NCBI GenBank assembly: GCA_963725665.1
Contig: CAVRZA010000008.1
Coordinates: 128,001-192,000 of the forward strand
Origin: an uncultured Actinomycetes bacterium
GTDB lineage: Bacteria > Actinomycetota > Thermoleophilia > UBA2241
DNA: 64,000 bases
Direction of reading: 5' to 3'
The notes below the pieces were generated by a model, which saw nothing but the letters and a program-made list of their open reading frames with translations, searched no databases and was not told the origin of the DNA. Shown piece by piece: positions 1 to 64,000 of the stretch. Made by a program: the position numbers and the translations under genes. Positions within the stretch are counted from its first letter, which is position 1, and each line of letters starts with the position of its first letter.

Positions 1-4
1 GCTC

Positions 5-937
5 GTGCGACTGTGGCAGCGCGAGCTCGGCGACGGCATCGCCCTTGCGCTGCTCGAGGCCGACAACGAGCCGGCGCCGCGCTGCCTGCGCGTCAACGCG
101 CGGCTTGGTACACCCGCTGAGGCCGTCGCGGCACTGGCGGCCGACGGCGTCACGGCGTCGCCGGTCGACGGCTTCCCACGGGCACTCGAGATCTCGGGCC
201 CGCCCATCGAGTGGTCGGCCGCCTTTCGCGACGGTCTCGTGACACCGCAGTCTCTGGGCTCGCAGCTCGCCGCACAGGTCGTGCTCGACGGGCTGGACGT
301 GGGTGCCGGGGGCGGCGCGGGGGGCGGCGAGATCGCCGATCTTTGCGCCGCCCCCGGCACCAAGACCTCGCAGCTTGGCGACGCGTGGCCGGCGGCGCGC
401 GTCGTCGCCGTTGAGGCCGACGAGACACGCGCCGCCGGCCTGCGCGCGAATCTCGCCCGCCAGCGCCTGGCAGAGGTGCAGGTCGTGGTCGCCGACGTGC
501 TGGCGCTCAGTCCGGAGTACGACGGCCGCTTTGGGGCCGTGTTGCTCGATCCGCCCTGCAGCGGCCTCGGTACGCTGGCTTCGCGTCCCGACCTGCGCTG
601 GCGGCACCGGCCGGCCGACATCGAACGGCTCGCGGAGCTGCAGAGCCGCCTGCTGGAGCGCGCCGCCGGGCTCGTCGAGCCCGGCGGCGCGCTCACCTAC
701 TCGGTCTGCACACTCACCGACGCCGAGACGCTCAGAGCCGTCGACCGCTTCCTCGCACGCGGCGGCTGGTCGCTCGATGACCTTTCGGCCACCCACCCGC
801 GCTTCGCCCATCCACGGCGCGGCGGGTTCCTCTTGACTCTACCGTCACGCGACCGGACGAGTGGCTTCTTCATCGCCAGGCTCCGACGCGACACCGTGGC
901 GGGCAAGGAACTGGGTAGCCGGAGGGAGAATACCTAG
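5..937 (+). CDS. rsmB: 16S rRNA m5C967 methyltransferase RsmB/Sun (5' part outside window)
   Basis: DLCAAPGTKT SAM-binding motif, LLDPPCSGLG and YSVCT catalytic Cys motifs; upstream of rpe. Confidence 0.92.
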   Translation: MRLWQRELGDGIALALLEADNEPAPRCLRVNARLGTPAEAVAALAADGVTASPVDGFPRALEISGPPIEWSAAFRDGLVTPQSLGSQLAAQVVLDGLDVGAGGGAGGGEIADLCAAPGTKTSQLGDAWPAARVVAVEADETRAAGLRANLARQRLAEVQVVVADVLALSPEYDGRFGAVLLDPPCSGLGTLASRPDLRWRHRPADIERLAELQSRLLERAAGLVEPGGALTYSVCTLTDAETLRAVDRFLARGGWSLDDLSATHPRFAHPRRGGFLLTLPSRDRTSGFFIARLRRDTVAGKELGSRRENT

Positions 938-940
938 GTC

Positions 941-1654
941 GTGGAGACGGCACCCGACAGCCGCGCGGCACAGACGAAGGAGAGGCTGCGTCACCGCCTG
1001 ATAGCGCCCTCGATCCTCTCCTCCGACTTCGGACGTCTCGCCGAATCCATCGATAGCGTGATGGAGGCCGGCGCGACCCTGATCCACGTCGACGTCATGG
1101 ACGGGCACTTCGTGCCCAACATCACCATCGGGCCGCCCGTCGTCGCCGCCGTCGCGCCGCTCATCCACGGACGTGGCGGCACCGTCGATTGCCACCTGAT
1201 GATCGAGTCTCCAGAGCGATACGTGGAGCGGTTCGCCGAGGCGGGGGCCGACATCATCGCAGTTCATCAGGAAGCCTGCGTGCACCTCCATCGCGTTGTG
1301 GCCCAGATCCACGACGCCGGCGCCCTCGCCGGCGTGGCGCTCAACCCGGCCACTCCGGTCGCCTCTCTCGATGAGATCCGCCACTACTGCGACATGGTGC
1401 TCATCATGTCGGTGAACCCGGGCTTCGGGGGGCAGAGCTTCATCCCGACCTCATTGGCGAAGCTTGCGCGAGCCCGCCAGAGCCTGCCTGCCGATGTGGC
1501 TGTGCAGGTCGACGGCGGCGTCGCCGAAGGCAACGTGGCGACGCTGGTCGAAGCGGGGGCGAACCTACTCGTGGCCGGCAACAGCGTCTTCGGCAAGCCT
1601 GATCCCGGCCAAGCCTACAAGCACCTGGCCGCGCTGGCCGCGAGTGAGGTCTAG
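941..1654 (+). CDS. rpe: Ribulose-phosphate 3-epimerase
   Basis: IAPSILS, HVDVMDGHFVPNIT, MSVNPGFGGQ and VDGG motifs. Confidence 0.97.
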   Translation: METAPDSRAAQTKERLRHRLIAPSILSSDFGRLAESIDSVMEAGATLIHVDVMDGHFVPNITIGPPVVAAVAPLIHGRGGTVDCHLMIESPERYVERFAEAGADIIAVHQEACVHLHRVVAQIHDAGALAGVALNPATPVASLDEIRHYCDMVLIMSVNPGFGGQSFIPTSLAKLARARQSLPADVAVQVDGGVAEGNVATLVEAGANLLVAGNSVFGKPDPGQAYKHLAALAASEV

Positions 1655-1666
1655 CGGCGCATCCCC

Positions 1667-2080
1667 GTGACCGCGGCAATCATTGTAGCGTGCGCCGATG
1701 GCCGTCTCAGGGAGTACCTCCTGGCGCTCGAGACGAGGCTCGATATCGACGGTGCCGACCGGCTGCTCGTACCCGGCGGGCCACTTGCCTTCCTGCGTCA
1801 ACACGAACGCACGACCATGCTGGGCTGGCTCGATATGCTGGTGCGCGTTCGCGGCACCGAACTGCTCTGCCTGGTGTCGCACGAGGACTGCCTCGCCTAT
1901 GCGGACAGGCTCGCCGACACGGGCCTTACCGAGAGACGGGCGCTCGAACGCGATCTGGCTCAGGCCGGACAGGTAGTGGCTTCACGGTTCGCGTCCTTGC
2001 GCATCGAAGGCTTCATCGTCCCACGCGATCCCGCTCTGCGTCCCGGGCGCCTCTCTGCGCCGGAACGCATCGCCTTGTGA
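1667..2080 (+). CDS. Small beta-carbonic-anhydrase-like protein
   Basis: CADGR (CxDxR) and HEDC (HxxC) Zn-ligand motifs plus PGG; 137 aa. Confidence 0.6.
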   Translation: MTAAIIVACADGRLREYLLALETRLDIDGADRLLVPGGPLAFLRQHERTTMLGWLDMLVRVRGTELLCLVSHEDCLAYADRLADTGLTERRALERDLAQAGQVVASRFASLRIEGFIVPRDPALRPGRLSAPERIAL

Positions 2081-2104
2081 GCGTCGGTCGCCGCGGCGTA
2101 TACT
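2075..2104 (+). promoter_or_regulatory. sigma70-type promoter of the rib operon
   Basis: TTGTGA (2075-2080), 18 nt, TATACT (2099-2104), just upstream of the FMN aptamer. Confidence 0.6.
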
Positions 2105-2125
2105 GAGCTCGAGAAAAGCGGCAAG

Positions 2126-2243
2126 CGTCTTCAGGGCGGGGTGGAAGTCCCCACCGGCGGTGAGAGCCCGCGACCCGTTCGAGAGAGCGGTGGACCAGGT
2201 GGAACTCCTGGGCCGACGGTGAGAGTCCGGATGGGAGAAGACG
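2126..2243 (+). ncRNA. FMN riboswitch (RFN element)
   Basis: AGGGCGGGGTGGAAGTCCCCACCGGCGGT...AGCCCGCGA...GCCGACGGTGAGAGTCCGGATGGGAGAAG consensus, closing CGTCTTC/GAAGACG stem, upstream of ribD. Confidence 0.96.
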
Positions 2244-2271
2244 GCTGGCCGAGCCACGAGGCTCGGCCAGC

Positions 2272-2307
2272 GACCCTGGAGCGCGGTGTGCGCTTCGGGG
2301 TCTTTTT
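2272..2307 (+). terminator. Riboswitch expression-platform terminator
   Basis: GACCCTGGAGCGC/GCGCTTCGGGGTC hairpin followed by TTTTT, abutting the ribD GTG. Confidence 0.7.
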
Positions 2308-3435
2308 GTGACTGAAGTCAGCGACAGCGACAGACGGCATCTGGAGCGAGCCCTCGAGCTCGCCGAGCTGGGTCGTGGGCGGACGCATCCGAACCCCCTC
2401 GTGGGAGCGGTCTTGGTGTCCGGCGCAGACGTGGTCGGCGAGGGATTCCACGAGAGGCTCGGCGGCGACCACGCCGAGGTCGTCGCCTTGCATGCAGCGG
2501 GGGAGCGCGCCCGTGGAGCCACCCTGTACTGCACGCTGGAGCCGTGCTGTCACCAGGGGCGCACGGGACCGTGCACGGAGGCGATCATCGCCGCCGGAGT
2601 CGCGCGGGTGGTCGTCGGGCTGCAGGACCCCAATCCGCTGGTCAACGGAGGCGGAATCGGGCGGCTGCGCGCAGCGGGCCTCGAGGTGGATCTCGTCGAC
2701 GGCGACGTGCGCCGCCGCGCCGAGCAGCAGAACGAGGCGTTCCTACACTTCGTGGACACCGGTCTGCCGCTGCTCACCTACAAAGCTGCCGTCTCCCTCG
2801 ACGGCAAGGTGGCCGCCGCCGACGGCGGTGCGCGCTGGATCTCGTCGGCCGAGAGTCGCCGGCTCGTGCACGAGCTGCGAGCGCGCGCCGACGCGGTCCT
2901 CGTCGGGGCCGGCACGGTGCGCCGCGATGACCCCTCGCTGACGGTGCGCGACGCCGAGGGCAGGGACCCTGTGCGCGTCGTTCTGGCGCGGCACGGGGAT
3001 GTGCCCCTCGATGCGACGCTCGTCAGGACGGCGCGCCAGACACCGACACTGGTCGTCGCCGAGACGATCGACGACGACCGCGAGGCCGCGCTGCGCGAGC
3101 GCGGCATCGAGGTCGTCGTGACCGGCGCAGCCGGTCTGCGCGCCGCGCTGGCCGCGCTCGCGCAGCGCGGCCTCCTCGATGTGCTCTGCGAGGGTGGGCC
3201 TACGATGGCCGCGGCCCTTCTCCGCGAGGGGCTGGTGGAGCACTTGCTGCTCTTCGTCGCGCCGCTGCTCGTCGGTCACGGCGCGCCCGAGCTGCTCGCG
3301 CTGCCGGCCGCGGCCACGATGGAGATGGTCCTCCGACTCGACGAAGTGTCGTGGGAGCAAGTCGGCGGTGACATCCTCGTACGCGCTCGCGTGCCGCATC
3401 GTGCGGGCGAAGCGATGTTGGGGGGAGGCCGCTGA
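2308..3435 (+). CDS. ribD: Bifunctional pyrimidine deaminase/reductase RibD
   Basis: PNPLVGAV, HAE, TLEPCCH..RTGPC, SLDGK and EGGP motifs. Confidence 0.97.
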   Translation: MTEVSDSDRRHLERALELAELGRGRTHPNPLVGAVLVSGADVVGEGFHERLGGDHAEVVALHAAGERARGATLYCTLEPCCHQGRTGPCTEAIIAAGVARVVVGLQDPNPLVNGGGIGRLRAAGLEVDLVDGDVRRRAEQQNEAFLHFVDTGLPLLTYKAAVSLDGKVAAADGGARWISSAESRRLVHELRARADAVLVGAGTVRRDDPSLTVRDAEGRDPVRVVLARHGDVPLDATLVRTARQTPTLVVAETIDDDREAALRERGIEVVVTGAAGLRAALAALAQRGLLDVLCEGGPTMAAALLREGLVEHLLLFVAPLLVGHGAPELLALPAAATMEMVLRLDEVSWEQVGGDILVRARVPHRAGEAMLGGGR

Positions 3436-4076
3436 TGTTCACAGGCATCGTCGAAGAGGTTGGCACCGTCGTCGAGACGCGCGTGGGCGAGCAGAGCGCG
3501 CTGCTGACGGTGCGCGCTGTGACCGTGCTCGAAGGCGCCTCCGTCGGGGATTCGATCCTCAGTGACGGGGTCTGCCTGACGGTCGCCGCCCTCGGCGGCG
3601 ACCGCTTCACGGCCGACGTCATGCCCGAGACCTTCAAGCGCACCACACTGGCCGAAAAGGCGATCGGTGCGCCAGTGAACCTCGAACGTGCGCTCACCCT
3701 GCGCTCGCGCCTCGGCGGGCATCTCGTCACGGGGCACATCGACGGCGTCGGCGTCGTCACGCGCGTCGAGAAGCGTGACAACGCTCTGGTCGTGCGTCTT
3801 GCCGCTCCGCGCGCGGTGGCGACGCTCTGCGTCGACCAGGGGTCGCTCGCCGTCGACGGCGTGAGCCTCACCGTCGTCTCGGCCGGCGAGGGCGAGCTCG
3901 AGGTGTCGCTGATCCCGCACACGGCAGCGCTCACCACCCTGGGCGCGCTGCGCCCGGGCTCGCGGGTGAATCTCGAGGCCGACCTGATCGCAAAGTACGT
4001 GGCGGCGTTCCTCGGCCGTGCCAAGCCGGGCGAGGGACTGACCTGGGAGAAGCTGGCGGAAGCGGGGTTCGTATGA
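3435..4076 (+). CDS. ribE: Riboflavin synthase (alpha chain)
   Basis: MFTGIVEE N-terminus, [20 protein letters not shown]. Confidence 0.97.
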
Positions 4077-5483
4077 GTGGCGACGGAGACAAGCAGGCGC
4101 GTGCGGGCCGGGCCGGCGGCGCCGAACGTACCCTCAGCGAAGCTGGCGGTGCCGACCGCCGACCCGCGCGCGCCCTCGACATCGTGTGCGACACTGAGCA
4201 CTCCGGCGATCCGCGTGGGGTGATGGCGGTCGAGGCCTGCGCCAAGGAGCCGCCGTTCGCGACCATCGAGGAGGCGCTCGCGGAGATCCGCGCCGGCAGG
4301 CTGGTGGTCGTCTGCGACGACGAGGACCGCGAGAACGAGGGCGACCTCACGATGGCGGCCGAGTCCGCGACCAAGGAGACCATCAATTTCATGGCGAAGC
4401 ACGGCCGCGGCCTCGTGTGTCTCTGCCTCACACCGGAGCGCTGCGACGAGCTGCTCCTGCCGCCGATGGTGAGCCAGAACCGGGCTCGCCTGCAGACGGC
4501 GTTCACCGTGTCGATCGAGGCGCGCGAGGGCGTGACGACGGGCATCTCCGCCGCCGACCGCGCACGCACCATCCAGGTCGCCATCGACCCGGAAAGAGGG
4601 CCCGAAGACCTCGTCCAGCCCGGTCACGTCTTCCCGCTGCGCGCCAAGCCCGGCGGCGTGCTCGAGCGCACCGGCCAGACCGAGGCCGGCGTTGACTTGG
4701 CCCGTCTTGCCGGCCTCACACCGGCGGCCGTTATCTGCGAGATCATGAACGACGACGGCACCATGGCGCGTGTGCCTGACCTGATCCCCTACTGTCTCGA
4801 ACACGGCCTCAAGCTCATCACGGTCGCCGACCTCATCGAGTACCGGCGACGCACCGAGAAGCTGATCGAGCGCGTGGCCGAAGCGACGCTACCCACCAAG
4901 TACGGGACCTTCCGCGGCGATCGGCTACGAATCGACGATCGATGGCGCCCATCACCTGGCGCTTGTGAAGGGCGACGTCGCCGGCAAGCAGGAGGTGCTC
5001 GTGCGCGTGCATTCCGAGTGCCTGACGGGAGACGCCCTCGGTTCCCTACGCTGCGACTGCGGCGACCAGCTCGCGGCGGCGATGCGGCGCGTCGAGGCCG
5101 AGGGGCTCGGCGTGGTCCTCTACATGCACCAGGAGGGGCGCGGCATCGGCCTTCTCAACAAGCTCAAGGCCTACGCCCTGCAGGAGCAAGGACGCGACAC
5201 GGTCGAGGCCAATCTCGAGCTCGGCTTTCCGGCAGACCTGCGCGACTACGGCATCGGGGCGCAGATCCTCGTCGATCTGGGCCTGACCACGATTCGCACG
5301 ATGACCAACAATCCGCGCAAGATCATCGGTCTCGAGGGCTACGGCCTGCGCGTGACCGAGCGCGTGGCCATCGAGATCGCCCCCAAAAAGGAGAACCGGC
5401 GCTACTTGCGCGCCAAGCGGGAGAAGCTGGGGCATCTGCTGGCCCAGGACGGGCTGGTGGTCGAAGAGGGCGAGGAAGGGTAG
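4073..5483 (+). CDS. ribBA: Bifunctional DHBP synthase/GTP cyclohydrolase II, +1 frameshift near 4916 (probable assembly error)
   Basis: [10 protein letters not shown] and FTVSIEA (RibB) in one frame; [13 protein letters not shown] and QEGRGIGL (RibA) in the next; removing G4916 gives a continuous TFRAIGYES. Confidence 0.92.
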
Positions 5484-5554
5484 GGGGACGAGGCGAGGAG
5501 CAGTACCGGCGGCGCTCACGAGCGTGCCGGTGAGAACGAAAGGAGCAGCACGAG

Positions 5555-6034
5555 ATGACGACCTTCGAAGGCAAGCTCAGCGGCAAAGGACTCAAGTTCG
5601 GCATCGTGGTGGGGCGCTTCAACGAGTTCATCTCGACGCGGCTCCTCGACGGCGCCCTCGACAACCTCAAGCGGCACGACGTCGACGAAGACGACATAGA
5701 GGTGGCCTGGGTGCCGGGTGCCTTCGAGCTGCCGCTGGTCGCCCAGCGGATGGCCGCCAGCCGGCGCTACCATGCCCTGATCTGTCTCGGCGCCGTGATC
5801 CGCGGCGGGACACCGCACTTCGACTACGTCGCCGCCGAGACGGCCAAGGGCATCGCCAAAGTGAGCCTCGACAGCGGCGTGCCGGTGGTCTTCGGCGTGC
5901 TTACGACGGACACAATCGAGCAGGCCGTCGAGCGCGCCGGCACGAAGGCCGGCAACAAGGGCTGGGAGGCCGCCATGAGCGCCATCGAGATGGCCAACCT
6001 GCTGCAGACGCTGCCGGCTCCTCCCGACGCGTGA
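5555..6034 (+). CDS. ribH: 6,7-dimethyl-8-ribityllumazine synthase
   Basis: [32 protein letters not shown] motifs. Confidence 0.97.
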
Positions 6035-6513
6035 TGGAGGTCGGCCGGGTCAGGGGGCTGCCCAAGCGACCCTCCCTGGCGACCGCGCTCGTCGTCATCT
6101 TGATCTTCCTGGGCGTTAGCGGCCTCGCCGGCGGGATCGCCTTCATCGCCGCACCCGACGGGAGCATCATCCACGCTCCCAAGAGCTGGCTCGAGGACAT
6201 ACCGTTCTCGAGTTTCCTCATCCCCGGACTGCTTCTCTTCTTCGTTGTCGGCGTATTGCCGCTGCTCGTGTCGGTGGTCCTCCTCCGGCGTCCGGCCTGG
6301 CCAGGCTTGCAGCGTATCGCACCCTTCAAGGGCCAATACTGGGGCTGGACGGCGAGCGGCCTGGCCGGGTTCGGCATCATCATCTTCGAGATCGTCGAGT
6401 CGGCGTTCATCGGCCTGAGCTGGCCGCAGATGCTCTACGGCGGGATCGGTGCAGCCATCGTCCTGCTGGCGCTGGGCAAGCCCGTGCGCGAGTACTACAG
6501 GGTGCGGCGCTAG
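6034..6513 (+). CDS. Hypothetical membrane protein (about 4 TM)
   Basis: ATG overlaps ribH stop (TGATG); four hydrophobic segments; PFSSFLIPGLLLF motif. Confidence 0.7.
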   Translation: MEVGRVRGLPKRPSLATALVVILIFLGVSGLAGGIAFIAAPDGSIIHAPKSWLEDIPFSSFLIPGLLLFFVVGVLPLLVSVVLLRRPAWPGLQRIAPFKGQYWGWTASGLAGFGIIIFEIVESAFIGLSWPQMLYGGIGAAIVLLALGKPVREYYRVRR

Positions 6514-6559
6514 GCAAAAGGGCCCGCGTGCGGTGCACCGCTCGCGGACGGCGGGAACG

Positions 6560-6611
6560 GCGAGGCGGGGGCGGCGACGGCTCCTTGGAGCCGTCGCCGC
6601 CCCCGCCTCGC
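6560..6611. terminator. Perfect 25-bp inverted repeat between convergent genes (bidirectional terminator-like)
   Basis: GCGAGGCGGGGGCGGCGACGGCTCC-TT-GGAGCCGTCGCCGCCCCCGCCTCGC. Confidence 0.75.
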
Positions 6612-6619
6612 TCGAGACG

Positions 6620-6811
6620 CTAGACGGCTTTGCGGACCTTACCGGCGCGCAGACAGCGGGCGCAGACGTAGGCCGACTGCGGCCTGCCGTCGAGGATGAT
6701 GCGCACGCGCTGCAGGTTGGGGTCGAAGCGGCGCTTGGTAGCCACGTTGGAATGGCTGCGGTTGTTGCCCATCGCGGGCGCCTTGCCGCAGCTCACGCAG
6801 ACTCGGGACAT
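6620..6811 (-). CDS. rpmB: 50S ribosomal protein L28 (Cys-containing form)
   Basis: [34 protein letters not shown], 63 aa. Confidence 0.97.
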
Positions 6812-6880
6812 GCTCTTCCTCGGCTTGCTTGGATAACGGCCCGTAAGTATGCTACACGCTGCCGCGAGACGCAAATATGG

Positions 6881-7030
6881 CCGCTAGCGGGCATAAACTG
6901 CGTCCTCACTAGCGGGCACAAACTACGTTACCGCTAGCGGGCACAGACTACGTTACCGCTAGCGGGCATAAACTACGGTACCGCCAGCGGGCATAAACTA
7001 CGTTAGCGCTAGTGGGCACAAACGGTGTGA
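6881..7030. repeat. Tandem array, 6 x 25 bp, consensus CCGCTAGCGGGCAYAAACTACGTTA
   Basis: Units start at 6881, 6906, 6931, 6956, 6981, 7006; CCGCTAGCGG palindrome exact in 3 units and degenerate in the others; no unique spacers. Confidence 0.95.
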
Positions 7031-7073
7031 CGGCGTGTCTGTGAGTGGACTCTGGGGGGGTGCAGGTGCATTC

Positions 7074-7280
7074 ATGGTGACCTTTGCGAAAGACATGTCT
7101 ATCCTCGAGGCCCTCGAAGCGCACCCCCGATCGCGCCGGGTCTTTGAGTACCACGGCATGGCCTGCTGTCTCTGCATCGGCGCCAACCTCGAGACCATCG
7201 AGGCAGGGGCCATCATGCATGATGTCGATCCCGACCTCATCGTCGACGAGCTGAACCGCCTCGGCGACGCGGAGAGCTGA
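7074..7280 (+). CDS. DUF1858-like small Cys-rich protein
   Basis: KDMSILEALEAHP..VF..HGMACCLC..ETIE..A..H.VD.D.IVDELN pattern, 68 aa. Confidence 0.75.
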   Translation: MVTFAKDMSILEALEAHPRSRRVFEYHGMACCLCIGANLETIEAGAIMHDVDPDLIVDELNRLGDAES

Positions 7281-7305
7281 ACGGGAGCCGGGGCGGCAGT
7301 CGCTC

Positions 7306-7671
7306 ATGGCCGAATCCGAGATAAAGCTGGCCGGCTCGCGCGCTGACGTGGGCGGCGACATCGCGGTCGCCGACCTGGTTATCGCCAAGCTCGCCGGTCG
7401 AGCGGCACAGCTCACTTACGGCGTCCTGGGCATGCGCGAGTCGCCTCTTGCCGGTATCGCGCGCCTGTTCAAGGGACCCTTCACCAAGGGCGTCGCTGTC
7501 GATCTTCACGAAGGTTGCGCCGATGTCACGTTGCACGTGGTGATGGAACGCGGTATCAACCTGGCCCAAGTGACCGAGAACTTGCGCGAGCAGGTGCGTT
7601 TCGAGGTCGAGAGTCAGAGCGGCGTCAAGCTGGGGCAGGTCAACGTGCGCGTCGAGGACGTGCGCGAGTGA
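7306..7671 (+). CDS. Asp23/Gls24 family envelope stress protein (YloU-like)
   Basis: VIAKLAG..A..YGV.GM, KGV.V and VNVRVEDV; directly upstream of the DAK2 gene. Confidence 0.85.
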   Translation: MAESEIKLAGSRADVGGDIAVADLVIAKLAGRAAQLTYGVLGMRESPLAGIARLFKGPFTKGVAVDLHEGCADVTLHVVMERGINLAQVTENLREQVRFEVESQSGVKLGQVNVRVEDVRE

Positions 7672-9302
7672 CGGCGCGCGAACAGGCCATCCTGCTCGTG
7701 CGCGGGGCCCTCGACGCTATCGAAGCCGAGCGTCAGTTCGTCAACGATCTGAACGTCTATCCGGTGCCCGACGGTGACACCGGGACGAACCTGGCCCTCA
7801 CCGTGCGCGCCGTGCTCGAGGAGCTCGAGCGCGCCCACGGCGACGGCATCCACGACGTCGCCCTGGCGGTGACGAAAGGCTCGCTCATGGGCGCTCGGGG
7901 CAACTCGGGCGTGATCCTCTCGCAGATCGTGCGCGGCGTGTGCGAGGTCTTCTCGTCGTCGGGTCGTCTCGACACCGCTTACGCCAAGCGGGCCCTTCAA
8001 GAGGGCACGGTCGCCGCCTACCGCGCCGTGCGCCAACCCGTCGAGGGGACCATGCTCACCGTCGTACGCGAGATGGCCACGGCCGGCCAGGACCTGCCCG
8101 ACGGTGCGCCACTGGCGGCACTCGTCGCACAGGTGGCCGAGGCCGGTCGCCTGGCCGTCGAGCGCACACCGCAGCAGCTCGCCGTGTTGCGCAAGGCGGG
8201 CGTGGTCGATGCGGGAGGCTACGGTCTTCTGGTGCTCTTCCGCGGGCTGCTCGCCGGAGCCACCGGGGAGCCGGCGGGAGAGGCCGGCGAGATCGCCGCG
8301 CGGGCCGCCGCGGGCATCGCCGTGGTCGACACGCGCGACGTGCGCGTCGAAGAGCCCAGCGAGCTCTCGCGCTACCGCTACTGCACGAGCTTCGTCATCA
8401 CGGGCGATGGCCTCGGGCACGACGACGTCGAGGAGTTCGTGGCCGCTCGCGGCGACAGCGCGCTCGTCGTCGGCGACCCTTCGACGCTCAAGATCCATGT
8501 GCACACCGACGACCCCGGCGAGCTCTTGAGCTACGCGGCCAAGCTGGGTGCGATCGGAGGCGTCGAGATCAACGATATGCACGCGCAGACCTTCGCCCGC
8601 GACGAACGTCTCGGCGGCGGCGCGCACGACGAGGAGGAGGCGCCGGCGACTTCCGTTGCCGCCGTCGTCGCCGGCGCCGGCAACCAGGAGCTCTTCCGCT
8701 CGCTCGGCTGCACGGCCGTGGTCGACGGTGGGCAGTCGATGAACCCCAGCGCGGCGCAGCTCGTCGAGGCCGTCTCCGGGCTGCGCGCTCGCGAGGTTGT
8801 CGTGCTGCCGAACAACTCGAACGTGGTGCTCACGGCCGAGCAGGCGGCGACCATGGCGGGAGACCGGCCGGTCTTCGTCGTGCCGGCGAAGTCGATCCCG
8901 GCCGGTCTGGCGGCCATGGTCGCCTTCGACCCCGAGCGTAGCGGCGCCGAGAACGACGCCGCCATGCGCGAGGCCATCGAGCGCGTGCACAGCGCCGAGG
9001 TCACGCACGCCGTGCGCGACTCCGAGGTCGACGGCCTGCACGTGCGCAAAGGCCAGGTCATCGGCCTCGTCGACGACGGCCTCGTGGCCGCCGGCGACGA
9101 CCTTGTGGAGGTCTTTCGCGAGGTCATGCGCCGGCTCGTCAAGACGGATGTCGAGTTGGTCACGGTGTTGACGTCCCTGAACGGCTGGCGTGTGACGCAC
9201 GAGGAGTTGAGCGCCGCTGTCGCCGAGGTCTGCCCCGCCTGCGAGGTGAGCCTGCACGACGGCGGCCAGCCGCTGTATCCTCTCCTCGTGAGCGCCGAAT
9301 GA
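7668..9302 (+). CDS. fakA: DAK2-domain fatty acid kinase subunit A (YloV/FakA)
   Basis: NDLNVYPVPDGDTGTN, GARGNSGVILSQ, PVEGTMLTV, KIHVHT, GGQSMNPS, GGQPLY. Confidence 0.92.
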   Translation: MTAREQAILLVRGALDAIEAERQFVNDLNVYPVPDGDTGTNLALTVRAVLEELERAHGDGIHDVALAVTKGSLMGARGNSGVILSQIVRGVCEVFSSSGRLDTAYAKRALQEGTVAAYRAVRQPVEGTMLTVVREMATAGQDLPDGAPLAALVAQVAEAGRLAVERTPQQLAVLRKAGVVDAGGYGLLVLFRGLLAGATGEPAGEAGEIAARAAAGIAVVDTRDVRVEEPSELSRYRYCTSFVITGDGLGHDDVEEFVAARGDSALVVGDPSTLKIHVHTDDPGELLSYAAKLGAIGGVEINDMHAQTFARDERLGGGAHDEEEAPATSVAAVVAGAGNQELFRSLGCTAVVDGGQSMNPSAAQLVEAVSGLRAREVVVLPNNSNVVLTAEQAATMAGDRPVFVVPAKSIPAGLAAMVAFDPERSGAENDAAMREAIERVHSAEVTHAVRDSEVDGLHVRKGQVIGLVDDGLVAAGDDLVEVFREVMRRLVKTDVELVTVLTSLNGWRVTHEELSAAVAEVCPACEVSLHDGGQPLYPLLVSAE

Positions 9303-9341
9303 TCGGCCTCGATGAGGGCGCCGGCCATCGGCGGAGGTGAC

Positions 9342-10202
9342 GTGAGCGACCTCCTCACACGCGAGAACACCGCCATCGTGACCGACTCGACGGCCGACCC
9401 ACCCGCCGACTGGTTCGGCCGCGACGACCTGCGCATCGTCCCCCTCAAGGTCCATTTCGGTGACGAGACCTACCGCGACGGCTACGACCTCACGCCGGAG
9501 CAGTTCTTCGCCAAGCTGGCGACGTCGTCGGTCCTGCCGACGACGTCACAGCCCTCGGTGAGCGAGTTCGAGACCGTCTACCGCGAGCTGCGCGAGCGCT
9601 ACGAGCATGTCGTCTCCGTGCACATCACCCACTTCATGAGCGGCACCTTCGAGGCGGCGCGAGCCGCGGCCGAGCGCGTGCCGGGGGTCGAGGTCTTCGA
9701 CTCGGGTAACGTCACGACGACGATCTCACTCGAGGTGGTGCGCCTGTGGGCGCGGCTAGACCGCGGGGTGCCGATCGACGAGCTGCGCGACTACTGCCAT
9801 CACTTCGAGAGCGACAGCCGGCTGCTGATCCACGCGGCGACGCTCGAGTATCTGCGCCGCGGCGGGCGCATCGACCGCGCCCAGTCGATGATCGGCGACG
9901 TCTTCGGTATCAGGCCGCTGGTCGAGACCTACCAGGGGCACCTGAACGCTTACGCCAAGGTGCGCGGCGAGAGACGCACGCTGGAGGCCATGGTCGGCTA
10001 CCTCGAGAAGTACTCGCGACCCGACGACGAGCTGCACCTCTCGCTGACGCATGCCGCCAACCCGGAACCGATGAAGGCCCTCGGCCAGGCGCTGCTGGCG
10101 GCGCGTCCTAAGGCTGTGATCGACGTCGTGGGCGCCGTCGCCGCCGTCGTCGGCACCCACATTGGCCCCGGCGCCGTCGCCTTCAGTATGATTGTGGAGT
10201 GA
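9342..10202 (+). CDS. DegV family fatty-acid-binding protein (FakB)
   Basis: IVTDSTAD, PTTSQPS, LEYLRRGGRI, GTHIGPG; alternative start at 9312. Confidence 0.92.
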   Translation: MSDLLTRENTAIVTDSTADPPADWFGRDDLRIVPLKVHFGDETYRDGYDLTPEQFFAKLATSSVLPTTSQPSVSEFETVYRELRERYEHVVSVHITHFMSGTFEAARAAAERVPGVEVFDSGNVTTTISLEVVRLWARLDRGVPIDELRDYCHHFESDSRLLIHAATLEYLRRGGRIDRAQSMIGDVFGIRPLVETYQGHLNAYAKVRGERRTLEAMVGYLEKYSRPDDELHLSLTHAANPEPMKALGQALLAARPKAVIDVVGAVAAVVGTHIGPGAVAFSMIVE

Positions 10203-12358
10203 CTGAGGCGCCAACGCCGCTCGCCTTCGCCGGCGGTCACTACGCTTCACGGCCGCCGCGCCCGCACCGCTTCTTCGACCCCGCTCTTCTGCGCGCACCG
10301 CTGTCGGCGCTGCCCGGGGTCGGCACCGTCCTCACGCGCCGTCTGGCCGGCCTCGGGCTCGTCACCGTCGGCGACCTGATCGAGCACTACCCGCGTCGCT
10401 ATGAGGACTTCACGCAGCGCAAGCGGATCGCTGATATCAAGCTTGGAGAGGAGGCCACGGTGCGTGGCGTGGTCGAGCGGGTGCGCGCCGAGCGCACGGC
10501 GCGGCGTAATGTCCGCCTGACCAGGGTGACGCTGCGCGACGAGTCGGGTGTGCTCGAGGCGGTATGGTTCAACCAGCCCTACCTGGTCGACGTGTTCGCC
10601 GAGGGCATGCAGATCAGCCTGCGCGGCACCTATAAGCCCCAGGGGCGTCGCCCCACCTACGTCGTCAAGGCGCACGAGATCCTCGCCGAGAAGGGGGAGA
10701 CCGTGCACACGGAGGGCATCGTGCCGGTCTACCCGGCGAGCGAGGAGGTCTCGGCACGCTTTCTGCGCACGCTGGTGCACCTCGTGACGCCCGTCATGCG
10801 AGTGCTGCCCGACCCTTTGCCGGCGGAGCTGTGCGCACGGGAGCGTCTGCCGTCGCGGGCGGCCGCCGTCGTGGCAGTGCACGCGCCCAAGTCACTGGGC
10901 GAGGCGCGGGCCGCGCGAGAGCGCCTCGTGCTCGAGGAACTGCTGCTCATGCAGCTCGGGCTGCTCCTGCACAAGCGCCACGAGGAGGCGTCGGCGCTCG
11001 CTCTCGCGCTGCCCGCGCCCGCCGGACTCGCCCGCGGGTTCCTGGCCGACCTGCCCTTCACGCTCACGCACTACCAGGAGCACGCCATCACCGAGATCGA
11101 GGGCGACCTTACGCGGACGGTGCCGATGCGTCGTCTACTGCAAGGCGACGTCGGCTCGGGCAAGACGGTAGTGGCTCTCTACGCGCTCTTGCGCGCCGTC
11201 GAAGGTCGCGCACAGGGGGCCTTCATGGCGCCTACCGAGACATTGGCCGAGCAGCACTTCGAGACGATCAACGCGCTCGGCGGCGGCCGGGCGCGAGTCG
11301 AGCTTCTCACCTCGCGCCTGACCGCCGCCGAGCGCCGCGACACCCTCGCCCGCATTGGCGCCGGCGGGACCGAGGTGGTCGTGGGCACGCACGCCCTCAT
11401 CCAGGGCGACGTACGCTTCGCCAACCTGGCCGTCGTCGTCGTCGACGAGCAGCACCGCTTCGGCGTCGCCCAGCGCGACGAGCTGGCGGCCCGGGCGACA
11501 GACGACGGCCGCAGCCCGCACCTCCTCTACATGACGGCGACGCCGATCCCACGCACCCTGGCACTCACCTTCTACGGCGACCTCGACGTGACCACCATCG
11601 AGGGCTCGCCGGCCGGACGCACGCCGGTCGTCACGCGCCTCGTCGGCGAGGAGAAGCGCCCGCAAGGCTACGAGTTCATGCGCAAACAGCTCGACAAGGG
11701 TCGTCAGGCCTACGTCGTCTGTCCCAACATCGAGGAGTCGGAGGCGCTGCAGACTGCCGCCGCGCTCGAGGAGGCCGAGCGCCTACGCCGGGGGGAGTTC
11801 CGCGACTACCGCGTCGAGGTCATCCACGGTCAGCTCAAGACGGCCGCACGCGAGCGCGTCATGGCCGCCTTCAAGGCGGGCGAGATCGACGTGCTGGTGG
11901 CCACGACCGTGATCGAGGTCGGCATCGATGTGCCCAACGCCACCGTCATGATGATCGAGAGCGCCGAGCGCTTCGGTCTCGCGCAATTGCACCAGTTGCG
12001 CGGCCGCGTGGGGAGGGGGACGCAGAAGTCGTACTGCCTGCTTTTCGCCGAGACGACGACGCGCAACGCCGACGCCCGGCTCAAAGCCATGCTCGAGACC
12101 AACGACGGCTTCGTCCTCGCCGACAAGGACCTCGAGATACGCGGCGAGGGCCAGCTCTTCGGCACGCGCCAGTCGGGTCTGCCCGATCTCAAGGTCGCCA
12201 AGTTGACGCGCGATCGCGAGACGGTGGTCCGGGCCCGCCGACTGGCGCGTGCCGTCCTCGACGCCGACCCGGAGCTGGAGCATCCGCGAAACGGTCCCCT
12301 GAGCGATGCCTTGCACGAGGCCTTCGGTGGCGATGTCGCTTGGCTGCTCAAGGCCTGA
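10199..12358 (+). CDS. recG: ATP-dependent DNA helicase RecG
   Basis: RLLQGDVGSGKT, DEQHRFG, MTATPIPRTL, QLHQLRGRVGRG motifs. Confidence 0.98.
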   Translation: MTEAPTPLAFAGGHYASRPPRPHRFFDPALLRAPLSALPGVGTVLTRRLAGLGLVTVGDLIEHYPRRYEDFTQRKRIADIKLGEEATVRGVVERVRAERTARRNVRLTRVTLRDESGVLEAVWFNQPYLVDVFAEGMQISLRGTYKPQGRRPTYVVKAHEILAEKGETVHTEGIVPVYPASEEVSARFLRTLVHLVTPVMRVLPDPLPAELCARERLPSRAAAVVAVHAPKSLGEARAARERLVLEELLLMQLGLLLHKRHEEASALALALPAPAGLARGFLADLPFTLTHYQEHAITEIEGDLTRTVPMRRLLQGDVGSGKTVVALYALLRAVEGRAQGAFMAPTETLAEQHFETINALGGGRARVELLTSRLTAAERRDTLARIGAGGTEVVVGTHALIQGDVRFANLAVVVVDEQHRFGVAQRDELAARATDDGRSPHLLYMTATPIPRTLALTFYGDLDVTTIEGSPAGRTPVVTRLVGEEKRPQGYEFMRKQLDKGRQAYVVCPNIEESEALQTAAALEEAERLRRGEFRDYRVEVIHGQLKTAARERVMAAFKAGEIDVLVATTVIEVGIDVPNATVMMIESAERFGLAQLHQLRGRVGRGTQKSYCLLFAETTTRNADARLKAMLETNDGFVLADKDLEIRGEGQLFGTRQSGLPDLKVAKLTRDRETVVRARRLARAVLDADPELEHPRNGPLSDALHEAFGGDVAWLLKA

Positions 12359-12376
12359 GAGCGGCAGCTGCTCCCC

Positions 12377-13125
12377 TCAAGTGCCTGCGCCTCCGTTTGC
12401 TCGACCGGCTGACATGCGGCCCGTCATCATGAGGATGATCGTCCCGAGCTCGATGCGCGTGCGCTCGAGGTGAGACTCCATCGCGCTGGCCGCAGCTCGA
12501 GCGTCTCCGGAACGGATGGCCTGCAGGATCATGGAGTGTCCCCCGAACGTGGGTGCCACGTAGACGGGATGCGGCAGCCAGTCGAAGGGGAAGAAGATGT
12601 CGTCTCGCGCGGCCCGTATGGCACGGTAGAGCCGCTCGTTGCGCGAGGCCTGGGCGACAACCTCGTGGAACGTCGCGTCGGCTCGGCGAAAGGCGACCCG
12701 GAAGTCGCTCGTCGCCGCGTCGCCCCTGTTCTCGAGTATGCGGATGCTCTCGCGCATCGCCGCCAGGTCGCTCCCGTTCCTCCGGTTGGCGGCGAGAAAG
12801 GCACTCCTGGTCTCGAGGGCGATACGGTAGTCGAAGAGCTCGTCGAGCTCCGCCGGGTTCTCGCGTATGCGTTCGTACCACAGCTCCTGCGGCAGTGTCA
12901 GGTCGGTGACGAAGTTGCCGCCCACGCGCCCGCGGACCGTCTCGACGAAGCCCTCCTGTCTCAAGGCCTGCAGGGCCTCGCGGATGGTGGTGCGGGAGAC
13001 GGCCAGCTCCTCCGCCAGCTCGCGCTCGGTCGGCAGGCGTTGCCCTTGGGGCAGCTCCCCCCGCGGATGCGGCGTCGCAGCTCCTCGGCTATCTCCCACC
13101 GGGTGCCGCGTGGGGAAGGGAGCAT
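12377..13125 (-). pseudogene. GntR/FadR-family regulator split by a -1 frameshift in a G6 run
   Basis: MLPSPRGTRWEIAEELRRRIRGG in one frame; ELPQGQRLPTERELAEELAVSRTTIREAL plus FCD domain in another; C6 run at 13057-13062 on the + strand. Confidence 0.8.
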
Positions 13126-13154
13126 GTCCTGCCAGGCACTCACTGTGCCGCCTC

Positions 13155-13388
13155 TCAACCGCCGGCTATCGACGGGATCGCGATGATCTCGTCGCCATCT
13201 TGCGGTTGGAACTCCGGTGGTCGAACTCGGCCGTTGACCGCGTAGGCCATCGTCGTCCCGTCCGGAACGTCCAGTAGCCGCATCACATCTGCGAGGGTAC
13301 TGCCGCGTGTAGCTTCGACTGCCAGCGCCGACGCGGGCTTGCTCAGCACGGACGGCAGGATGCCCGAGAATGTGACCTTCACCCACAC
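13155..13388 (-). CDS. MoaD/ThiS family sulfur carrier
   Basis: 77 aa, VNG..DGDEIIAIPSIAGG with C-terminal GG; directly behind the AOR remnant. Confidence 0.85.
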   Translation of the reverse strand: MWVKVTFSGILPSVLSKPASALAVEATRGSTLADVMRLLDVPDGTTMAYAVNGRVRPPEFQPQDGDEIIAIPSIAGG

Positions 13389-13393
13389 GCTCG

Positions 13394-13960
13394 TCAGGCC
13401 CCCTCCGAACGCCCGCTGGTCACCAGTGCCGGGATGGCCCAGTCGAGCCCGAGGTCCATGAGCTTCCCGTCTGAGGGAACACCCGTCTCCGGGTCCCGGC
13501 CCATCATCTCGTAGTACTCGGAGCGCGCCTCGTCGAAGCGCGAGCTGTCGACCCGGGCGCCGTCGCGCGTCCCTTCCCGGAGAGGCTCGAACATCCTCGC
13601 CGGCAGCACGTCGGACTCGATCCCCGGGTCTTCCCTCGAATTGAAGGCCTTCATCAGGTCCACCCGCCGCTCGCCTGCCCTCATCAACTCCCAGAAGCTC
13701 ATCGACCAGCCTGTCACGTGGCGCACGAAAGCGCACAACTCGTCGTATGTGTAGACCGCTCCCGGCCCCAAATGAAGTGGCAGACCGTGAGCGTGTCCAT
13801 GGCGCTGTAGAAGAGCTGCGAGAGCAGGGTGGCCTTGACCTTGGCCCGGTCGAGACTCTCGAGGTCGGTCAGGTCGGTGATGCCCAGACCTCGCGAGAGG
13901 TCGTTGTCGGAGGCACCGATCCAGTCGTGCTCACAGGCCATGTGGTCGCGCGGAGTACTT
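13394..13960 (-). pseudogene. C-terminal remnant of aldehyde:ferredoxin oxidoreductase (AOR family), 5'-truncated and frameshifted
   Basis: DHM..HD, D.L.VCHF, VTGW..ELMRAGER, AFNSRE, D.LPARMFEP, YYEMMG..GVP..L..LGL motifs; frameshift at 13766-13769; no N-terminal domain. Confidence 0.8.
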
Positions 13961-14027
13961 TCTGGGCGGTCGGCCAGCGGTCTGACCGGGAAGAGTCGAG
14001 CGTCGTGGGGGGAGAGCCTGTTCGGCG

Positions 14028-14882
14028 ATGCGCGTCGCGGCAGTGCAGATGAACGTCGGCGAGCGCAAGAGCGACAACGTCGCTCTTGCGCTCGCACTAG
14101 TCGATGAGGCGGCGGCTCGGGGAGCACGATTCATCGTGCTCCCCGAGCTGATGACCTACCACGGCTCGCCGTCGCGTTACCCCGAGGTCGCAGAGTCAAT
14201 TCCCGGTCCCACGTCGGATCAGCTCGCCGCCAAGGCGCGGGAGCACGGCTGCTTCATCCACGGGGGGAGTCTCGTCGAGCCTGGTCCGTCGGCGGACCTC
14301 TACTACAACGCGAGCTACATCCTCGATCCCAGCGGGTCGGTGAGCGCCGTCTATCGCAAGCTGCACCTGTTCGACGTCGCGGTGTCGAAGGAGGTCTCGG
14401 CGCACGAGTCAGCGTCGATCGCACCCGGCGACGTTCTTGTAGCCGTTGGGCTTCCCGAGTTCGTCGTCGGCATGTCGATCTGCTTCGACCTTCGCTTCCC
14501 GGAGCTCTATCGCGCGCTCGCCGCGGCTGGCGCCCAGGTGCTGGTGGTGGCCGCGGCCTTCCGAGAGATCACCGGCAGGGTTCACTGGGATGCCCTCGTG
14601 CGGGCGCGGGCGATCGAGAACCACGCCTACGTCATCGCTGCGGCCCAGAGGGGCGTCGCCGGCGGAAACGTCGCCATGCACGGGCACAGCGTGATCGTCG
14701 ACCCGTGGGGAGGAGTGTTGGCGGCGCTACCCGACGACGACGGTGTGATCGTGGCCGAGGTCGATGCGGCCGAGGTGGTGAGGAGGCGAGGGCAGATCCC
14801 GGTCCTCGCGGCCAGACGCGGCGACGTTTATGCGCGCCCGGTGCGCCTTTACGGGACGGACGGGTCCGCGCGGACGACGTGA
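14028..14882 (+). CDS. Carbon-nitrogen hydrolase (nitrilase superfamily, Nit1/YbeM-like)
   Basis: LPE, YRKLHLFD, ICFDLRFPE (E-K-C triad), RARAIEN, GHS.IVDPWG. Confidence 0.92.
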   Translation: MRVAAVQMNVGERKSDNVALALALVDEAAARGARFIVLPELMTYHGSPSRYPEVAESIPGPTSDQLAAKAREHGCFIHGGSLVEPGPSADLYYNASYILDPSGSVSAVYRKLHLFDVAVSKEVSAHESASIAPGDVLVAVGLPEFVVGMSICFDLRFPELYRALAAAGAQVLVVAAAFREITGRVHWDALVRARAIENHAYVIAAAQRGVAGGNVAMHGHSVIVDPWGGVLAALPDDDGVIVAEVDAAEVVRRRGQIPVLAARRGDVYARPVRLYGTDGSARTT

Positions 14883-14935
14883 GCTGCGGCCTTGGAGGCG
14901 CACGCAGGCGTCCGTGTGTCGACTAGGCAAGCGGC

Positions 14936-14982
14936 AGAAAGAAGAGGCGGCCACCGCCTGGGGGGAGGGCGGTGGCCGCCTC
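14936..14982 (-). terminator. Intrinsic terminator downstream of htrA
   Basis: 15-bp stem GAGGCGGCCACCGCC/GGCGGTGGCCGCCTC followed on the minus strand by TTCTTTCT. Confidence 0.7.
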
Positions 14983-15068
14983 GGGCAAGCACGCGGGAGC
15001 CAACGCGTGCCGGGGAGGGGGTCAGAGATCGTTCAGCTTCTGCCTGTACTCCTCGCGGGACGTCGCCG

Positions 15069-16277
15069 TCAGAAGGAAGCCGGCCGCTCGCCCAACTTCA
15101 CCGTAAGGGTCTTCGTCGACGACCCGTGGACGATCGTGAGCTTCACCGTGTCGCCGGTCTTGTGGGAGTTGATGATGCCGGCGAGCTGGTCCATGCCCGT
15201 CAGGGCGGTGCCGTCGATGGACGTTATGATGTCGCCGCCGGTGACATAGGTCTGTCCCTGGATCGACTGCTGCTGAGAGCCGCCCTTGATGCCCGCCTTG
15301 GCTGCAGGGCTGCCCGAGACCACGCGGGCCACGAGGACCCCCTCGGTCGTCTTGAGGCCGAGCGTCTTGGCCACGTCGGGCGACAGCGTCTGCCCCTCGA
15401 TGCCCAGCCAGGCGTAGCTCACGCTGCCGCTGGTGCGCAGTTGGTTCATCACGTTCTCGGCGGTGTCGATGGGCACGGCGAAGCCCAGACCGGTATTGGC
15501 TCCGGTCGTCGAGGCGATCTGCTCGTTGATGCCGATCACCTGTCCGCTGCTGTCGATGAGGGGGCCGCCGGAGTTGCCTTCGTTGATGGCGGCGTCGGTC
15601 TGAATGCCGTTGGAGATCGTGGAGCCGTTGGGCGATTGGAGATTGCGATTGGTCGCCGAGACGATGCCCTCGGTGATCGAGAAGTCGTAGCCGAGTGGGT
15701 TGCCTATGGCCACCACCGGCTCGCCGGGTTGCACCGTGCTCGAGTCTCCGAGCGGGATCGGGTCGAGGGTGCCCACCTTGCTGGGGTCGACCTTGATCAG
15801 GGCCACGTCGCTCGTGTTGTCGGCGCCCACGACGGTGCCGGTGACGGTCTTGGTCTGCGTGCCCGTCCCCTTGAAGACGACCTGGACCGTCTTGACCGTC
15901 TGGCCGTTGTCGCTGACCACGTGGGCGTTGGTGAGGATGTAGCCGTCGTTCGTGACGACGAAGCCGGAGCCCAGTGCCTGCTGCGTCTGGGGACCGAAGA
16001 ACTGCTGGTTGGCGCTGCTGGAGAACGTGGAGATGATCTCGACTACGCCTTGAGCGTACTTCTGGTAGATCTCACTCGCGGAGAGGCCGCCGCTCGTTGA
16101 AGCGACCGGTTGTGTGGCCGACGATGTCGTCGTCGACGACGTCGCCGCGGCCGCACGCTCCACGACCGTCGTCTGCGTTGTCTTGACCGGAACGATGCCG
16201 GCGGCCATCAGGGCGATCAACAGCAGGATCGTGACGGCGACACCGAACAGAAAGACAGTGATGTGCGAGCGCCTCAT
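15069..16277 (-). CDS. htrA: HtrA/DegP-like serine protease with N-terminal TM and one PDZ domain
   Basis: TNAHVV, DVAL, IQTDAAINEGNSGGPL triad motifs; WLGI..GSPAAKAG PDZ. Confidence 0.93.
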   Translation of the reverse strand: MRRSHITVFLFGVAVTILLLIALMAAGIVPVKTTQTTVVERAAAATSSTTTSSATQPVASTSGGLSASEIYQKYAQGVVEIISTFSSSANQQFFGPQTQQALGSGFVVTNDGYILTNAHVVSDNGQTVKTVQVVFKGTGTQTKTVTGTVVGADNTSDVALIKVDPSKVGTLDPIPLGDSSTVQPGEPVVAIGNPLGYDFSITEGIVSATNRNLQSPNGSTISNGIQTDAAINEGNSGGPLIDSSGQVIGINEQIASTTGANTGLGFAVPIDTAENVMNQLRTSGSVSYAWLGIEGQTLSPDVAKTLGLKTTEGVLVARVVSGSPAAKAGIKGGSQQQSIQGQTYVTGGDIITSIDGTALTGMDQLAGIINSHKTGDTVKLTIVHGSSTKTLTVKLGERPASF

Positions 16278-16337
16278 TCGTGCCTCCTTCGCGGCCGTAC
16301 ATGCACAATCGCGACCGCCCTCGAACAGATCATCCCT

Positions 16338-16392
16338 CTTGTAGCCGAGGCAGCTATGGCGAACCTGTACCGTTGCTTGGAGATAGCTGTGA
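16338..16392 (-). promoter_or_regulatory. htrA promoter with four OmpR/PhoP-type half-sites
   Basis: Minus strand TCACAGC-N4-TCCAAGC-N4-GTACAGG-N4-CCATAG, 10 nt, TACAAG. Confidence 0.65.
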
Positions 16393-16444
16393 CTCTCGCC
16401 GCGAAAGGTGTGAAACGCGGCGCAGGCGAGTACTCTTGAGACAT

Positions 16445-16499
16445 GCACAGGTCCTTCACAGGAAGGGCACAGTCTCCTCCAACGGGGCGACCGTAACCT
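16445..16499 (+). promoter_or_regulatory. Two-component operon promoter with four half-sites (putative autoregulation)
   Basis: GCACAGG-N4-TCACAGG-N4-GCACAGT-N4-TCCAAC, 10 nt, TAACCT. Confidence 0.7.
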
Positions 16500-16528
16500 C
16501 CGGTCGTAGCGAAGGAGAGGGGGATGAT

Positions 16529-17221
16529 GTGGGCGCGCAACAGAAGGTCCTCGTCGTAGACGACGAAGAAAGCCTCACCGATCTCATCGGCCTGGCGCTG
16601 CGCTACGAGCAGTTCGAGGTCGCCGTCGCCCACACGGGCCACGAGGCGTTGAGCTCGGTGCACTCCTTCCACCCCGACCTGGTGGTGCTGGATGTCATGA
16701 TGCCCGGCATCGACGGCTTCGAGGTCGCCCGGCGCCTGGCCGGCGAGGCGCCCTCGACGCCGATACTCTTTCTCACCGCCCGCGACGCGACCGAGGATAA
16801 GATCCGCGGCCTCACGTTGGGCGGCGACGACTACATGACGAAACCCTTCAGTCTCGAGGAGCTCGTCGCTCGCATCCGCGCCGTCCTGCGGCGCACCCAG
16901 CGCGCCGGCGAGGAGCCCGCCGTGCTCTCGTTTGCCGATCTGGAGATGAACGAAGACACCTACGAAGTGCACCGCAACGGCACGCCGGTCGAGCTGACCG
17001 CCACGGAGTACAAGCTGCTGCGTTACCTCATGATGAATCCTCGGCGCGTGCTCTCGAAGGCGCAGATCCTCGATCGCGTGTGGAACTACGATTTCGGCGG
17101 CGACGCCAACGTCGTGGAGATCTACATCAGCTACCTGCGCAAGAAGCTCGACCCCCTCGGCTCGCCGCTCATCCACACCGTGCGCGGCTTCGGCTACTGC
17201 CTGCGCGAAGCGCGGGAGTAG
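16529..17221 (+). CDS. OmpR/PhoB-family response regulator (PhoP/TrcR-like)
   Basis: VLVVDDE, VLDVMMP, DDYMTKPFS, VWNYDFGGDANVVEIYISYLRKK, HTVRGFGY. Confidence 0.95.
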   Translation: MGAQQKVLVVDDEESLTDLIGLALRYEQFEVAVAHTGHEALSSVHSFHPDLVVLDVMMPGIDGFEVARRLAGEAPSTPILFLTARDATEDKIRGLTLGGDDYMTKPFSLEELVARIRAVLRRTQRAGEEPAVLSFADLEMNEDTYEVHRNGTPVELTATEYKLLRYLMMNPRRVLSKAQILDRVWNYDFGGDANVVEIYISYLRKKLDPLGSPLIHTVRGFGYCLREARE

Positions 17222-17223
17222 GC

Positions 17224-18726
17224 GTGTCACTGCGGCTCCGCCTCCTGCTGGCGCTCGTCGCCCTCGTCGCCGTCGGGCTGCTGGTCGCCGACGCGGTGAC
17301 CTACGCGTCGCTGCGCTCGTTTCTCGTCACTCGCGTGGACCAGCAACTCGAGCAGGCTCGCGGCCCGGCCGTGCGAGCGCTGCTGGAGTCGGGCAGCGGC
17401 GGCTCGCCGTCGCTCCCCGGCGGGCCGCCCGGCGGCGTGCCGAACCTGCCTCCCGGCACCTACGTGGCCATCATCGACAGCTCAGGCAGGACGGTGAGCG
17501 CGACCGCGTTCACCTACGGGGGAGAGTCCGTGGCGCCTCCCTCGCTGCCGAGCGACCTCAGCAAGCTCGTCACTACGAACCCCGAAGGGGCGACCGTAAC
17601 GGTCGGCGCTACGGGCTCGCGGCTCACCTATCGCGTGCTTGTCTGGGGGGTGACGGCGACGACCGGTGCTGACTACATCGTCGTGGTGGCCGTCCCGCTG
17701 AGCGACCTCAAGCAGACGCTCGGGCGGCTCCTGCTGATCGAGGTTCTGGTGACGGTCGGCGTGCTGCTTGGTCTCGGCGGGCTGGCGTGGTGGATCGTGC
17801 GCCGCGAGATGCGCCCGCTCGAGGACATGGCGGTGACCGCCGGCGCCATCGCCGCCGGCGATCTCACGCGGCGCGTCGAGCCCGCCGAGCCGCGCACGGA
17901 AGTCGGGCGGCTCGGCCTGGCCCTCAACGCCATGCTGGCACAGATCGAGCAGGCGTTCGCGCGCCGCAAGGCTTCCGAAGACGCCTTGCGGCGCTTCCTG
18001 GCGCAAGCCTCCCACGAGCTGCGCACGCCGCTGGCCTCGATCCGCGGCTACGCTGAACTGTTCCGGCGTGGCGCCAAGGACCGCCCTGAGGACCTCGAGC
18101 TCGCCATGCGCCGGATCGAGCAGGAGGGAGCGCGCATGGGCGTGCTCGTCGAGGAGCTGCTGTTGCTGGCGAGGCTCGACGAGGGGCGACCGCTCAAACG
18201 CGAGCCCGTCGATCTCGCACAGGTGGCGACCGACGCCGTGGCCGATGCCCGGATCACGGACCCCGGGCGCGTCATCGACCTTGCCGTGAGCGATCCCGTC
18301 GTCCTTGAGGGTGACGAGGTCCGGCTACGCCAGGTCGCTGCGAATCTCGTGATGAACGCCTTGGTCCATGCCGGGCCGGAGGCGCAGGTTCTTGTCGGCG
18401 CTCGGGCCCACGACGGCTGGGCCGAGCTCGAGGTGTCCGACGATGGCGTCGGCATGTCTCCGGAGGTGGCGGAGCACGTCTTCGAGCCGTTCTTCCACGC
18501 CGACGGCGAACCGGGCGAGGAGTCGTCGCCCGGCGAGGCCAAGGCCAAGAGCACGACGGGTCTCGGCCTCGCCATCGCGCTGGGCATCGCCCAGGCGCAC
18601 GGGGGGACGATCGATCTGCGCACTGCGCCCGGACAAGGCTCTGACTTCATCGTGCGTCTGCCGCTCGACACTGGGGAGCGCTCCGCGCCGGAGTCGCCAG
18701 AGCCGTTGCGCGCGCAGCAGCCCTGA
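17224..18726 (+). CDS. HAMP-domain sensor histidine kinase
   Basis: Two TMs, HAMP, ASHELRTPL H-box, N-box, DDGVG and GLGLAI. Confidence 0.95.
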   Translation: MSLRLRLLLALVALVAVGLLVADAVTYASLRSFLVTRVDQQLEQARGPAVRALLESGSGGSPSLPGGPPGGVPNLPPGTYVAIIDSSGRTVSATAFTYGGESVAPPSLPSDLSKLVTTNPEGATVTVGATGSRLTYRVLVWGVTATTGADYIVVVAVPLSDLKQTLGRLLLIEVLVTVGVLLGLGGLAWWIVRREMRPLEDMAVTAGAIAAGDLTRRVEPAEPRTEVGRLGLALNAMLAQIEQAFARRKASEDALRRFLAQASHELRTPLASIRGYAELFRRGAKDRPEDLELAMRRIEQEGARMGVLVEELLLLARLDEGRPLKREPVDLAQVATDAVADARITDPGRVIDLAVSDPVVLEGDEVRLRQVAANLVMNALVHAGPEAQVLVGARAHDGWAELEVSDDGVGMSPEVAEHVFEPFFHADGEPGEESSPGEAKAKSTTGLGLAIALGIAQAHGGTIDLRTAPGQGSDFIVRLPLDTGERSAPESPEPLRAQQP

Positions 18727-18760
18727 CGCGGACCCATCCGACTCGGGACTCGTCCGACAC

Positions 18761-19615
18761 TCATGCGGAGCGTGTCCAGGTCGACTTCGCCCAGGCGGGC
18801 TCCACATCGACGAGGGGATGCCGGCGGACCTTTGCCGGCCGGGCCGAGGGTCTCGCCACGACAGCGGCTCCCAGCTGCCCATGGAGGAACTGGTCGAGCG
18901 ACGGCCCTATCCACGCCGCCAGCGTCTCGTGGTCGGCGCTCGCCAGGGGCTCCTGCCAGAGGAGGTAGCGGCTCACCGCGAGGCCGAGGAGCTGTGCGAA
19001 GGCCAGGCGGGCGCGAGGGTAGGCGTCGGTGGTCGGACGCTCCTCGACGAAGGGCCGGATGAGCGCGCCGAGGATGTGACCTTCCAGGGCCGCCGCGAGG
19101 CGGCGATCGCGGCAGGCGGCGCGCAGAAGCTCACGCAGGATCGGGCCGTTCTCGTCGCGCTCCCAGAACGCCAGGCAGCGGAGGACGATCTCATGGCCCG
19201 GCAGGGTGAGCGCCGCTTGTGACCAGTCGCCATCGCCGAGCGCCGACAGCACGAGCTCGGCCTTCGAGGGGAGGACCCGCTCGAGGTCCTCTGTCTCGAT
19301 GCCTGCCAGACGGGCGACGTAGGGGTAGGTCATCGCCTCGTAACCGACCTCGGCGAGAGCCTGCGCGACGACCGCGCTGGCGGCCCGGCGCACGCGGTCG
19401 TCGCGCAGGCGCCGCGTGAGACGCCGTGCAGCCTCCTCGTCGACAGGGTTGAAGGCGGACGTACCGTCGAGCCCGGGGAGGCTGCCGTTCGTCTGGCGAA
19501 GGACAACGGTCCCCTCGTCCCAGCCGTGGCTGTCCGCCTGTTGCGTCTGGGCGGACAGGGTGCACGGCCGGCCCTCCGGAGGGCGCCGCTTCGTCGGTGT
19601 GCACGGGATGCTCAT
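18761..19615 (-). CDS. TetR/AcrR-family regulator-like protein with long N-terminal extension
   Basis: LAEVGYEAMT..VARLAGI..SKAEL HTH; RARLAFAQLLGLAVSRYLL..EPLASA C-terminal pattern; SD GGAAGGA. Confidence 0.75.
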   Translation of the reverse strand: MSIPCTPTKRRPPEGRPCTLSAQTQQADSHGWDEGTVVLRQTNGSLPGLDGTSAFNPVDEEAARRLTRRLRDDRVRRAASAVVAQALAEVGYEAMTYPYVARLAGIETEDLERVLPSKAELVLSALGDGDWSQAALTLPGHEIVLRCLAFWERDENGPILRELLRAACRDRRLAAALEGHILGALIRPFVEERPTTDAYPRARLAFAQLLGLAVSRYLLWQEPLASADHETLAAWIGPSLDQFLHGQLGAAVVARPSARPAKVRRHPLVDVEPAWAKSTWTRSA

Positions 19616-19661
19616 CTCACGATCCTTCCGGTCGATGCTCTGCGTCACTCTGCACACGAAC

Positions 19662-19716
19662 GTTCTAGTCGGCGGAAATGTGGGGGGGCTGAGAGGTCGG
19701 TGGGGCAGGGCTGAGA
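19662..19716 (-). promoter_or_regulatory. TetR-like gene promoter with four half-sites
   Basis: Minus strand TCTCAG-N5-CCCCAC-N5-TCTCAG-N5-CCACAT, 10 nt, TAGAAC. Confidence 0.55.
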
Positions 19717-19802
19717 CTCCGCGCAGGGACTGTGGGCAGCGTGGCAGGGGATGACGTCCAGCCTCGCGCGGGCGAGATGCCTCTTGCTTTCTTCGTTCGA
19801 AT

Positions 19803-19857
19803 CCTCAGGGCCCTCACAGGTCGCCCAAAGGTTCTCTTCAGGGCGGGGCGCGAGAGT
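19803..19857 (+). promoter_or_regulatory. ABC operon promoter with four half-sites
   Basis: CCTCAGG-N4-TCACAGG-N4-CCAAAGG-N4-CTTCAG, 10 nt, GAGAGT. Confidence 0.6.
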
Positions 19858-19884
19858 GATGAAAAACGACCGAAGGAGTCAGGG

Positions 19885-20625
19885 GTGAGTCGTTCGGGGA
19901 CGCCTCCCGTCCCGACGAGGGGGAACGGAACAGACGTCATTCTTGACGCGGTCGGCATCGAACGCACCTACCGTCACGGCGACATCGCCTTGCCCGTCCT
20001 TTACGACCTCGACCTGCAGGTCCGCCGCGGCGAGTGGGTCGCTTGCACCGGCCGCTCCGGTTCGGGAAAGTCGACCTTGCTCAACGTGCTTGGACTCCTC
20101 GATCGTGCCGACGCGGGCTCGTACTTCCTCGCCGGCCAGGACGTCTCGGGGCTCGACGACATCGGCAGGGCTCAGCTGCGCAATCGACTGCTTGGGTTTG
20201 TCTTCCAGCTTCACAACCTGCTCCCGCGCACGAGCGCGCTCGAGAACGTGGCGACACCACTCGTCTATCGCGGCGTACGTCGGCCCGAGCGCCTGCGGCG
20301 GGCGCGTGAGGCGCTTGCTGCGGTCGGGCTCGAAGATCGCGCCGATTACGATCCCGGTCGTCTCTCAGGGGGCCAAATGCAGCGGGTGGCCATCGCACGA
20401 GCCCTGGTCGGCGACCCCGAGCTGCTACTCGTCGATGAGCCCACCGGCAACCTCGACCTCGTAGCAACCAGCGAGGTCCTCGAGCTCCTGGACCGACTCC
20501 ATGACTGGGGCCGCACCATCGTCATGATCACCCATGAGGAAGACGTCGCCGAGCACGCCGATAGGCGGCTGGTACTCGCCGATGGCAGGTTGCACGACCA
20601 CGACTCCGCGGAGGCACATCTATGA
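19885..20625 (+). CDS. MacB/LolD-type ABC transporter ATP-binding protein
   Basis: GRSGSGKS Walker A, GFVFQ.HNLL, LSGGQMQRVAIARAL, DEPTGNLD, ITH; GTG 19885 follows SD AAGGAG. Confidence 0.92.
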   Translation: MSRSGTPPVPTRGNGTDVILDAVGIERTYRHGDIALPVLYDLDLQVRRGEWVACTGRSGSGKSTLLNVLGLLDRADAGSYFLAGQDVSGLDDIGRAQLRNRLLGFVFQLHNLLPRTSALENVATPLVYRGVRRPERLRRAREALAAVGLEDRADYDPGRLSGGQMQRVAIARALVGDPELLLVDEPTGNLDLVATSEVLELLDRLHDWGRTIVMITHEEDVAEHADRRLVLADGRLHDHDSAEAHL

Positions 20626-21623
20626 AGTCATCGGACAGACGTCCGGCGAGGCCATTGGGCCAGAGCGGCCAACGAGGCTCGGGTGCAGTCGCCGTCGTCG
20701 CCCTGCTTGCTGTGACGGCGGCCGCGACCGTTGGCTGTGGCAGCTCCAGCAGTACAGCCTCGACGGGCAATCAGGGCGGTGTCCCCACCTCCATCCAGGT
20801 CGTCGCCACGGTCCAACGCGGCGATATCGTGCAGTCGGTGACCGGCAGCGCGAAGCTCGCGACCTCGAACGGCAAGACGGTTGCGGTCACACAGGTCACC
20901 CAGCAGAACGCGGCCTTTGTCGCCGTCGGCCAGAAGGCCACGGTGATGGTCGTTCGCCCGCGCACAGGGGCTCAGGGCGCCTCCGCGCTGCCCCAGCCCG
21001 GTCAGAGTGGGATGCCCCAACCGGGTCAGAGTGGGATGCCCCAACCGGGTCAGAGCGGCATGCCCCAACCGGGTCAGAGCGGCATGCCCCAACCGGGTCA
21101 GAGCGGCATGCCCCAGCCTGGTCAGAGTGGCTTTCCTGGCGGCCAGGACGGACAGGGGGGCTTCAACGGTGGTGGCTTCGGCGGGAACGCGTTCGGCGGA
21201 CTTGGCACGTCCGGCACGGTGACCAAGGTGACGAGCAACGCCGACGGCTCGGCGACGGTGACGGTCACGCTCAGCAAGAAGCCGGCCAACGCGTCAGCCG
21301 CCTCAACAGGCTTCGCGAGCATCCAGACCAAGGTACTGGCCGCCGACGTGCTGATCATCCCCACGGCCGCGATCAAGGGCAGCGGTAGCTCGGCCACCGT
21401 GCAGGTTCTGACGAGCGGCAAGACCAGCACGGTGTCGGTCGAGGTCGGCCAGCAGTCGGGCGGCGAGTCTGAGATCGTGTCGGGCCTGAGCGAGGGCCAG
21501 AACGTGGTGTACACGCGCTCGTTCCGGCGAGGCGCGTTCCCCGGCAACGGGAATGGTCCGGCTCCGGGCCAGAGCGGCGCTCCCTTCCCGCCCGGCGGTC
21601 AGTCGAACGGAGGTTCCCTGTGA
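20622..21623 (+). CDS. Lipoprotein, degenerate MacA/YknX-like adaptor with PQPGQSGM repeats
   Basis: Hydrophobic signal ending TVGC; VATVQRGDI..SVTG, VAVGQKAT, VLIIPTAAI, EIVSGLSEGQNVV adaptor motifs. Confidence 0.7.
   Translation: MKSSDRRPARPLGQSGQRGSGAVAVVALLAVTAAATVGCGSSSSTASTGNQGGVPTSIQVVATVQRGDIVQSVTGSAKLATSNGKTVAVTQVTQQNAAFVAVGQKATVMVVRPRTGAQGASALPQPGQSGMPQPGQSGMPQPGQSGMPQPGQSGMPQPGQSGMPQPGQSGFPGGQDGQGGFNGGGFGGNAFGGLGTSGTVTKVTSNADGSATVTVTLSKKPANASAASTGFASIQTKVLAADVLIIPTAAIKGSGSSATVQVLTSGKTSTVSVEVGQQSGGESEIVSGLSEGQNVVYTRSFRRGAFPGNGNGPAPGQSGAPFPPGGQSNGGSL
20991..21134 (+). repeat. In-frame 24-bp tandem repeat x6 encoding PQPGQSG(M/F)
   Basis: CCCCARCCNGGTCAGAGYGGSATG units, seen directly. 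Confidence 0.95.
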
Positions 21624-23506
21624 GCGCGAGTCAAGCCGCGGCGTCCGAGACTCTCGCTCCGGAGGCGGCCGCAGCGACCACGGCGATCGTGAAGAAGCGT
21701 AGGCGCTGGTGGATCGTCGCGATCTTCGTGATCGCCATCGCGGCCGCAGTGGCAGGTTGGTACTTCTGGTTCGGCCGCAACACGACAGCGGCTGTGCACT
21801 ACCTCACGGCTACCGCCTCCACCGGCACCATCGCCCAGTCGGTCCGAGTCGACTTCACGTTGGGCTCGACCAACGGGGTGACGACCATCGCGCTGGGTGG
21901 TTCGTCGGCCAGTAGCTCGTCGAGCAGCAGCTCCACAGGCAGCAGCTCGACGGCCAGCACTTCGGCGACCGCGAGCGTCGGTGCGACGGCGAGTCTGGCG
22001 TCCAGCCGTAAGGCAGCCGTAAGCAGCGAGAGCCTCACCACGTTCGCCGCCATGAGCACCGGTGGCGAAAGCTTGGCGGATGTCGCGGCGCCGGCAATCA
22101 CGGCCTTGATTCCAACCTACGGCCCGGTGGGTAGCAGCGTGACCATGGTCGGCAGCGGTTTCACCGGCGCTACGGCGGTCGCCTTCAACGGCCGTGCGGC
22201 AACCTTCACCGTGAACAGCGACACGCAGATCACGGCGATTGTGCCCGCCGGTGCCACAAGCGGCTCGGTCACTGTCACCGCTCCAGGCGGCACGGCCACC
22301 AGCGCGGCGAGCTTCACGGTCAAGCCCACGGTCAAGCCGACCCCGTCGAGCAGTAGCAGGCCCTCGCCCACGCCGACTTCATCGAGCAGGAGCGGCGGCG
22401 GTGGCTCGTTTAGCGGTAGCGCCAACAGCGGCGCCAGCACGACGTCAGGCAGCCTCAGCAGCGGCAGTACGTCCTCGGGGAGCAGCTCATCGGCTTCGTC
22501 CGGCCTCAGCGGAGTGGTCACCCACATCTGGCTGCGAGCCGGCGCTACGCCGCATACCCTGCAGCGCCTGCTCACCGTCTCGGGTACGCAGGTGTACGCG
22601 TTCGTGAGCCCCACGCCGCTGTGGAAGAACCTCTCCACGGATCTGGCGACGGGATCGCAGCGGGCCAACGTCGCCGCCCTGCAACGTGCCCTCAAGAAGG
22701 GCGGCTACTACACGGGCACGATCAACGGGGACTTCACATCGGCCACGGCGACCGCCTATGAGGCGTGGCAGGCCGACCATGGGATGACCAAGACGGGAGT
22801 CGTGAGCGTCACCCGCTTCGTGTGGATACCGACGGGGAGCATCATCACCTCCTGGAGCGTGAACCCGGGCAACCGGGTGAGCTCGGGAACCGCTCTGGCC
22901 TCCGTGGTCGCCCCCAACGAGCTGAGCGCCACGGCTCTTGTGAGCCAGGCCGACATCGCCAGTCTTAAGGTCGGTCAGAAGGCGCAGATGACGATCGATG
23001 GCTACACCAGCGACACGTTCACGGGGACCGTCAGCTACATCTCGAGCCAGCCGGCGTCCTCCTCCTCCGCAAGCTCGTCCAGCTCAGCGCAGTACTCGAT
23101 CACCATCAGGCCCCGCGGCCTTCCCAAGGTAGCCAAATCCGGGATGACCGGGACGCTCGAGATCGTCATCGCCCAACGCAAGAACGTGCTGCTCGTGCCC
23201 ACCAGCGCCGTGTCGGGGACGGGAACCACCTCCTATGTGCGCGTGATGATGAACGGCTCGCCCCAGTACAGGCAGGTGCAGACCGGCATGGCCACGTCGT
23301 CCTACACGCAGATAACGAGCGGGCTCACCGCCGGAGAGGTCGTGGTGACCGGCCAGTACACGAACAACGCCACGAGTGGCAGCAGCACCGGCACGAACGG
23401 CTCCAACGGTGGGGGCTTCTTCCGCCAGGGTGGTGGCGGCTTCCCGCAGGGCGGCTTCCCGCAGGGCGGCTTCCCGCAGGGCGGCTTGCCGGGCGGTGGC
23501 CAGTGA
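21620..23506 (+). CDS. Membrane-anchored MacA/YknX-like adaptor with IPT/TIG and peptidoglycan-binding domains
   Basis: KKRRR plus TM; PAITAL.P..GPVGSSVT..GSGF..FNG..SDTQIT..VPAGA (IPT/TIG); VAALQRAL..GYY.G..GDF..T..WQ (PG-binding); DIASLKVGQKA, VLLVPTSAV, SGL.AGEVVV. Confidence 0.8.
   Translation: MSASQAAASETLAPEAAAATTAIVKKRRRWWIVAIFVIAIAAAVAGWYFWFGRNTTAAVHYLTATASTGTIAQSVRVDFTLGSTNGVTTIALGGSSASSSSSSSSTGSSSTASTSATASVGATASLASSRKAAVSSESLTTFAAMSTGGESLADVAAPAITALIPTYGPVGSSVTMVGSGFTGATAVAFNGRAATFTVNSDTQITAIVPAGATSGSVTVTAPGGTATSAASFTVKPTVKPTPSSSSRPSPTPTSSSRSGGGGSFSGSANSGASTTSGSLSSGSTSSGSSSSASSGLSGVVTHIWLRAGATPHTLQRLLTVSGTQVYAFVSPTPLWKNLSTDLATGSQRANVAALQRALKKGGYYTGTINGDFTSATATAYEAWQADHGMTKTGVVSVTRFVWIPTGSIITSWSVNPGNRVSSGTALASVVAPNELSATALVSQADIASLKVGQKAQMTIDGYTSDTFTGTVSYISSQPASSSSASSSSSAQYSITIRPRGLPKVAKSGMTGTLEIVIAQRKNVLLVPTSAVSGTGTTSYVRVMMNGSPQYRQVQTGMATSSYTQITSGLTAGEVVVTGQYTNNATSGSSTGTNGSNGGGFFRQGGGGFPQGGFPQGGFPQGGLPGGGQ
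23435..23488 (+). repeat. In-frame 15-bp repeat encoding GGFPQ x3 plus a partial unit
   Basis: GGCGGCTTCCCGCAG tandem copies at the adaptor C-terminus. Confidence 0.85.
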
Positions 23507-24696
23507 TCGTCTTCCTCGAATCGCTGCGCCTGGCGTTCGCGAGCCTGCGCGCTCACCCGCTACGTGCCGTCCTGACCATCCTGGGGATCGTCATCGGTGT
23601 CGCGGCGGTGGTCGCGCTGACCTCGATCGGCTCAGGCTCCACGCGTGCCGTGGAGAACCGCTTCAACGCCTTCGGCACGGACACCATCACCGTGCAGACG
23701 AGCCGCTTCTCGTCCAACGCGACGCCGATCTCAACGAGCGATCTCGCCGCCATCAAGGCGACACCTGGGGTGAAGGGCACGGTCTACTCGGTCGACACCA
23801 GCGCGACGGTCAGGTACGGCTCGTCGACCGCCATGGAGACCGTCACGGGCACGTTCCCGCAGTTCAAGACGATCGACCACCTGACGGTCGCAGCCGGCAC
23901 CTTCTTCAGTCAGTTCGATGTCGATCACGGCCTACCCGTGGCGGTGCTCGGATCGACGGTCGCCGACGACCTCAACCTGACCCCGCTGCGCGCCGTGGGC
24001 CAGACGATCAACGTGGGTGGCGTGCAGTTCCAGGTAGTCGGCGTGCTGGCGGAGCAGGGCGGCGTGGGTTTCGCATCGGTCGACTCGAGCATCCTCGTTC
24101 CCCTGACCTCCATCGAAGGCCGGCTCGTCGCCTTCCATCCTGACATCTCCGAGGTGCGTGTGCAGGCGCAGCCCGGCTCTCAGGACACCTTCGAGGCCGC
24201 TGTCGAGAGCACACTGCGCACCCAACACAACCTGAGTGCCAGTGAGCAGAACGACTTCCAAATCGTCAACGCCAGCTCGATTGCCTCGGCGGTCTCATCC
24301 AGCACCGCTACCCTCACCAAGCTGATGGCGGCCATCGCCGCCATCAGCCTCGTCGTGGGCGGTATCGGGGTCGCCAACGTGATGCTCGTCACCGTGCGCG
24401 AACGGACGCGAGAGATCGGCGTGCGGCGCGCTGTGGGAGCGATGCGGAGAGACATCGTCGTCCAGTTCCTCGTCTACTCGATCGTGATCAGCGTGATCGG
24501 TGGCATCCTGGGTCTGGGTGCGGGCATCGCCAGCGCCTTCGTCGGTGGTTCCGCGATGAGCGTCTCGCCGGTGTTCTCCGCGACAACGGTCACGCTGGCG
24601 ATCGTCGTGGCGACCGCCGTGGGCATCCTCGCCGGCATCGGACCCGCAGCGCAGGCAGCCTCTGTGGAGCCGACCACGGCGCTGCGCTACGAGTAA
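23503..24696 (+). CDS. MacB/FtsX-family ABC permease
   Basis: RAVLTILGIVIGVAAVV, SLVVGGIGVANVM.V.V.ERTREIGVRRAVGA, ALRYE end. Confidence 0.95.
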   Translation: MIVFLESLRLAFASLRAHPLRAVLTILGIVIGVAAVVALTSIGSGSTRAVENRFNAFGTDTITVQTSRFSSNATPISTSDLAAIKATPGVKGTVYSVDTSATVRYGSSTAMETVTGTFPQFKTIDHLTVAAGTFFSQFDVDHGLPVAVLGSTVADDLNLTPLRAVGQTINVGGVQFQVVGVLAEQGGVGFASVDSSILVPLTSIEGRLVAFHPDISEVRVQAQPGSQDTFEAAVESTLRTQHNLSASEQNDFQIVNASSIASAVSSSTATLTKLMAAIAAISLVVGGIGVANVMLVTVRERTREIGVRRAVGAMRRDIVVQFLVYSIVISVIGGILGLGAGIASAFVGGSAMSVSPVFSATTVTLAIVVATAVGILAGIGPAAQAASVEPTTALRYE

Positions 24697-24734
24697 CAGG
24701 GATCTTCTGCACGTACGCTGACGCACCGGCAGGC

Positions 24735-24789
24735 ACTCACCGTCCCTTCAGCGACTTCTCAGGATCGTCTCAGGGAGTGTCCCTACCAT
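24735..24789 (+). promoter_or_regulatory. Promoter of the DUF4405-ferredoxin gene with four half-sites
   Basis: ACTCAC-N5-CTTCAG-N5-TCTCAG-N5-TCTCAG, 10 nt, TACCAT. Confidence 0.7.
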
Positions 24790-24861
24790 CCTCGTCTAAG
24801 GCCAATGGCGCGGCGGCTTAGTCTCAGGACGCCGCGGTGTAAGGATGCAGAGAAGGGAGCG

Positions 24862-25677
24862 GTGAAGTCGTCGATGAGGAGAGCGACCGTCAACTACTGG
24901 ATCGACGTCGTCATCGCTGTCGCGTTCCTGCTTAGCACCTTGACCGGCATCCTGTTCCTGCTGCCGGGGCTACGCTCAGTCTCGCCCGCGGGAGCGGTCA
25001 CCATCCTGGGCGTGAGCACCCTGACGTGGCACACGATCCACGACTGGAGTGGGGTGATCGCCGCTGCCGGGGTCATCGCGCACGTCTTGCTCCACTTGCG
25101 CTGGATCGCCACGATGACCCGCCGTATGGCCCTGCCGGAGGGCCGGGCTGCACGGCGGGTGACCACCCCACCCGCCGCGCAGCCCGGCCCCGCGACCCAG
25201 ACACAGCCGACGGTCTCGGCATCCTCGGTCGGGGTCCGTGCGGCGGGCGTCGAGCGCGACGCCGGAGACGACGACCGGCTCTCGCGGCGCACGTTTCTGC
25301 TCGGCCTGGGCGCAGCGGCCGGCGCGACGGCCTTCCTGGGAGTCACAGCTTTGCTGAAGGCTCAACCCGGAAGCGCCGCCGGGACGCAGGTGGCGAGTTC
25401 GCAACAGAGCGGCTCGGGAGGTTGGTCTCAGGGCGGCGGACAGGGCGGCGGCTCCACCCAGGGCGACGGTGGCTCGACGGGGTCGACTGACAGCGTCCAG
25501 CGGGTGATCGTCGATTCCGCGGCGTGCGTGGGCTGCGGGCGCTGCCTGGATGTCTGTCCCTACGATGTCTTCGCTTGGAACGGCGGCAAGGCAGCGGCGC
25601 AGAGTCCCGGCGCCTGCCGCCTGTGCGGCCACTGCCTGCAGGTCTGCCCGGCGGGCGCTATCACGCTGAACGGCTGA
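24862..25677 (+). CDS. DUF4405-like His-rich membrane domain + internal twin-arginine TM + 2x[4Fe-4S] ferredoxin
   Basis: NYWID..TG.L, WHTIHDWSG..IAHVLLHLRWI; LSRRTFLLG; CVGCGRCLDVCP and CRLCGHCLQVCP; start could be 24862 or 24874. Confidence 0.8.
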   Translation: MKSSMRRATVNYWIDVVIAVAFLLSTLTGILFLLPGLRSVSPAGAVTILGVSTLTWHTIHDWSGVIAAAGVIAHVLLHLRWIATMTRRMALPEGRAARRVTTPPAAQPGPATQTQPTVSASSVGVRAAGVERDAGDDDRLSRRTFLLGLGAAAGATAFLGVTALLKAQPGSAAGTQVASSQQSGSGGWSQGGGQGGGSTQGDGGSTGSTDSVQRVIVDSAACVGCGRCLDVCPYDVFAWNGGKAAAQSPGACRLCGHCLQVCPAGAITLNG

Positions 25678-25678
25678 A

Positions 25679-25712
25679 GCGGCGGCAACCGGCCTCCGCC
25701 GGTCGCCGCCGC
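25679..25712 (+). terminator. GC-rich hairpin after the ferredoxin-fusion gene
   Basis: GCGGCGGCAACCGGC-CTCC-GCCGGTCGCCGCCGC; no U-tract. Confidence 0.5.
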
Positions 25713-25779
25713 GACCGGGGCACCCTGGAGCGCCCTCGCGCTCGCGAGCGCGCCGTGAGCCGGGTATACACTCGCTGCC

Positions 25780-28397
25780 ATGAGGATCCGCGAGCTCATC
25801 GTCACGCACTCCAACACCGACTTCGACGCCTTCGCCGGCATGGTCGCGGCGCACAAGCTCTACCCGGAGGCGACGATCGTCCTGTCGGGGGCTCTGAACC
25901 GCAACGTGCGCGAGTTCGCCACTCTGCATGCCGAGCAGATCGAGACGGCGGAGGCGGCGGCCGTCGAGCCGCGCTACGTCAAACGCCTGATCCTGGTGGA
26001 GACGATGCACCCCAACCGCCTCGGCGAGCTGGGGCCTCTCTGCTACCAGAAGGGCGTCGAGGTGGTCGTCTTCGACCACCACCGGCCCGAGGTGGAGCCG
26101 CCCGACTTCGTGCACGAGAACAACTTCATCACCTCGCGAGGACGGCTCCCTGGTGACGCTCATGCTGCGCATCATCGCCGAGCGCGGCATCGAGGTGACG
26201 CTCCCTCGAGGCGACCGTGTTCGCACTCGGCATCCACGAGGACACCGGCTCGCTCGGCTTCTCGACGGCGACCGTGCGCGACGCGGAGGCGCTCGCCTTC
26301 TGCATGCGTCAGGGCGCCAGCCAGACGCTGATCGAGCGCTACCTGCACAACCCGCTCACGCAGCAGCAGCGCGAGCTCCTGCGCCACGTGCTCGACACCG
26401 TCGAGAGCCTCTCCGTGGCCGGTCTCGAGGTGCTCATCGGCGCCGTGAAGGAGACGGAGTACGTCGAGGGCGTGAGCGTGGTGGCGCACAAGGTCGTCGA
26501 CCTCACCAACTGCGACGCCTTCTTCCTGCTCGTGGAGATGGAGAAGCGCGTGTTCGTGACGGCGCGCGGCCGCGGCGGCCTGCTCGACGTGGCGGCGGTG
26601 CTCAGGCCGCTCGGCGGCGGCGGCCACGTCGCCGCCGCCTCGGGCATCCTCAAGGACCAGAGCCTGACGCAGGTCAAGCGGCGGCTGCGCGCTTCGCTGC
26701 GCGTGGTCGCGGCCCAAGTGCGCACGGCCGAGTCGGTGATGTCGAAGCCGCTGCACTGGGTGACCACCGAGGCCACCGTAGACGAGGCCCTGGTGACCTG
26801 CCAGCGCTACGGCTACGGCGGGCTGTCGGTGATCGACGACGGCCTGCTCGTCGGCTCGGTGGCGCGCCGTGACCTCGACCGCGCCGTCTCCCACCGTCTC
26901 GGGCACGCTCCCGTCAAGGCGGTCATGACCAGCGAGGCGCCCTACGCCCGCGCCTCGACGCCCGTCGAAGAGCTCGCCAAGCTGATGGCGCGCGATCCTC
27001 TGGGGCGCGTGCCCATCGTGCGTGACGACGCCGACGAGCCCGTCGCTCTCGACGATGTCGTCGGCGTCGTCACGCGCTCGGACCTGTTGCGCGAGTTGCA
27101 CAGGCGCGCGGCGCCGGAGCGCGTACCGACGGCGGTCAACGTGGCCGAGCGCCTGCGCGCGCTGGGGCTCGACGAGTTCTTCGCGCTGGTCGAGGCCGTC
27201 GCGGTGACGTATCGCGGCGTCTACCTGGTCGGCGGCTTCGTGCGCGACCTGCTCCTTGAAGAGCGCAACCTCGACGTCGACATCGCCGTCGAGGGCGACG
27301 GCATCGAGTTCGCACGGGAGCTGGCGCGGCGGCTCAAGGGGCGCGTGCGCGCGCACAGCAAGTTCCAGACCGCGGTCGTCATCGCCCCGGCGAGCTACGG
27401 CCGCGAACGCTTCCGCGTCGACGTCGCCTCGACGCGCACGGAGTTCTACGACTTCCCGGCCGCTCTGCCGAAGGTGGAACACACCACGATCCGCAACGAC
27501 CTGGCGCGGCGTGACTTCGCCATCAACGCCATGGCTGTCTCTCTCAAGCCCGAGGACTTCGGCGTCTTGCTCGACTACTTCGGCGGCCTCGAGGACCTGC
27601 ACCGCAAGCGCATCCGCGTGCTGCACAACCTGAGCTTCATCGAGGACCCGACGCGCATCTTCCGCGCCATCCGCTACGAGAGCCGCTACGGCTTGCGTAT
27701 GGACCGCCACACGCTCAGCCTGGCCAAGAGCTGCAGCGACATGGACCTGATCGGCGACCTCTCCTCGGCGCGGCTGCGTGACGAGCTGATCCTGCTCTTC
27801 AGCGAGCCCAAGGTGGAGTTCGCCTTGCGCCGTCTGCGCGACCTCGAGCTGCAGAACGCCGTCCACCCGCGCCTCGTCCTGGGCGAAGAGACGGATCGCC
27901 TGCTACGCGCCGGCGACGCCGCTTGGCGGCGCTTCAAGCTCGCCGGCGAGGTGCCGCTCTGGCGGCTGCGGCTGGTGTGGCTCCTGCGCCGTCTGAAGCC
28001 GGAGGAGATCGAGTCGTGGACGGTGCGCATGCGCTTCAGGGCGCGCGACGGCGAGGTGTTGTCGCGCTCGTGGGTGATCGGCCGACGTCTGACGGAGCGC
28101 GTCGCCGCGGGGATGGGCGACGCCGACCTCTACGAGGCGGCGCGGGGCGAGCCGCTCGAGGCGGTGCTCGTCGCCCTCGTCAGCGCCCGCGGCTCGGCCG
28201 CCGAGGAGCGGCTCGCGCACTTCCTGGAGACGACGCGCTTCGTGCACCTCGATGTCTCGGGGGATGACCTGCTGGCGCTCGGCTTCGATGAGTCACCGCA
28301 GCTCGGCGAGGTCTTGCGCACGCTGCTGCGCCTGAAGCTCAACGGCGTCATCGCGTCGCGGGAGGAGGCGCTCGAGACGGCGCGGCGCCTGCGCTAG
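25780..28397 (+). CDS. DHH-DHHA1-CBS-CBS class II tRNA nucleotidyltransferase, two +1 frameshifts (probable assembly errors)
   Basis: THSNTDFDA, DHH, GGGH, CBS pair, YLVGGFVRDLL..DVDI, RTEFY, DLARRDFAINA, FIEDPTR; extra bases near 26137 and 26202. Confidence 0.9.
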
Positions 28398-28438
28398 CGC
28401 TGCGCCGCGCCGTCGAAGCGGCTACACTTAGACGGACC

Positions 28439-29074
28439 ATGCAAGGACCGTCCCTCGACCTCCTCCTCATCCTTCCGGTGCTGCTCGTGAGCCTCGTGCT
28501 GCACGAGCTGGCGCACGGCCTGGTGGCCGACGCCCTTGGCGACCCGACGCCGCGCGCCATGGGACGCCTGACACTGAACCCGCTGCCACACCTCGATCTC
28601 TTCGGGACGCTGATGCTCGTCATCACCTCGCTGTCGGGGAGCGTGCTCTTCGGCTGGGCCAAGCCGGTGCCCGTCGACCCGCGTCATTTCCGCTCGCCGC
28701 AGCACGGCATGATGCTCGTGGGCGCTGCGGGGCCGCTGACGAACTTCGCCATAGCCGTGTGCGCATCGCAGGTGGTGCGCCTGGCGGGCAGCTCCCAGGG
28801 ACTGCTCTTTGAGCTGGGCTGGGACCTCTACGTCCTCAACCTCTTCCTGGGCTTCCTCAACCTCATCCCGATACCGCCCCTCGACGGGTCGCGCGTGCTG
28901 GGCGGCATCCTGCCTGCGCGCCTCTATCCCGCCTGGACGTCGCTGGACCGCTTCGGCAACGTGCTGTTCGTGGCTGTCTTTCTCCTGCTCATCACGAACC
29001 CGACAGCGCTCGGCAACGTGTTCGAGCCCTTCTTCCGCGGCATCTCCAGCGTGCTCTTGCCGGGGTGGGTCTGA
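28439..29074 (+). CDS. Site-2 protease family (M50) membrane metalloprotease
   Basis: HELAH, GDPTPR..GRLTLNPL.H.D, GWAKPVP, NLIPIPPLDG. Confidence 0.93.
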   Translation: MQGPSLDLLLILPVLLVSLVLHELAHGLVADALGDPTPRAMGRLTLNPLPHLDLFGTLMLVITSLSGSVLFGWAKPVPVDPRHFRSPQHGMMLVGAAGPLTNFAIAVCASQVVRLAGSSQGLLFELGWDLYVLNLFLGFLNLIPIPPLDGSRVLGGILPARLYPAWTSLDRFGNVLFVAVFLLLITNPTALGNVFEPFFRGISSVLLPGWV

Positions 29075-29943
29075 TGACCGCTGTCGAGGTGAGGGAGCGC
29101 CGCGACGGTGAGCTCGTCTGGTTCGAAGCCGGCGGCGACGGCTGGCGCGCGGCGTTCTCGACACGCCTGGGCGGCGTGTCGCAAGCCCCGTACGACACGC
29201 TCAACATCGGCTACTCCGTGGCCGACCAGCAACGCGCTGTGGCTGAGAACCGGCGCCGCCTCACCGCCGGGCTCGGCCTCGAGGTGCGCGACCTAGTCGT
29301 GCCCGGTCAGGTACACGGCACGACGCTCTCGACCGTCGGCCTCGGCGAGCGGGGGAGAGGTGCCTTCGGCAGGGAGACTGTCCTGCACGACACCGACGGT
29401 CTCGTGACCCGAGACGCCGGCGTGCCGCTGATGGTCACCTTCGCCGACTGCGTGCCGGTCTTGATCGTGGCGAACGGCGCGCGAGGCGCCGCGCGCATCG
29501 CCCTGGTGCACGCCGGTTGGCGGGGCATGCTCGCCGGCATCGTCGCCAAGGCCGCGCGGGAGTTGGTCTCGTCGCTGCGCGTGGCAGACTCAGGAGGTCG
29601 CCACGCGCCGGCGGACGACAGGTATTCGCCGCGGGGCGGCGACGCGGCGCGCGGGCAGCCCGCACGCCTCCTCGCCGCCCTCGTCGGCCCCTCGATCGGC
29701 CCCTGCAGCTTCGAGGTAGGCGACGACATCGGTCGTCGCTTCGAGGCCGCCTTCCCGGGCACGTGGCGGGGGGGCAGTGTCGATCTCTGGTGGGCAGCGG
29801 AGCAACAACTGGTCGCGGTAGGCCTCGCCTCCGAGGCCGTCGTCAATCCGCGCCTCTGCACCGCCTGCGACGAACGCTTCTTCTCGCACCGGCGTGACAG
29901 AGGCCTCACCGGGCGCCAGGCGGCGATAGCGTGGCTCGCGTGA
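29074..29943 (+). CDS. pgeF: YfiH/PgeF family protein (laccase-like purine nucleoside phosphorylase)
   Basis: STRLGGVS, QVHG, ADCVPV, HAGWRG, GPSIG.C.FEVG, FFSHRR. Confidence 0.9.
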   Translation: MTAVEVRERRDGELVWFEAGGDGWRAAFSTRLGGVSQAPYDTLNIGYSVADQQRAVAENRRRLTAGLGLEVRDLVVPGQVHGTTLSTVGLGERGRGAFGRETVLHDTDGLVTRDAGVPLMVTFADCVPVLIVANGARGAARIALVHAGWRGMLAGIVAKAARELVSSLRVADSGGRHAPADDRYSPRGGDAARGQPARLLAALVGPSIGPCSFEVGDDIGRRFEAAFPGTWRGGSVDLWWAAEQQLVAVGLASEAVVNPRLCTACDERFFSHRRDRGLTGRQAAIAWLA

Positions 29944-30016
29944 ACAGCGCGGCCTGCGGCCTGGGCCGCTCGAGTCGCTGGTCTGAGCAATGCGGCGGAT
30001 CGGGAATGAGTAGGGC

Positions 30017-30706
30017 GTGACCGAGCATCGCGGGAGCGCCGAGAGCGTGCGCGAGCACTTCGCCGCGGTGCGGGCGCGGGTCGACGAGGCGGCGGCCGCG
30101 GCGGGGAGATCCGGCGCAGAGGTCGAGATCCTCGTGGCCACGAAGTACGTCGATGTCGACGGCATGCAGGTGCTGATCGATGCCGGGGTCGGCCTGGTGG
30201 GCGAGAACCGGGCGCAGGATCTGGCGGCCAAGCACGAGCGCTACGGCGACGGGTTCGTGTGGGACTTCATCGGCCACCTGCAGAGTCGCAAGACGAAGAT
30301 CGTCCTGCCGCTGGTGCGCCTCATCCACAGCGTCGACAGCGTGAGCGTCGTAAAGGAGTTGCAGGCTCGCTCGACGAACACCACGAGAGCCCTGCTCGAA
30401 GTGAACATTGGCGGGGAAGAGACGAAGAGCGGGGTCCCGATCGAGCGGGTGGACGTGTTCTTGGAGGAGGCGGCCACGTACGACCGCGTCGAGTTCGCCG
30501 GGCTCATGTGCATGCCGCCCCTGGGCTCCGACGCATCGTCGTCGGCGCCCTACTTCGCCCGTACGCGAGAGCTCGCGGAACGCCTTTCGGCGGCGTGGCG
30601 GGGCCGATATACTTTCGCGGTACTGTCGATGGGTACGAGCGCGGACTACGACGTCGCCGTCAGAGAAGGGGCGACCATCGTGCGTGTGGGAAGCGTCTTG
30701 TTCTGA
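30017..30706 (+). CDS. yggS: YggS family PLP homeostasis protein
   Basis: VATKY, GENRAQ, FIGHLQS.K, IHSVDS, LSMGTS.DY.VA..EGATIVRVGS. Confidence 0.93.
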   Translation: MTEHRGSAESVREHFAAVRARVDEAAAAAGRSGAEVEILVATKYVDVDGMQVLIDAGVGLVGENRAQDLAAKHERYGDGFVWDFIGHLQSRKTKIVLPLVRLIHSVDSVSVVKELQARSTNTTRALLEVNIGGEETKSGVPIERVDVFLEEAATYDRVEFAGLMCMPPLGSDASSSAPYFARTRELAERLSAAWRGRYTFAVLSMGTSADYDVAVREGATIVRVGSVLF

Positions 30707-30724
30707 GGGCGACCTGGAGGAGCG

Positions 30725-31249
30725 ATGGGTCTGGGCGATACGTGGCACAAGGTGATGGTCTACTTCGGCATCGCCGAAGAGGATGAGTACGACGAGGACG
30801 AGACGCTGGCGCCGCACGATGAGCTCGAGCGTTCCTACCAGGAGCGCCCCAACGTGCGCAAGCTGAACCGCGGCCGCTCGCGCTCCGACTACGACGACAT
30901 CTTCGCCGACGAGCAGCCGCGGCCGGTGCCGCAACGCGTCGTGCGGCCGATCGAGGCGCCGCGTCAGCAGCGCGTCGAGGTACACCTCGTGGTGCCCAAG
31001 AACTTCAACGACGCGCAGCAGATCGCCGATAAGTTCAAGGTCGATATCCCGGTGATCATCAACCTACAGGGCGCCGAGGTGGAGCTCTCGAAGCGGCTGA
31101 TCGACTTCGGCAGCGGGCTTACCTACGCCCTTGACGGCGGCATGCAGCGCGTGGCCGACAAGGTGTTCCTCTTGACCCCGCGCAACGTCGAGGTCTCGGC
31201 GGAGGAGAAGGCCCGCCTCATGGAAAAGGGCTTCTTCAACCAGTTCTGA
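30725..31249 (+). CDS. sepF: Cell division protein SepF
   Basis: PKNFNDAQ.IAD.F..PVIINL, KRLIDF.SGL.Y.L.G, VFLLTP.NVEV. Confidence 0.95.
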   Translation: MGLGDTWHKVMVYFGIAEEDEYDEDETLAPHDELERSYQERPNVRKLNRGRSRSDYDDIFADEQPRPVPQRVVRPIEAPRQQRVEVHLVVPKNFNDAQQIADKFKVDIPVIINLQGAEVELSKRLIDFGSGLTYALDGGMQRVADKVFLLTPRNVEVSAEEKARLMEKGFFNQF

Positions 31250-31262
31250 GAGCCCCACGCAC

Positions 31263-32054
31263 ATGAAGGTCGGTCTCCTCGGCGCAGGCCGCATCGCCAC
31301 GGCGTTCGCCGAGGGGTGGAGCCGTCCCGGTCTCGCGGCTTCTGAGCGTCCCCAGCTCTGGCTCTTCGACATCGCCGAGGAGCGGGCGCGCGAACTCGCC
31401 CGGCGCACCGACGGCCACGCTGCCGACTCGCCCGGCGAGCTCGCGCGCGCCGTCGACCTGATCGTCCTCGCCGTCGAGCCCACGGCCGTGGACGCGGCCC
31501 TGACGGCGGTCGCACCCGACGTCGGTGATACGCCGCTGGTGTCTCTGGCGGCCTTCGTGGACTTGGCCGCCCTGCGCGCGCCGCTCTCGCCGCTCGCCCG
31601 CGTGGGCCGCGTCATGCCCAACGTCGCCGCCGCCCAGGGGCGCGCGGTACTGCTCTTCGTGTCCGGCACGCTCGGCGACGCCGAGCCTGGCGTGCGTGCC
31701 GCGATCGAGCTGCTGGGAACGGTGGTGCCGATCGCGGAGGACGTGTTCGACCTCTACACGGCGGTCTCCGGGTGCGGCCCCGGTTTCATCGCTTACTTCG
31801 CCGAAGCGCTCGAGCGCGCCGCCGTCGCGGCCGGCGTGCCGGCCGCCACGGCGCGCTTGTTGGTCGCCGAGTCGGCGGCCGGCATCGGGCTCGTGATCGG
31901 CGCGCGCGGCGACCCCGGCGCGGTGCGCGAGACGATCGTGACGCCGGGCGGCATGACGGGGGCGGGCGTCAAGGTCCTCCACGACGGGGGCCTCGAGGAT
32001 CTCGTGGCGGGCGCCGTTTCGGCTGCCGTCGCGCGGGCGAAAGAGCACCCATGA
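31263..32054 (+). CDS. proC: Pyrroline-5-carboxylate reductase
   Basis: GAGRIA, RVMPN, TAVSGCGPG, VTPGGMT; synteny with yggS/yggT. Confidence 0.88.
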   Translation: MKVGLLGAGRIATAFAEGWSRPGLAASERPQLWLFDIAEERARELARRTDGHAADSPGELARAVDLIVLAVEPTAVDAALTAVAPDVGDTPLVSLAAFVDLAALRAPLSPLARVGRVMPNVAAAQGRAVLLFVSGTLGDAEPGVRAAIELLGTVVPIAEDVFDLYTAVSGCGPGFIAYFAEALERAAVAAGVPAATARLLVAESAAGIGLVIGARGDPGAVRETIVTPGGMTGAGVKVLHDGGLEDLVAGAVSAAVARAKEHP

Positions 32055-32323
32055 CCTTCATCATCAGGCTGCTCGAACTGGCCATCAGCATCTACATCCT
32101 CCTCGTCCTCGCACGCGCGGTGCTGTCGTGGTTCCCGCTGCGTTCCGGCACGCCGATGTACACGGTCTACAGCTACGTGTACGACGTCACCGAACCGTAC
32201 CTGCGGCTCTTCCGCCGCATCCTGCCACCCGTTCGCATGGGGAACGCGGCACTCGACTTGAGCCCGATCGTGGGCTTCGTCGTGCTCCTCGTGGTCCAGC
32301 GCCTGCTGTATCTGATCGTCTAG
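32051..32323 (+). CDS. yggT: YggT family membrane protein
   Basis: RAVLSWFP, VTEPYLRLFRRILPP, LDLSPIV. Confidence 0.92.
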   Translation: MTFIIRLLELAISIYILLVLARAVLSWFPLRSGTPMYTVYSYVYDVTEPYLRLFRRILPPVRMGNAALDLSPIVGFVVLLVVQRLLYLIV

Positions 32324-32341
32324 GCCTAAGGGGGCTGCCTC

Positions 32342-33157
32342 ATGAAGCTCACACCGCTAGACATCCGCCACAAAGACTTCAAGCGCGGCCTGCGCGGGTA
32401 CGTCGACGGCGAGGTCGACGAGTTCCTCGATGAGGTGGCCGACGAGTTCGAACGCCTCTTCAAGGAGAACATCGAGCTGGGCGAGCAGGTGGAGTCGCTG
32501 CAGGAGCGCGTCGATCAGTACCGCAACCTCGAGGAGACGCTGCAAAAGACGCTGGTCTCAGCACAGAAGAGCGCCGAAGAGCTTAAGGTCAACGCCGAGA
32601 AGGAGGCGCAGCTGATCCTGCGCGAGGCCGAGATGAAGGCGCGTCAGATGGTCAACGACTCCTACGCCGACAAGCAGACGGTCGAGAAGACCATCGTGAT
32701 GCTGAAGGGCACCGAGGAGGAGTTCCGCTTCAAGTTCAAGGCGATGCTGCAGGGCTACATGAAGCAGGTCGACGAGCTCGACGAACGGGCGAAGAGGGCA
32801 CGCGACGAGGCCGACGAACGCGCCAAGGTGGCACGCGACGAGGCCCATGCCGCTGCGCCGGCGGCTACCGAGCCGCCTGCGCCGGAGCCTTCGGACGAAG
32901 CGAAGCGCGCCATCGCCGCGCAGGAGACCGTGGCTGCCGCACCGACTCCAGCCGAGGGTGCGCTGGGCGGCACAGCGCGTCCGGCGGAACCCGACAAGAG
33001 CCCGTCCTCGGGTGGCGTGTTCGGTAAGCCGATCGCCACGCCGGAGACGACGGCGCCCGAAGAGGCGCCCACGGGTGATGCCGGGCCCGCACCCAGCGGC
33101 GACGACTTGCTCGGCGACATCGAGACCGAGGTGCGCGACGACGAGTTCAAGTGGTGA
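32342..33157 (+). CDS. divIVA: DivIVA/Wag31 domain protein
   Basis: LTPLDI..KDF..LRGY..EVDEFLD followed by coiled coil. Confidence 0.95.
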   Translation: MKLTPLDIRHKDFKRGLRGYVDGEVDEFLDEVADEFERLFKENIELGEQVESLQERVDQYRNLEETLQKTLVSAQKSAEELKVNAEKEAQLILREAEMKARQMVNDSYADKQTVEKTIVMLKGTEEEFRFKFKAMLQGYMKQVDELDERAKRARDEADERAKVARDEAHAAAPAATEPPAPEPSDEAKRAIAAQETVAAAPTPAEGALGGTARPAEPDKSPSSGGVFGKPIATPETTAPEEAPTGDAGPAPSGDDLLGDIETEVRDDEFKW

Positions 33158-33167
33158 GCGGGACGCC

Positions 33168-33464
33168 GTGCGGCCCACGGCCGGCGGCGTCCTGCTCGCT
33201 CTTTGGGTCACGCCCGGCGCGCGGCACGCGACGTGCGAGGGCGAGCGCGACGGGTACGTGCGCGTGAGGTTGCGGGCCCCGGCGCGCGAGGGTCGCGCCA
33301 ATGAAGAGCTCGTGCGCCTGCTCGCGCAGCGTCTCGACGTGTCGCGCGCAGACGTGACAATCGTGAGCGGCGCACGAGCGAGACGAAAGGTGGCGCGCGT
33401 CGCCGGCCTTGCGGCCGACGACGCGCGCCTGGACTCACTGCTTCGGGGAGGTGAGCATGGCTAA
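33168..33464 (+). CDS. DUF167/YggU family protein
   Basis: VTPGA, VRLRAPAREGRANEEL.RLLA..L.V....VTIVSG..R.K. Confidence 0.88.
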   Translation: MRPTAGGVLLALWVTPGARHATCEGERDGYVRVRLRAPAREGRANEELVRLLAQRLDVSRADVTIVSGARARRKVARVAGLAADDARLDSLLRGGEHG

Positions 33465-33621
33465 GCTGGCGTATTGCGAGAGCTGCAGGGCGACCTATCC
33501 CCTGAACATCGTCTCCCACGAGGGATCGCGCGCGAGCAAGGGCAAGGAGTTCGCTTGCCCGCTGGGACACACCGACATCCGCACGGTCGAGGAGCCACCC
33601 GCCGGTGACGAGAAGAAGTAG
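33457..33621 (+). CDS. 54-aa putative zinc-ribbon protein
   Basis: SD GGAGGTGA; CESC and CPLGH; overlaps both flanking genes. Confidence 0.75.
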   Translation: MAKLAYCESCRATYPLNIVSHEGSRASKGKEFACPLGHTDIRTVEEPPAGDEKK

Positions 33622-34045
33622 GCGTCTGCTGGCCGCCGGCTTCGTCGTCGCGGGGGTCGTGGCGCTCGACCAGCTCACCAAGTGGCTCGTGCGCCGCGAT
33701 GTCGCCGAGCTCCCGCTCCATTTGACGAGCTGGCTGAGGCTCGAGGAGGTGCACAACAAGGGCATCTCGTTCGGCACCTTCGCCCAGGGAGGCACCTGGG
33801 TGGTCGCCGTCGTCTCCATCGTCATGGCGGTCCTGGTCGTGCTCCTCTTCTACTTGGGGCCGCGCTACTCGCTGCCGCTCGCCCTGATCCTGGCCGGCAG
33901 CCTGGGCAACCTCATCGACCGCCTGCGCTTCGGCTTCGTTTGGGACTTCGTCACCGTGCCCCATTGGCCGACGTTCAACGTCGCCGACGCCGCCATCGCG
34001 ACCGGTGCCGTCTGGCTCGGGTTGGTCGTCCTTACCGGCGATTGA
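33605..34045 (+). CDS. lspA: Lipoprotein signal peptidase II
   Basis: LDQLTK, N.GISFG, GNLIDR, V.DF, WPTFNVAD. Confidence 0.95.
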   Translation: MTRRSRRLLAAGFVVAGVVALDQLTKWLVRRDVAELPLHLTSWLRLEEVHNKGISFGTFAQGGTWVVAVVSIVMAVLVVLLFYLGPRYSLPLALILAGSLGNLIDRLRFGFVWDFVTVPHWPTFNVADAAIATGAVWLGLVVLTGD

Positions 34046-34052
34046 GGCTGCC

Positions 34053-35084
34053 GTGACGCGCTCCTTCGTCGTTGGGCCGGAGGAGGCGGGCGAGCGCCTC
34101 GACGTGACGCTCGCCCGCCACGCCGGCCTCTCGCGCGCGCAGGCGCAACGCCTGCTCGCCGAGGGCTGGGCGCTCGTCGACGGTGTCGCGCGCGCCAAGC
34201 ACCACCAGGTGCGCCCCGGCGAACGCGTCGAGGTCGACGAGCCGCCGGCCGGCGAGACGGAGCTCGTCGCCGAGAACGTCGCGTTCACCGTCGTCTACGA
34301 AGACGACTGGCTCCTCGTCGTCGACAAGCCGGCCGGCGTCGTCGTGCACCCGGCGCCGGGCCACGAGCACGGCACCCTCGTGCACGGATTGCTCGGGCGG
34401 GGCATCGCCGGCGGCCACGAGCTTCGTCCCGGCATCGTGCACCGGCTCGACCGCGACACCTCCGGCCTGCTCATCGTCGCCCGCAGTCAGGAGTCCTATC
34501 GCCGCCTCGTCACTCTCCTCGCGGCGCGGCGCATCGCGCGTACCTACCTAGCGCTGCTCGAGGGACGCCTGCCGCAGGACGAAGGCACCATCGACGCTCC
34601 CATCGGACGTCACCTGCGCGACCGTACGCGCATGTCGCTGCACAGCGCGGCGGCGCGACGGGCCGTCACCCATTTCAGCGTGCTGCGCCGGCTCACGTGC
34701 GGCGCGCAAGACACGACCGCGGGCGGCGGACGGCAAGAGGCTGGCGAGGACTTCACCTACGTCGAGGTACGCCTCGAGACCGGGCGCACGCACCAGATCC
34801 GCGTGCACTTCGCGGCTCTGGGCTATCCCGTGGCCGGCGACACCGTCTACGGGCGAGGCCGGCGTCCCGCCGGCCTCGCCCGTCAGTTCCTGCACGCGTG
34901 GCGCCTGAGCTTCCCGCACCCTGAGGATGGACGCGAGCTGAGCTTCGAGGCGCCCCTGCCCGAGGAGCTGGCGTCGTTCCTCGCGGTCGCTTTCGCAAAC
35001 CTGAAAGCGGGCCTCCCAGAAACCTCCCTTGCGAACGGTGGCATACTGACTTCATGGGCATGGTCTTCCATAGACTGGCCATAG
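34053..35084 (+). CDS. rluD: RluA/RluD family pseudouridine synthase
   Basis: ERLD S4 domain, VVDKPAG.VVHP, GIVHRLDRDTSG, LETGRTHQIRVH, QFLHA; C-terminus runs into the next gene. Confidence 0.93.
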   Translation: MTRSFVVGPEEAGERLDVTLARHAGLSRAQAQRLLAEGWALVDGVARAKHHQVRPGERVEVDEPPAGETELVAENVAFTVVYEDDWLLVVDKPAGVVVHPAPGHEHGTLVHGLLGRGIAGGHELRPGIVHRLDRDTSGLLIVARSQESYRRLVTLLAARRIARTYLALLEGRLPQDEGTIDAPIGRHLRDRTRMSLHSAAARRAVTHFSVLRRLTCGAQDTTAGGGRQEAGEDFTYVEVRLETGRTHQIRVHFAALGYPVAGDTVYGRGRRPAGLARQFLHAWRLSFPHPEDGRELSFEAPLPEELASFLAVAFANLKAGLPETSLANGGILTSWAWSSIDWP

Positions 35085-35818
35085 GGTCGCTCGTTGTTCT
35101 CCTCATCGCGCTACCTGCCTCGTCGCTCTTAGCGTTCCTTGTCGGCGGAGCGGGTATGGCGTGGACACTCAACTCAAGTGGATGGCTTCTGTACGCGGTC
35201 ATGCTCGGCGCTGCCATGGCCTGCACCGTGGCGTCCCTGGCCGTGCGTCCCAACGTCCGGCTGACCGGCCTTGTGCTGACTCTCCTTCTCCTCACGCTGG
35301 TTCCAGCCGCTTCGAGCACTCTCGCCGTCGGAGTCATCGTCTGCGGCGTGGTCGGCTTGCTGGTCGCCTTGCTTCTACGACCGCCAATCGGAGGACCATC
35401 TGTCGCCGCAATCACGGTTGCAGTCGTCGTGTTCATGGCAGCCCTTGGCCTTCTTGCGGCGAGGGTCGAGCTCGGGAATCCGTTTGCGCGCTGGGACTCG
35501 CGAGAGACGTTCGCCACGCTCGTTTCCCCGGATGGTCGGTGGACTGCCAACAGCCAGCTGGTGGAGCAGTTCGCCATCCTCGGCGACATATGGTCAGAGG
35601 TGACGGTCGAGCGCAGCACGCTTGGTCTCTTCAGTCAGTCGGGCACCGTCTGGAAGGGAGAGGTCAACGCGCGCCGGCCGACGATGCGGTGGTTGAGCAA
35701 CGACGCCCTACTCGTGGACGACACCCAGGTGGCCCTCAACAGCGCCTCCGGCGGGGCGAGTACTGGGGCATTCTGCTCCTGGACCTTGTTGCAGCTGCTT
35801 TGTTCCGGGGTGGAATGA
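35054..35818 (+). CDS. Hypothetical membrane protein (about 5 TM plus a soluble SPDG-containing domain)
   Basis: Long ORF with hydrophobic segments; more A/T-ending codons than neighbours; TGnCATACT 6 nt upstream of ATG. Confidence 0.6.
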   Translation: MGMVFHRLAIGSLVVLLIALPASSLLAFLVGGAGMAWTLNSSGWLLYAVMLGAAMACTVASLAVRPNVRLTGLVLTLLLLTLVPAASSTLAVGVIVCGVVGLLVALLLRPPIGGPSVAAITVAVVVFMAALGLLAARVELGNPFARWDSRETFATLVSPDGRWTANSQLVEQFAILGDIWSEVTVERSTLGLFSQSGTVWKGEVNARRPTMRWLSNDALLVDDTQVALNSASGGASTGAFCSWTLLQLLCSGVE

Positions 35819-35934
35819 GCTGACTGGAGTGTCGGCGTCTGCTGATGAACCGGCGTAGGGGTCGTTTGAGCATGCGGGCGAAGAGGCAAGCGAAGGCCAG
35901 TTGAGACGGCGCCGTCTGCCAACCCGAACCGACC

Positions 35935-35963
35935 TTGACTGCCCGGTAGCGCACCGGTAGAGT
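35935..35963 (+). promoter_or_regulatory. sigma70 promoter of the pyr operon
   Basis: TTGACT, 17 nt, TAGAGT. Confidence 0.8.
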
Positions 35964-35971
35964 CGCCAAAA

Positions 35972-36056
35972 CCTTTAATCCAGGTCCTGTGAGACCGGAA
36001 AGGGGGCAGTATGTCACGCGCACACATCGCCGACGGCCCGAAGGCGGTGTTTTTTT
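35972..36056 (+). ncRNA. PyrR-binding attenuator leader
   Basis: CCTTTAATCCAGGTCCTGTGAGACCGGAAAGG resembles the PyrR binding loop; followed by ACATCGCC/GGCGGTGT hairpin and T-tract directly before the pyrR ATG. Confidence 0.85.
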
Positions 36057-36632
36057 ATGCCTAGAGCCGCCAAGGTCGTCATGACGGACGAGCTGCTCAC
36101 GCGCACCGTCACGCGCATCGCCCACGAGATCCTGGAGAAGAACACCGGCGACGAGAAGCTGGCCGTCGTCGGCATCCACACCCGGGGCGCCTTCCTGGCG
36201 CGTCGGCTGCACGCCATCCTCAAGGAGATCGCCGGGCGCGAGGTGCCTCTGGGCGAGCTCGACATCTCCTTCTACCGCGACGACGTGGCCGCTCGCGGCG
36301 CCTACGGTGTCGTGCCGGCGACCCCCAACCCCGTGGTCCAGAGCACCGACTTGCCGTTCGCGGTCGACGGCGCCACCGTGGTGCTGGTCGACGATGTGCT
36401 CTACACGGGGCGCACCATCCGCGCCGCCATCGACGCCCTTTTCGACTATGGGCGCCCCGGGCGCGTGCAGCTTGCCGCGCTGGTCGACCGCGGCCACCGC
36501 GAGCTGCCCATCCGGCCCGACTACATCGGCAAGAACCTGCCCACCGCGCAGCGCGAGCGCATCGAGGTCCACCTGACCGAGGTCGACGGCGTCGACGAGG
36601 TCGTGCTCAAGAGCCCCGCGGAGGAGGAGTGA
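36057..36632 (+). CDS. pyrR: Pyrimidine operon attenuation protein/UPRTase PyrR
   Basis: RIAHEILEKN, GI.TRG, LDISFYRDD, VDDVLYTGRT, DRGHRELPIRPDY.GKN. Confidence 0.97.
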   Translation: MPRAAKVVMTDELLTRTVTRIAHEILEKNTGDEKLAVVGIHTRGAFLARRLHAILKEIAGREVPLGELDISFYRDDVAARGAYGVVPATPNPVVQSTDLPFAVDGATVVLVDDVLYTGRTIRAAIDALFDYGRPGRVQLAALVDRGHRELPIRPDYIGKNLPTAQRERIEVHLTEVDGVDEVVLKSPAEEE

Positions 36633-36633
36633 G

Positions 36634-37578
36634 ATGGCCAAGCGCGACCTGCTATCGATCGACGACCTGACGCGCGCCGAGGCCGAGCTCGTCCTCGATA
36701 CGGCCGAGAGCTTCTTGCCCGTCTTGCAGCGCGACATCAAGAAGGTGCCGACGTTGCGCGGGCGCACGATCATCAACATGTTCTACGAGTCCTCGACGCG
36801 CACGCTGACGAGCTTCGAGCTGGCGGCCAAGCGACTGTCGGCCGACACCATGAACGTGCGCGCCTCGGGCTCGGCGGTCGACAAGGGGGAGTCCCTCAAG
36901 GACACCATCCTCACGCTCTCGGCCTACCAGCCCGACATCATCGTCATGCGCCATCCCCAGATCGGCGCCGGCCGCCTCGCCTCGCGCTACACGCCGGCCA
37001 GCGTGATCAACGCCGGCGACGGCAAGTTCCAGCACCCCTCGCAGGCGCTGCTCGACCTCTTCACCATGCGCCAGGCGCTGGGCAAGGAGCTCGACGGCCT
37101 CAAGGTGTGGATCGTCGGCGACATCCTGCACAGTCGGGTGGCGCGCAGCGACATCGCCGCCTTCCAGCTTCTGGGCATGGAGGTCACCGTGGCCGGACCG
37201 CCGCCGCTCATCCCCCGCGACGTGGAGACGCTGGGGGTGACGGTCGAGCACAGCCTCGATCGCCTCAAGGAGGCCGACGTCGTCTACCTGCTGCGCATGC
37301 AGATGGAGCGCATGCAGGAGGGGGCCAACTTCATCCCCTCGCTGCGTGAGTACTCGGCCCTCTACGGCATGACCCTGGAGCGCCTGCGGCCGGGGCAGAA
37401 GGTGATGCACCCCGGCCCGATCAACCGCGGCATCGAGATCAGCCCGGCCGTCGCCGACCACCCCGACACGCTCATCCTCGAGCAGGTCGAGAGCGGGCTG
37501 GCGGTGCGCATGGCGATCCTCTACCGCACCATCGTCGGCTACGACGAACGGTCGGCGAGCGAGAGGGGTGCGGCATGA
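36634..37578 (+). CDS. pyrB: Aspartate carbamoyltransferase catalytic subunit
   Basis: FYESSTRT..SFE, NAGDG..HPSQALLD, MHPGP.NRG. Confidence 0.97.
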   Translation: MAKRDLLSIDDLTRAEAELVLDTAESFLPVLQRDIKKVPTLRGRTIINMFYESSTRTLTSFELAAKRLSADTMNVRASGSAVDKGESLKDTILTLSAYQPDIIVMRHPQIGAGRLASRYTPASVINAGDGKFQHPSQALLDLFTMRQALGKELDGLKVWIVGDILHSRVARSDIAAFQLLGMEVTVAGPPPLIPRDVETLGVTVEHSLDRLKEADVVYLLRMQMERMQEGANFIPSLREYSALYGMTLERLRPGQKVMHPGPINRGIEISPAVADHPDTLILEQVESGLAVRMAILYRTIVGYDERSASERGAA

Positions 37579-38894
37579 GCGTGCGCGTCTGGTCGAAGGG
37601 CGGGGCGGGCGCCGACCTCGTCGTGCGCGGCGCCCGCGTCGTCGACCCGCAAGCCAAGCTCGACGACGTCTGCGACGTCCTGATCAAGAAGGGCAAGATC
37701 GCGGCGATCGGCGAGAACCTGGAGGCGCCTGAAGGGACCAGGACGGTCGACGGCGCCGGCCGCCTGCTCGTGCCGGGCTTCGTCGACTTGCACGCGCACC
37801 TGCGCACTCCGGGACGCGAAGACGAGGAGGACCTAGTCAGCGGCACGGCGGCCGCCGCGGCCGGTGGCTACGTCGCCCTCTTCTCGATGGCCAACACGGA
37901 CCCGGTGATCGACTCGGCGCCCGTGCTCGAGGGGCTCGCGCAGCGGGCCGGAGCCGAGGCGAGCGTGCCCACGGGCTTCTTCGCTTCTGTCAGCAGGGAC
38001 CTGGCCGGCAAGCAGCTCACCGAGATGTACGAGCTGGCGCAGGCCGGCGCGGTGGGCTTCAGTGACGACGGAAAGCCGCTGGCGACGGCGCAGCTTCTGC
38101 GCCGCGCGCTGCAGTACGTCAAGGTCACCGACCGCTTCGTCGCCCTGCACGCGCAGGACGACGCCCTCATGGGCGCGGGGGTCATGCACGAAGGGCCGGT
38201 GTCGGCGAAGCTGGGCCTGGGCGGCATCCCGGCCATCGCCGAGAGCGCCGACGTGGCCCGCGCCCTCGAGGTGGCGCGCTACGAGGACGGCCGCGTTCAT
38301 CTCTGCCACGTAAGCAGCGAGCTCTCGCTCGAGCACCTGGAGCGGGCCAAGAAGCTCGGCGTGCGCGTGACGGCCGAGGCGACGCCGCACCACCTGACGA
38401 TGACCGACGAGGCCGTCTACTCCCTCGACTCCGGCGTGAAGATGAACCCGCCGCTGCGCGCCGCGAGCGACCGTATGGCGCTCGTCGCGGCGCTCAAGAG
38501 CGGGCTCATCGACTGCGTGGCCACCGATCACGCGCCCCATGCGCAGCAGGAGAAGGAGGTGCCCTTCGAGGCGGCCGCCTTCGGCACCATCGGCCTCGAG
38601 ACGGCCTTCGCCTCGCTGTACACGCGCGCCGTGCTCACCAAGGAGATCTCGCTGCCGGTGCTCATCGAGCGCATGAGCCAGGCGCCGGCGCGCATCGCCG
38701 GCATGAGGCCGCCCACCATCGTCGCGGGGGAGACGGCCAACGTGTGCCTCATCGACCCCGAGGCGCGCTGGGTGGTCGAGGCGACGCAGCTGCGGTCCAA
38801 GTCGACGAACTCGGCCTGGCTCGGCGAGACGCTGCAAGGGCGCGTCGCGCTCACGGTCGCGGGCGGCCGGCTCGTGTTCGAGGGCGGCGCCTAG
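37575..38894 (+). CDS. pyrC: Dihydroorotase
   Basis: PGFVDLHAHLR.PG, HLCHVS, EATPHHL, KMNPPLR, ATDHAPH. Confidence 0.96.
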   Translation: MSVRVWSKGGAGADLVVRGARVVDPQAKLDDVCDVLIKKGKIAAIGENLEAPEGTRTVDGAGRLLVPGFVDLHAHLRTPGREDEEDLVSGTAAAAAGGYVALFSMANTDPVIDSAPVLEGLAQRAGAEASVPTGFFASVSRDLAGKQLTEMYELAQAGAVGFSDDGKPLATAQLLRRALQYVKVTDRFVALHAQDDALMGAGVMHEGPVSAKLGLGGIPAIAESADVARALEVARYEDGRVHLCHVSSELSLEHLERAKKLGVRVTAEATPHHLTMTDEAVYSLDSGVKMNPPLRAASDRMALVAALKSGLIDCVATDHAPHAQQEKEVPFEAAAFGTIGLETAFASLYTRAVLTKEISLPVLIERMSQAPARIAGMRPPTIVAGETANVCLIDPEARWVVEATQLRSKSTNSAWLGETLQGRVALTVAGGRLVFEGGA

Positions 38895-38907
38895 GGGCGC
38901 GGGGGCA

Positions 38908-40344
38908 GTGCCCAAGCCAGCCCTGCTTGTCCTCGAGGACGGCGCTTCGTTCGCCGGCGAGGCGCTCATCGGGTCCGGCACCGCCGGCGGTGAGCTCGTC
39001 TTCACCACGAGCATGACCGGCTACCAGGAGATCGCCTCCGACCCGTCCTACCACGGGCAGATCGTCGTCTACACGTTCCCCATGGTCGGCAACTACGGGG
39101 CGGCGCCGGGGCTCGACGAGAGCCCCGACGCCGCCCCGCCGGCCATCGTCGCGCGCGAGATCACCAACTACGCCTACAACCGCGCCGCGGAGGCTGGCTG
39201 GCTCACCTGGCTCTCGGCCCGCGGCGTCGTCGCCGTCACCGGCGTCGACACACGCGCCGTGACGCGCCACATCCGCGAGCGCGGCGCCATGCGCGCCATC
39301 GTGAGCACCGAGAGCGCCGCCGTCGAGACGCTGCGCGAGGCGGCGCTGCGCGTGCCGCCGATGGGCGGGCGCGACCTCGCCGCTGAGGTCACCTGCGGCG
39401 AGCGCCGCGAGGTCGTGCCCGCCGACCCTTCTGAGGCGCGCTTCCATGTCGTGGTCGTCGATCTCGGCGTCAAGCGCTCCATCCTCGACCTTCTCCTTGC
39501 CCAAGGCTGTCGCCTTACCGTCGTGCCCGCCTCGACGAGCGCCAAAGCGATCCTGAGACTCGAGCCCGACGGGGTGCTCCTCTCGAACGGCCCCGGAGAC
39601 CCGGCCGCCGTCACCTACGCCGTCAAGACTACGCGGGGCCTGCTCGGCCGCGTGCCGGTGTTCGGCATCTGTCTGGGCCATCAGCTCCTCGCCCTCGCGC
39701 TCGGTCTGCGCACGTACAAGCTGCCCTTCGGGCACCGGGGCGCCAACCACCCCGTCAAGGACCTGCGCACGGGGAGGGTCGAGGTAACGACGCAGAACCA
39801 CGGCTTCGCCGTGATGCAACCCGACCAGCTTCCCTCCGGCATCGAGCTCACGCATGTGAGCCTCAACGACGGCACCGTCGAGGGGCTGGCCGATGCGGCC
39901 CGCCATGCCTTCTCGGTGCAGTACCACCCCGAGGCCTCACCCGGCCCGCACGACGCGCAGCACCTCTTCGCCCGCTTCGCCGCCGAGATGCAGGCCTTTC
40001 GCGGCGCCGCCGAGGCGGATGACGGAGCGAGGCCAAGGCAGCGGCGCGCGCAGACGGCGGGCGCGCCGGCGACCACCTCTGGGCAGGCTGCTGACGCAAG
40101 TGACCTGCCGGCATCCGCTACGGAACTGATCGCAAAGGCCGCGGACCTTCCGGCTGATGCGGCGGCGACGCAGGCGGCGACATCGCACGCTCCCGTGGTC
40201 GACACTGGTGAAGGCGACTCACCGACCGATGGCGGACACGAGACGGACGAGGGCGGCGGCCGGCCGTACCGGCACCCGAGCCTCAAGGATGCGCTACGCG
40301 GGCACCTGGGCAGGCTTGGCGACCTGGGGCGCAGGGAGGGGTAG
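38908..40344 (+). CDS. carA: Carbamoyl-phosphate synthase small subunit with about 110-aa C-terminal extension
   Basis: [42 protein letters not shown]. Confidence 0.96.
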
Positions 40345-40346
40345 GC

Positions 40347-43546
<3,200 letters not shown>

Positions 43547-43568
<22 letters not shown>

Positions 43569-44380
43569 ACCCAGACCGGGAGCATGAGCGCCGTGCCGTC
43601 AGCCGCGACTGCCGCGTCGTCGAGTCGCGCCGCTTCGGCGCCTTCTCGTTGCTCTCGCTGGCCGCTATCGAGATCGCCGCTCGCGCCGCTCCCGGCCAGT
43701 TCGTTATGGTAGGCGTGCCCGGCGGGCGCTTCCTCCTGCGCCGGCCCATCTCGCTGCACTCGGTCGACGGCGAGCGTGTGCGACTGCTAATCGAAGCTCG
43801 CGGCGAGGGGTCGGCCGTGCTCGCGGCCGCCGAGGTCGGCGACACGCTACCTCTGGCCGGACCACTGGGCAGTGGGTTCCGGCTGGAGGGGGTGCGCGCG
43901 GCGCTGCTCGTGGCCGGCGGCATCGGGGCGGCGCCGCTGCAGTTCGTCGCCGACGAGCTCGTCGCGGCCGAGGTGCCCGTCGTCGGCGCCTTCGGCTTTC
44001 GCGACGCCGCCCAGGCGCGCCTCGTGGGCGCCTTCGAGATCGACCCCCTGTGGGTGGCGAGCGACGACGGCTCGGTGGGGCGGCGGGGCACCGCCGTCGA
44101 CCTGCTCGACACCATCGACGTGCCCGACGGAGCGACCGTCTTCGCCTGCGGCCCGGCGGCGATGGTCGCGGCACTCGCGCCCTGGGTCACGGCGCGCGGT
44201 CTCCAGGGCTACGCGTCGCTCGAGGCGCACATGGCCTGCGGGACCGGCGCCTGTCACGGATGCGTCGTGCCCACGCGCGCCGGGTATCGTCGCGTCTGCG
44301 CCGACGGACCGGTGTTCGCCCTGAACGACCTGGCGACCTCATCGAGACCAGGTCCGGCGACGGCCGGGGAGGCTCCATGA
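43547..44380 (+). CDS. pyrK: Dihydroorotate dehydrogenase electron transfer subunit
   Basis: PGQFVMV, LRRPISL, GGIG.AP, ACGP, MACG.GAC.GC..C.DGPVF. Confidence 0.92.
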
Positions 44381-45348
44381 CCACGGCCCAGCGGGCGCGC
44401 GGCGGCCTCGAGCCCGACCTCTCGGTCGAGCTCGGCCCGTTGCGCCTGCCGCACCCGGTGCTCAATGCCAGCGGCACCTTCGACCTGCTCGAGGCCGCCG
44501 CGCGCTACGAGGGCGACCTGGTGGCCGAGTTCCCCTTCGCGGCCTACGTGCCGAAGACTGTGACTCTGGAGCGGCGCGAGGGCAACCCGCCGCCGCGCGT
44601 CACCGAGACGCCCGCCGGCATGATCAACTCGGTGGGTCTGCAGAACCCGGGGCTCAAGGGATACCTGCTCGACCTGGCGCAGCTCACTGCGCTCGTCGCG
44701 CCGGTGATCGTCAATGTCGGCGGCGGCCGCCCGGAGGACTACCTCGCTGTGATCGAGCGGCTCGAGGTGTGGCTCGAGGGCAGCTCGAAGCCGGACGTAC
44801 GCGCCTATGAACTCAACGTCTCCTGCCCCAACGTCGCTACGGGCCTCGCCATCGGCGCCGACGCGGCGGCGACCGCCGACCTCGTGGCGCGCGTCAAGGC
44901 GGTGACGAGACGCTTCGTGATGGTCAAGCTCACGCCCAACGTCACCTCCGTGGTCGAGATCGCGCTCGCCGCCGAGGCCGCCGGTGCCGACGGGCTCTCT
45001 CTCGTCAACACCTTCAAGGCGCTCGTGCTCGACGGCGATACGCTCCTACCCTTCCTCGGCGGTGTGACCGGCGGTCTCTGCGGCCCGGCGATCAAACCGA
45101 TCGCCCTGCGTATGGTGGCCGAGGTCGCGGGCGCCGTGCGTGTGCCCGTCGTGGGCATGGGGGGCATCGTCTCGGGCCGCGACGTGCTGGAGTTCATCGC
45201 TTGCGGCGCGACCGCAGTGCAGGTCGGGGCGGCCAACTTCGCCGGCATCGATGCAGCAGGCCGTATCGTCGCCGAGTTGGGCGACGAGATGCGGCGGCGG
45301 GGGATCGGCCGCCTGGACGAGGTGCGAGCACGAGCGGCGCTGCCGTGA
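44377..45348 (+). CDS. pyrD: Dihydroorotate dehydrogenase family 1B catalytic subunit
   Basis: ASGTF, GNPPPR..ETPAGM.N..GLQNPG, ELNVSCPN, KLTPNV, G.AIKPIALR. Confidence 0.95.
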   Translation: MTTAQRARGGLEPDLSVELGPLRLPHPVLNASGTFDLLEAAARYEGDLVAEFPFAAYVPKTVTLERREGNPPPRVTETPAGMINSVGLQNPGLKGYLLDLAQLTALVAPVIVNVGGGRPEDYLAVIERLEVWLEGSSKPDVRAYELNVSCPNVATGLAIGADAAATADLVARVKAVTRRFVMVKLTPNVTSVVEIALAAEAAGADGLSLVNTFKALVLDGDTLLPFLGGVTGGLCGPAIKPIALRMVAEVAGAVRVPVVGMGGIVSGRDVLEFIACGATAVQVGAANFAGIDAAGRIVAELGDEMRRRGIGRLDEVRARAALP

Positions 45349-45467
45349 GTGTGCCCCTGAGAGCCTGAGGCATGAAGTTGGTAGGAGCCAAAATACCAGC
45401 ATCTCTCGGCCTTTTTTCGCTTCGCAGCGTCTTGAACTGACTCTGGCCCTCCTATAGAATCCCCCGC

Positions 45468-45800
45468 ATGTCAGCCACCGTGAAGCAGATCAACACCGCT
45501 CCCGCACGCTCGCTGAACCAGCGGATGGAGGCCCTGCTGCGCGCCAATCAGGTGCGCAGCAAGCGCGCCGCGCTCAAGGCCGACCTGAAGAGGGGCAAGG
45601 CGAGCATCGTCACGGTGCTGGGCGACCCACCTGAGTTCCTCGCGACGGCAAAGGTCATCGACGTGCTGATGGCCGCGCCGAAGTGCGGCAGGGTGAAGTC
45701 GGCGAAGATCATGGAGATGTGCCGCGTCAGCCAGAGCAAGACAGTGGGCGGCCTCTCCGATCGCCAGCGCCGGGAGCTCCTCGCCTACTTCGGAGGCTAG
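45468..45800 (+). CDS. mihF: Actinobacterial integration host factor (mIHF)
   Basis: RAALKADLK.G, KV.D.L..P..G.VK..IM..V...VGGL..RQR..L; upstream of gmk. Confidence 0.85.
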   Translation: MSATVKQINTAPARSLNQRMEALLRANQVRSKRAALKADLKRGKASIVTVLGDPPEFLATAKVIDVLMAAPKCGRVKSAKIMEMCRVSQSKTVGGLSDRQRRELLAYFGG

Positions 45801-45803
45801 GGC

Positions 45804-46364
45804 ATCGCGCAGGTCTTCGTGATCTCGGGGCCGTCGGGCGCCGGGAAGGGGACCGTCATCGCGCGCGTGCTCGAGTCTCTCGACGGGCTGTCTCTGTCGG
45901 TGTCGGCGACCACGCGGCCGCCGCGTCCCGGAGAGATCGACGGCGTGCACTACCACTTCCTCTCCCGCGACCAGTTCGAGCGCGCTGCTGACGAGGGCAG
46001 GTTTCTTGAGTGGGTAGAGTATGGAGGTAACCTGTACGGCACGCTGCGTAGCGATGTCGAAAGCAGGCTGGCGGAGGGCAGCGACGTCATCCTTGAGATC
46101 GAGCTCCAGGGGGCGCGCAACGTGCGGCGCGCGCTGCCCGACGCGGAGCTCATCTTCATCGCCCCGCCGTCGTTCGGCGACCTCGCCGCGAGACTGCGTG
46201 GCAGGGGGACCGAGAGTGAGCACGCCATCGCGGCGCGCTTGCGCATCGCGCGCGACGAGGTCGCGGCGGCGCGAGAGTTCGATCACGTGGTGGTGAACGA
46301 CGAGGCCAACAAGGCGGCGCGCGAGGTGGTGGAGCTCATCGTCGCGCGCCGCACCGTGAGCTAG
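45804..46364 (+). CDS. gmk: Guanylate kinase (probable ATC start; first canonical GTG at 45819)
   Basis: VFVISGPSGAGKGT, SVSATTR.PRPGE.DG.HY.F, FLEW, LEIE.QGA. Confidence 0.95.
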   Translation: MAQVFVISGPSGAGKGTVIARVLESLDGLSLSVSATTRPPRPGEIDGVHYHFLSRDQFERAADEGRFLEWVEYGGNLYGTLRSDVESRLAEGSDVILEIELQGARNVRRALPDAELIFIAPPSFGDLAARLRGRGTESEHAIAARLRIARDEVAAAREFDHVVVNDEANKAAREVVELIVARRTVS

Positions 46365-46381
46365 AAGAGAGAGGGAGACCA

Positions 46382-46618
46382 GTGGACCGTCCAAGCATCG
46401 ACGAGTTGCTCGGCCACGCCGGCGGGTCGCGCTACGCGCTCGCGATCATCGCGGCCAAGCGCGCTCGGCAGATCAACAACTACTACAACAGCCTCGGTGA
46501 GGGACTCCTCGACGACGACTTCCCGCCGCCGCTCGTTACCTCGCGCAGCAAGAACCTGCTGACGATCTCGCTCGAAGAGGTCGCCGAGGGCAAGATCGGC
46601 CTGTCGCACAGGGACTGA
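46382..46618 (+). CDS. rpoZ: RNA polymerase omega subunit
   Basis: P.IDELL..SRYAL..AAKRARQIN.YY; gmk-rpoZ-coaBC synteny. Confidence 0.93.
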   Translation: MDRPSIDELLGHAGGSRYALAIIAAKRARQINNYYNSLGEGLLDDDFPPPLVTSRSKNLLTISLEEVAEGKIGLSHRD

Positions 46619-46683
46619 CGCCGTCGCTGCGTGGCGACCGGGGAGGGGGACGTGAGCGACATCGGCCAGCGAGAGGCGAGGGC

Positions 46684-47901
46684 GTGAACGAGGGTGAGCG
46701 GACCGTGCTGGTGGGGGTCACCGGCGGCATCGCCGTGTACAAAGCCGTGGAGCTGGTGCGTCTGCTGGTCAAGGACGGGTTCGCCCCCGTCGTGGTCGCC
46801 ACCGAGGCCGCCAAGCGCTTCGTGATGCCGCTGACCTTCGCCGCCATCTCGGGCTCGCCCGTCCTCGAAGAGGAGAGCGCCTGGCGGGCCGACGGCGGTT
46901 GGTTCCAGCACATCGAGGCCGCGCGCCGAGCTCAGGCGCTGGTCGTCGCCCCCGCGACGGCCAACACGCTGGCGAAGATGGCCGCCGGCATCGCCGACAA
47001 CCTCCTGACGGCGATCTACCTGGCGTTCCGAGGTCCCGTCGTCGTCGCGCCCAGCGCGAACTGGGCGATGTACGAGCACCCGGCGACGCAGGAGAACCTG
47101 CGCGTGCTGGCCGGACGCGGCGTCGAGGTGCTGCCGACGGGCGAAGGCGCGCTCGCCTGCGGCGAGACCGGTTCGGGGCGCATGGCCGAGCCCGACGAGA
47201 TCCTCGCCGCCGTCAAGCGCGCCTTCGCCGCCGCCGCCGCCGGGCCGCTGGCCGGGCGCAAGGTCGTCGTCACCGCCGGCGGCACGCGCGAACCGCTCGA
47301 CGCGGTGCGCTTCATCGGCAACCGCTCGAGCGGCAAGATGGGGCGCGCCGTGGCCGACGACGCCTACCTGCGCGGGGCCGAAGTGGTCCTCATCGAGGCC
47401 GTGCGCGCGACGCTGCAGACCGCCTACCGGCGGCTCGTTGTCGAGACCTGCGACGAGATGGCCGCGGCGGTGGCCGCCGAGACGGCCGACGCCGACGTGC
47501 TCGTCATGGCGGCGGCCGTCGCCGACTTCAAGCCGGCGCGGCCGCAGACGCACGAGAAGATCGACCGCGCCGGCCGAGACCAGCTCACCGTCGAGCTCGT
47601 GCCCACAGTCGATATCCTCGCGACGAGCGCCCGCGCGGGCCTCCTGCGCGTCGGCTTCGCCGCCGAGGCCGGCCCGCGCCTCGACCGCGCCCGCGCCAAG
47701 AAGGCCGCCAAGGGCGTCGACCTGCTCGTCTTCAACGACATCTTGGCGGTCGGCGTCGGCATCGGCTCCGACGAGAACGAGATCACCATCCTCGCCCCGC
47801 GCGAGGAGATCCGCATCGAGCGCAGTCCCAAGTCGGAGTGCGCCCGGGCCATCCTCGACCAGGTCGAGCTGTTGCTCACGAGTAGGAGAAGCGCTACATG
47901 A
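46684..47901 (+). CDS. coaBC: Phosphopantothenoylcysteine decarboxylase/ligase
   Basis: GVTGGIAVYK, APATAN.LAK.A.G.ADNL, LACG..G.GRM, TAGGT.E.LD.VRFI.N.SSGKMG. Confidence 0.96.
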   Translation: MNEGERTVLVGVTGGIAVYKAVELVRLLVKDGFAPVVVATEAAKRFVMPLTFAAISGSPVLEEESAWRADGGWFQHIEAARRAQALVVAPATANTLAKMAAGIADNLLTAIYLAFRGPVVVAPSANWAMYEHPATQENLRVLAGRGVEVLPTGEGALACGETGSGRMAEPDEILAAVKRAFAAAAAGPLAGRKVVVTAGGTREPLDAVRFIGNRSSGKMGRAVADDAYLRGAEVVLIEAVRATLQTAYRRLVVETCDEMAAAVAAETADADVLVMAAAVADFKPARPQTHEKIDRAGRDQLTVELVPTVDILATSARAGLLRVGFAAEAGPRLDRARAKKAAKGVDLLVFNDILAVGVGIGSDENEITILAPREEIRIERSPKSECARAILDQVELLLTSRRSAT

Positions 47902-48455
47902 GCCTGGATCGCGCGCAGCTCGCGGCGCTCGTCGACGAACGCGTCGCCAACGAGAACCTGCGCCGCCACATGCTCGCCAGCGAGGCCATCATGCGCGCAG
48001 TAGCCGTCCATCTCGGAAGGGATGCGGACGTCTGGGGTCTCGCGGGTCTCGGCCACGACCTCGATTCCGAGCAGACCGAGGACGACTTCAGGCGCCACGG
48101 GCGCGAGGCCGCCGATCTCCTGGCCGCGGCCGGCGCGCCCGACGACGTGGTCCACGCCGTCGCGGCGCACAACCCGGCCACCGGCGCGCCGGCCGATCGG
48201 CCCATCGACGTCGCGCTCATCGCCGCCGACCAGCTCAGCGGGCTGATCACGGCTGCCGCACTCGTGCGTCCCGACAAGGAGCTGGCCGGCGTGCAGGTGA
48301 AGTCGCTGCGCAAGCGCTTCCGTGAAGGCGCGTTCGCGCGGGGGGTCGACCGAGCCTCCATCCAGCGCTGCGAGGAGCTCGGCATCCCTCTGGACGACTT
48401 CTTCGCCCTCGGCCTCGCCGCGATGCAGGACATCGCACCCAGCTTGGGTATGTAG
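47898..48455 (+). CDS. HD-domain metal-dependent phosphohydrolase
   Basis: LRRHML, GL.HDLD, H, AH, AD..SGLI.A..LVRP.K. Confidence 0.85.
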   Translation: MSLDRAQLAALVDERVANENLRRHMLASEAIMRAVAVHLGRDADVWGLAGLGHDLDSEQTEDDFRRHGREAADLLAAAGAPDDVVHAVAAHNPATGAPADRPIDVALIAADQLSGLITAAALVRPDKELAGVQVKSLRKRFREGAFARGVDRASIQRCEELGIPLDDFFALGLAAMQDIAPSLGM

Positions 48456-48510
48456 CGTTAAGGCGTCCGCGACGCGGCCGCAAGGCGCCGTCGCGGTGGC
48501 AGGCGAGCGC

Positions 48511-48942
48511 ATGGACGACGAGAACAGACGACCCCGGGGCGACGAGCCCGCAGTACCGCACGACGAGGCCTACGACCTCTTCCAACGTGGGCAGACGTTC
48601 CTGCGCCACAATCACCCCGGCCAGGCGGCCGTCTTCTTCGAGCGCGCCCGGCGCCTCGCGCCCGGCAAGAACTCGATCCGCGAGGCGCTCGGGCGCGCGT
48701 ACTTCCATCTCGGCTGCTACGACCGTGCCGCCGCGGAGTTCTCGGCCATCGTCGAGCACGTGCCGACGAACGACTACGCGCGCTACGCTTTCGGACGCGC
48801 GCTGCTCAAGCTCGGCCGATTCGCCGAGGCGCGCGCCCAACTGCGCCTGGCGCTCGCCATGTCACCCGCCAATCACTGGTACCAGGCCGCGCTGGAGCGC
48901 TGCCTGGCCGAGGAGCAGCGCGCGGCAGACGCCGGTCGGTGA
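48511..48942 (+). CDS. Tetratricopeptide repeat protein
   Basis: EAYDLFQRG, SIREALGRAYF, YA..A.G.AL..LG...EA helical repeats. Confidence 0.8.
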   Translation: MDDENRRPRGDEPAVPHDEAYDLFQRGQTFLRHNHPGQAAVFFERARRLAPGKNSIREALGRAYFHLGCYDRAAAEFSAIVEHVPTNDYARYAFGRALLKLGRFAEARAQLRLALAMSPANHWYQAALERCLAEEQRAADAGR

Positions 48943-48963
48943 CCGCCGTACCGGGGGGTGCGG

Positions 48964-49908
48964 TCAGACCGCCTGCGGGGCCGGCGCCCCCGGCGCCGGC
49001 CCCTCGTGCGCCATCGCCAGGAGCACCGCGATGCGCTTCTGGATGGGCGGGTGGGTGTCGAACAGGCCTTCGGTCTCGCGCAGCTTGCGCAGGGGGTTGG
49101 CGATGTAGAGGTGTGCCGTGGCCCTGTTGGCCGCGCGCAGCGGCCGCGGGTCGGCGGCGATCTTCTCGAGCGCGTGGGCCAGCCCGACGGGGTTGCGCGT
49201 GAGCTCCGCGCCGGAGGCGTCGGCGAGGTACTCACGCCGCCGCGAGACGGCCATCTGCACGAGCCACGCGAAGAGCGGCGCGAGGATGGCCAGCGCGATG
49301 GCCAGCAGGAAGATGAGACCTCCGCCGCCACCGCTGTCGTCGCCCGAGCGGCGGCCGAAGCCTCCCCAGAACGTCGAGCGCAAGAAGAAGTCGGCGACGA
49401 GCGCGATGAGCCCGACGAGGATGCCCACCAGCGTGGCGAAGCGCACGTCGTAGTTGCGCACGTGCGACATCTCATGCGCGATGACGCCCTGCAGCTCCTC
49501 GCGGTTCATCATCTGCAGCAGGCCGCTGGTAACGGCGACGGAGGCGTGCTGCGGGTCGCGGCCGGTCGCAAAGGCGTTGGGCGCCGGGTCGTCGATCACA
49601 TACACGGCGGGCATGGGTGTGCCGGCGGCGATGGTCATCTCCTCGACCACGTTCCAGAGCTGCGGCGCCTCCTCGTGCGTGACCCGACGCGCCCCGCTCG
49701 CCGCGAGGACCATGCCGGCGCCCGCGTAGTAGCCGATGATGCTCCACAGGATGGCGATCACGCCGAAGACACCCAGCAGGCCGAGGCCGCCGTACGGCCG
49801 CCCGGTGAGGGCGACGCCGATCACGAACCCAAGGAGGAGAAGGACGGCGACGACCGCAGCCATGAGCAGCCACGAGGCGCGCTTGTTGCGGGCGATCTGC
49901 TCGTACAT
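48964..49908 (-). CDS. htpX: M48 zinc metalloprotease HtpX
   Basis: PNAFATG, ELQGVIAHEMSHV.N.D, SRRREYLAD, F.THPP. Confidence 0.95.
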   Translation of the reverse strand: MYEQIARNKRASWLLMAAVVAVLLLLGFVIGVALTGRPYGGLGLLGVFGVIAILWSIIGYYAGAGMVLAASGARRVTHEEAPQLWNVVEEMTIAAGTPMPAVYVIDDPAPNAFATGRDPQHASVAVTSGLLQMMNREELQGVIAHEMSHVRNYDVRFATLVGILVGLIALVADFFLRSTFWGGFGRRSGDDSGGGGGLIFLLAIALAILAPLFAWLVQMAVSRRREYLADASGAELTRNPVGLAHALEKIAADPRPLRAANRATAHLYIANPLRKLRETEGLFDTHPPIQKRIAVLLAMAHEGPAPGAPAPQAV

Positions 49909-49962
49909 GGTTCTCTCTTACCCTGGCGGCACGGCCTCGGATCAGACGTCGCGCCGTAGCCG

Positions 49963-50523
49963 CTAGCGCAGATCGACCTTGACCGGCTCCCTGTCGGCCT
50001 CGTCGCCCTGGAAGAACTGCCGTTCCTTGAAGTTGAAGAGCCCGGCGATGATGTTGGTCGGCACCGACTGGATCTTCATGTTGTAGGTCATCACGCTGTC
50101 GTTGTAGAACTGCCGCGCGAAGGCGATCTTGTTCTCGGTCGCCGTGAGCTCCTCCTGGAGCGACATGACGTTCTGGTTCGCTTTGAGATCGGGGTAGTTC
50201 TCGACCACGGCGAACAAGGAGCGCAGCGCCTGCGTGAGGCCGTTCTCGGCGGCCGCCTGTGCGGCGGGGCCCTGGGCCCCGGCCGCCACGGCCGCCGCCC
50301 TCGCCTGTGTCACGTTGGTGAGCGTCTCCTGCTCGTAGGCCATGTAGTCCTTGACGGCCTCGACCAGGTTCGGGATCAGGTCGTGGCGACGCTTGAGCTG
50401 CACGTCGATCTGGCTCCACGAGTTGTCGACCTGGTTGCGCCGTTTGACGAGGCTGTTGTACATGCCGGCGATGACCGCGACGATGATCACCACGATCACG
50501 ATGAGGATGATGGCTATGATCAC
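49963..50523 (-). CDS. lemA: LemA family protein
   Basis: N-terminal TM, YN.LV, WSQIDVQLKRR.DLIPNLV, VENYPDLKA, ENKIAFARQFYN. Confidence 0.95.
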   Translation of the reverse strand: MIIAIILIVIVVIIVAVIAGMYNSLVKRRNQVDNSWSQIDVQLKRRHDLIPNLVEAVKDYMAYEQETLTNVTQARAAAVAAGAQGPAAQAAAENGLTQALRSLFAVVENYPDLKANQNVMSLQEELTATENKIAFARQFYNDSVMTYNMKIQSVPTNIIAGLFNFKERQFFQGDEADREPVKVDLR

Positions 50524-50755
50524 GGATCACTCCTTTGTCGACTCGCCTGGCGTCTACTGCCCGACATGCCCCGGACGTCTGTAGTGTACGCCGCGCGCGG
50601 CGCGCTTACCTGCCCGTCGGGCGCGATGATGACCGGCGCAGGGGTGAGCGCCGCGCCGCCGGGCGGGTGAGGCGGGCGCGCGCGGCGGCGATGTACACCC
50701 CGAGAGGGGTGCTCTATCCTTGGGCCAGGATGCACGACCTCGGCGCATACGCCCC

Positions 50756-51559
50756 GTGACACCCGCCCGCCGTCGCGGCGCCCTCGCCCTGTTCGAGGCT
50801 GTCGCCCTCGTCGTCGCCCTCGCGAGCCTCGGCTACTTCGTAGTGCACGTGCGCGCCGCCGGGGGCGGCACGCTGAAGCCGCTCGCGGCCGTCAGCGCGC
50901 CGCCAGCCCCGTCGGGCTCGCCCTCCGCGAGCCCCGGCGCGGCCGACATCCATCACTGGATCGTGGCCAAGGCGGCGGGGCCGATCGTCGCCCGCACGCG
51001 GCCGAGTGCCTCGGCTCCCGTGCGGGCGACGTTCGGTACACGCACGGCGAACGGTTTCCCGACCCTCTTTCTCGTGAACGAGACGCGCAACGTAGACGGG
51101 CGGACCTGGTACCGGGTGTGGTTGCCGGTACCTCCCAACGGGAGCCGAGCCTGGATTGTCGAGGGCGGTCTGGCGACCTACCCGACCACGACCAAGATCG
51201 TCATCGACCTCTCAAGGCGGCGCCTGGCTGTGATCCGCGGCGACCATGATCTGGCCGGTTACCCGGTAGCGATCGGCACCTCCCAGTACCCGACACCGAC
51301 GGGGTTCTTCTTCCTGACGGAGAAACTGCGCCCTCGGACCCCGGGAGGGCCGTACGGAGTGCTCGCGCTCGCTCTGAGCGCCTTCCAGCCCAAGCTCTCA
51401 TGGTGGCCCGGCGGGGGACAGGTGGCCATCCACGGCACCAACCGGGACGAGCTCATCGGCCAGGCGGTGAGCCACGGGTGCGTACGCATGCACGACGCGA
51501 ACATCCTGAAGGTGAGCGAGCTGGTGCCGGCCGGCAGCCCGGTAGTGATCCAGCCCTAG
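50756..51559 (+). CDS. L,D-transpeptidase (YkuD family), membrane-anchored
   Basis: VAIG....PTPTG.F, AIHGTN, SHGCVRM. Confidence 0.92.
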   Translation: MTPARRRGALALFEAVALVVALASLGYFVVHVRAAGGGTLKPLAAVSAPPAPSGSPSASPGAADIHHWIVAKAAGPIVARTRPSASAPVRATFGTRTANGFPTLFLVNETRNVDGRTWYRVWLPVPPNGSRAWIVEGGLATYPTTTKIVIDLSRRRLAVIRGDHDLAGYPVAIGTSQYPTPTGFFFLTEKLRPRTPGGPYGVLALALSAFQPKLSWWPGGGQVAIHGTNRDELIGQAVSHGCVRMHDANILKVSELVPAGSPVVIQP

Positions 51560-51625
51560 AGAGCGGGGAGCGGGGCAGGCCCCGCGGCGCCTGCCGCCGT
51601 CAGGGAACCTCTCAGGTGGTGGTCC

Positions 51626-51910
51626 TCACCAGTAGTCGCCCTGCAAGAGTCTCATGTCGTGGGCGTTGCACTTCGGGCAGGTGTACGAGGCCGCCTTCTC
51701 GAGGAAGAAGAGCTGGCTGCCGCACGCCAGGCAGTTGAACTCATCGACCATGATGTCGGCCCCGGTCAGGTCGACCTCGCAGATCGTCTTGCACTCTACG
51801 CAGAAGGCAGGCATGAAGCGGATGCGCGGATCCCTCATGCTGACGCCCCAGCGGATCTGTTCCGCTCTGTAGCCACACTCGCGGCACTCGAAGGTCGTGA
51901 ACTCTCCCAT
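51626..51910 (-). CDS. 94-aa protein with four CxxC motifs (double zinc ribbon-like)
   Basis: CREC, CVEC, CLAC, CPKC; purine-rich SD; GC3-biased codons. Confidence 0.8.
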   Translation of the reverse strand: MGEFTTFECRECGYRAEQIRWGVSMRDPRIRFMPAFCVECKTICEVDLTGADIMVDEFNCLACGSQLFFLEKAASYTCPKCNAHDMRLLQGDYW

Positions 51911-52184
51911 GACGTCCCTTCCCTTCCCTCTCGACTCCGCCGTCCGTGCCGCCAGTAGTATCGGCAGCAGGCGGCCGCTCGTTGAGCGCTCGGTGATCGG
52001 CCGGCGTGCACGGCGGGCGCACTCGCCGCGGGTGCCTCTAGACGCGCCTTGGCCGGCGCCTTGCGGCGGCAGCGCCTCCTGGCGGTTCCACCGCTGAGAC
52101 CTGCCTCCTTGAATGGCCGTTTTGCAGGGATGTTGCGCCCGAGGTGACGGCCACACGACGGCTGCGGGCACACGGCGCCATGCC

Positions 52185-52213
52185 TTGATTGCAGGCTATT
52201 CGGGGTATACAGT
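52185..52213 (+). promoter_or_regulatory. sigma70 promoter of the rimP-nusA-infB operon
   Basis: TTGATT, 17 nt, TACAGT. Confidence 0.7.
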
Positions 52214-52256
52214 AGCGGGACTTAAACGACACACTCTTGGGAGGCGGACTCTTTCG

Positions 52257-52281
52257 GAAGTGGGTGCACGAGCCCACTTTT
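52257..52281 (+). terminator. rimP leader hairpin/attenuator
   Basis: GAAGTGGG-TGCACGAG-CCCACTTTT hairpin with T-tract just before the rimP start. Confidence 0.7.
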
Positions 52282-52288
52282 GTCTTGT

Positions 52289-52740
52289 ATGGAACGGCAC
52301 GCGCTGGCACATCTGATCGAACAGAAGATCTCCGAGCGCTTCGACGACGTCGAGGTGGTCGACTTCGAGCTGCGCAAAGGCAGAGACCCGCTGCTCACCG
52401 TCTACATCGACCGGCCGAGCGGGGTCGACCTCGACCTGTGCGTGGCGGTCACGCACGCACTCGATGCGTTGCGCGACACGTACCGCCTCGAGGTGTCGTC
52501 GCCCGGCCTCGATCGCCCGCTGCGCAAGCCGGAGCAGTTCGCACGCGTCGCAGGCAGTGAGGTGGCGGTCAAGACGGCGGCGCCGCTCCAAGGGCGCGCG
52601 TCGTATCGCGGCGTGCTCACGACGGCCGACGAGACCACGATCACGCTACGACTCGACGAGGGGCGCGACGTGACCATCCCCTACGCCGAGGTCGTCAGGG
52701 CGCGTCTCGTCCCCACCTTCGATTCGACTGGGAGGCCAAC

Positions 52741-52744
<4 letters not shown>
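52289..52744 (+). CDS. rimP: Ribosome maturation factor RimP
   Basis: L.VYID..GV.LD.C, Y.LEVSSPGLDRPL; upstream of nusA. Confidence 0.93.
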
Positions 52745-54024
<1,280 letters not shown>

Positions 54025-54029
54025 CGGCG

Positions 54030-54302
54030 ATGTCGGCGCCCACGCGTACGTGCCTTGGCTGCCGCGGCAGGCGAGCGCGCGACAAGCTGATACGATTGCA
54101 GCTGCGCGACGGGAGGGTAGCCCCGCTGGAGGGGCCCGCCGCCGGCCGAGGCGCCTACCTGTGCCCCGACCGGGTGTGCTTCGACGCGGCGTTGCGGCGC
54201 AAAGCCTTCGCGCGCGCCTTCCGCTCGCCGGCGCACGTCGACGAGCGCCTCTGGGAAGCTATCGAGGCTCGCGCAGCCGAGCCTAGTCGCGAAAGGCAGT
54301 GA
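54030..54302 (+). CDS. ylxR: YlxR/RnpM (DUF448) RNA-binding protein
   Basis: P.RTC.GCR, GRGAYLC, C...A..RKAF.RAF. Confidence 0.88.
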   Translation: MSAPTRTCLGCRGRRARDKLIRLQLRDGRVAPLEGPAAGRGAYLCPDRVCFDAALRRKAFARAFRSPAHVDERLWEAIEARAAEPSRERQ

Positions 54303-54307
54303 GGCAG

Positions 54308-56419
54308 ATGGCGAAGAAGAAACGGATCGCCGACATCGCGCGCCAGCGCGGCACGAGCGTCGACGATGTGCTCGCCCGCCTCAAGCGAGTCGGCATCGAC
54401 GGGGTAGACGCGGAAGCGGAGGTCGACGAAGGCGACGTCGAACGTGCCTATGCGGCGCCGCAGGGCCAGCCGGCAGCGAGCCAGCCGGCAGCGAGCCAGC
54501 CGGCTAACACCCGGCCGGGCGGCGCCGGCGGTGGTAAGCGGCGCCGCGTCGTCATCGACGCCGGCGCATCGCGTCGCGGACCCGGACCGCAGCACGACAG
54601 GCGCAACCGGCGCGGCCGGCGCGGCGCGCCCGAGCAACTCGAGGAGCGCGCCGCGCCGGCCGTCACGGGCAAGGTCAAGGTGCCCTCGGGTGCTAACGTC
54701 AAAGAGGTCTCCCAGCTCCTGGGCATCTCCACCGGCGACATCATCAGGGCGATGATGGGCTATGGCGAGATGGTGACCATTACGCAGTCGCTCTCCGACG
54801 AGGCTGTCACCATCCTCGCCGACGACTTCAAGCGCCAGGTCGAGATCGTCCACGCTCAGGACGAGGTCGAGGAGGCCGAGGAGGCCTTCACCGACAAGCC
54901 CGAGGACCTCAAGCCGCGCTCGCCGGTGATCACCGTGATGGGTCACGTCGACCACGGCAAGACGAGCCTTCTCGACGCCATCCGCGAGACCGAGGTGGCG
55001 GCCGGCGAAGCCGGCGGCATCACGCAGCACATCGGCGCCTACCAGGTCAAACACGACGGCCGCCTCATCACCTTCCTCGACACCCCGGGCCACGAAGCCT
55101 TCACTGCCATGCGCGCGCGCGGCGCCAAGGTGACCGACATCGCCGCCATCGTCGTTGCGGCCGACGACGGCGTCATGCCTCAGACGGTGGAGGCAATCGA
55201 CCACGCCAAGGCCGCCGCCGTGCCGATCCTCATCGTGGTGAACAAGATCGACAAGCCCGAAGCCAACCCCGAGAAGATCAAGCAGCAGCTCACCGAGTAC
55301 GGCATCGTGCCCGAGGAGTGGGGCGGCGAGACCATCTTCGTCGAGACGAGCGCCAAGCAGCGCCTGGGCCTTGACAACTTCCTCGACATGCTGCTGCTCG
55401 TGGCCGAGATGACCGACCTGAAGGCCAACCCCGACGCCCCGGCCAGCGGCTACGTCATCGAGTCGAAGGTCGACCCCGGACGCGGCGTCGTGGCAACCAT
55501 GCTCGTCTTGCGCGGCAGCATCCGCGTCGGCGACGCCGTGGTCGCCGGCGAAGCCAGCGGCCGCGTGCGCGCCATGCGCGACTTCAAGGGTGCGCCGCTC
55601 GCGGAGGCCACGCCGGCGACGCCGGTCGAGATCGTCGGCTTCGACTCTTTGCCGCCGGCCGGAGAGTTCTGCCGCGTCGTGAAGGATGAGCGGCAGGCGC
55701 GCTCGTTGGCGCAGAAGCGCGCCAACCGGCTGCGTGCGGAGGAGCTCGCCAAGCAGCGCTCGCTGACCCTCGACGATCTGTTCGCGCGCATCGCGCAGGG
55801 CGAGGTCCAGGACCTCAACCTCATCGTCAAGGCCGACGTGGGCGGCAGCCTCGAGGCGGTCGAGGACGCCCTGAGGCAGATCGAGCACCCCGAGGTGCGC
55901 ATCGGCATCATCCACTCCGGCGTCGGCGGCATCACGGAGTCCGACGTCATGCTCGCCAGCGCCTCGAGCGCGATCATCATCGGCTTCAACGTGCGCCCCA
56001 ACCAGCCCGCGCAGGCGCTCGCAGAGCAGGAAGGCGTCGACATCCGCACCTACAGGGTGATCTACAAGGTCACCGAGGACGTGCGCGCCGCACTCATGGG
56101 CATGCTCAAGCCAGAGTTCGTCGAGCAGGTCATCGGCTCCGCGGAGGTGCGCCAGACGTTCAAGGCGTCGCGCCTGGGCACCATCGCCGGCTGCTACGTG
56201 ACCAACGGCAAGATCACGCGTACCGCCAGCGTCCGCGTCCTGCGTGACGGCGCCGTCGTCCACGACGGCAGGTTGGCGTCGCTGAAGCGGTTCCAGGAGG
56301 ACGTGCGCGAGGTGCTGGAGGGTTACGAGTGCGGTATCTTGCTCGACGGCTTCAACGACATCAAGGAAGAAGATGTCCTCGAAGCCTACGAGACCAAGGA
56401 AGTCGCTCGTGGCGGCTGA
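54308..56419 (+). CDS. infB: Translation initiation factor IF-2
   Basis: [37 protein letters not shown]; alternative start at 54299. Confidence 0.98.
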
Positions 56420-56732
56420 GGCTTACATCGGCCTGCTCTTGGCCGACCTGCACTTCCCCGAGAACCGCTCGCTCAAGGACAAGCGCTCGCCTCTGGCTTC
56501 GCTGCGCGACGTGGTCCAGCTGCGCTTCAAGGCGTCGTTCAGCGAGGTGAGCCTCCAGGAGAGCTGGCAGCGGGCGCGGGTGCTCATCGTGCTTGCCGCC
56601 TCGTCGGCGAGCCAGGCGCAGGAACGTATCGACGAGATCGACCGCTACCTGCACGGGCAGGAGTTCGAGGTGGCCTGGGTCGTCCGCAAGTCGGTCGACG
56701 CGGTGGAGGTCGAATGGGACGCCGCCTTCTGA
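56409..56732 (+). CDS. DUF503/YlxP family protein
   Basis: SLKDKR..L..RF..S.SEV..Q..WQRA; between infB and rbfA. Confidence 0.88.
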   Translation: MAAEAYIGLLLADLHFPENRSLKDKRSPLASLRDVVQLRFKASFSEVSLQESWQRARVLIVLAASSASQAQERIDEIDRYLHGQEFEVAWVVRKSVDAVEVEWDAAF

Positions 56733-57127
56733 AGGTGAACGAGGCGGTCCGCGAGGTCCTCTCGAGCGTGATCGCCGAGGGCCTCAAAGACCCCCGCATC
56801 GGGTTCGTCACCGTGACCTCGGTCGAGACTTCGACCGACCTTCGGCACGCCAAGGTGTTCGTGAGTGTGCTCGGTGGGCAGCGTGAGCGCGAGGAGACGC
56901 TGGCCGGGCTGCGCTCGTCGCACGGCTACCTGCAGGAGCGCGTGGCCGAGGCGGTGCGCCTGAAGCGGACGCCACAGCTCGAGTTCGTCTACGACGGATC
57001 GGTCGATCGTGGCATGCGCATCAACGAGCTCCTGCAGCGCTACGAGGCCGAGGTGCGCGAGGCGGACGGCGAGGACGGCGCGACGGGGGAGAGGGGCGCA
57101 CGGGACACCGCCGAGGAGACCGGGTGA
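56714..57127 (+). CDS. rbfA: 30S ribosome-binding factor A
   Basis: LKDPRIGFVTVT.V..DL..AKVF.S, LKRTP.L.F.YD.S. Confidence 0.96.
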   Translation: MGRRLLKVNEAVREVLSSVIAEGLKDPRIGFVTVTSVETSTDLRHAKVFVSVLGGQREREETLAGLRSSHGYLQERVAEAVRLKRTPQLEFVYDGSVDRGMRINELLQRYEAEVREADGEDGATGERGARDTAEETG

Positions 57128-58104
57128 CGAACTGTGCCGCGGCCGATCTCGACGCCGTCTGCCGCGCCATGAGAAGCGAGACGCTTGTCGCGGTGGCCGT
57201 CCACGAGAACCCCGACTACGACGCCGTGGGCGCCGCGGTCGGGCTCCTCGACCTGTTCGCGCAGCTCGGCGTCGAGGGCCACCTGTTCGTCGACGCCGAC
57301 GAGCGGCTGCCCGACGCCGAGCACATCGTGCCGCCCGGCGCGGTCGTCCGCAGCCTCCCCCCGCAGGAAGCCTCACTCTATGCCCTCGACTGCGGCTCCT
57401 TCGACCGCATCGCGCTGCCGCTCGACGTCTGGCGAGGGCGCCTGGTCGACATCGACCATCACCCCGACAACACCGCTTTCGGCGAGTTGAACCTACTGCG
57501 GCCTCAGGCGGCCAGCACCTCCGAGATCGTCTGCGAGCTCGCCGGTCGCCTCGGACTGACGCCGTCCGCGATCGCCGCGGCGGCCCTCTACACCGGCATC
57601 TCCTTCGACACGGGGCACTTCCGCCACGCGAACACGACCGCCGACACTCTGCGCTGTGCCGCGGACCTCGTCGCGGGGGGCGCCGCTCCCGACGAGCTCT
57701 ACCGCGAACTGTACGAGCGGCGTACCTTCGCCGGGCTGCAGCTCTGGGGGCGCGCCGTCGCCGGCGCCCGCCGCGTAGCCGGCGGACGGGCCGTGGTGAG
57801 CGTCCTGACACTCGCCGACTACGAAGCCACGGGCGCCGGGGAGGACGAGACCGAGGGCATCGTCGATTCGCTGCGCGCCCTCGACGGCGTCGACGCGGCC
57901 GCTCTCGTCAAGGAACAGACGAGGGGAGCACGGGTGCGCGTCAGTCTGCGCTCGCAGGAGCTCGACGTGGGCGCGCTCGCGGCGGCTCTCGGAGGAGGGG
58001 GCCACCGCAACGCGGCCGGGTTCTCGAGCGATGACGGACCGGAGGAGGTGGCCCGCTGGCTCAGTTCAGAACTCGCCGGGCGCCTGGCGACGGCATCCTC
58101 CTGA
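57124..58104 (+). CDS. nrnA: DHH-family oligoribonuclease/PAP phosphatase NrnA
   Basis: H.NPD.DA.G, IDHH, YTGI..DTG.F, VSLRS, GGGGH.NAAG. Confidence 0.92.
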   Translation: MTNCAAADLDAVCRAMRSETLVAVAVHENPDYDAVGAAVGLLDLFAQLGVEGHLFVDADERLPDAEHIVPPGAVVRSLPPQEASLYALDCGSFDRIALPLDVWRGRLVDIDHHPDNTAFGELNLLRPQAASTSEIVCELAGRLGLTPSAIAAAALYTGISFDTGHFRHANTTADTLRCAADLVAGGAAPDELYRELYERRTFAGLQLWGRAVAGARRVAGGRAVVSVLTLADYEATGAGEDETEGIVDSLRALDGVDAAALVKEQTRGARVRVSLRSQELDVGALAAALGGGGHRNAAGFSSDDGPEEVARWLSSELAGRLATASS

Positions 58105-58967
58105 TCGACAAGCCGAGTGGCTGCACCTCGCACGACGTGGTCGCGAGAGTACGGCGCCTGCTGCGCCCCGCAGTGAAGAAGGTGGGTCATGCCGGCACAC
58201 TCGACCCGTTCGCCACCGGGCTCCTCATCGTGCTCGTCGGCCGCGCCACCAAGCTGGCGCGCTTCTTCGTCGACTTGCCCAAGGAGTACGTGGGCACACT
58301 GCGCTTCGGCTTCACCTCCGACAGCGGCGACCGCACGGGCGAGCTCGACCGCACGGCGAAGACGGTGACTCTCGACGAGGTCTCCGCCGTGTTGCCGCGG
58401 TTCATCGGCCACGTCACGCAGACCGTTCCCATGACTTCGGCCGTGAAGGTCGACGGCGAACGCCTGTACAAGAAAGCGCACCGCGGCGAGGTGATCGAGA
58501 CACCCACCAAGGAGGTCGAGATCTCGTCGATCGAGGTGCTCGACTTCGACGGCCGGGCGCAGACGATGTTGGCCCGCGTCATCTGCTCGAAGGGGACCTA
58601 CGTCCGCCAACTGGCCATCGACATCGGCGAGGCGATCGGCGCCGGCGCCTACCTCGAGGAGCTGGCGCGGGCTGCGATCGGCCCGTTCAGGCTCGATGGC
58701 GCACAGCCGCTGGCCGAGTTCGAGGCGGCTGTCGTGGCGCGCGACGACGGCGACGAGCGCATCCCCGGACTGCTGACGCCTGGCGGGGCGCTCCAGTTCC
58801 TGCCCGCCGTGGAGATCGGCGCTGCCCAGGTCCCCGGTGTGCGCAACGGCGCGCGGCTGCCCGCGGCTGCGCAAGAGGCAGTGCGGGTCGTCCACCGCGG
58901 AGAGCTTCTGGCGGTCTACGGCCCAGCCGAGGACGGCCGTGCCTTGAAGCCGCTCGTCATGATGTGA
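58056..58967 (+). CDS. truB: tRNA pseudouridine(55) synthase TruB (probable CTG start)
   Basis: GILLIDKP.G.TSHDVV, KVGHAGTLDPFATG, SAVKVDG.RLY, CSKGTYVR. Confidence 0.95.
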   Translation: MAQFRTRRAPGDGILLIDKPSGCTSHDVVARVRRLLRPAVKKVGHAGTLDPFATGLLIVLVGRATKLARFFVDLPKEYVGTLRFGFTSDSGDRTGELDRTAKTVTLDEVSAVLPRFIGHVTQTVPMTSAVKVDGERLYKKAHRGEVIETPTKEVEISSIEVLDFDGRAQTMLARVICSKGTYVRQLAIDIGEAIGAGAYLEELARAAIGPFRLDGAQPLAEFEAAVVARDDGDERIPGLLTPGGALQFLPAVEIGAAQVPGVRNGARLPAAAQEAVRVVHRGELLAVYGPAEDGRALKPLVMM

Positions 58968-59051
58968 GGGGCGGGAGATGGTGGCCACTCAGTCGTTCGA
59001 TGGGTGCTCCGCAACCATGAGCCAGAGACTTGTGGTGACGAAGGACGCGGG

Positions 59052-60056
59052 GTGGAGACCGTAAGGGACCTGGGCGCGCTGGCGCGCCGCCCCCGCGCGA
59101 TCGCCATCGGCACCTTCGATGGCGTGCACATCGGGCACCAGCGCGTCATCGGACTCGCCGTCGAGGCGGCGCGCGAGCGCGGTATCACGTCAGCCGCCGT
59201 CACGTTCGAGCACCACCCACTGGCCGTCATCGCCCCTCACCGTCAACCCCGCCTGCTGACGTCGCTCACGCTCAAGATAGAGTTCATCGCCGACCTGGGC
59301 GTCGATGAGACAGTCGTCTTGCCGTTCGACCATGCGATGGCGGCCATGACGCCGGAGGAGTTCTGCGCCCTCCTCGCCGAGCAGCTGACGGCGCGAGTCG
59401 TGGTGGTAGGCGGCAACTTCACCTTCGGCGCCGGCGCCAGGGGCACATCGGCCGACCTGGCGGGATGCGGCCGCGTGCACGGGTTCGAGGCCAAGATCGT
59501 CCCCCTCGTGCTGGCCGGCGGGCGACCGATCTCTTCGTCACGCATCCGCGAGCTCGTGCAAGGCGGCAGGCTCGCGGAGGCGCGTGAGATCCTCGGCCGC
59601 CCGCCGCGTGCCATCGGCAGCGTAGTGCGCGGCTTCGAACGCGGGCGACGCCTCGGCTTTCCGACAGCGAATATCGAGGCCCACACCGGCACGCTGTTCC
59701 CGGGCCTCGGCGTCTACGCGGCCCGGGCGCAAGTCGACGGTCGCTGGTACCGCGCGGCGGTCAACGTGGGCCACAACCCCACCTTCGTGCATCACGGCGA
59801 CGAGCTGGGCACTGTGCACGTCGAGGCCTACCTCATCGGCTTCGAGGGCGACATCTACGGCCGCGAGGTGCGCCTAGACTTCCTCGAGAAGATCCGCGAC
59901 GAGATCGCGTTCGAGTATGTCGACGATCTCGTCGCTCGGATGCACGCCGATGTCGCGCACGTCAAGTCCCTCGACGACGCCTGCTACGCCGACGTAGGCC
60001 TCGCAGTCGGCGAGTCGGCGCCGGGTGCGGCTCGCTCCGACGCACCCGGCGCGTAG
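59052..60056 (+). CDS. ribF: Bifunctional riboflavin kinase/FAD synthetase
   Basis: [40 protein letters not shown]. Confidence 0.96.
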
Positions 60057-60165
60057 TGCCCGCCCAGACGGATCGCTCGCCCACGGCGACCGCGCCGCCA
60101 TCCACGCTCGGGCGGGCCGCTTCGCCGCCCGCCCTGTTTGTCGACCCGCGTCCGTGTGGTATGGT

Positions 60166-60244
60166 ACCCGGCGACCGTCTCTCGGTCTGGGGCCGCCGAC
60201 CCCTCACTGGGTTTCCGGATCATCCCGCAAGGGAGGTGATTCCC
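60166..60244 (+). promoter_or_regulatory. Structured rpsO 5' leader (putative S15 autoregulatory element)
   Basis: Extended -10 TGnTATGGT at 60157-60165; GGATCA-TCCC-GCAA-GGGA-GG-TGATTCC hairpin covers the SD. Confidence 0.6.
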
Positions 60245-60514
60245 CTGGCACTCACGAAGGACGCGAAGAGCGAGATCATCACCAAGCACGCCAAGCACGA
60301 CGGCGACACGGGTTCGCCCGAAGTGCAGATCGCTCTCCTCACGACGCGCATCAACACCCTCACGGAACATCTCAAGACGCACAAGAAGGACCACCACTCG
60401 CGCCGTGGCCTCCTGATGATGGTCGGCCACCGCCGCCGCCTGCTCGACTACCTGCAGGCGAAGGACGTGGAGCGCTACCGTTCTCTGGTGAAGGAGCTCG
60501 AGCTGCGCAAGTAG
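60245..60514 (+). CDS. rpsO: 30S ribosomal protein S15 (probable CTG start)
   Basis: [32 protein letters not shown]; 89 aa from CTG 60245. Confidence 0.97.
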
Positions 60515-60603
60515 CGGCCCCCGGGGGGAGCGCCCCACCGGCGATACGACGAAAGCCCGCGCGCATCGACGACGCTGCGGGCAAAGAAGGAAGAGAGAAG
60601 TAG

Positions 60604-62706
60604 ATGACAAGAGTAGAAGCTGAGATCGGCGGCAAGGCGATCTCCCTCGAGACGGGCAAGCTGGCGAAGCAGGCCAACGGCGCCGTTCTCGTCCGCTGCG
60701 GCGACACGATGGTGCTCGTCACCGCGGTCGGACGCGAGGAGGGCCGCGAGGGGCAGGACTTCTTCCCCCTCACGGTCGACATCGAGGAACGGATGTACGC
60801 CGCCGGCAAGATCCCCGGCGGTTTCATCAAGCGCGAATCGCGACCCAGCGAGAAGGCGATCCTCACGGCGCGGCTCATCGACCGCCCCATCAGGCCCTCG
60901 TTCCCCAAAGGTTTCATGAACGAGGTGCAGATCATCGGCACAGTGCTGTCGGTCGACCAGGAGAACGCCTACGACGTGCTCGCCATGCTGGGCGCGTCGG
61001 CGGCTCTGCACGTCTCCGAGATCCCCTTCTTGGGGCCCATCGGCTCGGTGCGCATCGGCATCATCGACGGCGAGTACGTCGTCAACCCCACGCTCGAGCA
61101 GCTCCAGACGGCCACGCTCGACATCGTCGTCTCCGGCTCGCGCGACGCGTTGAAGATGGTCGAGGCGGGCGCCCGCGAGGTCACCGAAGAGCAGGTCCTC
61201 GAGGCCCTGCGCTTGGCCCAGGCGGAGCTCGTCAAGCTCATCGACCTCCAGGACCGGCTGCGTAGCGAAGCGGGCAAGGAGAAGTGGCCCGTCCCCGAGT
61301 GGAGCATCGATCAGGGGATCTACAACCAGATCAAGGAGCGCTTCGGCGCCGAGCTCGACCGGGCGACGCAGGTCGAGGACAAGCGCGGGCGCTCGGAGGC
61401 GACCGTCGAGGTGCGCCAGCAGGCGCTCGAGGCCTTCGCCCCCGGCGATGGGGAGGAGCCCGACCCCGAGCGCATGCTCCAGGCGCGACGCGCCTTCGCG
61501 CAGCTCGAGAAGGACATCATCCGGCGGCGCATCGCCGTCGAGAAGCGGCGTCCCGACGGGCGCGGCCTCGACGAGATCAGGCTGGTGAGCGCCGAAGTGG
61601 GCGTCTCCCCGCGCACTCACGGCAGCGCCCTCTTCACGCGCGGCCAGACGCAGGCGATGACCCTGATCACGCTGGGGGCCACCGGTGAGCACCAGCGCAT
61701 CGACGGTCTCGGCCTCGAGGACTCGAAGCGCTACCTGCACCACTACAACTTCCCGCCCTTCTCGGTGGGTGAGACGGGGTTCATGCGGGGACCGAAGCGG
61801 CGCGACATCGGGCACGGCGCCCTCGCTGAGCGCGCCCTGCTGCCGATGGTGCCCGACGAGAAGGACTTCCCCTACACGCTGCGGCTCGTGAGCGAGATCC
61901 TCGAGAGCAACGGCTCGTCGTCGATGGCCAGTGTCTGCGGGTCGACGCTGGCCCTCATGGACGCCGGAGTGCAGATCAAGGCTCCGGTGGCCGGCATCGC
62001 CATGGGGCTGGTCAAGGAGGGCGACGACTACGTCGTCCTGACCGACATCGCCGGCGTCGAGGACCACCTCGGCGACATGGACTTCAAGGTGGCGGGCTCG
62101 AGCGAGGGCATCACCGCCTTGCAGATGGACATCAAGATCAGCGGCGTGTCGGTGGCGATGCTCCAGGAGGCTCTCGAGCAGGCGCGCAAGGCGCGTCTCT
62201 TCATCCTCGGCAAGATGCTCGAGGTGATCCCCGAACCGAGAGCTGAGCTCTCACCGTACGCGCCGCGCATCATCACGATGCAGATCAATCCCGACCAGAT
62301 CGGCATGGTCATCGGCAAGGGCGGCGAGACCATCAAGGGCATGGTCGAGGAGTTCGGCGTCACGATCGACATCGAGGACGACGGTACGGTCTTCATCTGC
62401 GCGCCCGACATGGCCACGGCCGAGGCGGTCACCGAGCGCATCACCAGCATGACCAAGGACGTCGAGATCGGCGACATCATCACCGGCAAGGTCGTCAAGA
62501 CGACCGCCTTCGGCGCCTTTGTCGAGCTCAAGAAGGGCGTCGATGGCCTCATCCACATCTCGAAGCTGGGCAAGGACGGAGAGCGCGTGGCACGCGTCGA
62601 GGACGTCGTGAACCGCGGTGACGTCGTCACCGTCGAGGTGGTCGAGGTTGACCAACAGCGGGGCCGCATCGGTCTCAAGCCGATCGACCTGAACGTGAAC
62701 CGCTAG
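60604..62706 (+). CDS. pnp: Polyribonucleotide nucleotidyltransferase
   Basis: ETGKLAKQA.G, DFFPLTV, HGSALFTRGQTQ, HHYNFPPFSVGE, ESNGSSSMAS, GDMDFKVAG, KH and S1 domains. Confidence 0.98.
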   Translation: MTRVEAEIGGKAISLETGKLAKQANGAVLVRCGDTMVLVTAVGREEGREGQDFFPLTVDIEERMYAAGKIPGGFIKRESRPSEKAILTARLIDRPIRPSFPKGFMNEVQIIGTVLSVDQENAYDVLAMLGASAALHVSEIPFLGPIGSVRIGIIDGEYVVNPTLEQLQTATLDIVVSGSRDALKMVEAGAREVTEEQVLEALRLAQAELVKLIDLQDRLRSEAGKEKWPVPEWSIDQGIYNQIKERFGAELDRATQVEDKRGRSEATVEVRQQALEAFAPGDGEEPDPERMLQARRAFAQLEKDIIRRRIAVEKRRPDGRGLDEIRLVSAEVGVSPRTHGSALFTRGQTQAMTLITLGATGEHQRIDGLGLEDSKRYLHHYNFPPFSVGETGFMRGPKRRDIGHGALAERALLPMVPDEKDFPYTLRLVSEILESNGSSSMASVCGSTLALMDAGVQIKAPVAGIAMGLVKEGDDYVVLTDIAGVEDHLGDMDFKVAGSSEGITALQMDIKISGVSVAMLQEALEQARKARLFILGKMLEVIPEPRAELSPYAPRIITMQINPDQIGMVIGKGGETIKGMVEEFGVTIDIEDDGTVFICAPDMATAEAVTERITSMTKDVEIGDIITGKVVKTTAFGAFVELKKGVDGLIHISKLGKDGERVARVEDVVNRGDVVTVEVVEVDQQRGRIGLKPIDLNVNR

Positions 62707-62730
62707 GGAGAGAGCGCGGAGGCCTCAGCT

Positions 62731-64000
62731 ATCGAAGGCTTCGAGCTCTCGACGCTCGAGGGCGGGCTCCGGGTCGCCAGCCAACGGCTGCCCGGGGTCC
62801 GCTCGATCGCGCTCGGCGTCTGGATCGGCGCCGGCTCGCGCCTCGAGACGGCCGCGCAGGCCGGTATCTCGCACTTCATCGAGCACCTGATCTTCAAGGG
62901 CAGCGAGCGCTACTCGGCCTGGGACATCGCGCGCATCTTCGACGAGATGGGCGGCGAGATCAACGCCGCCACGTCGAAGGAGTACACGATCGTCCACGCC
63001 CGCTTTCTCGACGAGCAGCTCGAGACGGCCCTGACGGTCATCGCCGACATGGTGCGTAACCCGCTGTTCGCCGACCTCGAGGCCGAGCGCGAGGTCGTGC
63101 TCGAAGAGGTCGCCATGTACGAGGACTCGCCGCAGGAGCTCGTGCACGACGTGCTGGCCGAGGCGGTCTTCGACAGCCACCCGCTGGGGCGAGCGGTCAT
63201 TGGCCGGGCCGAGTCGCTGCGCGCGACCGACAAAGCCGCCGTGCAGGCCTACCACGGCGCGTACTACGTGAGCCCGGCGATCGTGCTGGCCGCCGCCGGC
63301 AACGTCGATCACGGACGGCTCTGTGAGCTGACGCAGAAGCACCTGGCGGGCGGCGCGGCGGGTCCCTCCGTCGCGCCGCCCGCCATCGCGCCCGCCCAGC
63401 CCGCGCCGCGGCATGTGGCCACCTTCACGCTCAAGGAGACGGAGCAGTACCACGTCTGCTTGGGCGGCCTCGGGCTGGCCCGCAACGACCCGCGGCGCTT
63501 CGCCCTCTCGGTCGTCGACACGGCCATCGGCGGCTCGTCGAGCTCGCGCCTCTTCCAGGAGGTGCGCGAGAAGCGCGGCCTCGCCTACTCCGTGTACTCG
63601 TACACCTCGCTCTACGCCGAGACCGGCCTCGTGGCCGTCTACGTGGGCTCACGCCAGGAAGCGCTGGCCGAGGCTATGGGCATCATCCGTGAGGAGCTCA
63701 CCCAAGCCGACCGGCTCCCCGGGGCCGAGATCGCGCGAGCGAAAGCCCACCTCAAGGGCCAGATGGTCCTCAGCATGGAGAGCCCGTCGGCGCGCATGCA
63801 CCAGCTCGGCCGCTCTGTGCTGAGCGGCATCGAGATCCTCTCGCTCGACGAGCTCCTCGCCAAGGTAGAAGCCGTCACCTACGAGGAGGCCATCGAGACG
63901 GCGCGGGCCTACTACGGCCTCGAGCGCTGGTCGACCGTCTGCATCGGCCCCGACGCGGCGCCGTTCCGCGCCGCCGTCCCCGACTTCACCTGGGAGGGCG
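62731..64000 (+). CDS. M16 (pitrilysin) family peptidase, runs off the window, probable ATC start
   Basis: GLRV, GSR.E..GISHFIEHL.FKG (HxxEH), INA.TSKE.T, HPLGR..IG, SSRLFQEVREKRGLAYSV; absent from the ORF track because no stop lies in the window. Confidence 0.92.
   Translation, partial: MEGFELSTLEGGLRVASQRLPGVRSIALGVWIGAGSRLETAAQAGISHFIEHLIFKGSERYSAWDIARIFDEMGGEINAATSKEYTIVHARFLDEQLETALTVIADMVRNPLFADLEAEREVVLEEVAMYEDSPQELVHDVLAEAVFDSHPLGRAVIGRAESLRATDKAAVQAYHGAYYVSPAIVLAAAGNVDHGRLCELTQKHLAGGAAGPSVAPPAIAPAQPAPRHVATFTLKETEQYHVCLGGLGLARNDPRRFALSVVDTAIGGSSSSRLFQEVREKRGLAYSVYSYTSLYAETGLVAVYVGSRQEALAEAMGIIREELTQADRLPGAEIARAKAHLKGQMVLSMESPSARMHQLGRSVLSGIEILSLDELLAKVEAVTYEEAIETARAYYGLERWSTVCIGPDAAPFRAAVPDFTWEG

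Follow-up and report, generated by a model that had tools for sequence, protein, structure and literature searches.

What brings a two-component system, an HtrA-type protease, an exporter operon and an iron–sulphur membrane protein together in one bacterial neighbourhood, and do they share a control signal? The question is raised by a locus in a 64-kb window (the whole stretch of DNA analysed, 64,000 nucleotides) from an uncultured soil actinobacterium, Thermoleophilia-like. The answer proposed here, to which we give a probability of about 0.75, is that the locus encodes a PhoP-type two-component system (OmpR/PhoB family) together with most of its own regulon, probably serving envelope or secreted-protein quality, with binding and activation predicted from sequence.

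The shared signal can be read in five promoters, where four TCWCAG-like half-sites follow one another every 11 bp and the fourth is separated by exactly 10 nt from a -10-like hexamer in all five. This geometry had been described in the original prediction, and all five 55-nt stretches read as claimed, as does the distance to each hexamer. Some half-sites had been called degenerate, and several indeed match the consensus at only 3 of 6 positions. The arrays are listed below, with matches to TCWCAG out of 24 (hand counts) and the score against the matrix described further on.

16338..16392, minus strand: htrA promoter, TCACAG/TCCAAG/GTACAG/CCATAG, 10-nt spacer, TACAAG; 18/24; matrix score 24.1, rank six of 7.46 million positions
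16445..16499, plus strand: regulator/kinase operon promoter, GCACAG/TCACAG/GCACAG/TCCAAC, 10-nt spacer, TAACCT; 19/24; matrix score 33.9
19662..19716, minus strand: TetR-like gene promoter, TCTCAG/CCCCAC/TCTCAG/CCACAT, 10-nt spacer, TAGAAC; 19/24; matrix score 27.7
19803..19857, plus strand: ABC operon promoter, CCTCAG/TCACAG/CCAAAG/CTTCAG, 10-nt spacer, GAGAGT; 19/24; matrix score 29.6
24735..24789, plus strand: ferredoxin fusion promoter, ACTCAC/CTTCAG/TCTCAG/TCTCAG, 10-nt spacer, TACCAT; 20/24; matrix score 35.1

A weak fifth unit stands upstream of the regulator/kinase array, at 16434. The -10 form is TAnnnT, from which TACAAG and GAGAGT depart as off-consensus hexamers, and no -35 element is recognisable in these promoters. 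Since the -35 is thus missing and the proximal half-site lies exactly 10 nt upstream of the -10, the bound regulator would substitute for the contact between the -35 and sigma region 4. It is this geometry that points to the -10 assignment and to the direction of regulation.

The array pattern is far beyond chance. A 55-nt matrix was built from 32 sites in 20 loci of relatives, with this genome excluded; because these sites had first been chosen by their TCWCAG consensus, the matrix owes nothing to this genome's sequences but does depend on the motif idea. The genome-wide scan that had been proposed as a check returned, over 7.46 million positions, only six matches of at least 20 bits, namely the five promoters and C1:236198-236252 (37.1); the seventh-best score was 16.3, for a genome mean of -48.6 (sd 11.4). 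Even a crude consensus score of at least 19/24 was reached at only 11 of the 7.46 million positions, five of which, covering four promoters, fall in the locus. The reversed, non-complemented genome gave no match at 20 bits or above (top score 16.5). When the half-site blocks were set at periods of 9, 10, 12 and 13, they gave 0, 0, 1 and 0 matches, against six at period 11, and the single period-12 match is a CCACAGCCCACA tandem repeat. The pattern CWCAG-N6-CWCAG-N6-CWCAG (up to 2 mismatches) occurs 6 times in the 64-kb window for 1.16 +/- 1.27 expected, a number reached in none of 100 window shuffles. Summed over 31 family genomes, the same triple pattern was found 185 times, versus 31 in the reversed control.

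The sixth full site, on another contig (C1), precedes a gene for a leaderless GT2-GtrA glycosyltransferase; contig C6 has a weaker array that lacks a proper -10. The regulon is thus not fully self-contained on the locus, and the announced set of five promoters has to be enlarged.

The protein expected to read these arrays is encoded between them, together with its kinase.

16529..17221, plus strand: response regulator, 230 aa, OmpR/PhoB family, predicted PhoP (M. tuberculosis) type (Pfam Response_reg, Trans_reg_C)
17218..18726, plus strand: sensor histidine kinase, 502 aa (Pfam HAMP, HisKA, HATPase_c; hydropathy)

Among solved relatives, M. tuberculosis PhoP matches the regulator best (E 2e-80, 272 bits; about 56% identity, 127/226 counted from the alignment), with 178 bits or less for PrrA, RegX3 and MtrA; the PhoP-type label reflects this pairwise comparison. 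On the PhoP box TCACAGC-N4-TCACAGC, the M. tuberculosis protein contacts DNA through N212, V213, E215, S216, Y217, Y220 and the wing arginine R237 (PMC4832192). The box quoted in the original prediction is printed there with its base-contact residues; an MprA box of the form TCTCAG-N5-TCTCAG, quoted alongside, was not found in the literature searched. The residues equivalent to these seven are N, V, E, I, Y, Y and R in the local recognition helix (NVVEIYISYLRKK) and wing. Of the six helix residues that touch bases, five are thus kept, as is the wing arginine, in agreement with the PhoP-like helix announced earlier. The only change, S216 to Ile, falls on the contact with the third base, which is the position varying between A and T here; across the lineage this residue is either Ile or Thr, and the recognition helix is conserved in 20/20 orthologues.

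The kinase start overlaps the regulator stop by 4 nt. The protein has two TM helices (9-27 and 171-189) flanking a 143-aa extracytoplasmic domain, followed by HAMP, HisKA and HATPase_c, and orthologues were found in 24/24 family genomes searched. Its sensor domain has no match among solved structures and is free of cysteine; the 18 orthologues aligned from relatives carry 0-1 there.

The genes that follow the other arrays are these.

15069..16277, minus strand: htrA, membrane-anchored HtrA/DegP-type serine protease, 402 aa (Pfam Trypsin_2 E 2.3e-35, PDZ_2 E 8.3e-15)
18761..19615, minus strand: TetR-like protein, 284 aa (Pfam TetR_C_16 E 5e-20)
19885..24696, plus strand: MacB-type exporter operon, four genes with overlapping stops and starts (Pfam, NCBIfam, translations, TM helices)
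19885-20625, plus strand: ABC ATPase of the exporter operon
20622-21623, plus strand: adaptor 1 of the operon, lipoprotein-like, with PQPGQSGM repeats
21620-23506, plus strand: adaptor 2 of the operon, HlyD and PG_binding_1
23503-24696, plus strand: MacB_PCD/FtsX permease of the operon
24874..25677, plus strand: DUF4405-ferredoxin fusion, 267 aa (Pfam DUF4405, Fer4 families)

HtrA has one N-terminal TM helix by hydropathy (6-24). The TetR-like gene starts at ATG 19615, preceded by GGAAGGA; its product shows no Pfam TetR_N match even at E <=1, the N-terminal helix-turn-helix being too diverged. Pfam and NCBIfam support the ATPase, the two adaptors and the MacB_PCD/FtsX permease of the dual-adaptor MacAB-like transporter that had been proposed.

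In the fusion, a haem-b cytochrome-like DUF4405 part (2 TM) is followed by an internal twin-arginine TM helix and, at the C-terminus, by a ferredoxin domain of the 2x[4Fe-4S] type. Translation might alternatively start in frame at 24805 or 24862; the orthologue alignment begins at M-[RK]-[RK]-A. Residues H56, H70, H74, R138, F141, L142 and 8 Cys are invariant in this alignment. A SRRTFL twin-arginine motif (LSRRTFLLG) precedes the last membrane helix, an internal R[RK]xFL-type motif is present in 68/81 homologue clusters, and the genome has a TatC gene. The Tat pathway thus probably brings the Fe-S domain to the outer side of the membrane, as the "exported" protein of the original prediction would require. 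A comparable design is seen in dual Sec/Tat-inserted metalloproteins (actinobacterial Rieske, Sco3746, NapGH-like polyferredoxin), which share with the fusion Sec-type N-terminal helices and, further on, an internal twin-arginine motif directly ahead of a last helix of weak hydrophobicity, with the cofactor domain at the C-terminus (PMC5449189). Haem b is bound by DUF4405 proteins, for which a role as transmembrane electron carriers has been proposed (PMC11334425). The three-helix DUF4405 plus 2x[4Fe-4S] fusion is absent from the families named in those parts of the dual Sec/Tat literature that were searched.

Synteny in relatives, another of the proposed checks, reveals the same arrays and the same distance to the -10 before the same kinds of genes. 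Among arrays with TAnnn[TC] within 9-12 nt in 20 relatives' loci, the spacer is exactly 10 nt in 32/36. An array precedes the orthologous regulator at spacer 10 in 14/20 loci and at spacer 11 in 2 more; none was found there in the remaining four (L035, L046, L048, L050). Orthologues of htrA, 61-70% identical, are divergent from the regulator in 6/20 loci, and the htrA promoter layout is also found before htrA in L031, L034, L037, L038, L039 and L042. The ferredoxin fusion orthologue is preceded by arrays in 7 relatives' loci, and ATPase-first ABC operons carry the same array in L143-L146 and L167. On a wider scale, 73 sites of at least 18 bits in 60 relatives' loci were tallied by downstream gene; 32 of the 73 are the matrix's own training set and the other 40 loci were chosen for a matching repeat pattern, so the tally tells which genes follow the signal and not how often it is absent before such genes. 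The largest classes are the regulator (15), permease-first MacB operons (11), HtrA with PDZ (9) and DUF4405-ferredoxin (7), followed by trypsin-like proteins without PDZ (5), ATPase-first ABC operons (5) and GT2-GtrA (3). An unknown 479-aa protein (2), Zn_peptidase_2 (1) and a 496-aa lipoprotein-like protein (1) come next, with 9 other genes and 5 sites where no ORF was called.

A coherent mechanism can be proposed. The kinase would sense an extracytoplasmic signal through its 143-aa cysteine-free domain and phosphorylate the regulator, which, judging from homology and site layout, would occupy the four half-sites, with their 11-bp spacing, as a tandem pair of head-to-tail dimers. By replacing the -35/sigma region 4 contact, as at PhoB pho boxes and in M. 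tuberculosis PhoP activation complexes, it would activate transcription of its own operon (autoregulation) and of the genes for the membrane-anchored HtrA protease and the TetR-like protein. The predicted targets would further include the MacB-type exporter with its two adaptors, one peptidoglycan-binding, the cytochrome-b-like/ferredoxin fusion and, on another contig, the leaderless GT2-GtrA polyprenol-phosphate glycosyltransferase. The earlier proposal of a local system co-regulating its own operon, htrA, the ABC operon and the Fe-S protein is supported; its activating character is what the geometry suggests. Because the same signal also precedes HtrA and trypsin-like proteases, a Zn-metallopeptidase and MacB permeases across the family, the role is most likely a response to envelope or secreted-protein damage or misfolding, or to cell-wall stress, the stress signal being a guess from target functions.

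Other readings of the arrays have to be weighed. The repeats might be put down to chance or to the composition of GC-rich intergenic DNA, since individual half-sites are degenerate and the consensus was originally read off these same promoters. The probability of this is practically nil: a relatives-only matrix picks out these promoters among 7.46 million positions, the -10 register is kept across genera, and the controls (reversed genome, altered periods, shuffling) came out empty, one period-12 tandem repeat apart. The matrix scan and these controls rule such an origin out. Ownership of the arrays by another protein, with a coincidental link to the local two-component system, looks very improbable, even though the genome has about nine OmpR-family regulators and the locus itself a TetR-like gene. 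A PhoP-type helix that would read TCACAG occurs only in the local regulator, the next paralogue is 44% identical with a different helix, and in 16/20 relatives' loci the orthologous regulator gene has an array directly in front of it. Operators of TetR proteins are generally palindromic, unlike a series of four direct repeats one helical turn apart, which counts against a TetR operator.

Control by the local regulator could also run in the opposite direction. It might mainly repress, or repress at some promoters, if the proximal half-site in the -35/-10 spacer blocked RNA polymerase. The fourth half-site is only 10 nt from the -10 hexamer, so occupancy could occlude polymerase; precedents exist in the repression complex of M. 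tuberculosis PhoP (PMC11825685), in Streptomyces CutR, which activates htrA3 and represses htrB (PMC12802291), and in C. glutamicum MprA, which negatively affects some targets (PMC12113857). We nevertheless consider repression unlikely. The lack of a recognisable -35, with weak -10 hexamers at several of the promoters, is typical of activator-dependent promoters, the placement matches that of activation complexes, with a downstream PhoP dimer over the -35 (PMC11825685), and the strict 10-nt register at 32/36 sites suggests a fixed polymerase contact, not simple occlusion. The system might also be a regulator of phosphate starvation, since PhoRS of C. glutamicum uses the same half-site: its PhoR, which controls pstSCAB, recognises CCTGTGAAaatCCTGTGAA, equivalent on the opposite strand to TTCACAGG units repeated every 11 bp (PMC3353115). 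Such a role here can hardly be credited: none of the six full sites in the genome precedes a phosphate-uptake or phosphatase gene, and no phosphate-related family appears among the relatives' downstream genes run through Pfam.

Activation by a PhoP-type regulator, the preferred reading, has close parallels. At E. coli PhoB pho-box promoters, 11-bp-period direct repeats take the place of the -35, some 10 bp ahead of the -10 (class II activation); the half-site sequence differs here, and every promoter has four half-sites (two dimers). M. tuberculosis PhoPR provides the closest solved relative of the regulator (PhoP PDB 3r0j/5ed4; activation complexes 9ji3-9ji5), and its half-sites share the TCACAG core, directly repeated every 11 bp. 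Gupta et al. 2006 reportedly described autoregulation of phoP by way of directly repeated sites in its promoter. In cryo-EM, tandem PhoP dimers (2, 4 or 6 protomers) overlap and replace the -35 contact (PMC11825685). The two systems differ at S216 (Ile or Thr here) and at the third base (A or T), no similarity was detected between the kinase sensor domain and PhoR, and the targets ascribed to PhoP (lipid, ESX-1 and other virulence-related genes) contrast with the proteases, MacB exporter, ferredoxin fusion and glycosyltransferase found here. For MprA-type regulators, we know of no solved full-length structure that would allow comparison. In mprA-mprB-pepD the HtrA-type protease gene lies downstream of the regulator, whereas htrA is divergent from it here. 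C. glutamicum PhoRS (PhoS-PhoR) is likewise an autoregulated OmpR-type system with 8-bp tandem repeats and a 3-bp linker, whose other strand reads TTCACAGG at an 11-bp period (printed as CCTGTGAAaatCCTGTGAA), but it controls phosphate-starvation genes (pstSCAB, others), and no such targets were seen here (PMC3353115). The original prediction had not recognised this envelope/redox module as described, which holds only in part, as the PhoP box, the tandem dimers and the two-component control of HtrA are each of an already-described kind. CssRS and CutRS of Streptomyces and MprAB-PepD/HtrA of mycobacteria and C. glutamicum indeed pair a membrane kinase with an autoregulated OmpR-type regulator directly controlling HtrA-like proteases (PMC12802291, PMC12113857), and the C. 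glutamicum MprAB regulon also includes cell-envelope genes (PMC12113857). The CutR motif TAWATAAA (PMC12802291) and the C. glutamicum MprA motif TKTTAAGAAM (PMC12113857) differ from the TCWCAG arrays; by analogy, the local system most likely works like these HtrA-controlling envelope and secretion-stress two-component systems.

The window spans positions 128001-192000 of contig C8. The genome containing it has a size of 3.73 Mb, with 68% G+C, and is distributed over 12 contigs. The locus of interest (window positions 15069-25677) encodes a two-component system and its neighbours:

15069-16277, minus strand: membrane-anchored HtrA protease
16529-17221, plus strand: response regulator
17218-18726, plus strand: histidine kinase
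18761-19615, minus strand: convergent TetR-like gene, with its start at 19615
19885-24696, plus strand: MacB-type exporter operon of four genes (ATPase, two adaptors, permease)
most likely 24874-25677, plus strand: DUF4405/2x[4Fe-4S] fusion gene

Downstream of the ferredoxin fusion, a DHH/DHHA1-CBS-PolyA_pol gene resembling CCA-adding enzymes (25780-28397) shows up as a pair of open frames that overlap (25780-26331 and 26217-28397). The split could be due to a frameshift or to faulty assembly, or there could be two genes.

The original prediction described five promoters in this locus, each with four TCWCAG-like half-sites at an 11-bp period, followed after 10 nt by a -10-like hexamer. Reading of the sequence confirmed all five stretches. 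The hexamers are TACAAG, TAACCT, TAGAAC, GAGAGT and TACCAT; individual units match TCWCAG at three to all six positions, and the totals per promoter range from 18 to 20 out of 24. When the whole genome was scored on both strands, only 11 among 7.46 million positions reached at least 19/24, five of which, covering four promoters, fall within the locus. The enrichment also exceeds what shuffled DNA yields, a comparison that the prediction had named as a possible refutation: six triple-CWCAG matches are found in the window versus 1.16 ± 1.27 after shuffling, and none of 100 shuffles reached six.

A further scan relied on a 55-nt weight matrix built on 32 sites from the orthologous two-component loci of relatives, which were taken as the source to avoid circularity, with this genome excluded. 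Since these training sites had been found with the TCWCAG consensus, the scan owes nothing to the sequences of this genome but does depend on the motif idea itself. Six positions score at least 20 bits genome-wide, and all five promoters are among them. The number of full sites in the genome has thus to be corrected to six, the additional one, on another contig (C1), having the best score of all. The next score is 16.3 (genome mean -48.6, sd 11.4), and the reversed genome gave no match of at least 20 bits, with a top score of 16.5.

Full sites detected by the matrix scan, with leader lengths predicted on the assumption that transcription starts 7 nt past the -10 hexamer
GT2-GtrA promoter (C1:236198-236252): 37.1 bits; predicted to be leaderless
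Ferredoxin fusion promoter: 35.1 bits; leader of about 78 nt
Regulator promoter: 33.9 bits; leader of about 23 nt
ABC operon promoter: 29.6 bits; leader of about 21 nt, before the ATPase gene
TetR-like promoter: 27.7 bits; leader of about 40 nt
htrA promoter: 24.1 bits; leader of about 55 nt

Moving the half-site blocks to periods of 9, 10, 12 and 13 left 0, 0, 1 and 0 matches. The single period-12 match was rejected as an operator: it lies outside the window (C2:168089), in a tandem repeat of the 12-nt unit CCACAGCCCACA, which is probably a coding repeat. A scan restricted to the three proximal half-sites and the -10 recovered only five of the same six promoters, and the array alone, without the -10, added only C4:126384 and the leader of a protease gene on contig C6, at about 20.7 bits. 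In each of the six sites, exactly 10 nt separate the last half-site from the predicted -10 hexamer.

The C6 site (C6:164030-164253, outside the window) belongs to a gene for a 302-aa trypsin-like protease without PDZ domain. This weaker array lies far upstream, with two perfect TCTCAG units about 190 nt before the gene, and lacks a suitably spaced TAnnnT. The leader is long and includes TTAACAG units at 11-bp intervals, which another regulator might recognise. In relatives (loci L155 and L158), orthologues of this protease have full arrays and long leaders of 165-203 nt.

The sixth operator/promoter precedes a gene for a glycosyltransferase with GT2 and GtrA_DPMS_TM domains (C1:234955-236252, outside the window; L131:2956-4253 in the fetched region). 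Its ATG follows the TACGAT hexamer at a distance of 7 nt, which would make the transcript leaderless, and orthologues with the same promoter-ATG layout were found in three relatives' loci (L133, L134 and L137).

Kinase matches with E 1e-40 or better were obtained in 24/24 genomes of the family and in 34/41 genomes overall, and 14-kb regions were fetched around the two-component loci from 20 of these genomes. There, the orthologous regulator and the genes next to it are preceded by the same arrays. The spacing is again rigid: among 36 relatives' arrays scoring at least 16/24 with a TAnnn[TC] 9-12 nt downstream, the spacer is 10 nt in 32 and 11 nt in 4. Across 31 family genomes, triple-CWCAG motifs (at most one mismatch, overlapping registers counted) occur 185 times versus 31 in the reversed control.

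The genes following the signal were then tallied for 73 sites of at least 18 bits in 60 relatives' loci, of which 20 surround the two-component genes and 40 were chosen among pattern hits in other parts of 15 genomes. Since 32 of the 73 had served to train the matrix and the others had been picked by pattern beforehand, this tally tells what follows the signal, not how sensitive it is. The regulator comes first (15/73), followed by permease-first MacB operons (11), HtrA with PDZ (9), DUF4405-ferredoxin (7), trypsin-like proteases without PDZ and ATPase-first ABC operons (5 each), GT2-GtrA (3), an uncharacterised 479-aa protein (2), and Zn_peptidase_2 and a 496-aa lipoprotein-like protein (1 each); other genes account for nine sites, and no ORF was found by the filter used for five. 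In two genomes of one genus (L135:362-1801 and L171:362-1795), a leaderless gene for a 477-479-aa protein with no Pfam match follows a full array, and this protein is a regulon member in these genomes.

The likeliest candidate for reading these arrays is the local regulator, an OmpR/PhoB-family protein by its Pfam domains (Response_reg, E 6.9e-31; Trans_reg_C, E 1.4e-28). Its best solved relative is Mycobacterium tuberculosis PhoP (E 2e-80, 272 bits; 127/226 aligned positions identical), ahead of PrrA (178 bits), RegX3 (175) and MtrA (172), and its LDVMMPG motif, including the phospho-acceptor Asp, aligns with the same motif in PhoP. The PhoP-DNA crystal structure has been described with two protomers on TCACAGC-N4-TCACAGC, bases being read by N212, V213, E215, S216, Y217 and Y220, and the wing residue R237 entering the minor groove (PMC4832192). 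At these positions the local regulator has N, V, E, I, Y, Y and R. The PhoP-like recognition helix of the prediction is thus borne out, with six of the seven described contact residues identical and the contact helix conserved in the 20 orthologues, except for the position of S216, which is Ile or Thr in 20/20. S216 is described as contacting the third base, which is A or T in the present sites. Among about nine OmpR-type regulators of the genome, only this one has a PhoP-type helix, the next paralogue being 44% identical.

On the DNA side, the TCACAGC-like direct repeats with their 4-bp spacer follow the PhoP-type operator layout and are statistically exceptional, as predicted operators. Corynebacterium glutamicum PhoR is described as binding CCTGTGAAaatCCTGTGAA, which reads on the other strand as TTCACAGG at an 11-bp period (PMC3353115). 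From this reported match, the half-site looks like a trait of this regulator lineage.

How the regulator would act is suggested by the promoter layout. In cryo-EM structures of M. tuberculosis PhoP activation complexes, one, two or three tandem dimers are reported on 11-bp-spaced sites, the downstream dimer overlapping the -35 region and displacing sigma region 4 (PMC11825685). Here, the proximal repeat stands at a fixed distance from the predicted -10 and no -35 hexamer is recognizable, as in activator-dependent promoters of the pho-box or PhoP-TAC type, where the operator takes the place of the -35. If the hexamer is taken as -12 to -7, the half-sites would fall at about -28/-23, -39/-34, -50/-45 and -61/-56. 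An array of four half-sites, the last of which stops 10 nt short of the -10, fits a two-dimer version of this PhoP mechanism, which makes activation the likeliest mode of control, ahead of repression by the same regulator. The sequencing runs listed for window positions 16000-25900 were DNA metagenomes matching at most 0.35 of the sampled words, with no RNA run among them. The leader of the ferredoxin gene (24796-24873) contains a G+C-rich inverted repeat at about 24808-24840, with another TCTCAG in its loop, and two further in-frame starts, ATG 24805 and GTG 24862.

The alignment of orthologues favours ATG 24874 (MRRATVNYW...) as the start of the ferredoxin fusion. It also reveals invariant histidines in the DUF4405 part (H56, H70 and H74), an [ST]R[RKH]xFL motif with invariant R138, F141 and L142, and eight cysteines, likewise invariant, arranged as two CxxCxxCxxxC motifs. 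Hydropathy analysis delineates TM1 (12-30), TM2 (about 55-79, followed by an arginine-rich loop) and a weaker TM3 (142-160; 1.78 versus 2.68 for TM1), directly preceded by LSRRTFLLG. A cytoplasmic N-terminus would place the Fe-S domain on the outer side of the membrane. The internal motif, the weak final helix, the cofactor domain and the presence of a TatC gene in the genome are hallmarks of dual Sec/Tat-inserted proteins, and such insertion is predicted here. Among 81 homologue clusters (P0002-P0082, E 1e-10 or better, nearly all metagenomic with generic names only), 46 have RR, 22 RK and 13 no motif by the pattern used, seven of the latter being shorter than 190 aa. The motif in 68/81 clusters is suggestive of dual Sec/Tat insertion and of an Fe-S domain facing outwards. 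This mode of insertion is described as established for actinobacterial Rieske proteins, an MsrQ/MsrP-like fusion and a NapH/NapG-like polyferredoxin (PMC5449189). The fusion looks like a further, undescribed example, which the supplementary lists of that paper might include. DUF4405 proteins are reported to bind haem b and have been proposed as transmembrane electron carriers (PMC11334425). Within the DUF4405 literature searched, as far as its available text goes, no paper ties DUF4405-ferredoxin fusions to a two-component system.

The exporter combines permease, ATPase and HlyD-type adaptor genes in one operon, as expected for the MacB type (Pfam MacB_PCD, E 8.9e-38; FtsX, E 7.6e-16; ABC_tran, E 1.3e-30; HlyD_3, E 7e-15). 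Here the ATPase and the permease are encoded by two genes, in contrast to the fused ATP-binding protein/permease described by the matched NCBIfam MacB model (NF007826). Adaptor 1 is weakly adaptor-like (NCBIfam, 44 bits, under the cut-off). It carries six tandem PQPGQSGM repeats (20988-21135), which give rise to a spurious Pfam 'Cornifin' match. Adaptor 2 has long Ser/Thr-rich linkers and a PG_binding_1 domain, and it weakly matches a choice-of-anchor Z repeat domain model (NF058597).

The predicted targets in this genome thus comprise the two-component system itself, HtrA, the TetR-like protein, the exporter of MacB type, the ferredoxin fusion and the GT2-GtrA_DPMS_TM protein. The theme of extracytoplasmic proteases, exporters and envelope glycosylation points, by analogy, to a response to envelope or secreted-protein stress. 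The interpretation originally proposed is supported overall, with six promoters instead of five, a direction of control deduced from promoter layout, and parts of known kinds.

The PhoPR lineage is known for virulence regulation in M. tuberculosis and for phosphate regulation in C. glutamicum. A broader and rather doubtful scenario, built on analogy, would be that this lineage ancestrally served envelope and secreted-protein quality control through a rigid promoter grammar of four half-sites, which Thermoleophilia would have preserved. The conserved regulon would include the undescribed Sec/Tat-inserted cytochrome-b/ferredoxin fusion, which might carry electrons to the outer face of the membrane within the stress response, for instance for the repair or reduction of surface proteins that have suffered damage, by analogy with MsrPQ. 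The regulon of this uncultured actinobacterial family, with six promoters, one grammar and one regulator, is unusually clean and defined by sequence. The PhoP-lineage reading code, TCACAG units one helical turn apart, is kept across actinobacterial classes with completely different target genes, which is relevant to how the regulon of the tuberculosis regulator came to be what it is today. The uncharacterised DUF4405-ferredoxin fusions, probably Tat-exported, are given a first functional context through their link to HtrA proteases and MacB exporters. The clean grammar, the PhoP code with a different regulon, and this link to a probable Tat-exported cytochrome/ferredoxin fusion make the system worth modest follow-up.

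Current understanding is not overturned, since two-component systems are well known to control HtrA proteases and exporters by way of direct repeats. The regulon theme resembles those reported for CssRS and CutRS in Streptomyces and for MprAB with HtrA in corynebacteria and mycobacteria (PMC12802291, PMC12113857). However, the reported operators differ from the TCWCAG repeats found here, with TAWATAAA for CutR (PMC12802291) and TKTTAAGAAM for C. glutamicum MprA (PMC12113857); the M. tuberculosis MprA box quoted in the original prediction was not found in the literature searched. The regulator also scores only 199 bits against the NCBIfam CseB model (cut-off 350), in contrast to an MprA/CseB-type sequence. 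CutS and CssS are described with two conserved sensor cysteines, whereas the 143-aa sensor domain of the kinase has none (residues 28-170) and its 18 aligned orthologues have 0-1, and CutS-like disulfide sensing was therefore rejected. This domain, with conserved RVDQQL, LPPGTYG, FRVL and AIPL motifs, has no detectable relative among solved structures. The present system is thus separated from CssRS, CutRS and MprAB by its operators, as far as these are described in the papers cited, and from CssRS and CutRS also by its cysteine-free sensor.

Follow-up and report, generated by a model that had tools for sequence, protein, structure and literature searches.

Putative near-cognate start codons behind strong SD sequences in conserved genes of an uncultured Thermoleophilia family

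Introduction

In bacteria, near-cognate initiation has been described for a few E. coli genes, such as pcnB with its AUU start codon, and in reporter assays. Chloroplast ACG starts are usually edited to AUG, and we know of no mRNA editing of this kind in bacteria. E. coli infC lies 3 nt after the preceding cistron, and its near-cognate AUU, behind a normal ribosome-binding site, limits translation and makes it IF3-sensitive, according to the accessible parts of PMC3592434 and PMC4611024; the latter describes the central U as the invariant position of bacterial start codons. An E. coli survey of 64 codons (Hecht et al., 10.1101/063800, available portion) showed that AUA, AUC, AUU and CUG each support initiation at 1-2% of the AUG level, compared with 0.1-1% for the other weak codons, and an N-terminal Met was found. 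ACG initiated below the level of those four codons, and it is not among the annotated start codons of the genomes surveyed there, as far as the same portion of the paper covers them. In chloroplast genes, evolutionarily conserved non-AUG starts have been proposed as a regulatory layer (PMC9845219, accessible part). Two further types of system are relevant here. On the one hand, translational coupling proceeds by termination-reinitiation or ribosome scanning (PMC12548453; PMC6728339, accessible parts). On the other hand, S15 autoregulates rpsO through leaders that form pseudoknots in E. coli and mycobacteria (PMC8470358, PMC4137082, accessible parts).

In this study, we analysed a 64,000-nt stretch of DNA (the window) from an uncultured soil and wetland actinobacterium; coordinates are positions in the window, and all features lie on the + strand. 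As in E. coli infC, gmk here begins 3 nt after the upstream stop. The genes differ from those with the E. coli AUU starts (gmk, truB, rpsO, an M16 peptidase gene, gcvPA and ispF), as do the codons (AUC, CUG, AUA and ACG); infC has ATG, and IF3 dependence is not part of the likeness. Whereas Hecht et al. used engineered reporters, the codons described here are natural, kept across genera and located in essential genes. The chloroplast shares conserved non-AUG starts within bacterial-type translation, but it is an organelle. The downstream starts resemble those of coupled cistrons in lying near or overlapping the upstream stop, with the CTGA of ispF as a counterpart of the common ATGA overlap. 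However, the M16 start is separated from the pnp stop by 24 nt, the overlap of truB with its upstream gene amounts to 49 nt, a separate leader precedes rpsO, and the accessible parts of PMC12548453 and PMC6728339 do not treat non-canonical starts. Finally, a conserved 5' leader with a predicted structure involving the SD precedes this actinobacterial rpsO, as in the S15-regulated leaders. Mycobacterial rpsO starts with GUG in the accessible parts of PMC8470358 and PMC4137082, whereas here CUG occurs in 10 species representatives, the leader has no Rfam match, and its hairpin is predicted and not statistically supported.

Results

A sequence-only reading of the window had proposed that four genes carry GGAGG 7-8 nt before a near-cognate codon, with no usable ATG, GTG or TTG, and the window sequence agreed with it for gmk (ATC 45804), truB (CTG 58056), rpsO (CTG 60245) and M16 (ATC 62731). 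We compared the N-termini with those of orthologs in species representatives of one uncultured Thermoleophilia family, in which G000 is this genome, and the start columns of the relatives backed all four starts; codon counts in these columns are not phylogenetically independent. Two independent JGI metagenome contigs, L242 and L243, with DNA identity to the window of about 88% (87-92%), were also used.

45468..45800, + strand: gene of an mIHF-like H2TH protein, upstream cistron of gmk (ORF list, sequence, Pfam PF22525 H2TH_5)
45792..45796, + strand: gmk SD GGAGG, 7 nt before ATC (sequence)
45804..46364, + strand: gmk (guanylate kinase) from ATC 45804 (translation, Pfam Guanylate_kin)

The mIHF-like H2TH gene before gmk ends with TTC GGA GGC TAG, and the gmk SD lies inside these last codons; a GG-rich counterpart of this SD is kept in relatives. 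The TAG (45798-45800) is in frame with gmk ahead of the ATC. The first canonical codon, GTG 45819, is located five codons past the ATC and leaves only M-I before SGPSGAGK. The Guanylate_kin profile matched Gmk residues 4-180 at its positions 4-180, fitting the ATC start. Ten family relatives showed ATC (8), ATT (1) or GTC (1, in G003) at the start column, G002 being left out of this count as it has no gmk anchor. The GTC of G003 is not a single-mismatch neighbour of AUG. ATC or ATA also occupied the column in 3/8 outgroups, and a canonical codon was absent before the gmk P-loop in six family relatives.

57124..58104, + strand: DHH/DHHA1 phosphoesterase gene, its last 49 nt shared with the beginning of truB (ORF list, Pfam DHH and DHHA1)
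58041..58051, + strand: truB SD GGAGGAGGTGG, 7 nt before CTG (sequence)
58056..58967, + strand: truB from CTG 58056 (in-frame stop, lack of a canonical codon, Pfam TruB_N)

For truB, an in-frame TGA (58032-58034) precedes the CTG, and the first canonical codon, GTG 58137, lies beyond the conserved GILLIDKPSGCTSHD. All 17 family relatives had a canonical codon at the start column (GTG 9, ATG 7, TTG 1) and kept the GILLIDKPSG segment of TruB downstream of it, and the GGAGGT of the SD was kept in all relatives. The CTG itself is shared with L242 and L243.

60168..60244, + strand: rpsO 5' leader, kept in the family (conservation, predicted fold)
60230..60240, + strand: extended rpsO SD AGGGAGGTGAT, including the in-frame GTG 60236-60238 (sequence)
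60245..60514, + strand: rpsO (ribosomal protein S15) from CTG 60245 (start column of relatives, Pfam Ribosomal_S15)

The CTG of rpsO follows GGAGG with an 8-nt spacer, and S15 read from it matched Ribosomal_S15 with residues 8-88. Among the 27 anchored family loci, from which seven loci too short to reach rpsO are left out, the start column held CTG in 10 and ATG in 17; outgroups were canonical in 17/17, and L242 and L243 also have CTG. Every Leu codon at this column was CTG (10/10), compared with 40% of Leu codons genome-wide. At this gene an in-frame GTG (60236) had been missed by the earlier reading, but it is part of the SD itself and has no spacer in front of it. An in-frame GTG 9 nt upstream was found in 9/10 of the CTG loci, and accordingly a three-residue-longer S15 is possible at those loci. 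In L123, the CTG is kept, the upstream GTG is out of frame, and no in-frame canonical codon precedes the conserved rpsO core.

The accessible part of PMC10783764 assigns Thermoleophilia an extended anti-SD type. In the predicted leader fold (MFE and centroid), AUCAUCCC pairs with GGAGGUGAU around a GCAAG loop and would sequester the SD; compared with shuffled sequence, the fold was not significant (z-score +1.19). Across the window, no Rfam family reached its gathering score; when E up to 10 was allowed for 60100-60300, the matches were at chance level, and no known S15 leader family of Rfam was matched upstream of rpsO.

60604..62706, + strand: pnp (polynucleotide phosphorylase) with an ATG start (ORF list, Pfam RNase_PH, PNPase, KH, S1)
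62718..62722, + strand: M16 SD GGAGG, 8 nt before ATC (sequence)
62731..64000, + strand: M16 (pitrilysin-family) peptidase gene from ATC 62731, continuing beyond the window (translation, Pfam, start column)

The pnp stop TAG (62704-62706) is in frame with the M16 gene, 24 nt ahead of its start, and relatives have GGGAG or GGAGG 5-8 nt ahead of the start column. When the gene is read from the ATC, residues 14-158 match Peptidase_M16 at profile positions 1-147; the first canonical codon, ATG 62947, lies beyond the HFIEH zinc motif. The 34 family loci showed ACG (18), ATC (4), ATA (4) and canonical codons (7) at the start column, with one unclear, whereas the outgroup loci were all canonical (46/46), 42 of them at the same place. 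The near-cognates are single-mismatch neighbours of AUG and their synonymous alternatives are avoided, with ACA in G018 as the exception. Thus, ACC was found in 0/18 of the Thr codons at this column, although ACC makes up 44% and ACG 47% of Thr codons genome-wide, and ATA is frequent there though it accounts for 3.4% of the Ile codons of this genome. The codon choice at the M16 and rpsO columns exceeds chance, in counts that are not phylogenetically independent. As a counterpoint, the residues encoded at the M16 column (M, V, L, I and T) also form a plausible interchangeable set. At the 18 ACG loci, the ACG is precisely where protein-type conservation with wobble in the third position sets in, with mean entropies at codon positions 1/2/3 of 0.46/0.33/0.65 downstream versus 1.41/1.37/1.13 upstream.

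These data bear on whether the true starts are canonical codons elsewhere (GTG 45819 in gmk, GTG 60236 in rpsO, internal GTG or ATG codons in truB and M16), with the conserved upstream residues left untranslated. Public gene calls make this choice, giving the M16 gene of the window 352 aa from ATG 62947 and many relatives 408 aa, and two of the codons are close at hand, the gmk GTG five codons downstream of the ATC and the rpsO GTG three codons upstream of the CTG. However, M16 would then be missing both the HxxEH zinc motif and positions 1-59 of the Pfam profile, and TruB would lack GILLIDKPSG. No canonical alternative of any kind is present in relatives for gmk (the six family genomes), rpsO (L123), M16 and gcvPA (G002), GTG 60236 overlaps its own SD with zero spacer, and coding-type conservation begins at the near-cognate codon. 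Accordingly, we consider canonical starts elsewhere very improbable, and the comparative data already contradict them. The near-cognate codons appear, from the comparison of sequences, to be the true start sites, overlooked by gene callers. For truB, M16, rpsO, ispF and a gene with ATA, related genomes have a canonical start at the homologous codon, and the SD at working distance (GGAGG, 7-8 nt spacers) is kept in relatives.

Errors of assembly or sequencing, or read-through or frameshift from the upstream gene, could also leave near-cognate codons at these places. Many ORFs in the assembly resemble frameshift fragments, TAG 45798 and TAG 62704 are both in frame with the downstream gene, and the genome encodes a pyrrolysine system with PylS and tRNA-Pyl(CUA). 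However, identical codons occur in independent assemblies and across genera, as expected from the earlier view that substitution errors exactly at starts are unlikely: the truB CTG, rpsO CTG and M16 ATC were all found in L242 and L243. Species representatives of the family have gmk ATC, rpsO CTG and M16 ACG, ATC or ATA in common, and outgroup families have ATG, GTG or TTG at the equivalent M16 and rpsO sites, in line with the proposal of a lineage feature kept across genera of one Thermoleophilia family. Because the codons are kept in related genera, they are real features and not sequencing errors. In addition, relatives that retain the near-cognate codon and the SD often have TGA or TAA as the upstream stop, or a stop in another frame than the downstream gene, and a TGA stands in frame before truB. 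An assembly or sequencing artefact does not apply here, as the codons are present in independent assemblies of relatives; for the four codons errors and read-through are already contradicted, and we regard them as extremely improbable. A run search listed 20 DNA sequencing runs containing the locus, each at no more than 0.22 of the sampled words, and no RNA runs. When reads of four runs were compared with 45700-62900, the four start codons were not among the best 40 of about 1980 differences, which speaks neither for nor against them. Contig X2 (62443-62745, 0 differences) spans ATC 62731 with only 12 letters beyond, fewer than the 31 letters required, and was not counted as support.

A scan of this genome for perfect GGAGG only gave about 20 further candidate near-cognate sites, and four of the five candidates compared with relatives were supported. 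gcvPA, scored at the 9/20 loci matched by its anchor pattern, has an ACG start in 5 genera, lies shortly behind an upstream stop and lacks a canonical codon in G002. For ispF, CTG overlaps the ispD stop in 8 relatives, with TTG in one (G007). The third is a G000 gene with an ATA start where 11 relatives have ATG or GTG, and the fourth has CTG ahead of a Tat-type signal peptide in G000 and TTG or ATG in homologues. The fifth, an ATT-start DUF candidate (C3:51467), had no homologue in 20 relatives and only a G000 paralog, with ATG five codons upstream. As part of this extra gene set was drawn from a GGAGG-based scan, its SD strength is biased by the discovery route.

First genome-wide statistics of GGAGG plus spacer gave 26 CTG observed against 18.7 expected and 13 ATC against 11, and no excess of CTG, ATC or ACG behind GGAGG over other codons was found in this genome. 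Under stricter criteria, 24 rows (22 sites) had a near-cognate after a spacer of 5-10 nt. At orphan SD sites, GCC, GGC and other non-start codons occurred as often as near-cognates; therefore, the scan gives candidates and not a rate. In a sample of orthologs, a canonical start within 6 codons was found in 54/59 (G000) and 45/53 (G018), with one clear CTG, which suggests that near-cognate starts make up about 1% of genes. Adjacent genes stay canonical, pnp with ATG in 27/30 evaluable family loci and DHH in 19/19; ribF was left out of this comparison since its N-termini are too variable to score.

Three other tests were rejected. A BLAST test for alignments extending above the first canonical start flagged 57/316 ortholog pairs; on inspection, these alignments continued into upstream-gene DNA that is conserved but out of frame. 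Change points in codon usage singled out 144 ORFs, most of them without an SD and near-cognate codon and resembling putative frameshift fragments. An aligned-column test on 400 kb of G018 matched mostly shadow ORFs or an adjacent ATG.

The initiation machinery was ordinary in the elements that we compared. The genome has a single tRNA-fMet with three G-C pairs. Its own 16S rRNA has A790, G966/C967, G1338/A1339 and the anti-SD as in E. coli, and the P-site comparison found only U965C, A1340G and C1342U as differences. The S9 tail is present and ends with PQFSKR, and RsmD is present. No alteration of the initiator tRNA, the 16S P-site elements, S9 or RsmD of this genome accompanies the near-cognate starts. 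infC begins with ATG in G000 and 11 family relatives (ATG GG[ACT] A[AG][AG] CC[ATG] TT[CT]), and therefore the classic infC start-codon feedback is not evident. In the INExIR motif of the IF3 N-terminal domain, the Arg is missing in 12/12 family members and kept in 7/7 outgroup Thermoleophilia and in 3/3 solved IF3 sequences. This family-specific loss may hint at the IF3-sensing layer proposed in the earlier reading, and it is the sole lead in that direction.

Discussion

We consider it likely that these codons are true near-cognate starts, read by ordinary fMet-tRNA behind a strong SD and selected as weak starts mostly in coupled downstream cistrons. The sequences show where the starts lie, that canonical alternatives are lacking, that the codons are conserved and that the initiation machinery is normal; the fMet-tRNA decoding, the low efficiency, the coupling and the tuning of expression are parts of this reading that we infer. 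A strong SD 5-8 nt upstream would set the initiator fMet-tRNA (anticodon CAU) on AUC or CUG and, in relatives, on ACG or AUA. Initiation with one mismatch would then give a normal Met N-terminus at a low rate, and selection would keep the weak codon in particular genes of the family. Most such genes may be read as downstream cistrons, with gmk after the mIHF-like gene, truB over DHH, M16 after pnp, ispF over ispD and gcvPA behind an upstream stop. Since each downstream cistron follows or overlaps its upstream gene, a ribosome finishing the upstream gene would already be on the message, and the weak codon would set a low output of the downstream protein relative to the upstream one. In rpsO, the weak codon would be placed behind the predicted leader hairpin. 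Initiation at 1-2% of the AUG level, as measured for CUG in E. coli, seems insufficient for the ribosome-level output of S15, unless CUG is read better here or the mRNA is more abundant.

Alternatively, the lineage may have relaxed or retuned its check of start codons globally, an altered IF3 being one possible route. AUC, AUA, CUG and ACG would then be efficient, these genes would be expressed at normal levels, and such starts would be far more numerous than those found. Supported near-cognate starts in at least eight G000 genes, together with about 20 sites from the perfect-GGAGG scan alone, are consistent with this, as are the CTG of a ribosomal protein gene in 10 species representatives, the recurrence of ACG, a second-position mismatch, in two genes across genera, the distribution of the IF3 Arg and the ATG start of infC. 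However, the earlier suggestion of a general relaxation of stringency was not borne out. Near-cognates are not in excess behind GGAGG, they amount to about 1% in the ortholog sample, in which most starts are canonical within 6 codons, and the neighbouring genes are canonical. The tRNA-fMet, 16S P-site bases, S9 tail and RsmD are ordinary; outgroup genomes that retain the IF3 Arg can likewise have ATC or ATA at gmk, and the IF3 change is one evolutionary event. We therefore regard a relaxed check as unlikely. It is doubtful, too, that the family has shifted its start rules such that ACG, AUC, AUA and CUG are regular and reasonably efficient starts, even for a ribosomal protein; the cause in that case could be the IF3 change together with long SD pairing.

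Conserved ACG starts would be unusual for bacteria, and those described here contradict the textbook invariance of the central U. Our searches of the article texts in an open-access library turned up no account of conserved Thermoleophilia starts at ACG, AUC or CUG, of an rpsO that begins with CUG, or of naturally occurring ACG starts in bacteria. The genes form a natural and evolutionarily replicated set, in which one start column alternates between AUG, GUG or UUG and AUC, AUA, ACG or CUG across genera, and the set comprises essential genes, among them a ribosomal protein gene. Their initiation regions are suited to reporter tests, and the IF3 variant is a candidate for altered fidelity.

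In summary, the near-cognate starts matter for both annotation and biology. Public calls for these MAGs drop N-termini, and the call for the M16 peptidase of this genome omits the zinc-binding motif. If start rules have shifted, a class of genes would be shortened or overlooked as a matter of course by standard gene callers in this lineage, which is abundant in peat and wetland. Should the weak codons do no more than adjust stoichiometry within operons, the finding would be a neat but modest one. Should the lineage read them efficiently, it would bear on the evolution of start-codon fidelity.

Near-cognate start sites in the window

We have read the start regions of gmk, truB, rpsO and the M16 peptidase gene, and all four show what the sequence-only reading had described, a Shine-Dalgarno (SD) site followed by a near-cognate codon (such as ATC, CTG, ACG or ATA) in place of a canonical ATG, GTG or TTG. 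The window spans bases 128001-192000 of contig C8 in the source genome, G000. This genome (12 contigs, 3.73 Mb, G+C 68%) belongs to an uncultured family of Thermoleophilia (Actinomycetota) known from metagenome-assembled genomes (MAGs) of peat, bog, wetland, sediment and bioreactor. Based on Pfam, the genes lie in two strings, one running from an mIHF-like H2TH gene through gmk to rpoZ, and the other comprising infB, rbfA, a DHH/DHHA1 phosphoesterase gene, truB, ribF, rpsO, pnp and the M16 peptidase gene.

Start sites and the Rfam match in the window
45792-45796, GGAGG; 45798-45800, in-frame TAG of the upstream gene; 45804, ATC start of gmk
58032, in-frame TGA; 58041-58051, SD GGAGGAGGTGG; 58056, CTG start of truB
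60230-60240, SD AGGGAGGTGAT; 60245, CTG start of rpsO
62704, in-frame pnp stop TAG; 62718-62722, GGAGG; 62731, ATC start of the M16 peptidase gene
2123-2246, forward strand, FMN riboswitch (RF00050, 110.4 bits); the window gave no other Rfam match at gathering score

An in-frame GTG of rpsO at 60236, overlooked in the sequence-only reading, lies within the SD and lacks its own spacer. At gmk, GTG 45819 is the sole canonical codon ahead of the P-loop and would yield M-I-SGPSGAGK. The next canonical codon of truB (GTG 58137) is downstream of the conserved GILLIDKPSGCTSHD, and the first of the M16 peptidase gene (ATG 62947) is downstream of the HFIEH zinc motif. The Pfam profile coordinates agree with near-cognate starts: residues 4-180 of the ATC-started Gmk match positions 4-180 of Guanylate_kin, residue 14 of the ATC-started peptidase matches position 1 of Peptidase_M16, and the S15 match begins at residue 8 of the CTG-started protein. 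The TruB model begins only at residue 39, so that the argument for the truB start rests on relatives.

Conservation of the start codons

Considering that errors at the start codons could produce the same picture, we scanned JGI metagenome contigs for the pattern of a CTG at the truB start and obtained two, L242 and L243. Their DNA identity to the window is 87-92%, and they therefore represent different organisms and different assemblies. Both contain the truB CTG, the rpsO CTG and the M16 ATC, each with the same SD. At gmk, 8 of 10 evaluable family relatives have ATC directly behind the upstream stop (ATT and GTC in one each). Since identical codons recur in independent assemblies, substitution error was rejected, as the sequence-only reading had expected. 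Among outgroups, ATC or ATA occupies the gmk position in 3 of 8, and in six family relatives the whole stretch ahead of the P-loop is devoid of canonical codons. The GTC, in genome G003 (L046), likewise has no canonical codon before the P-loop and breaks the single-mismatch rule.

For the M16 start column, the comparison took in 34 family loci (at least 58% identity to the G000 protein) and 46 outgroup loci from Gaiellaceae, Solirubrobacterales and Conexibacter arvalis.

Codons at the M16 peptidase start column
Family (34 loci): ACG, 18; ATC, 4; ATA, 4; canonical within a few codons, 7; ACA with ambiguous assignment, 1
Outgroups (46 loci): in-frame canonical codon at the same place, 42; slightly upstream, 4

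ACC is absent from this column, compared with 44% of Thr codons in G000, and ATA is common, compared with only 3.4% of Ile codons; judged by codon usage, synonymous alternatives are avoided here. In the 18 ACG loci, amino-acid conservation and third-position wobble set in exactly at the ACG, and upstream of it only a GGGAG/GGAGG motif is conserved. In varying frame, pnp ends with TGA, TAG or TAA 15-30 nt ahead of the ACG. Genome G018 (L121) has ACA at the column and ACG two codons upstream, which also breaks the single-mismatch rule.

In 17 same-family genomes, the truB start column holds GTG (9), ATG (7) or TTG (1), preceded by GGAGGT and followed by AQ(F/Y)RTR as in G000; an 80-locus set gave GTG 15, ATG 9 and TTG 1 (25 true anchors, the species being largely those of the 17 genomes). 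On this comparison, the truB CTG occupies the start-codon position of the family and is confined to the genus of G000. The rpsO start is CTG in 10 and ATG in 17 of the 27 family loci that contain the gene, and is canonical in all 17 outgroup loci. In one family locus, L123, the GTG borne by the SD falls outside the reading frame and the conserved core has no canonical codon ahead of it, so CTG must be the start there; the SD-borne GTG is out of frame in several ATG-start genomes too.

Canonical starts elsewhere were rejected as well: the N-termini are conserved, some relatives lack a canonical codon altogether, and at M16 conservation begins with the ACG. We also considered read-through or fusion of the upstream and downstream proteins, as G000 encodes PylS and tRNA-Pyl and the TAG codons before gmk and the M16 peptidase gene are both in frame. 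However, relatives retain the SD and the near-cognate codon although their upstream stops are of various types and lie in various frames, and this explanation was rejected.

Pyrrolysine-related features outside the window
C6 296347-297081, forward strand, PylS C-terminal domain (TIGR02367, 314.6 bits against a cut-off of 178)
C6 c[343702,343774] and C11 550041-550138, coordinates listed for the Aragorn predictions of tRNA-Pyl(CUA) and tRNA-Sec(UCA)

With a pyrrolysine system, this Thermoleophilia MAG may not always read TAG as a stop.

Occurrence in the genome

Among neighbours in the same set of loci, ATG opens pnp in 27 of 30 evaluable cases, and in all 19 DHH genes a canonical codon is no more than two codons away, indicating that the weak codons are gene-specific. 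Genome-wide, crude statistics showed no enrichment of CTG, ATC or ACG behind GGAGG. A stricter scan of G000, which asked for perfect GGAGG, a spacer of 5-10 nt, the beginning of a coding signal and the absence of canonical codons between 4 codons upstream and 8 downstream, returned 22 sites, truB and M16 among them; gmk and rpsO were excluded by a nearby GTG, so the scan misses cases. Five new candidates were compared with relatives, as listed below.

Scan candidates
gcvPA: ACG, found in 5 genera; in relative G002 only three codons separate it from the upstream stop
ispF: in 8 relatives a CTG that overlaps the ispD stop (CTGA), in one a TTG; in G000, CCG at that position and ACG one codon later
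C6 408392, reverse strand: ATA; ATG or GTG there in 11 relatives
C6 48685, reverse strand: CTG before a Tat-type signal peptide; TTG or ATG there in homologues
ATT gene: no homologue among the 20 relatives searched; a G000 paralog has ATG five codons upstream

When orthologs were sampled between G000 and 400 kb of G018, a canonical codon lay within six codons in 54 of 59 G000 starts and 45 of 53 G018 starts, the remainder being variable N-termini and one clear CTG in G018. The ORF beginning LGPCDL... in G018 (L082-L101, scan offsets 19804-20788 of the 400 kb, reverse strand) has a CTG start and an in-frame stop three codons upstream; its G000 counterpart (C11:541115) has GTG at that position. 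From the two genomes sampled, G000 and G018, we estimate that roughly 1% of genes have near-cognate starts, mostly behind a strong SD. Separately, G000 contains 144 stop-to-stop ORFs with coding-type codon usage well upstream of the first ATG, GTG or TTG; many are short and mutually adjacent (for example, three consecutive on C1, reverse strand, 326324-328007), and they look like genes split by assembly frameshifts or indels.

Initiation machinery

The sequence-only reading, which had proposed relaxed stringency or an IF3-sensing layer, named infC, tRNA-fMet and the 16S P-site residues for inspection. G000 has one initiator tRNA, ordinary in its mismatched 1:72 pair and three G-C pairs, and a second initiator-like tRNA was not found in G000. 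The 16S P-site is unaltered, being E. coli-like at the 690 and 790 loops, around 926, at G966/C967 and G1338/A1339 and around 1400; the anti-SD tail is that of E. coli, and U965C, A1340G and C1342U are the only differences in the compared regions. S9 ends in PQFSKR, and RsmD is present. Unlike the classic infC case, infC begins with ATG in G000 (C4 about 371158-371776, L081) and family relatives (L224-L236). Upstream of the ATG are AAGGAG, a G+C-rich hairpin of the GGGCTCGCT..GCGACCC type and, immediately adjoining the ATG, a T run; these could form an attenuator or else a ribosome-binding site that is structured or discontinuous. In the N-terminal INExIR motif of IF3, all 12 family sequences have T, Y, I, S or F in place of the Arg, which is kept by all 7 outgroup Thermoleophilia and all 3 solved IF3 sequences compared. 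This loss, a single evolutionary event, is the sole family-specific feature found in the machinery.

Interpretation

The observation of the sequence-only reading is thus confirmed and its interpretation partly supported. The best-supported explanation is ordinary initiation, in which a strong SD would keep the near-cognate codon in the P site and fMet-tRNA would initiate there. In five of the six conserved cases, the gene is a downstream cistron that lies close to its upstream neighbour or overlaps it; coupling would probably deliver ribosomes, and the weak codon may fix a low product ratio relative to the upstream protein. According to published data (10.1101/063800), initiation in E. coli reaches 1-2% of the AUG level with AUA, AUC, AUU and CUG, and 0.1-1% with other codons. 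By analogy, such efficiency fits low-demand enzymes and would be uncomfortable for a ribosomal protein. The CUG of rpsO is therefore the main reason for retaining relaxed start-codon stringency in the lineage as a rival explanation.

The rpsO leader (60168-60244) is strongly conserved across the family, with a predicted SD-sequestering hairpin (GCAAG loop; fold not statistically supported) and, near 60158-60166, what may be an extended -10 box, TGGTATGGT. As none of the Rfam S15 leaders matched, it may be an undescribed S15-responsive leader; the hairpin and the weak codon may act jointly in S15 feedback.

The closest known systems are E. coli infC and pcnB, which start with AUU, near-cognate initiation as measured with reporters, chloroplast genes whose non-AUG starts are conserved, and translational coupling. 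The family differs in its gene set, in codons that are conserved and interchanged across genera, and in having ACG among the starts; its rpsO CUG also differs from the GUG of mycobacterial rpsO (PMC8470358). No description of these cases was found in the open-access literature searched. Public gene calls overlook these near-cognate starts: the M16 peptidase of G000 is called at 352 aa with the zinc motif missing, and in many relatives at 408 aa from an internal GTG.
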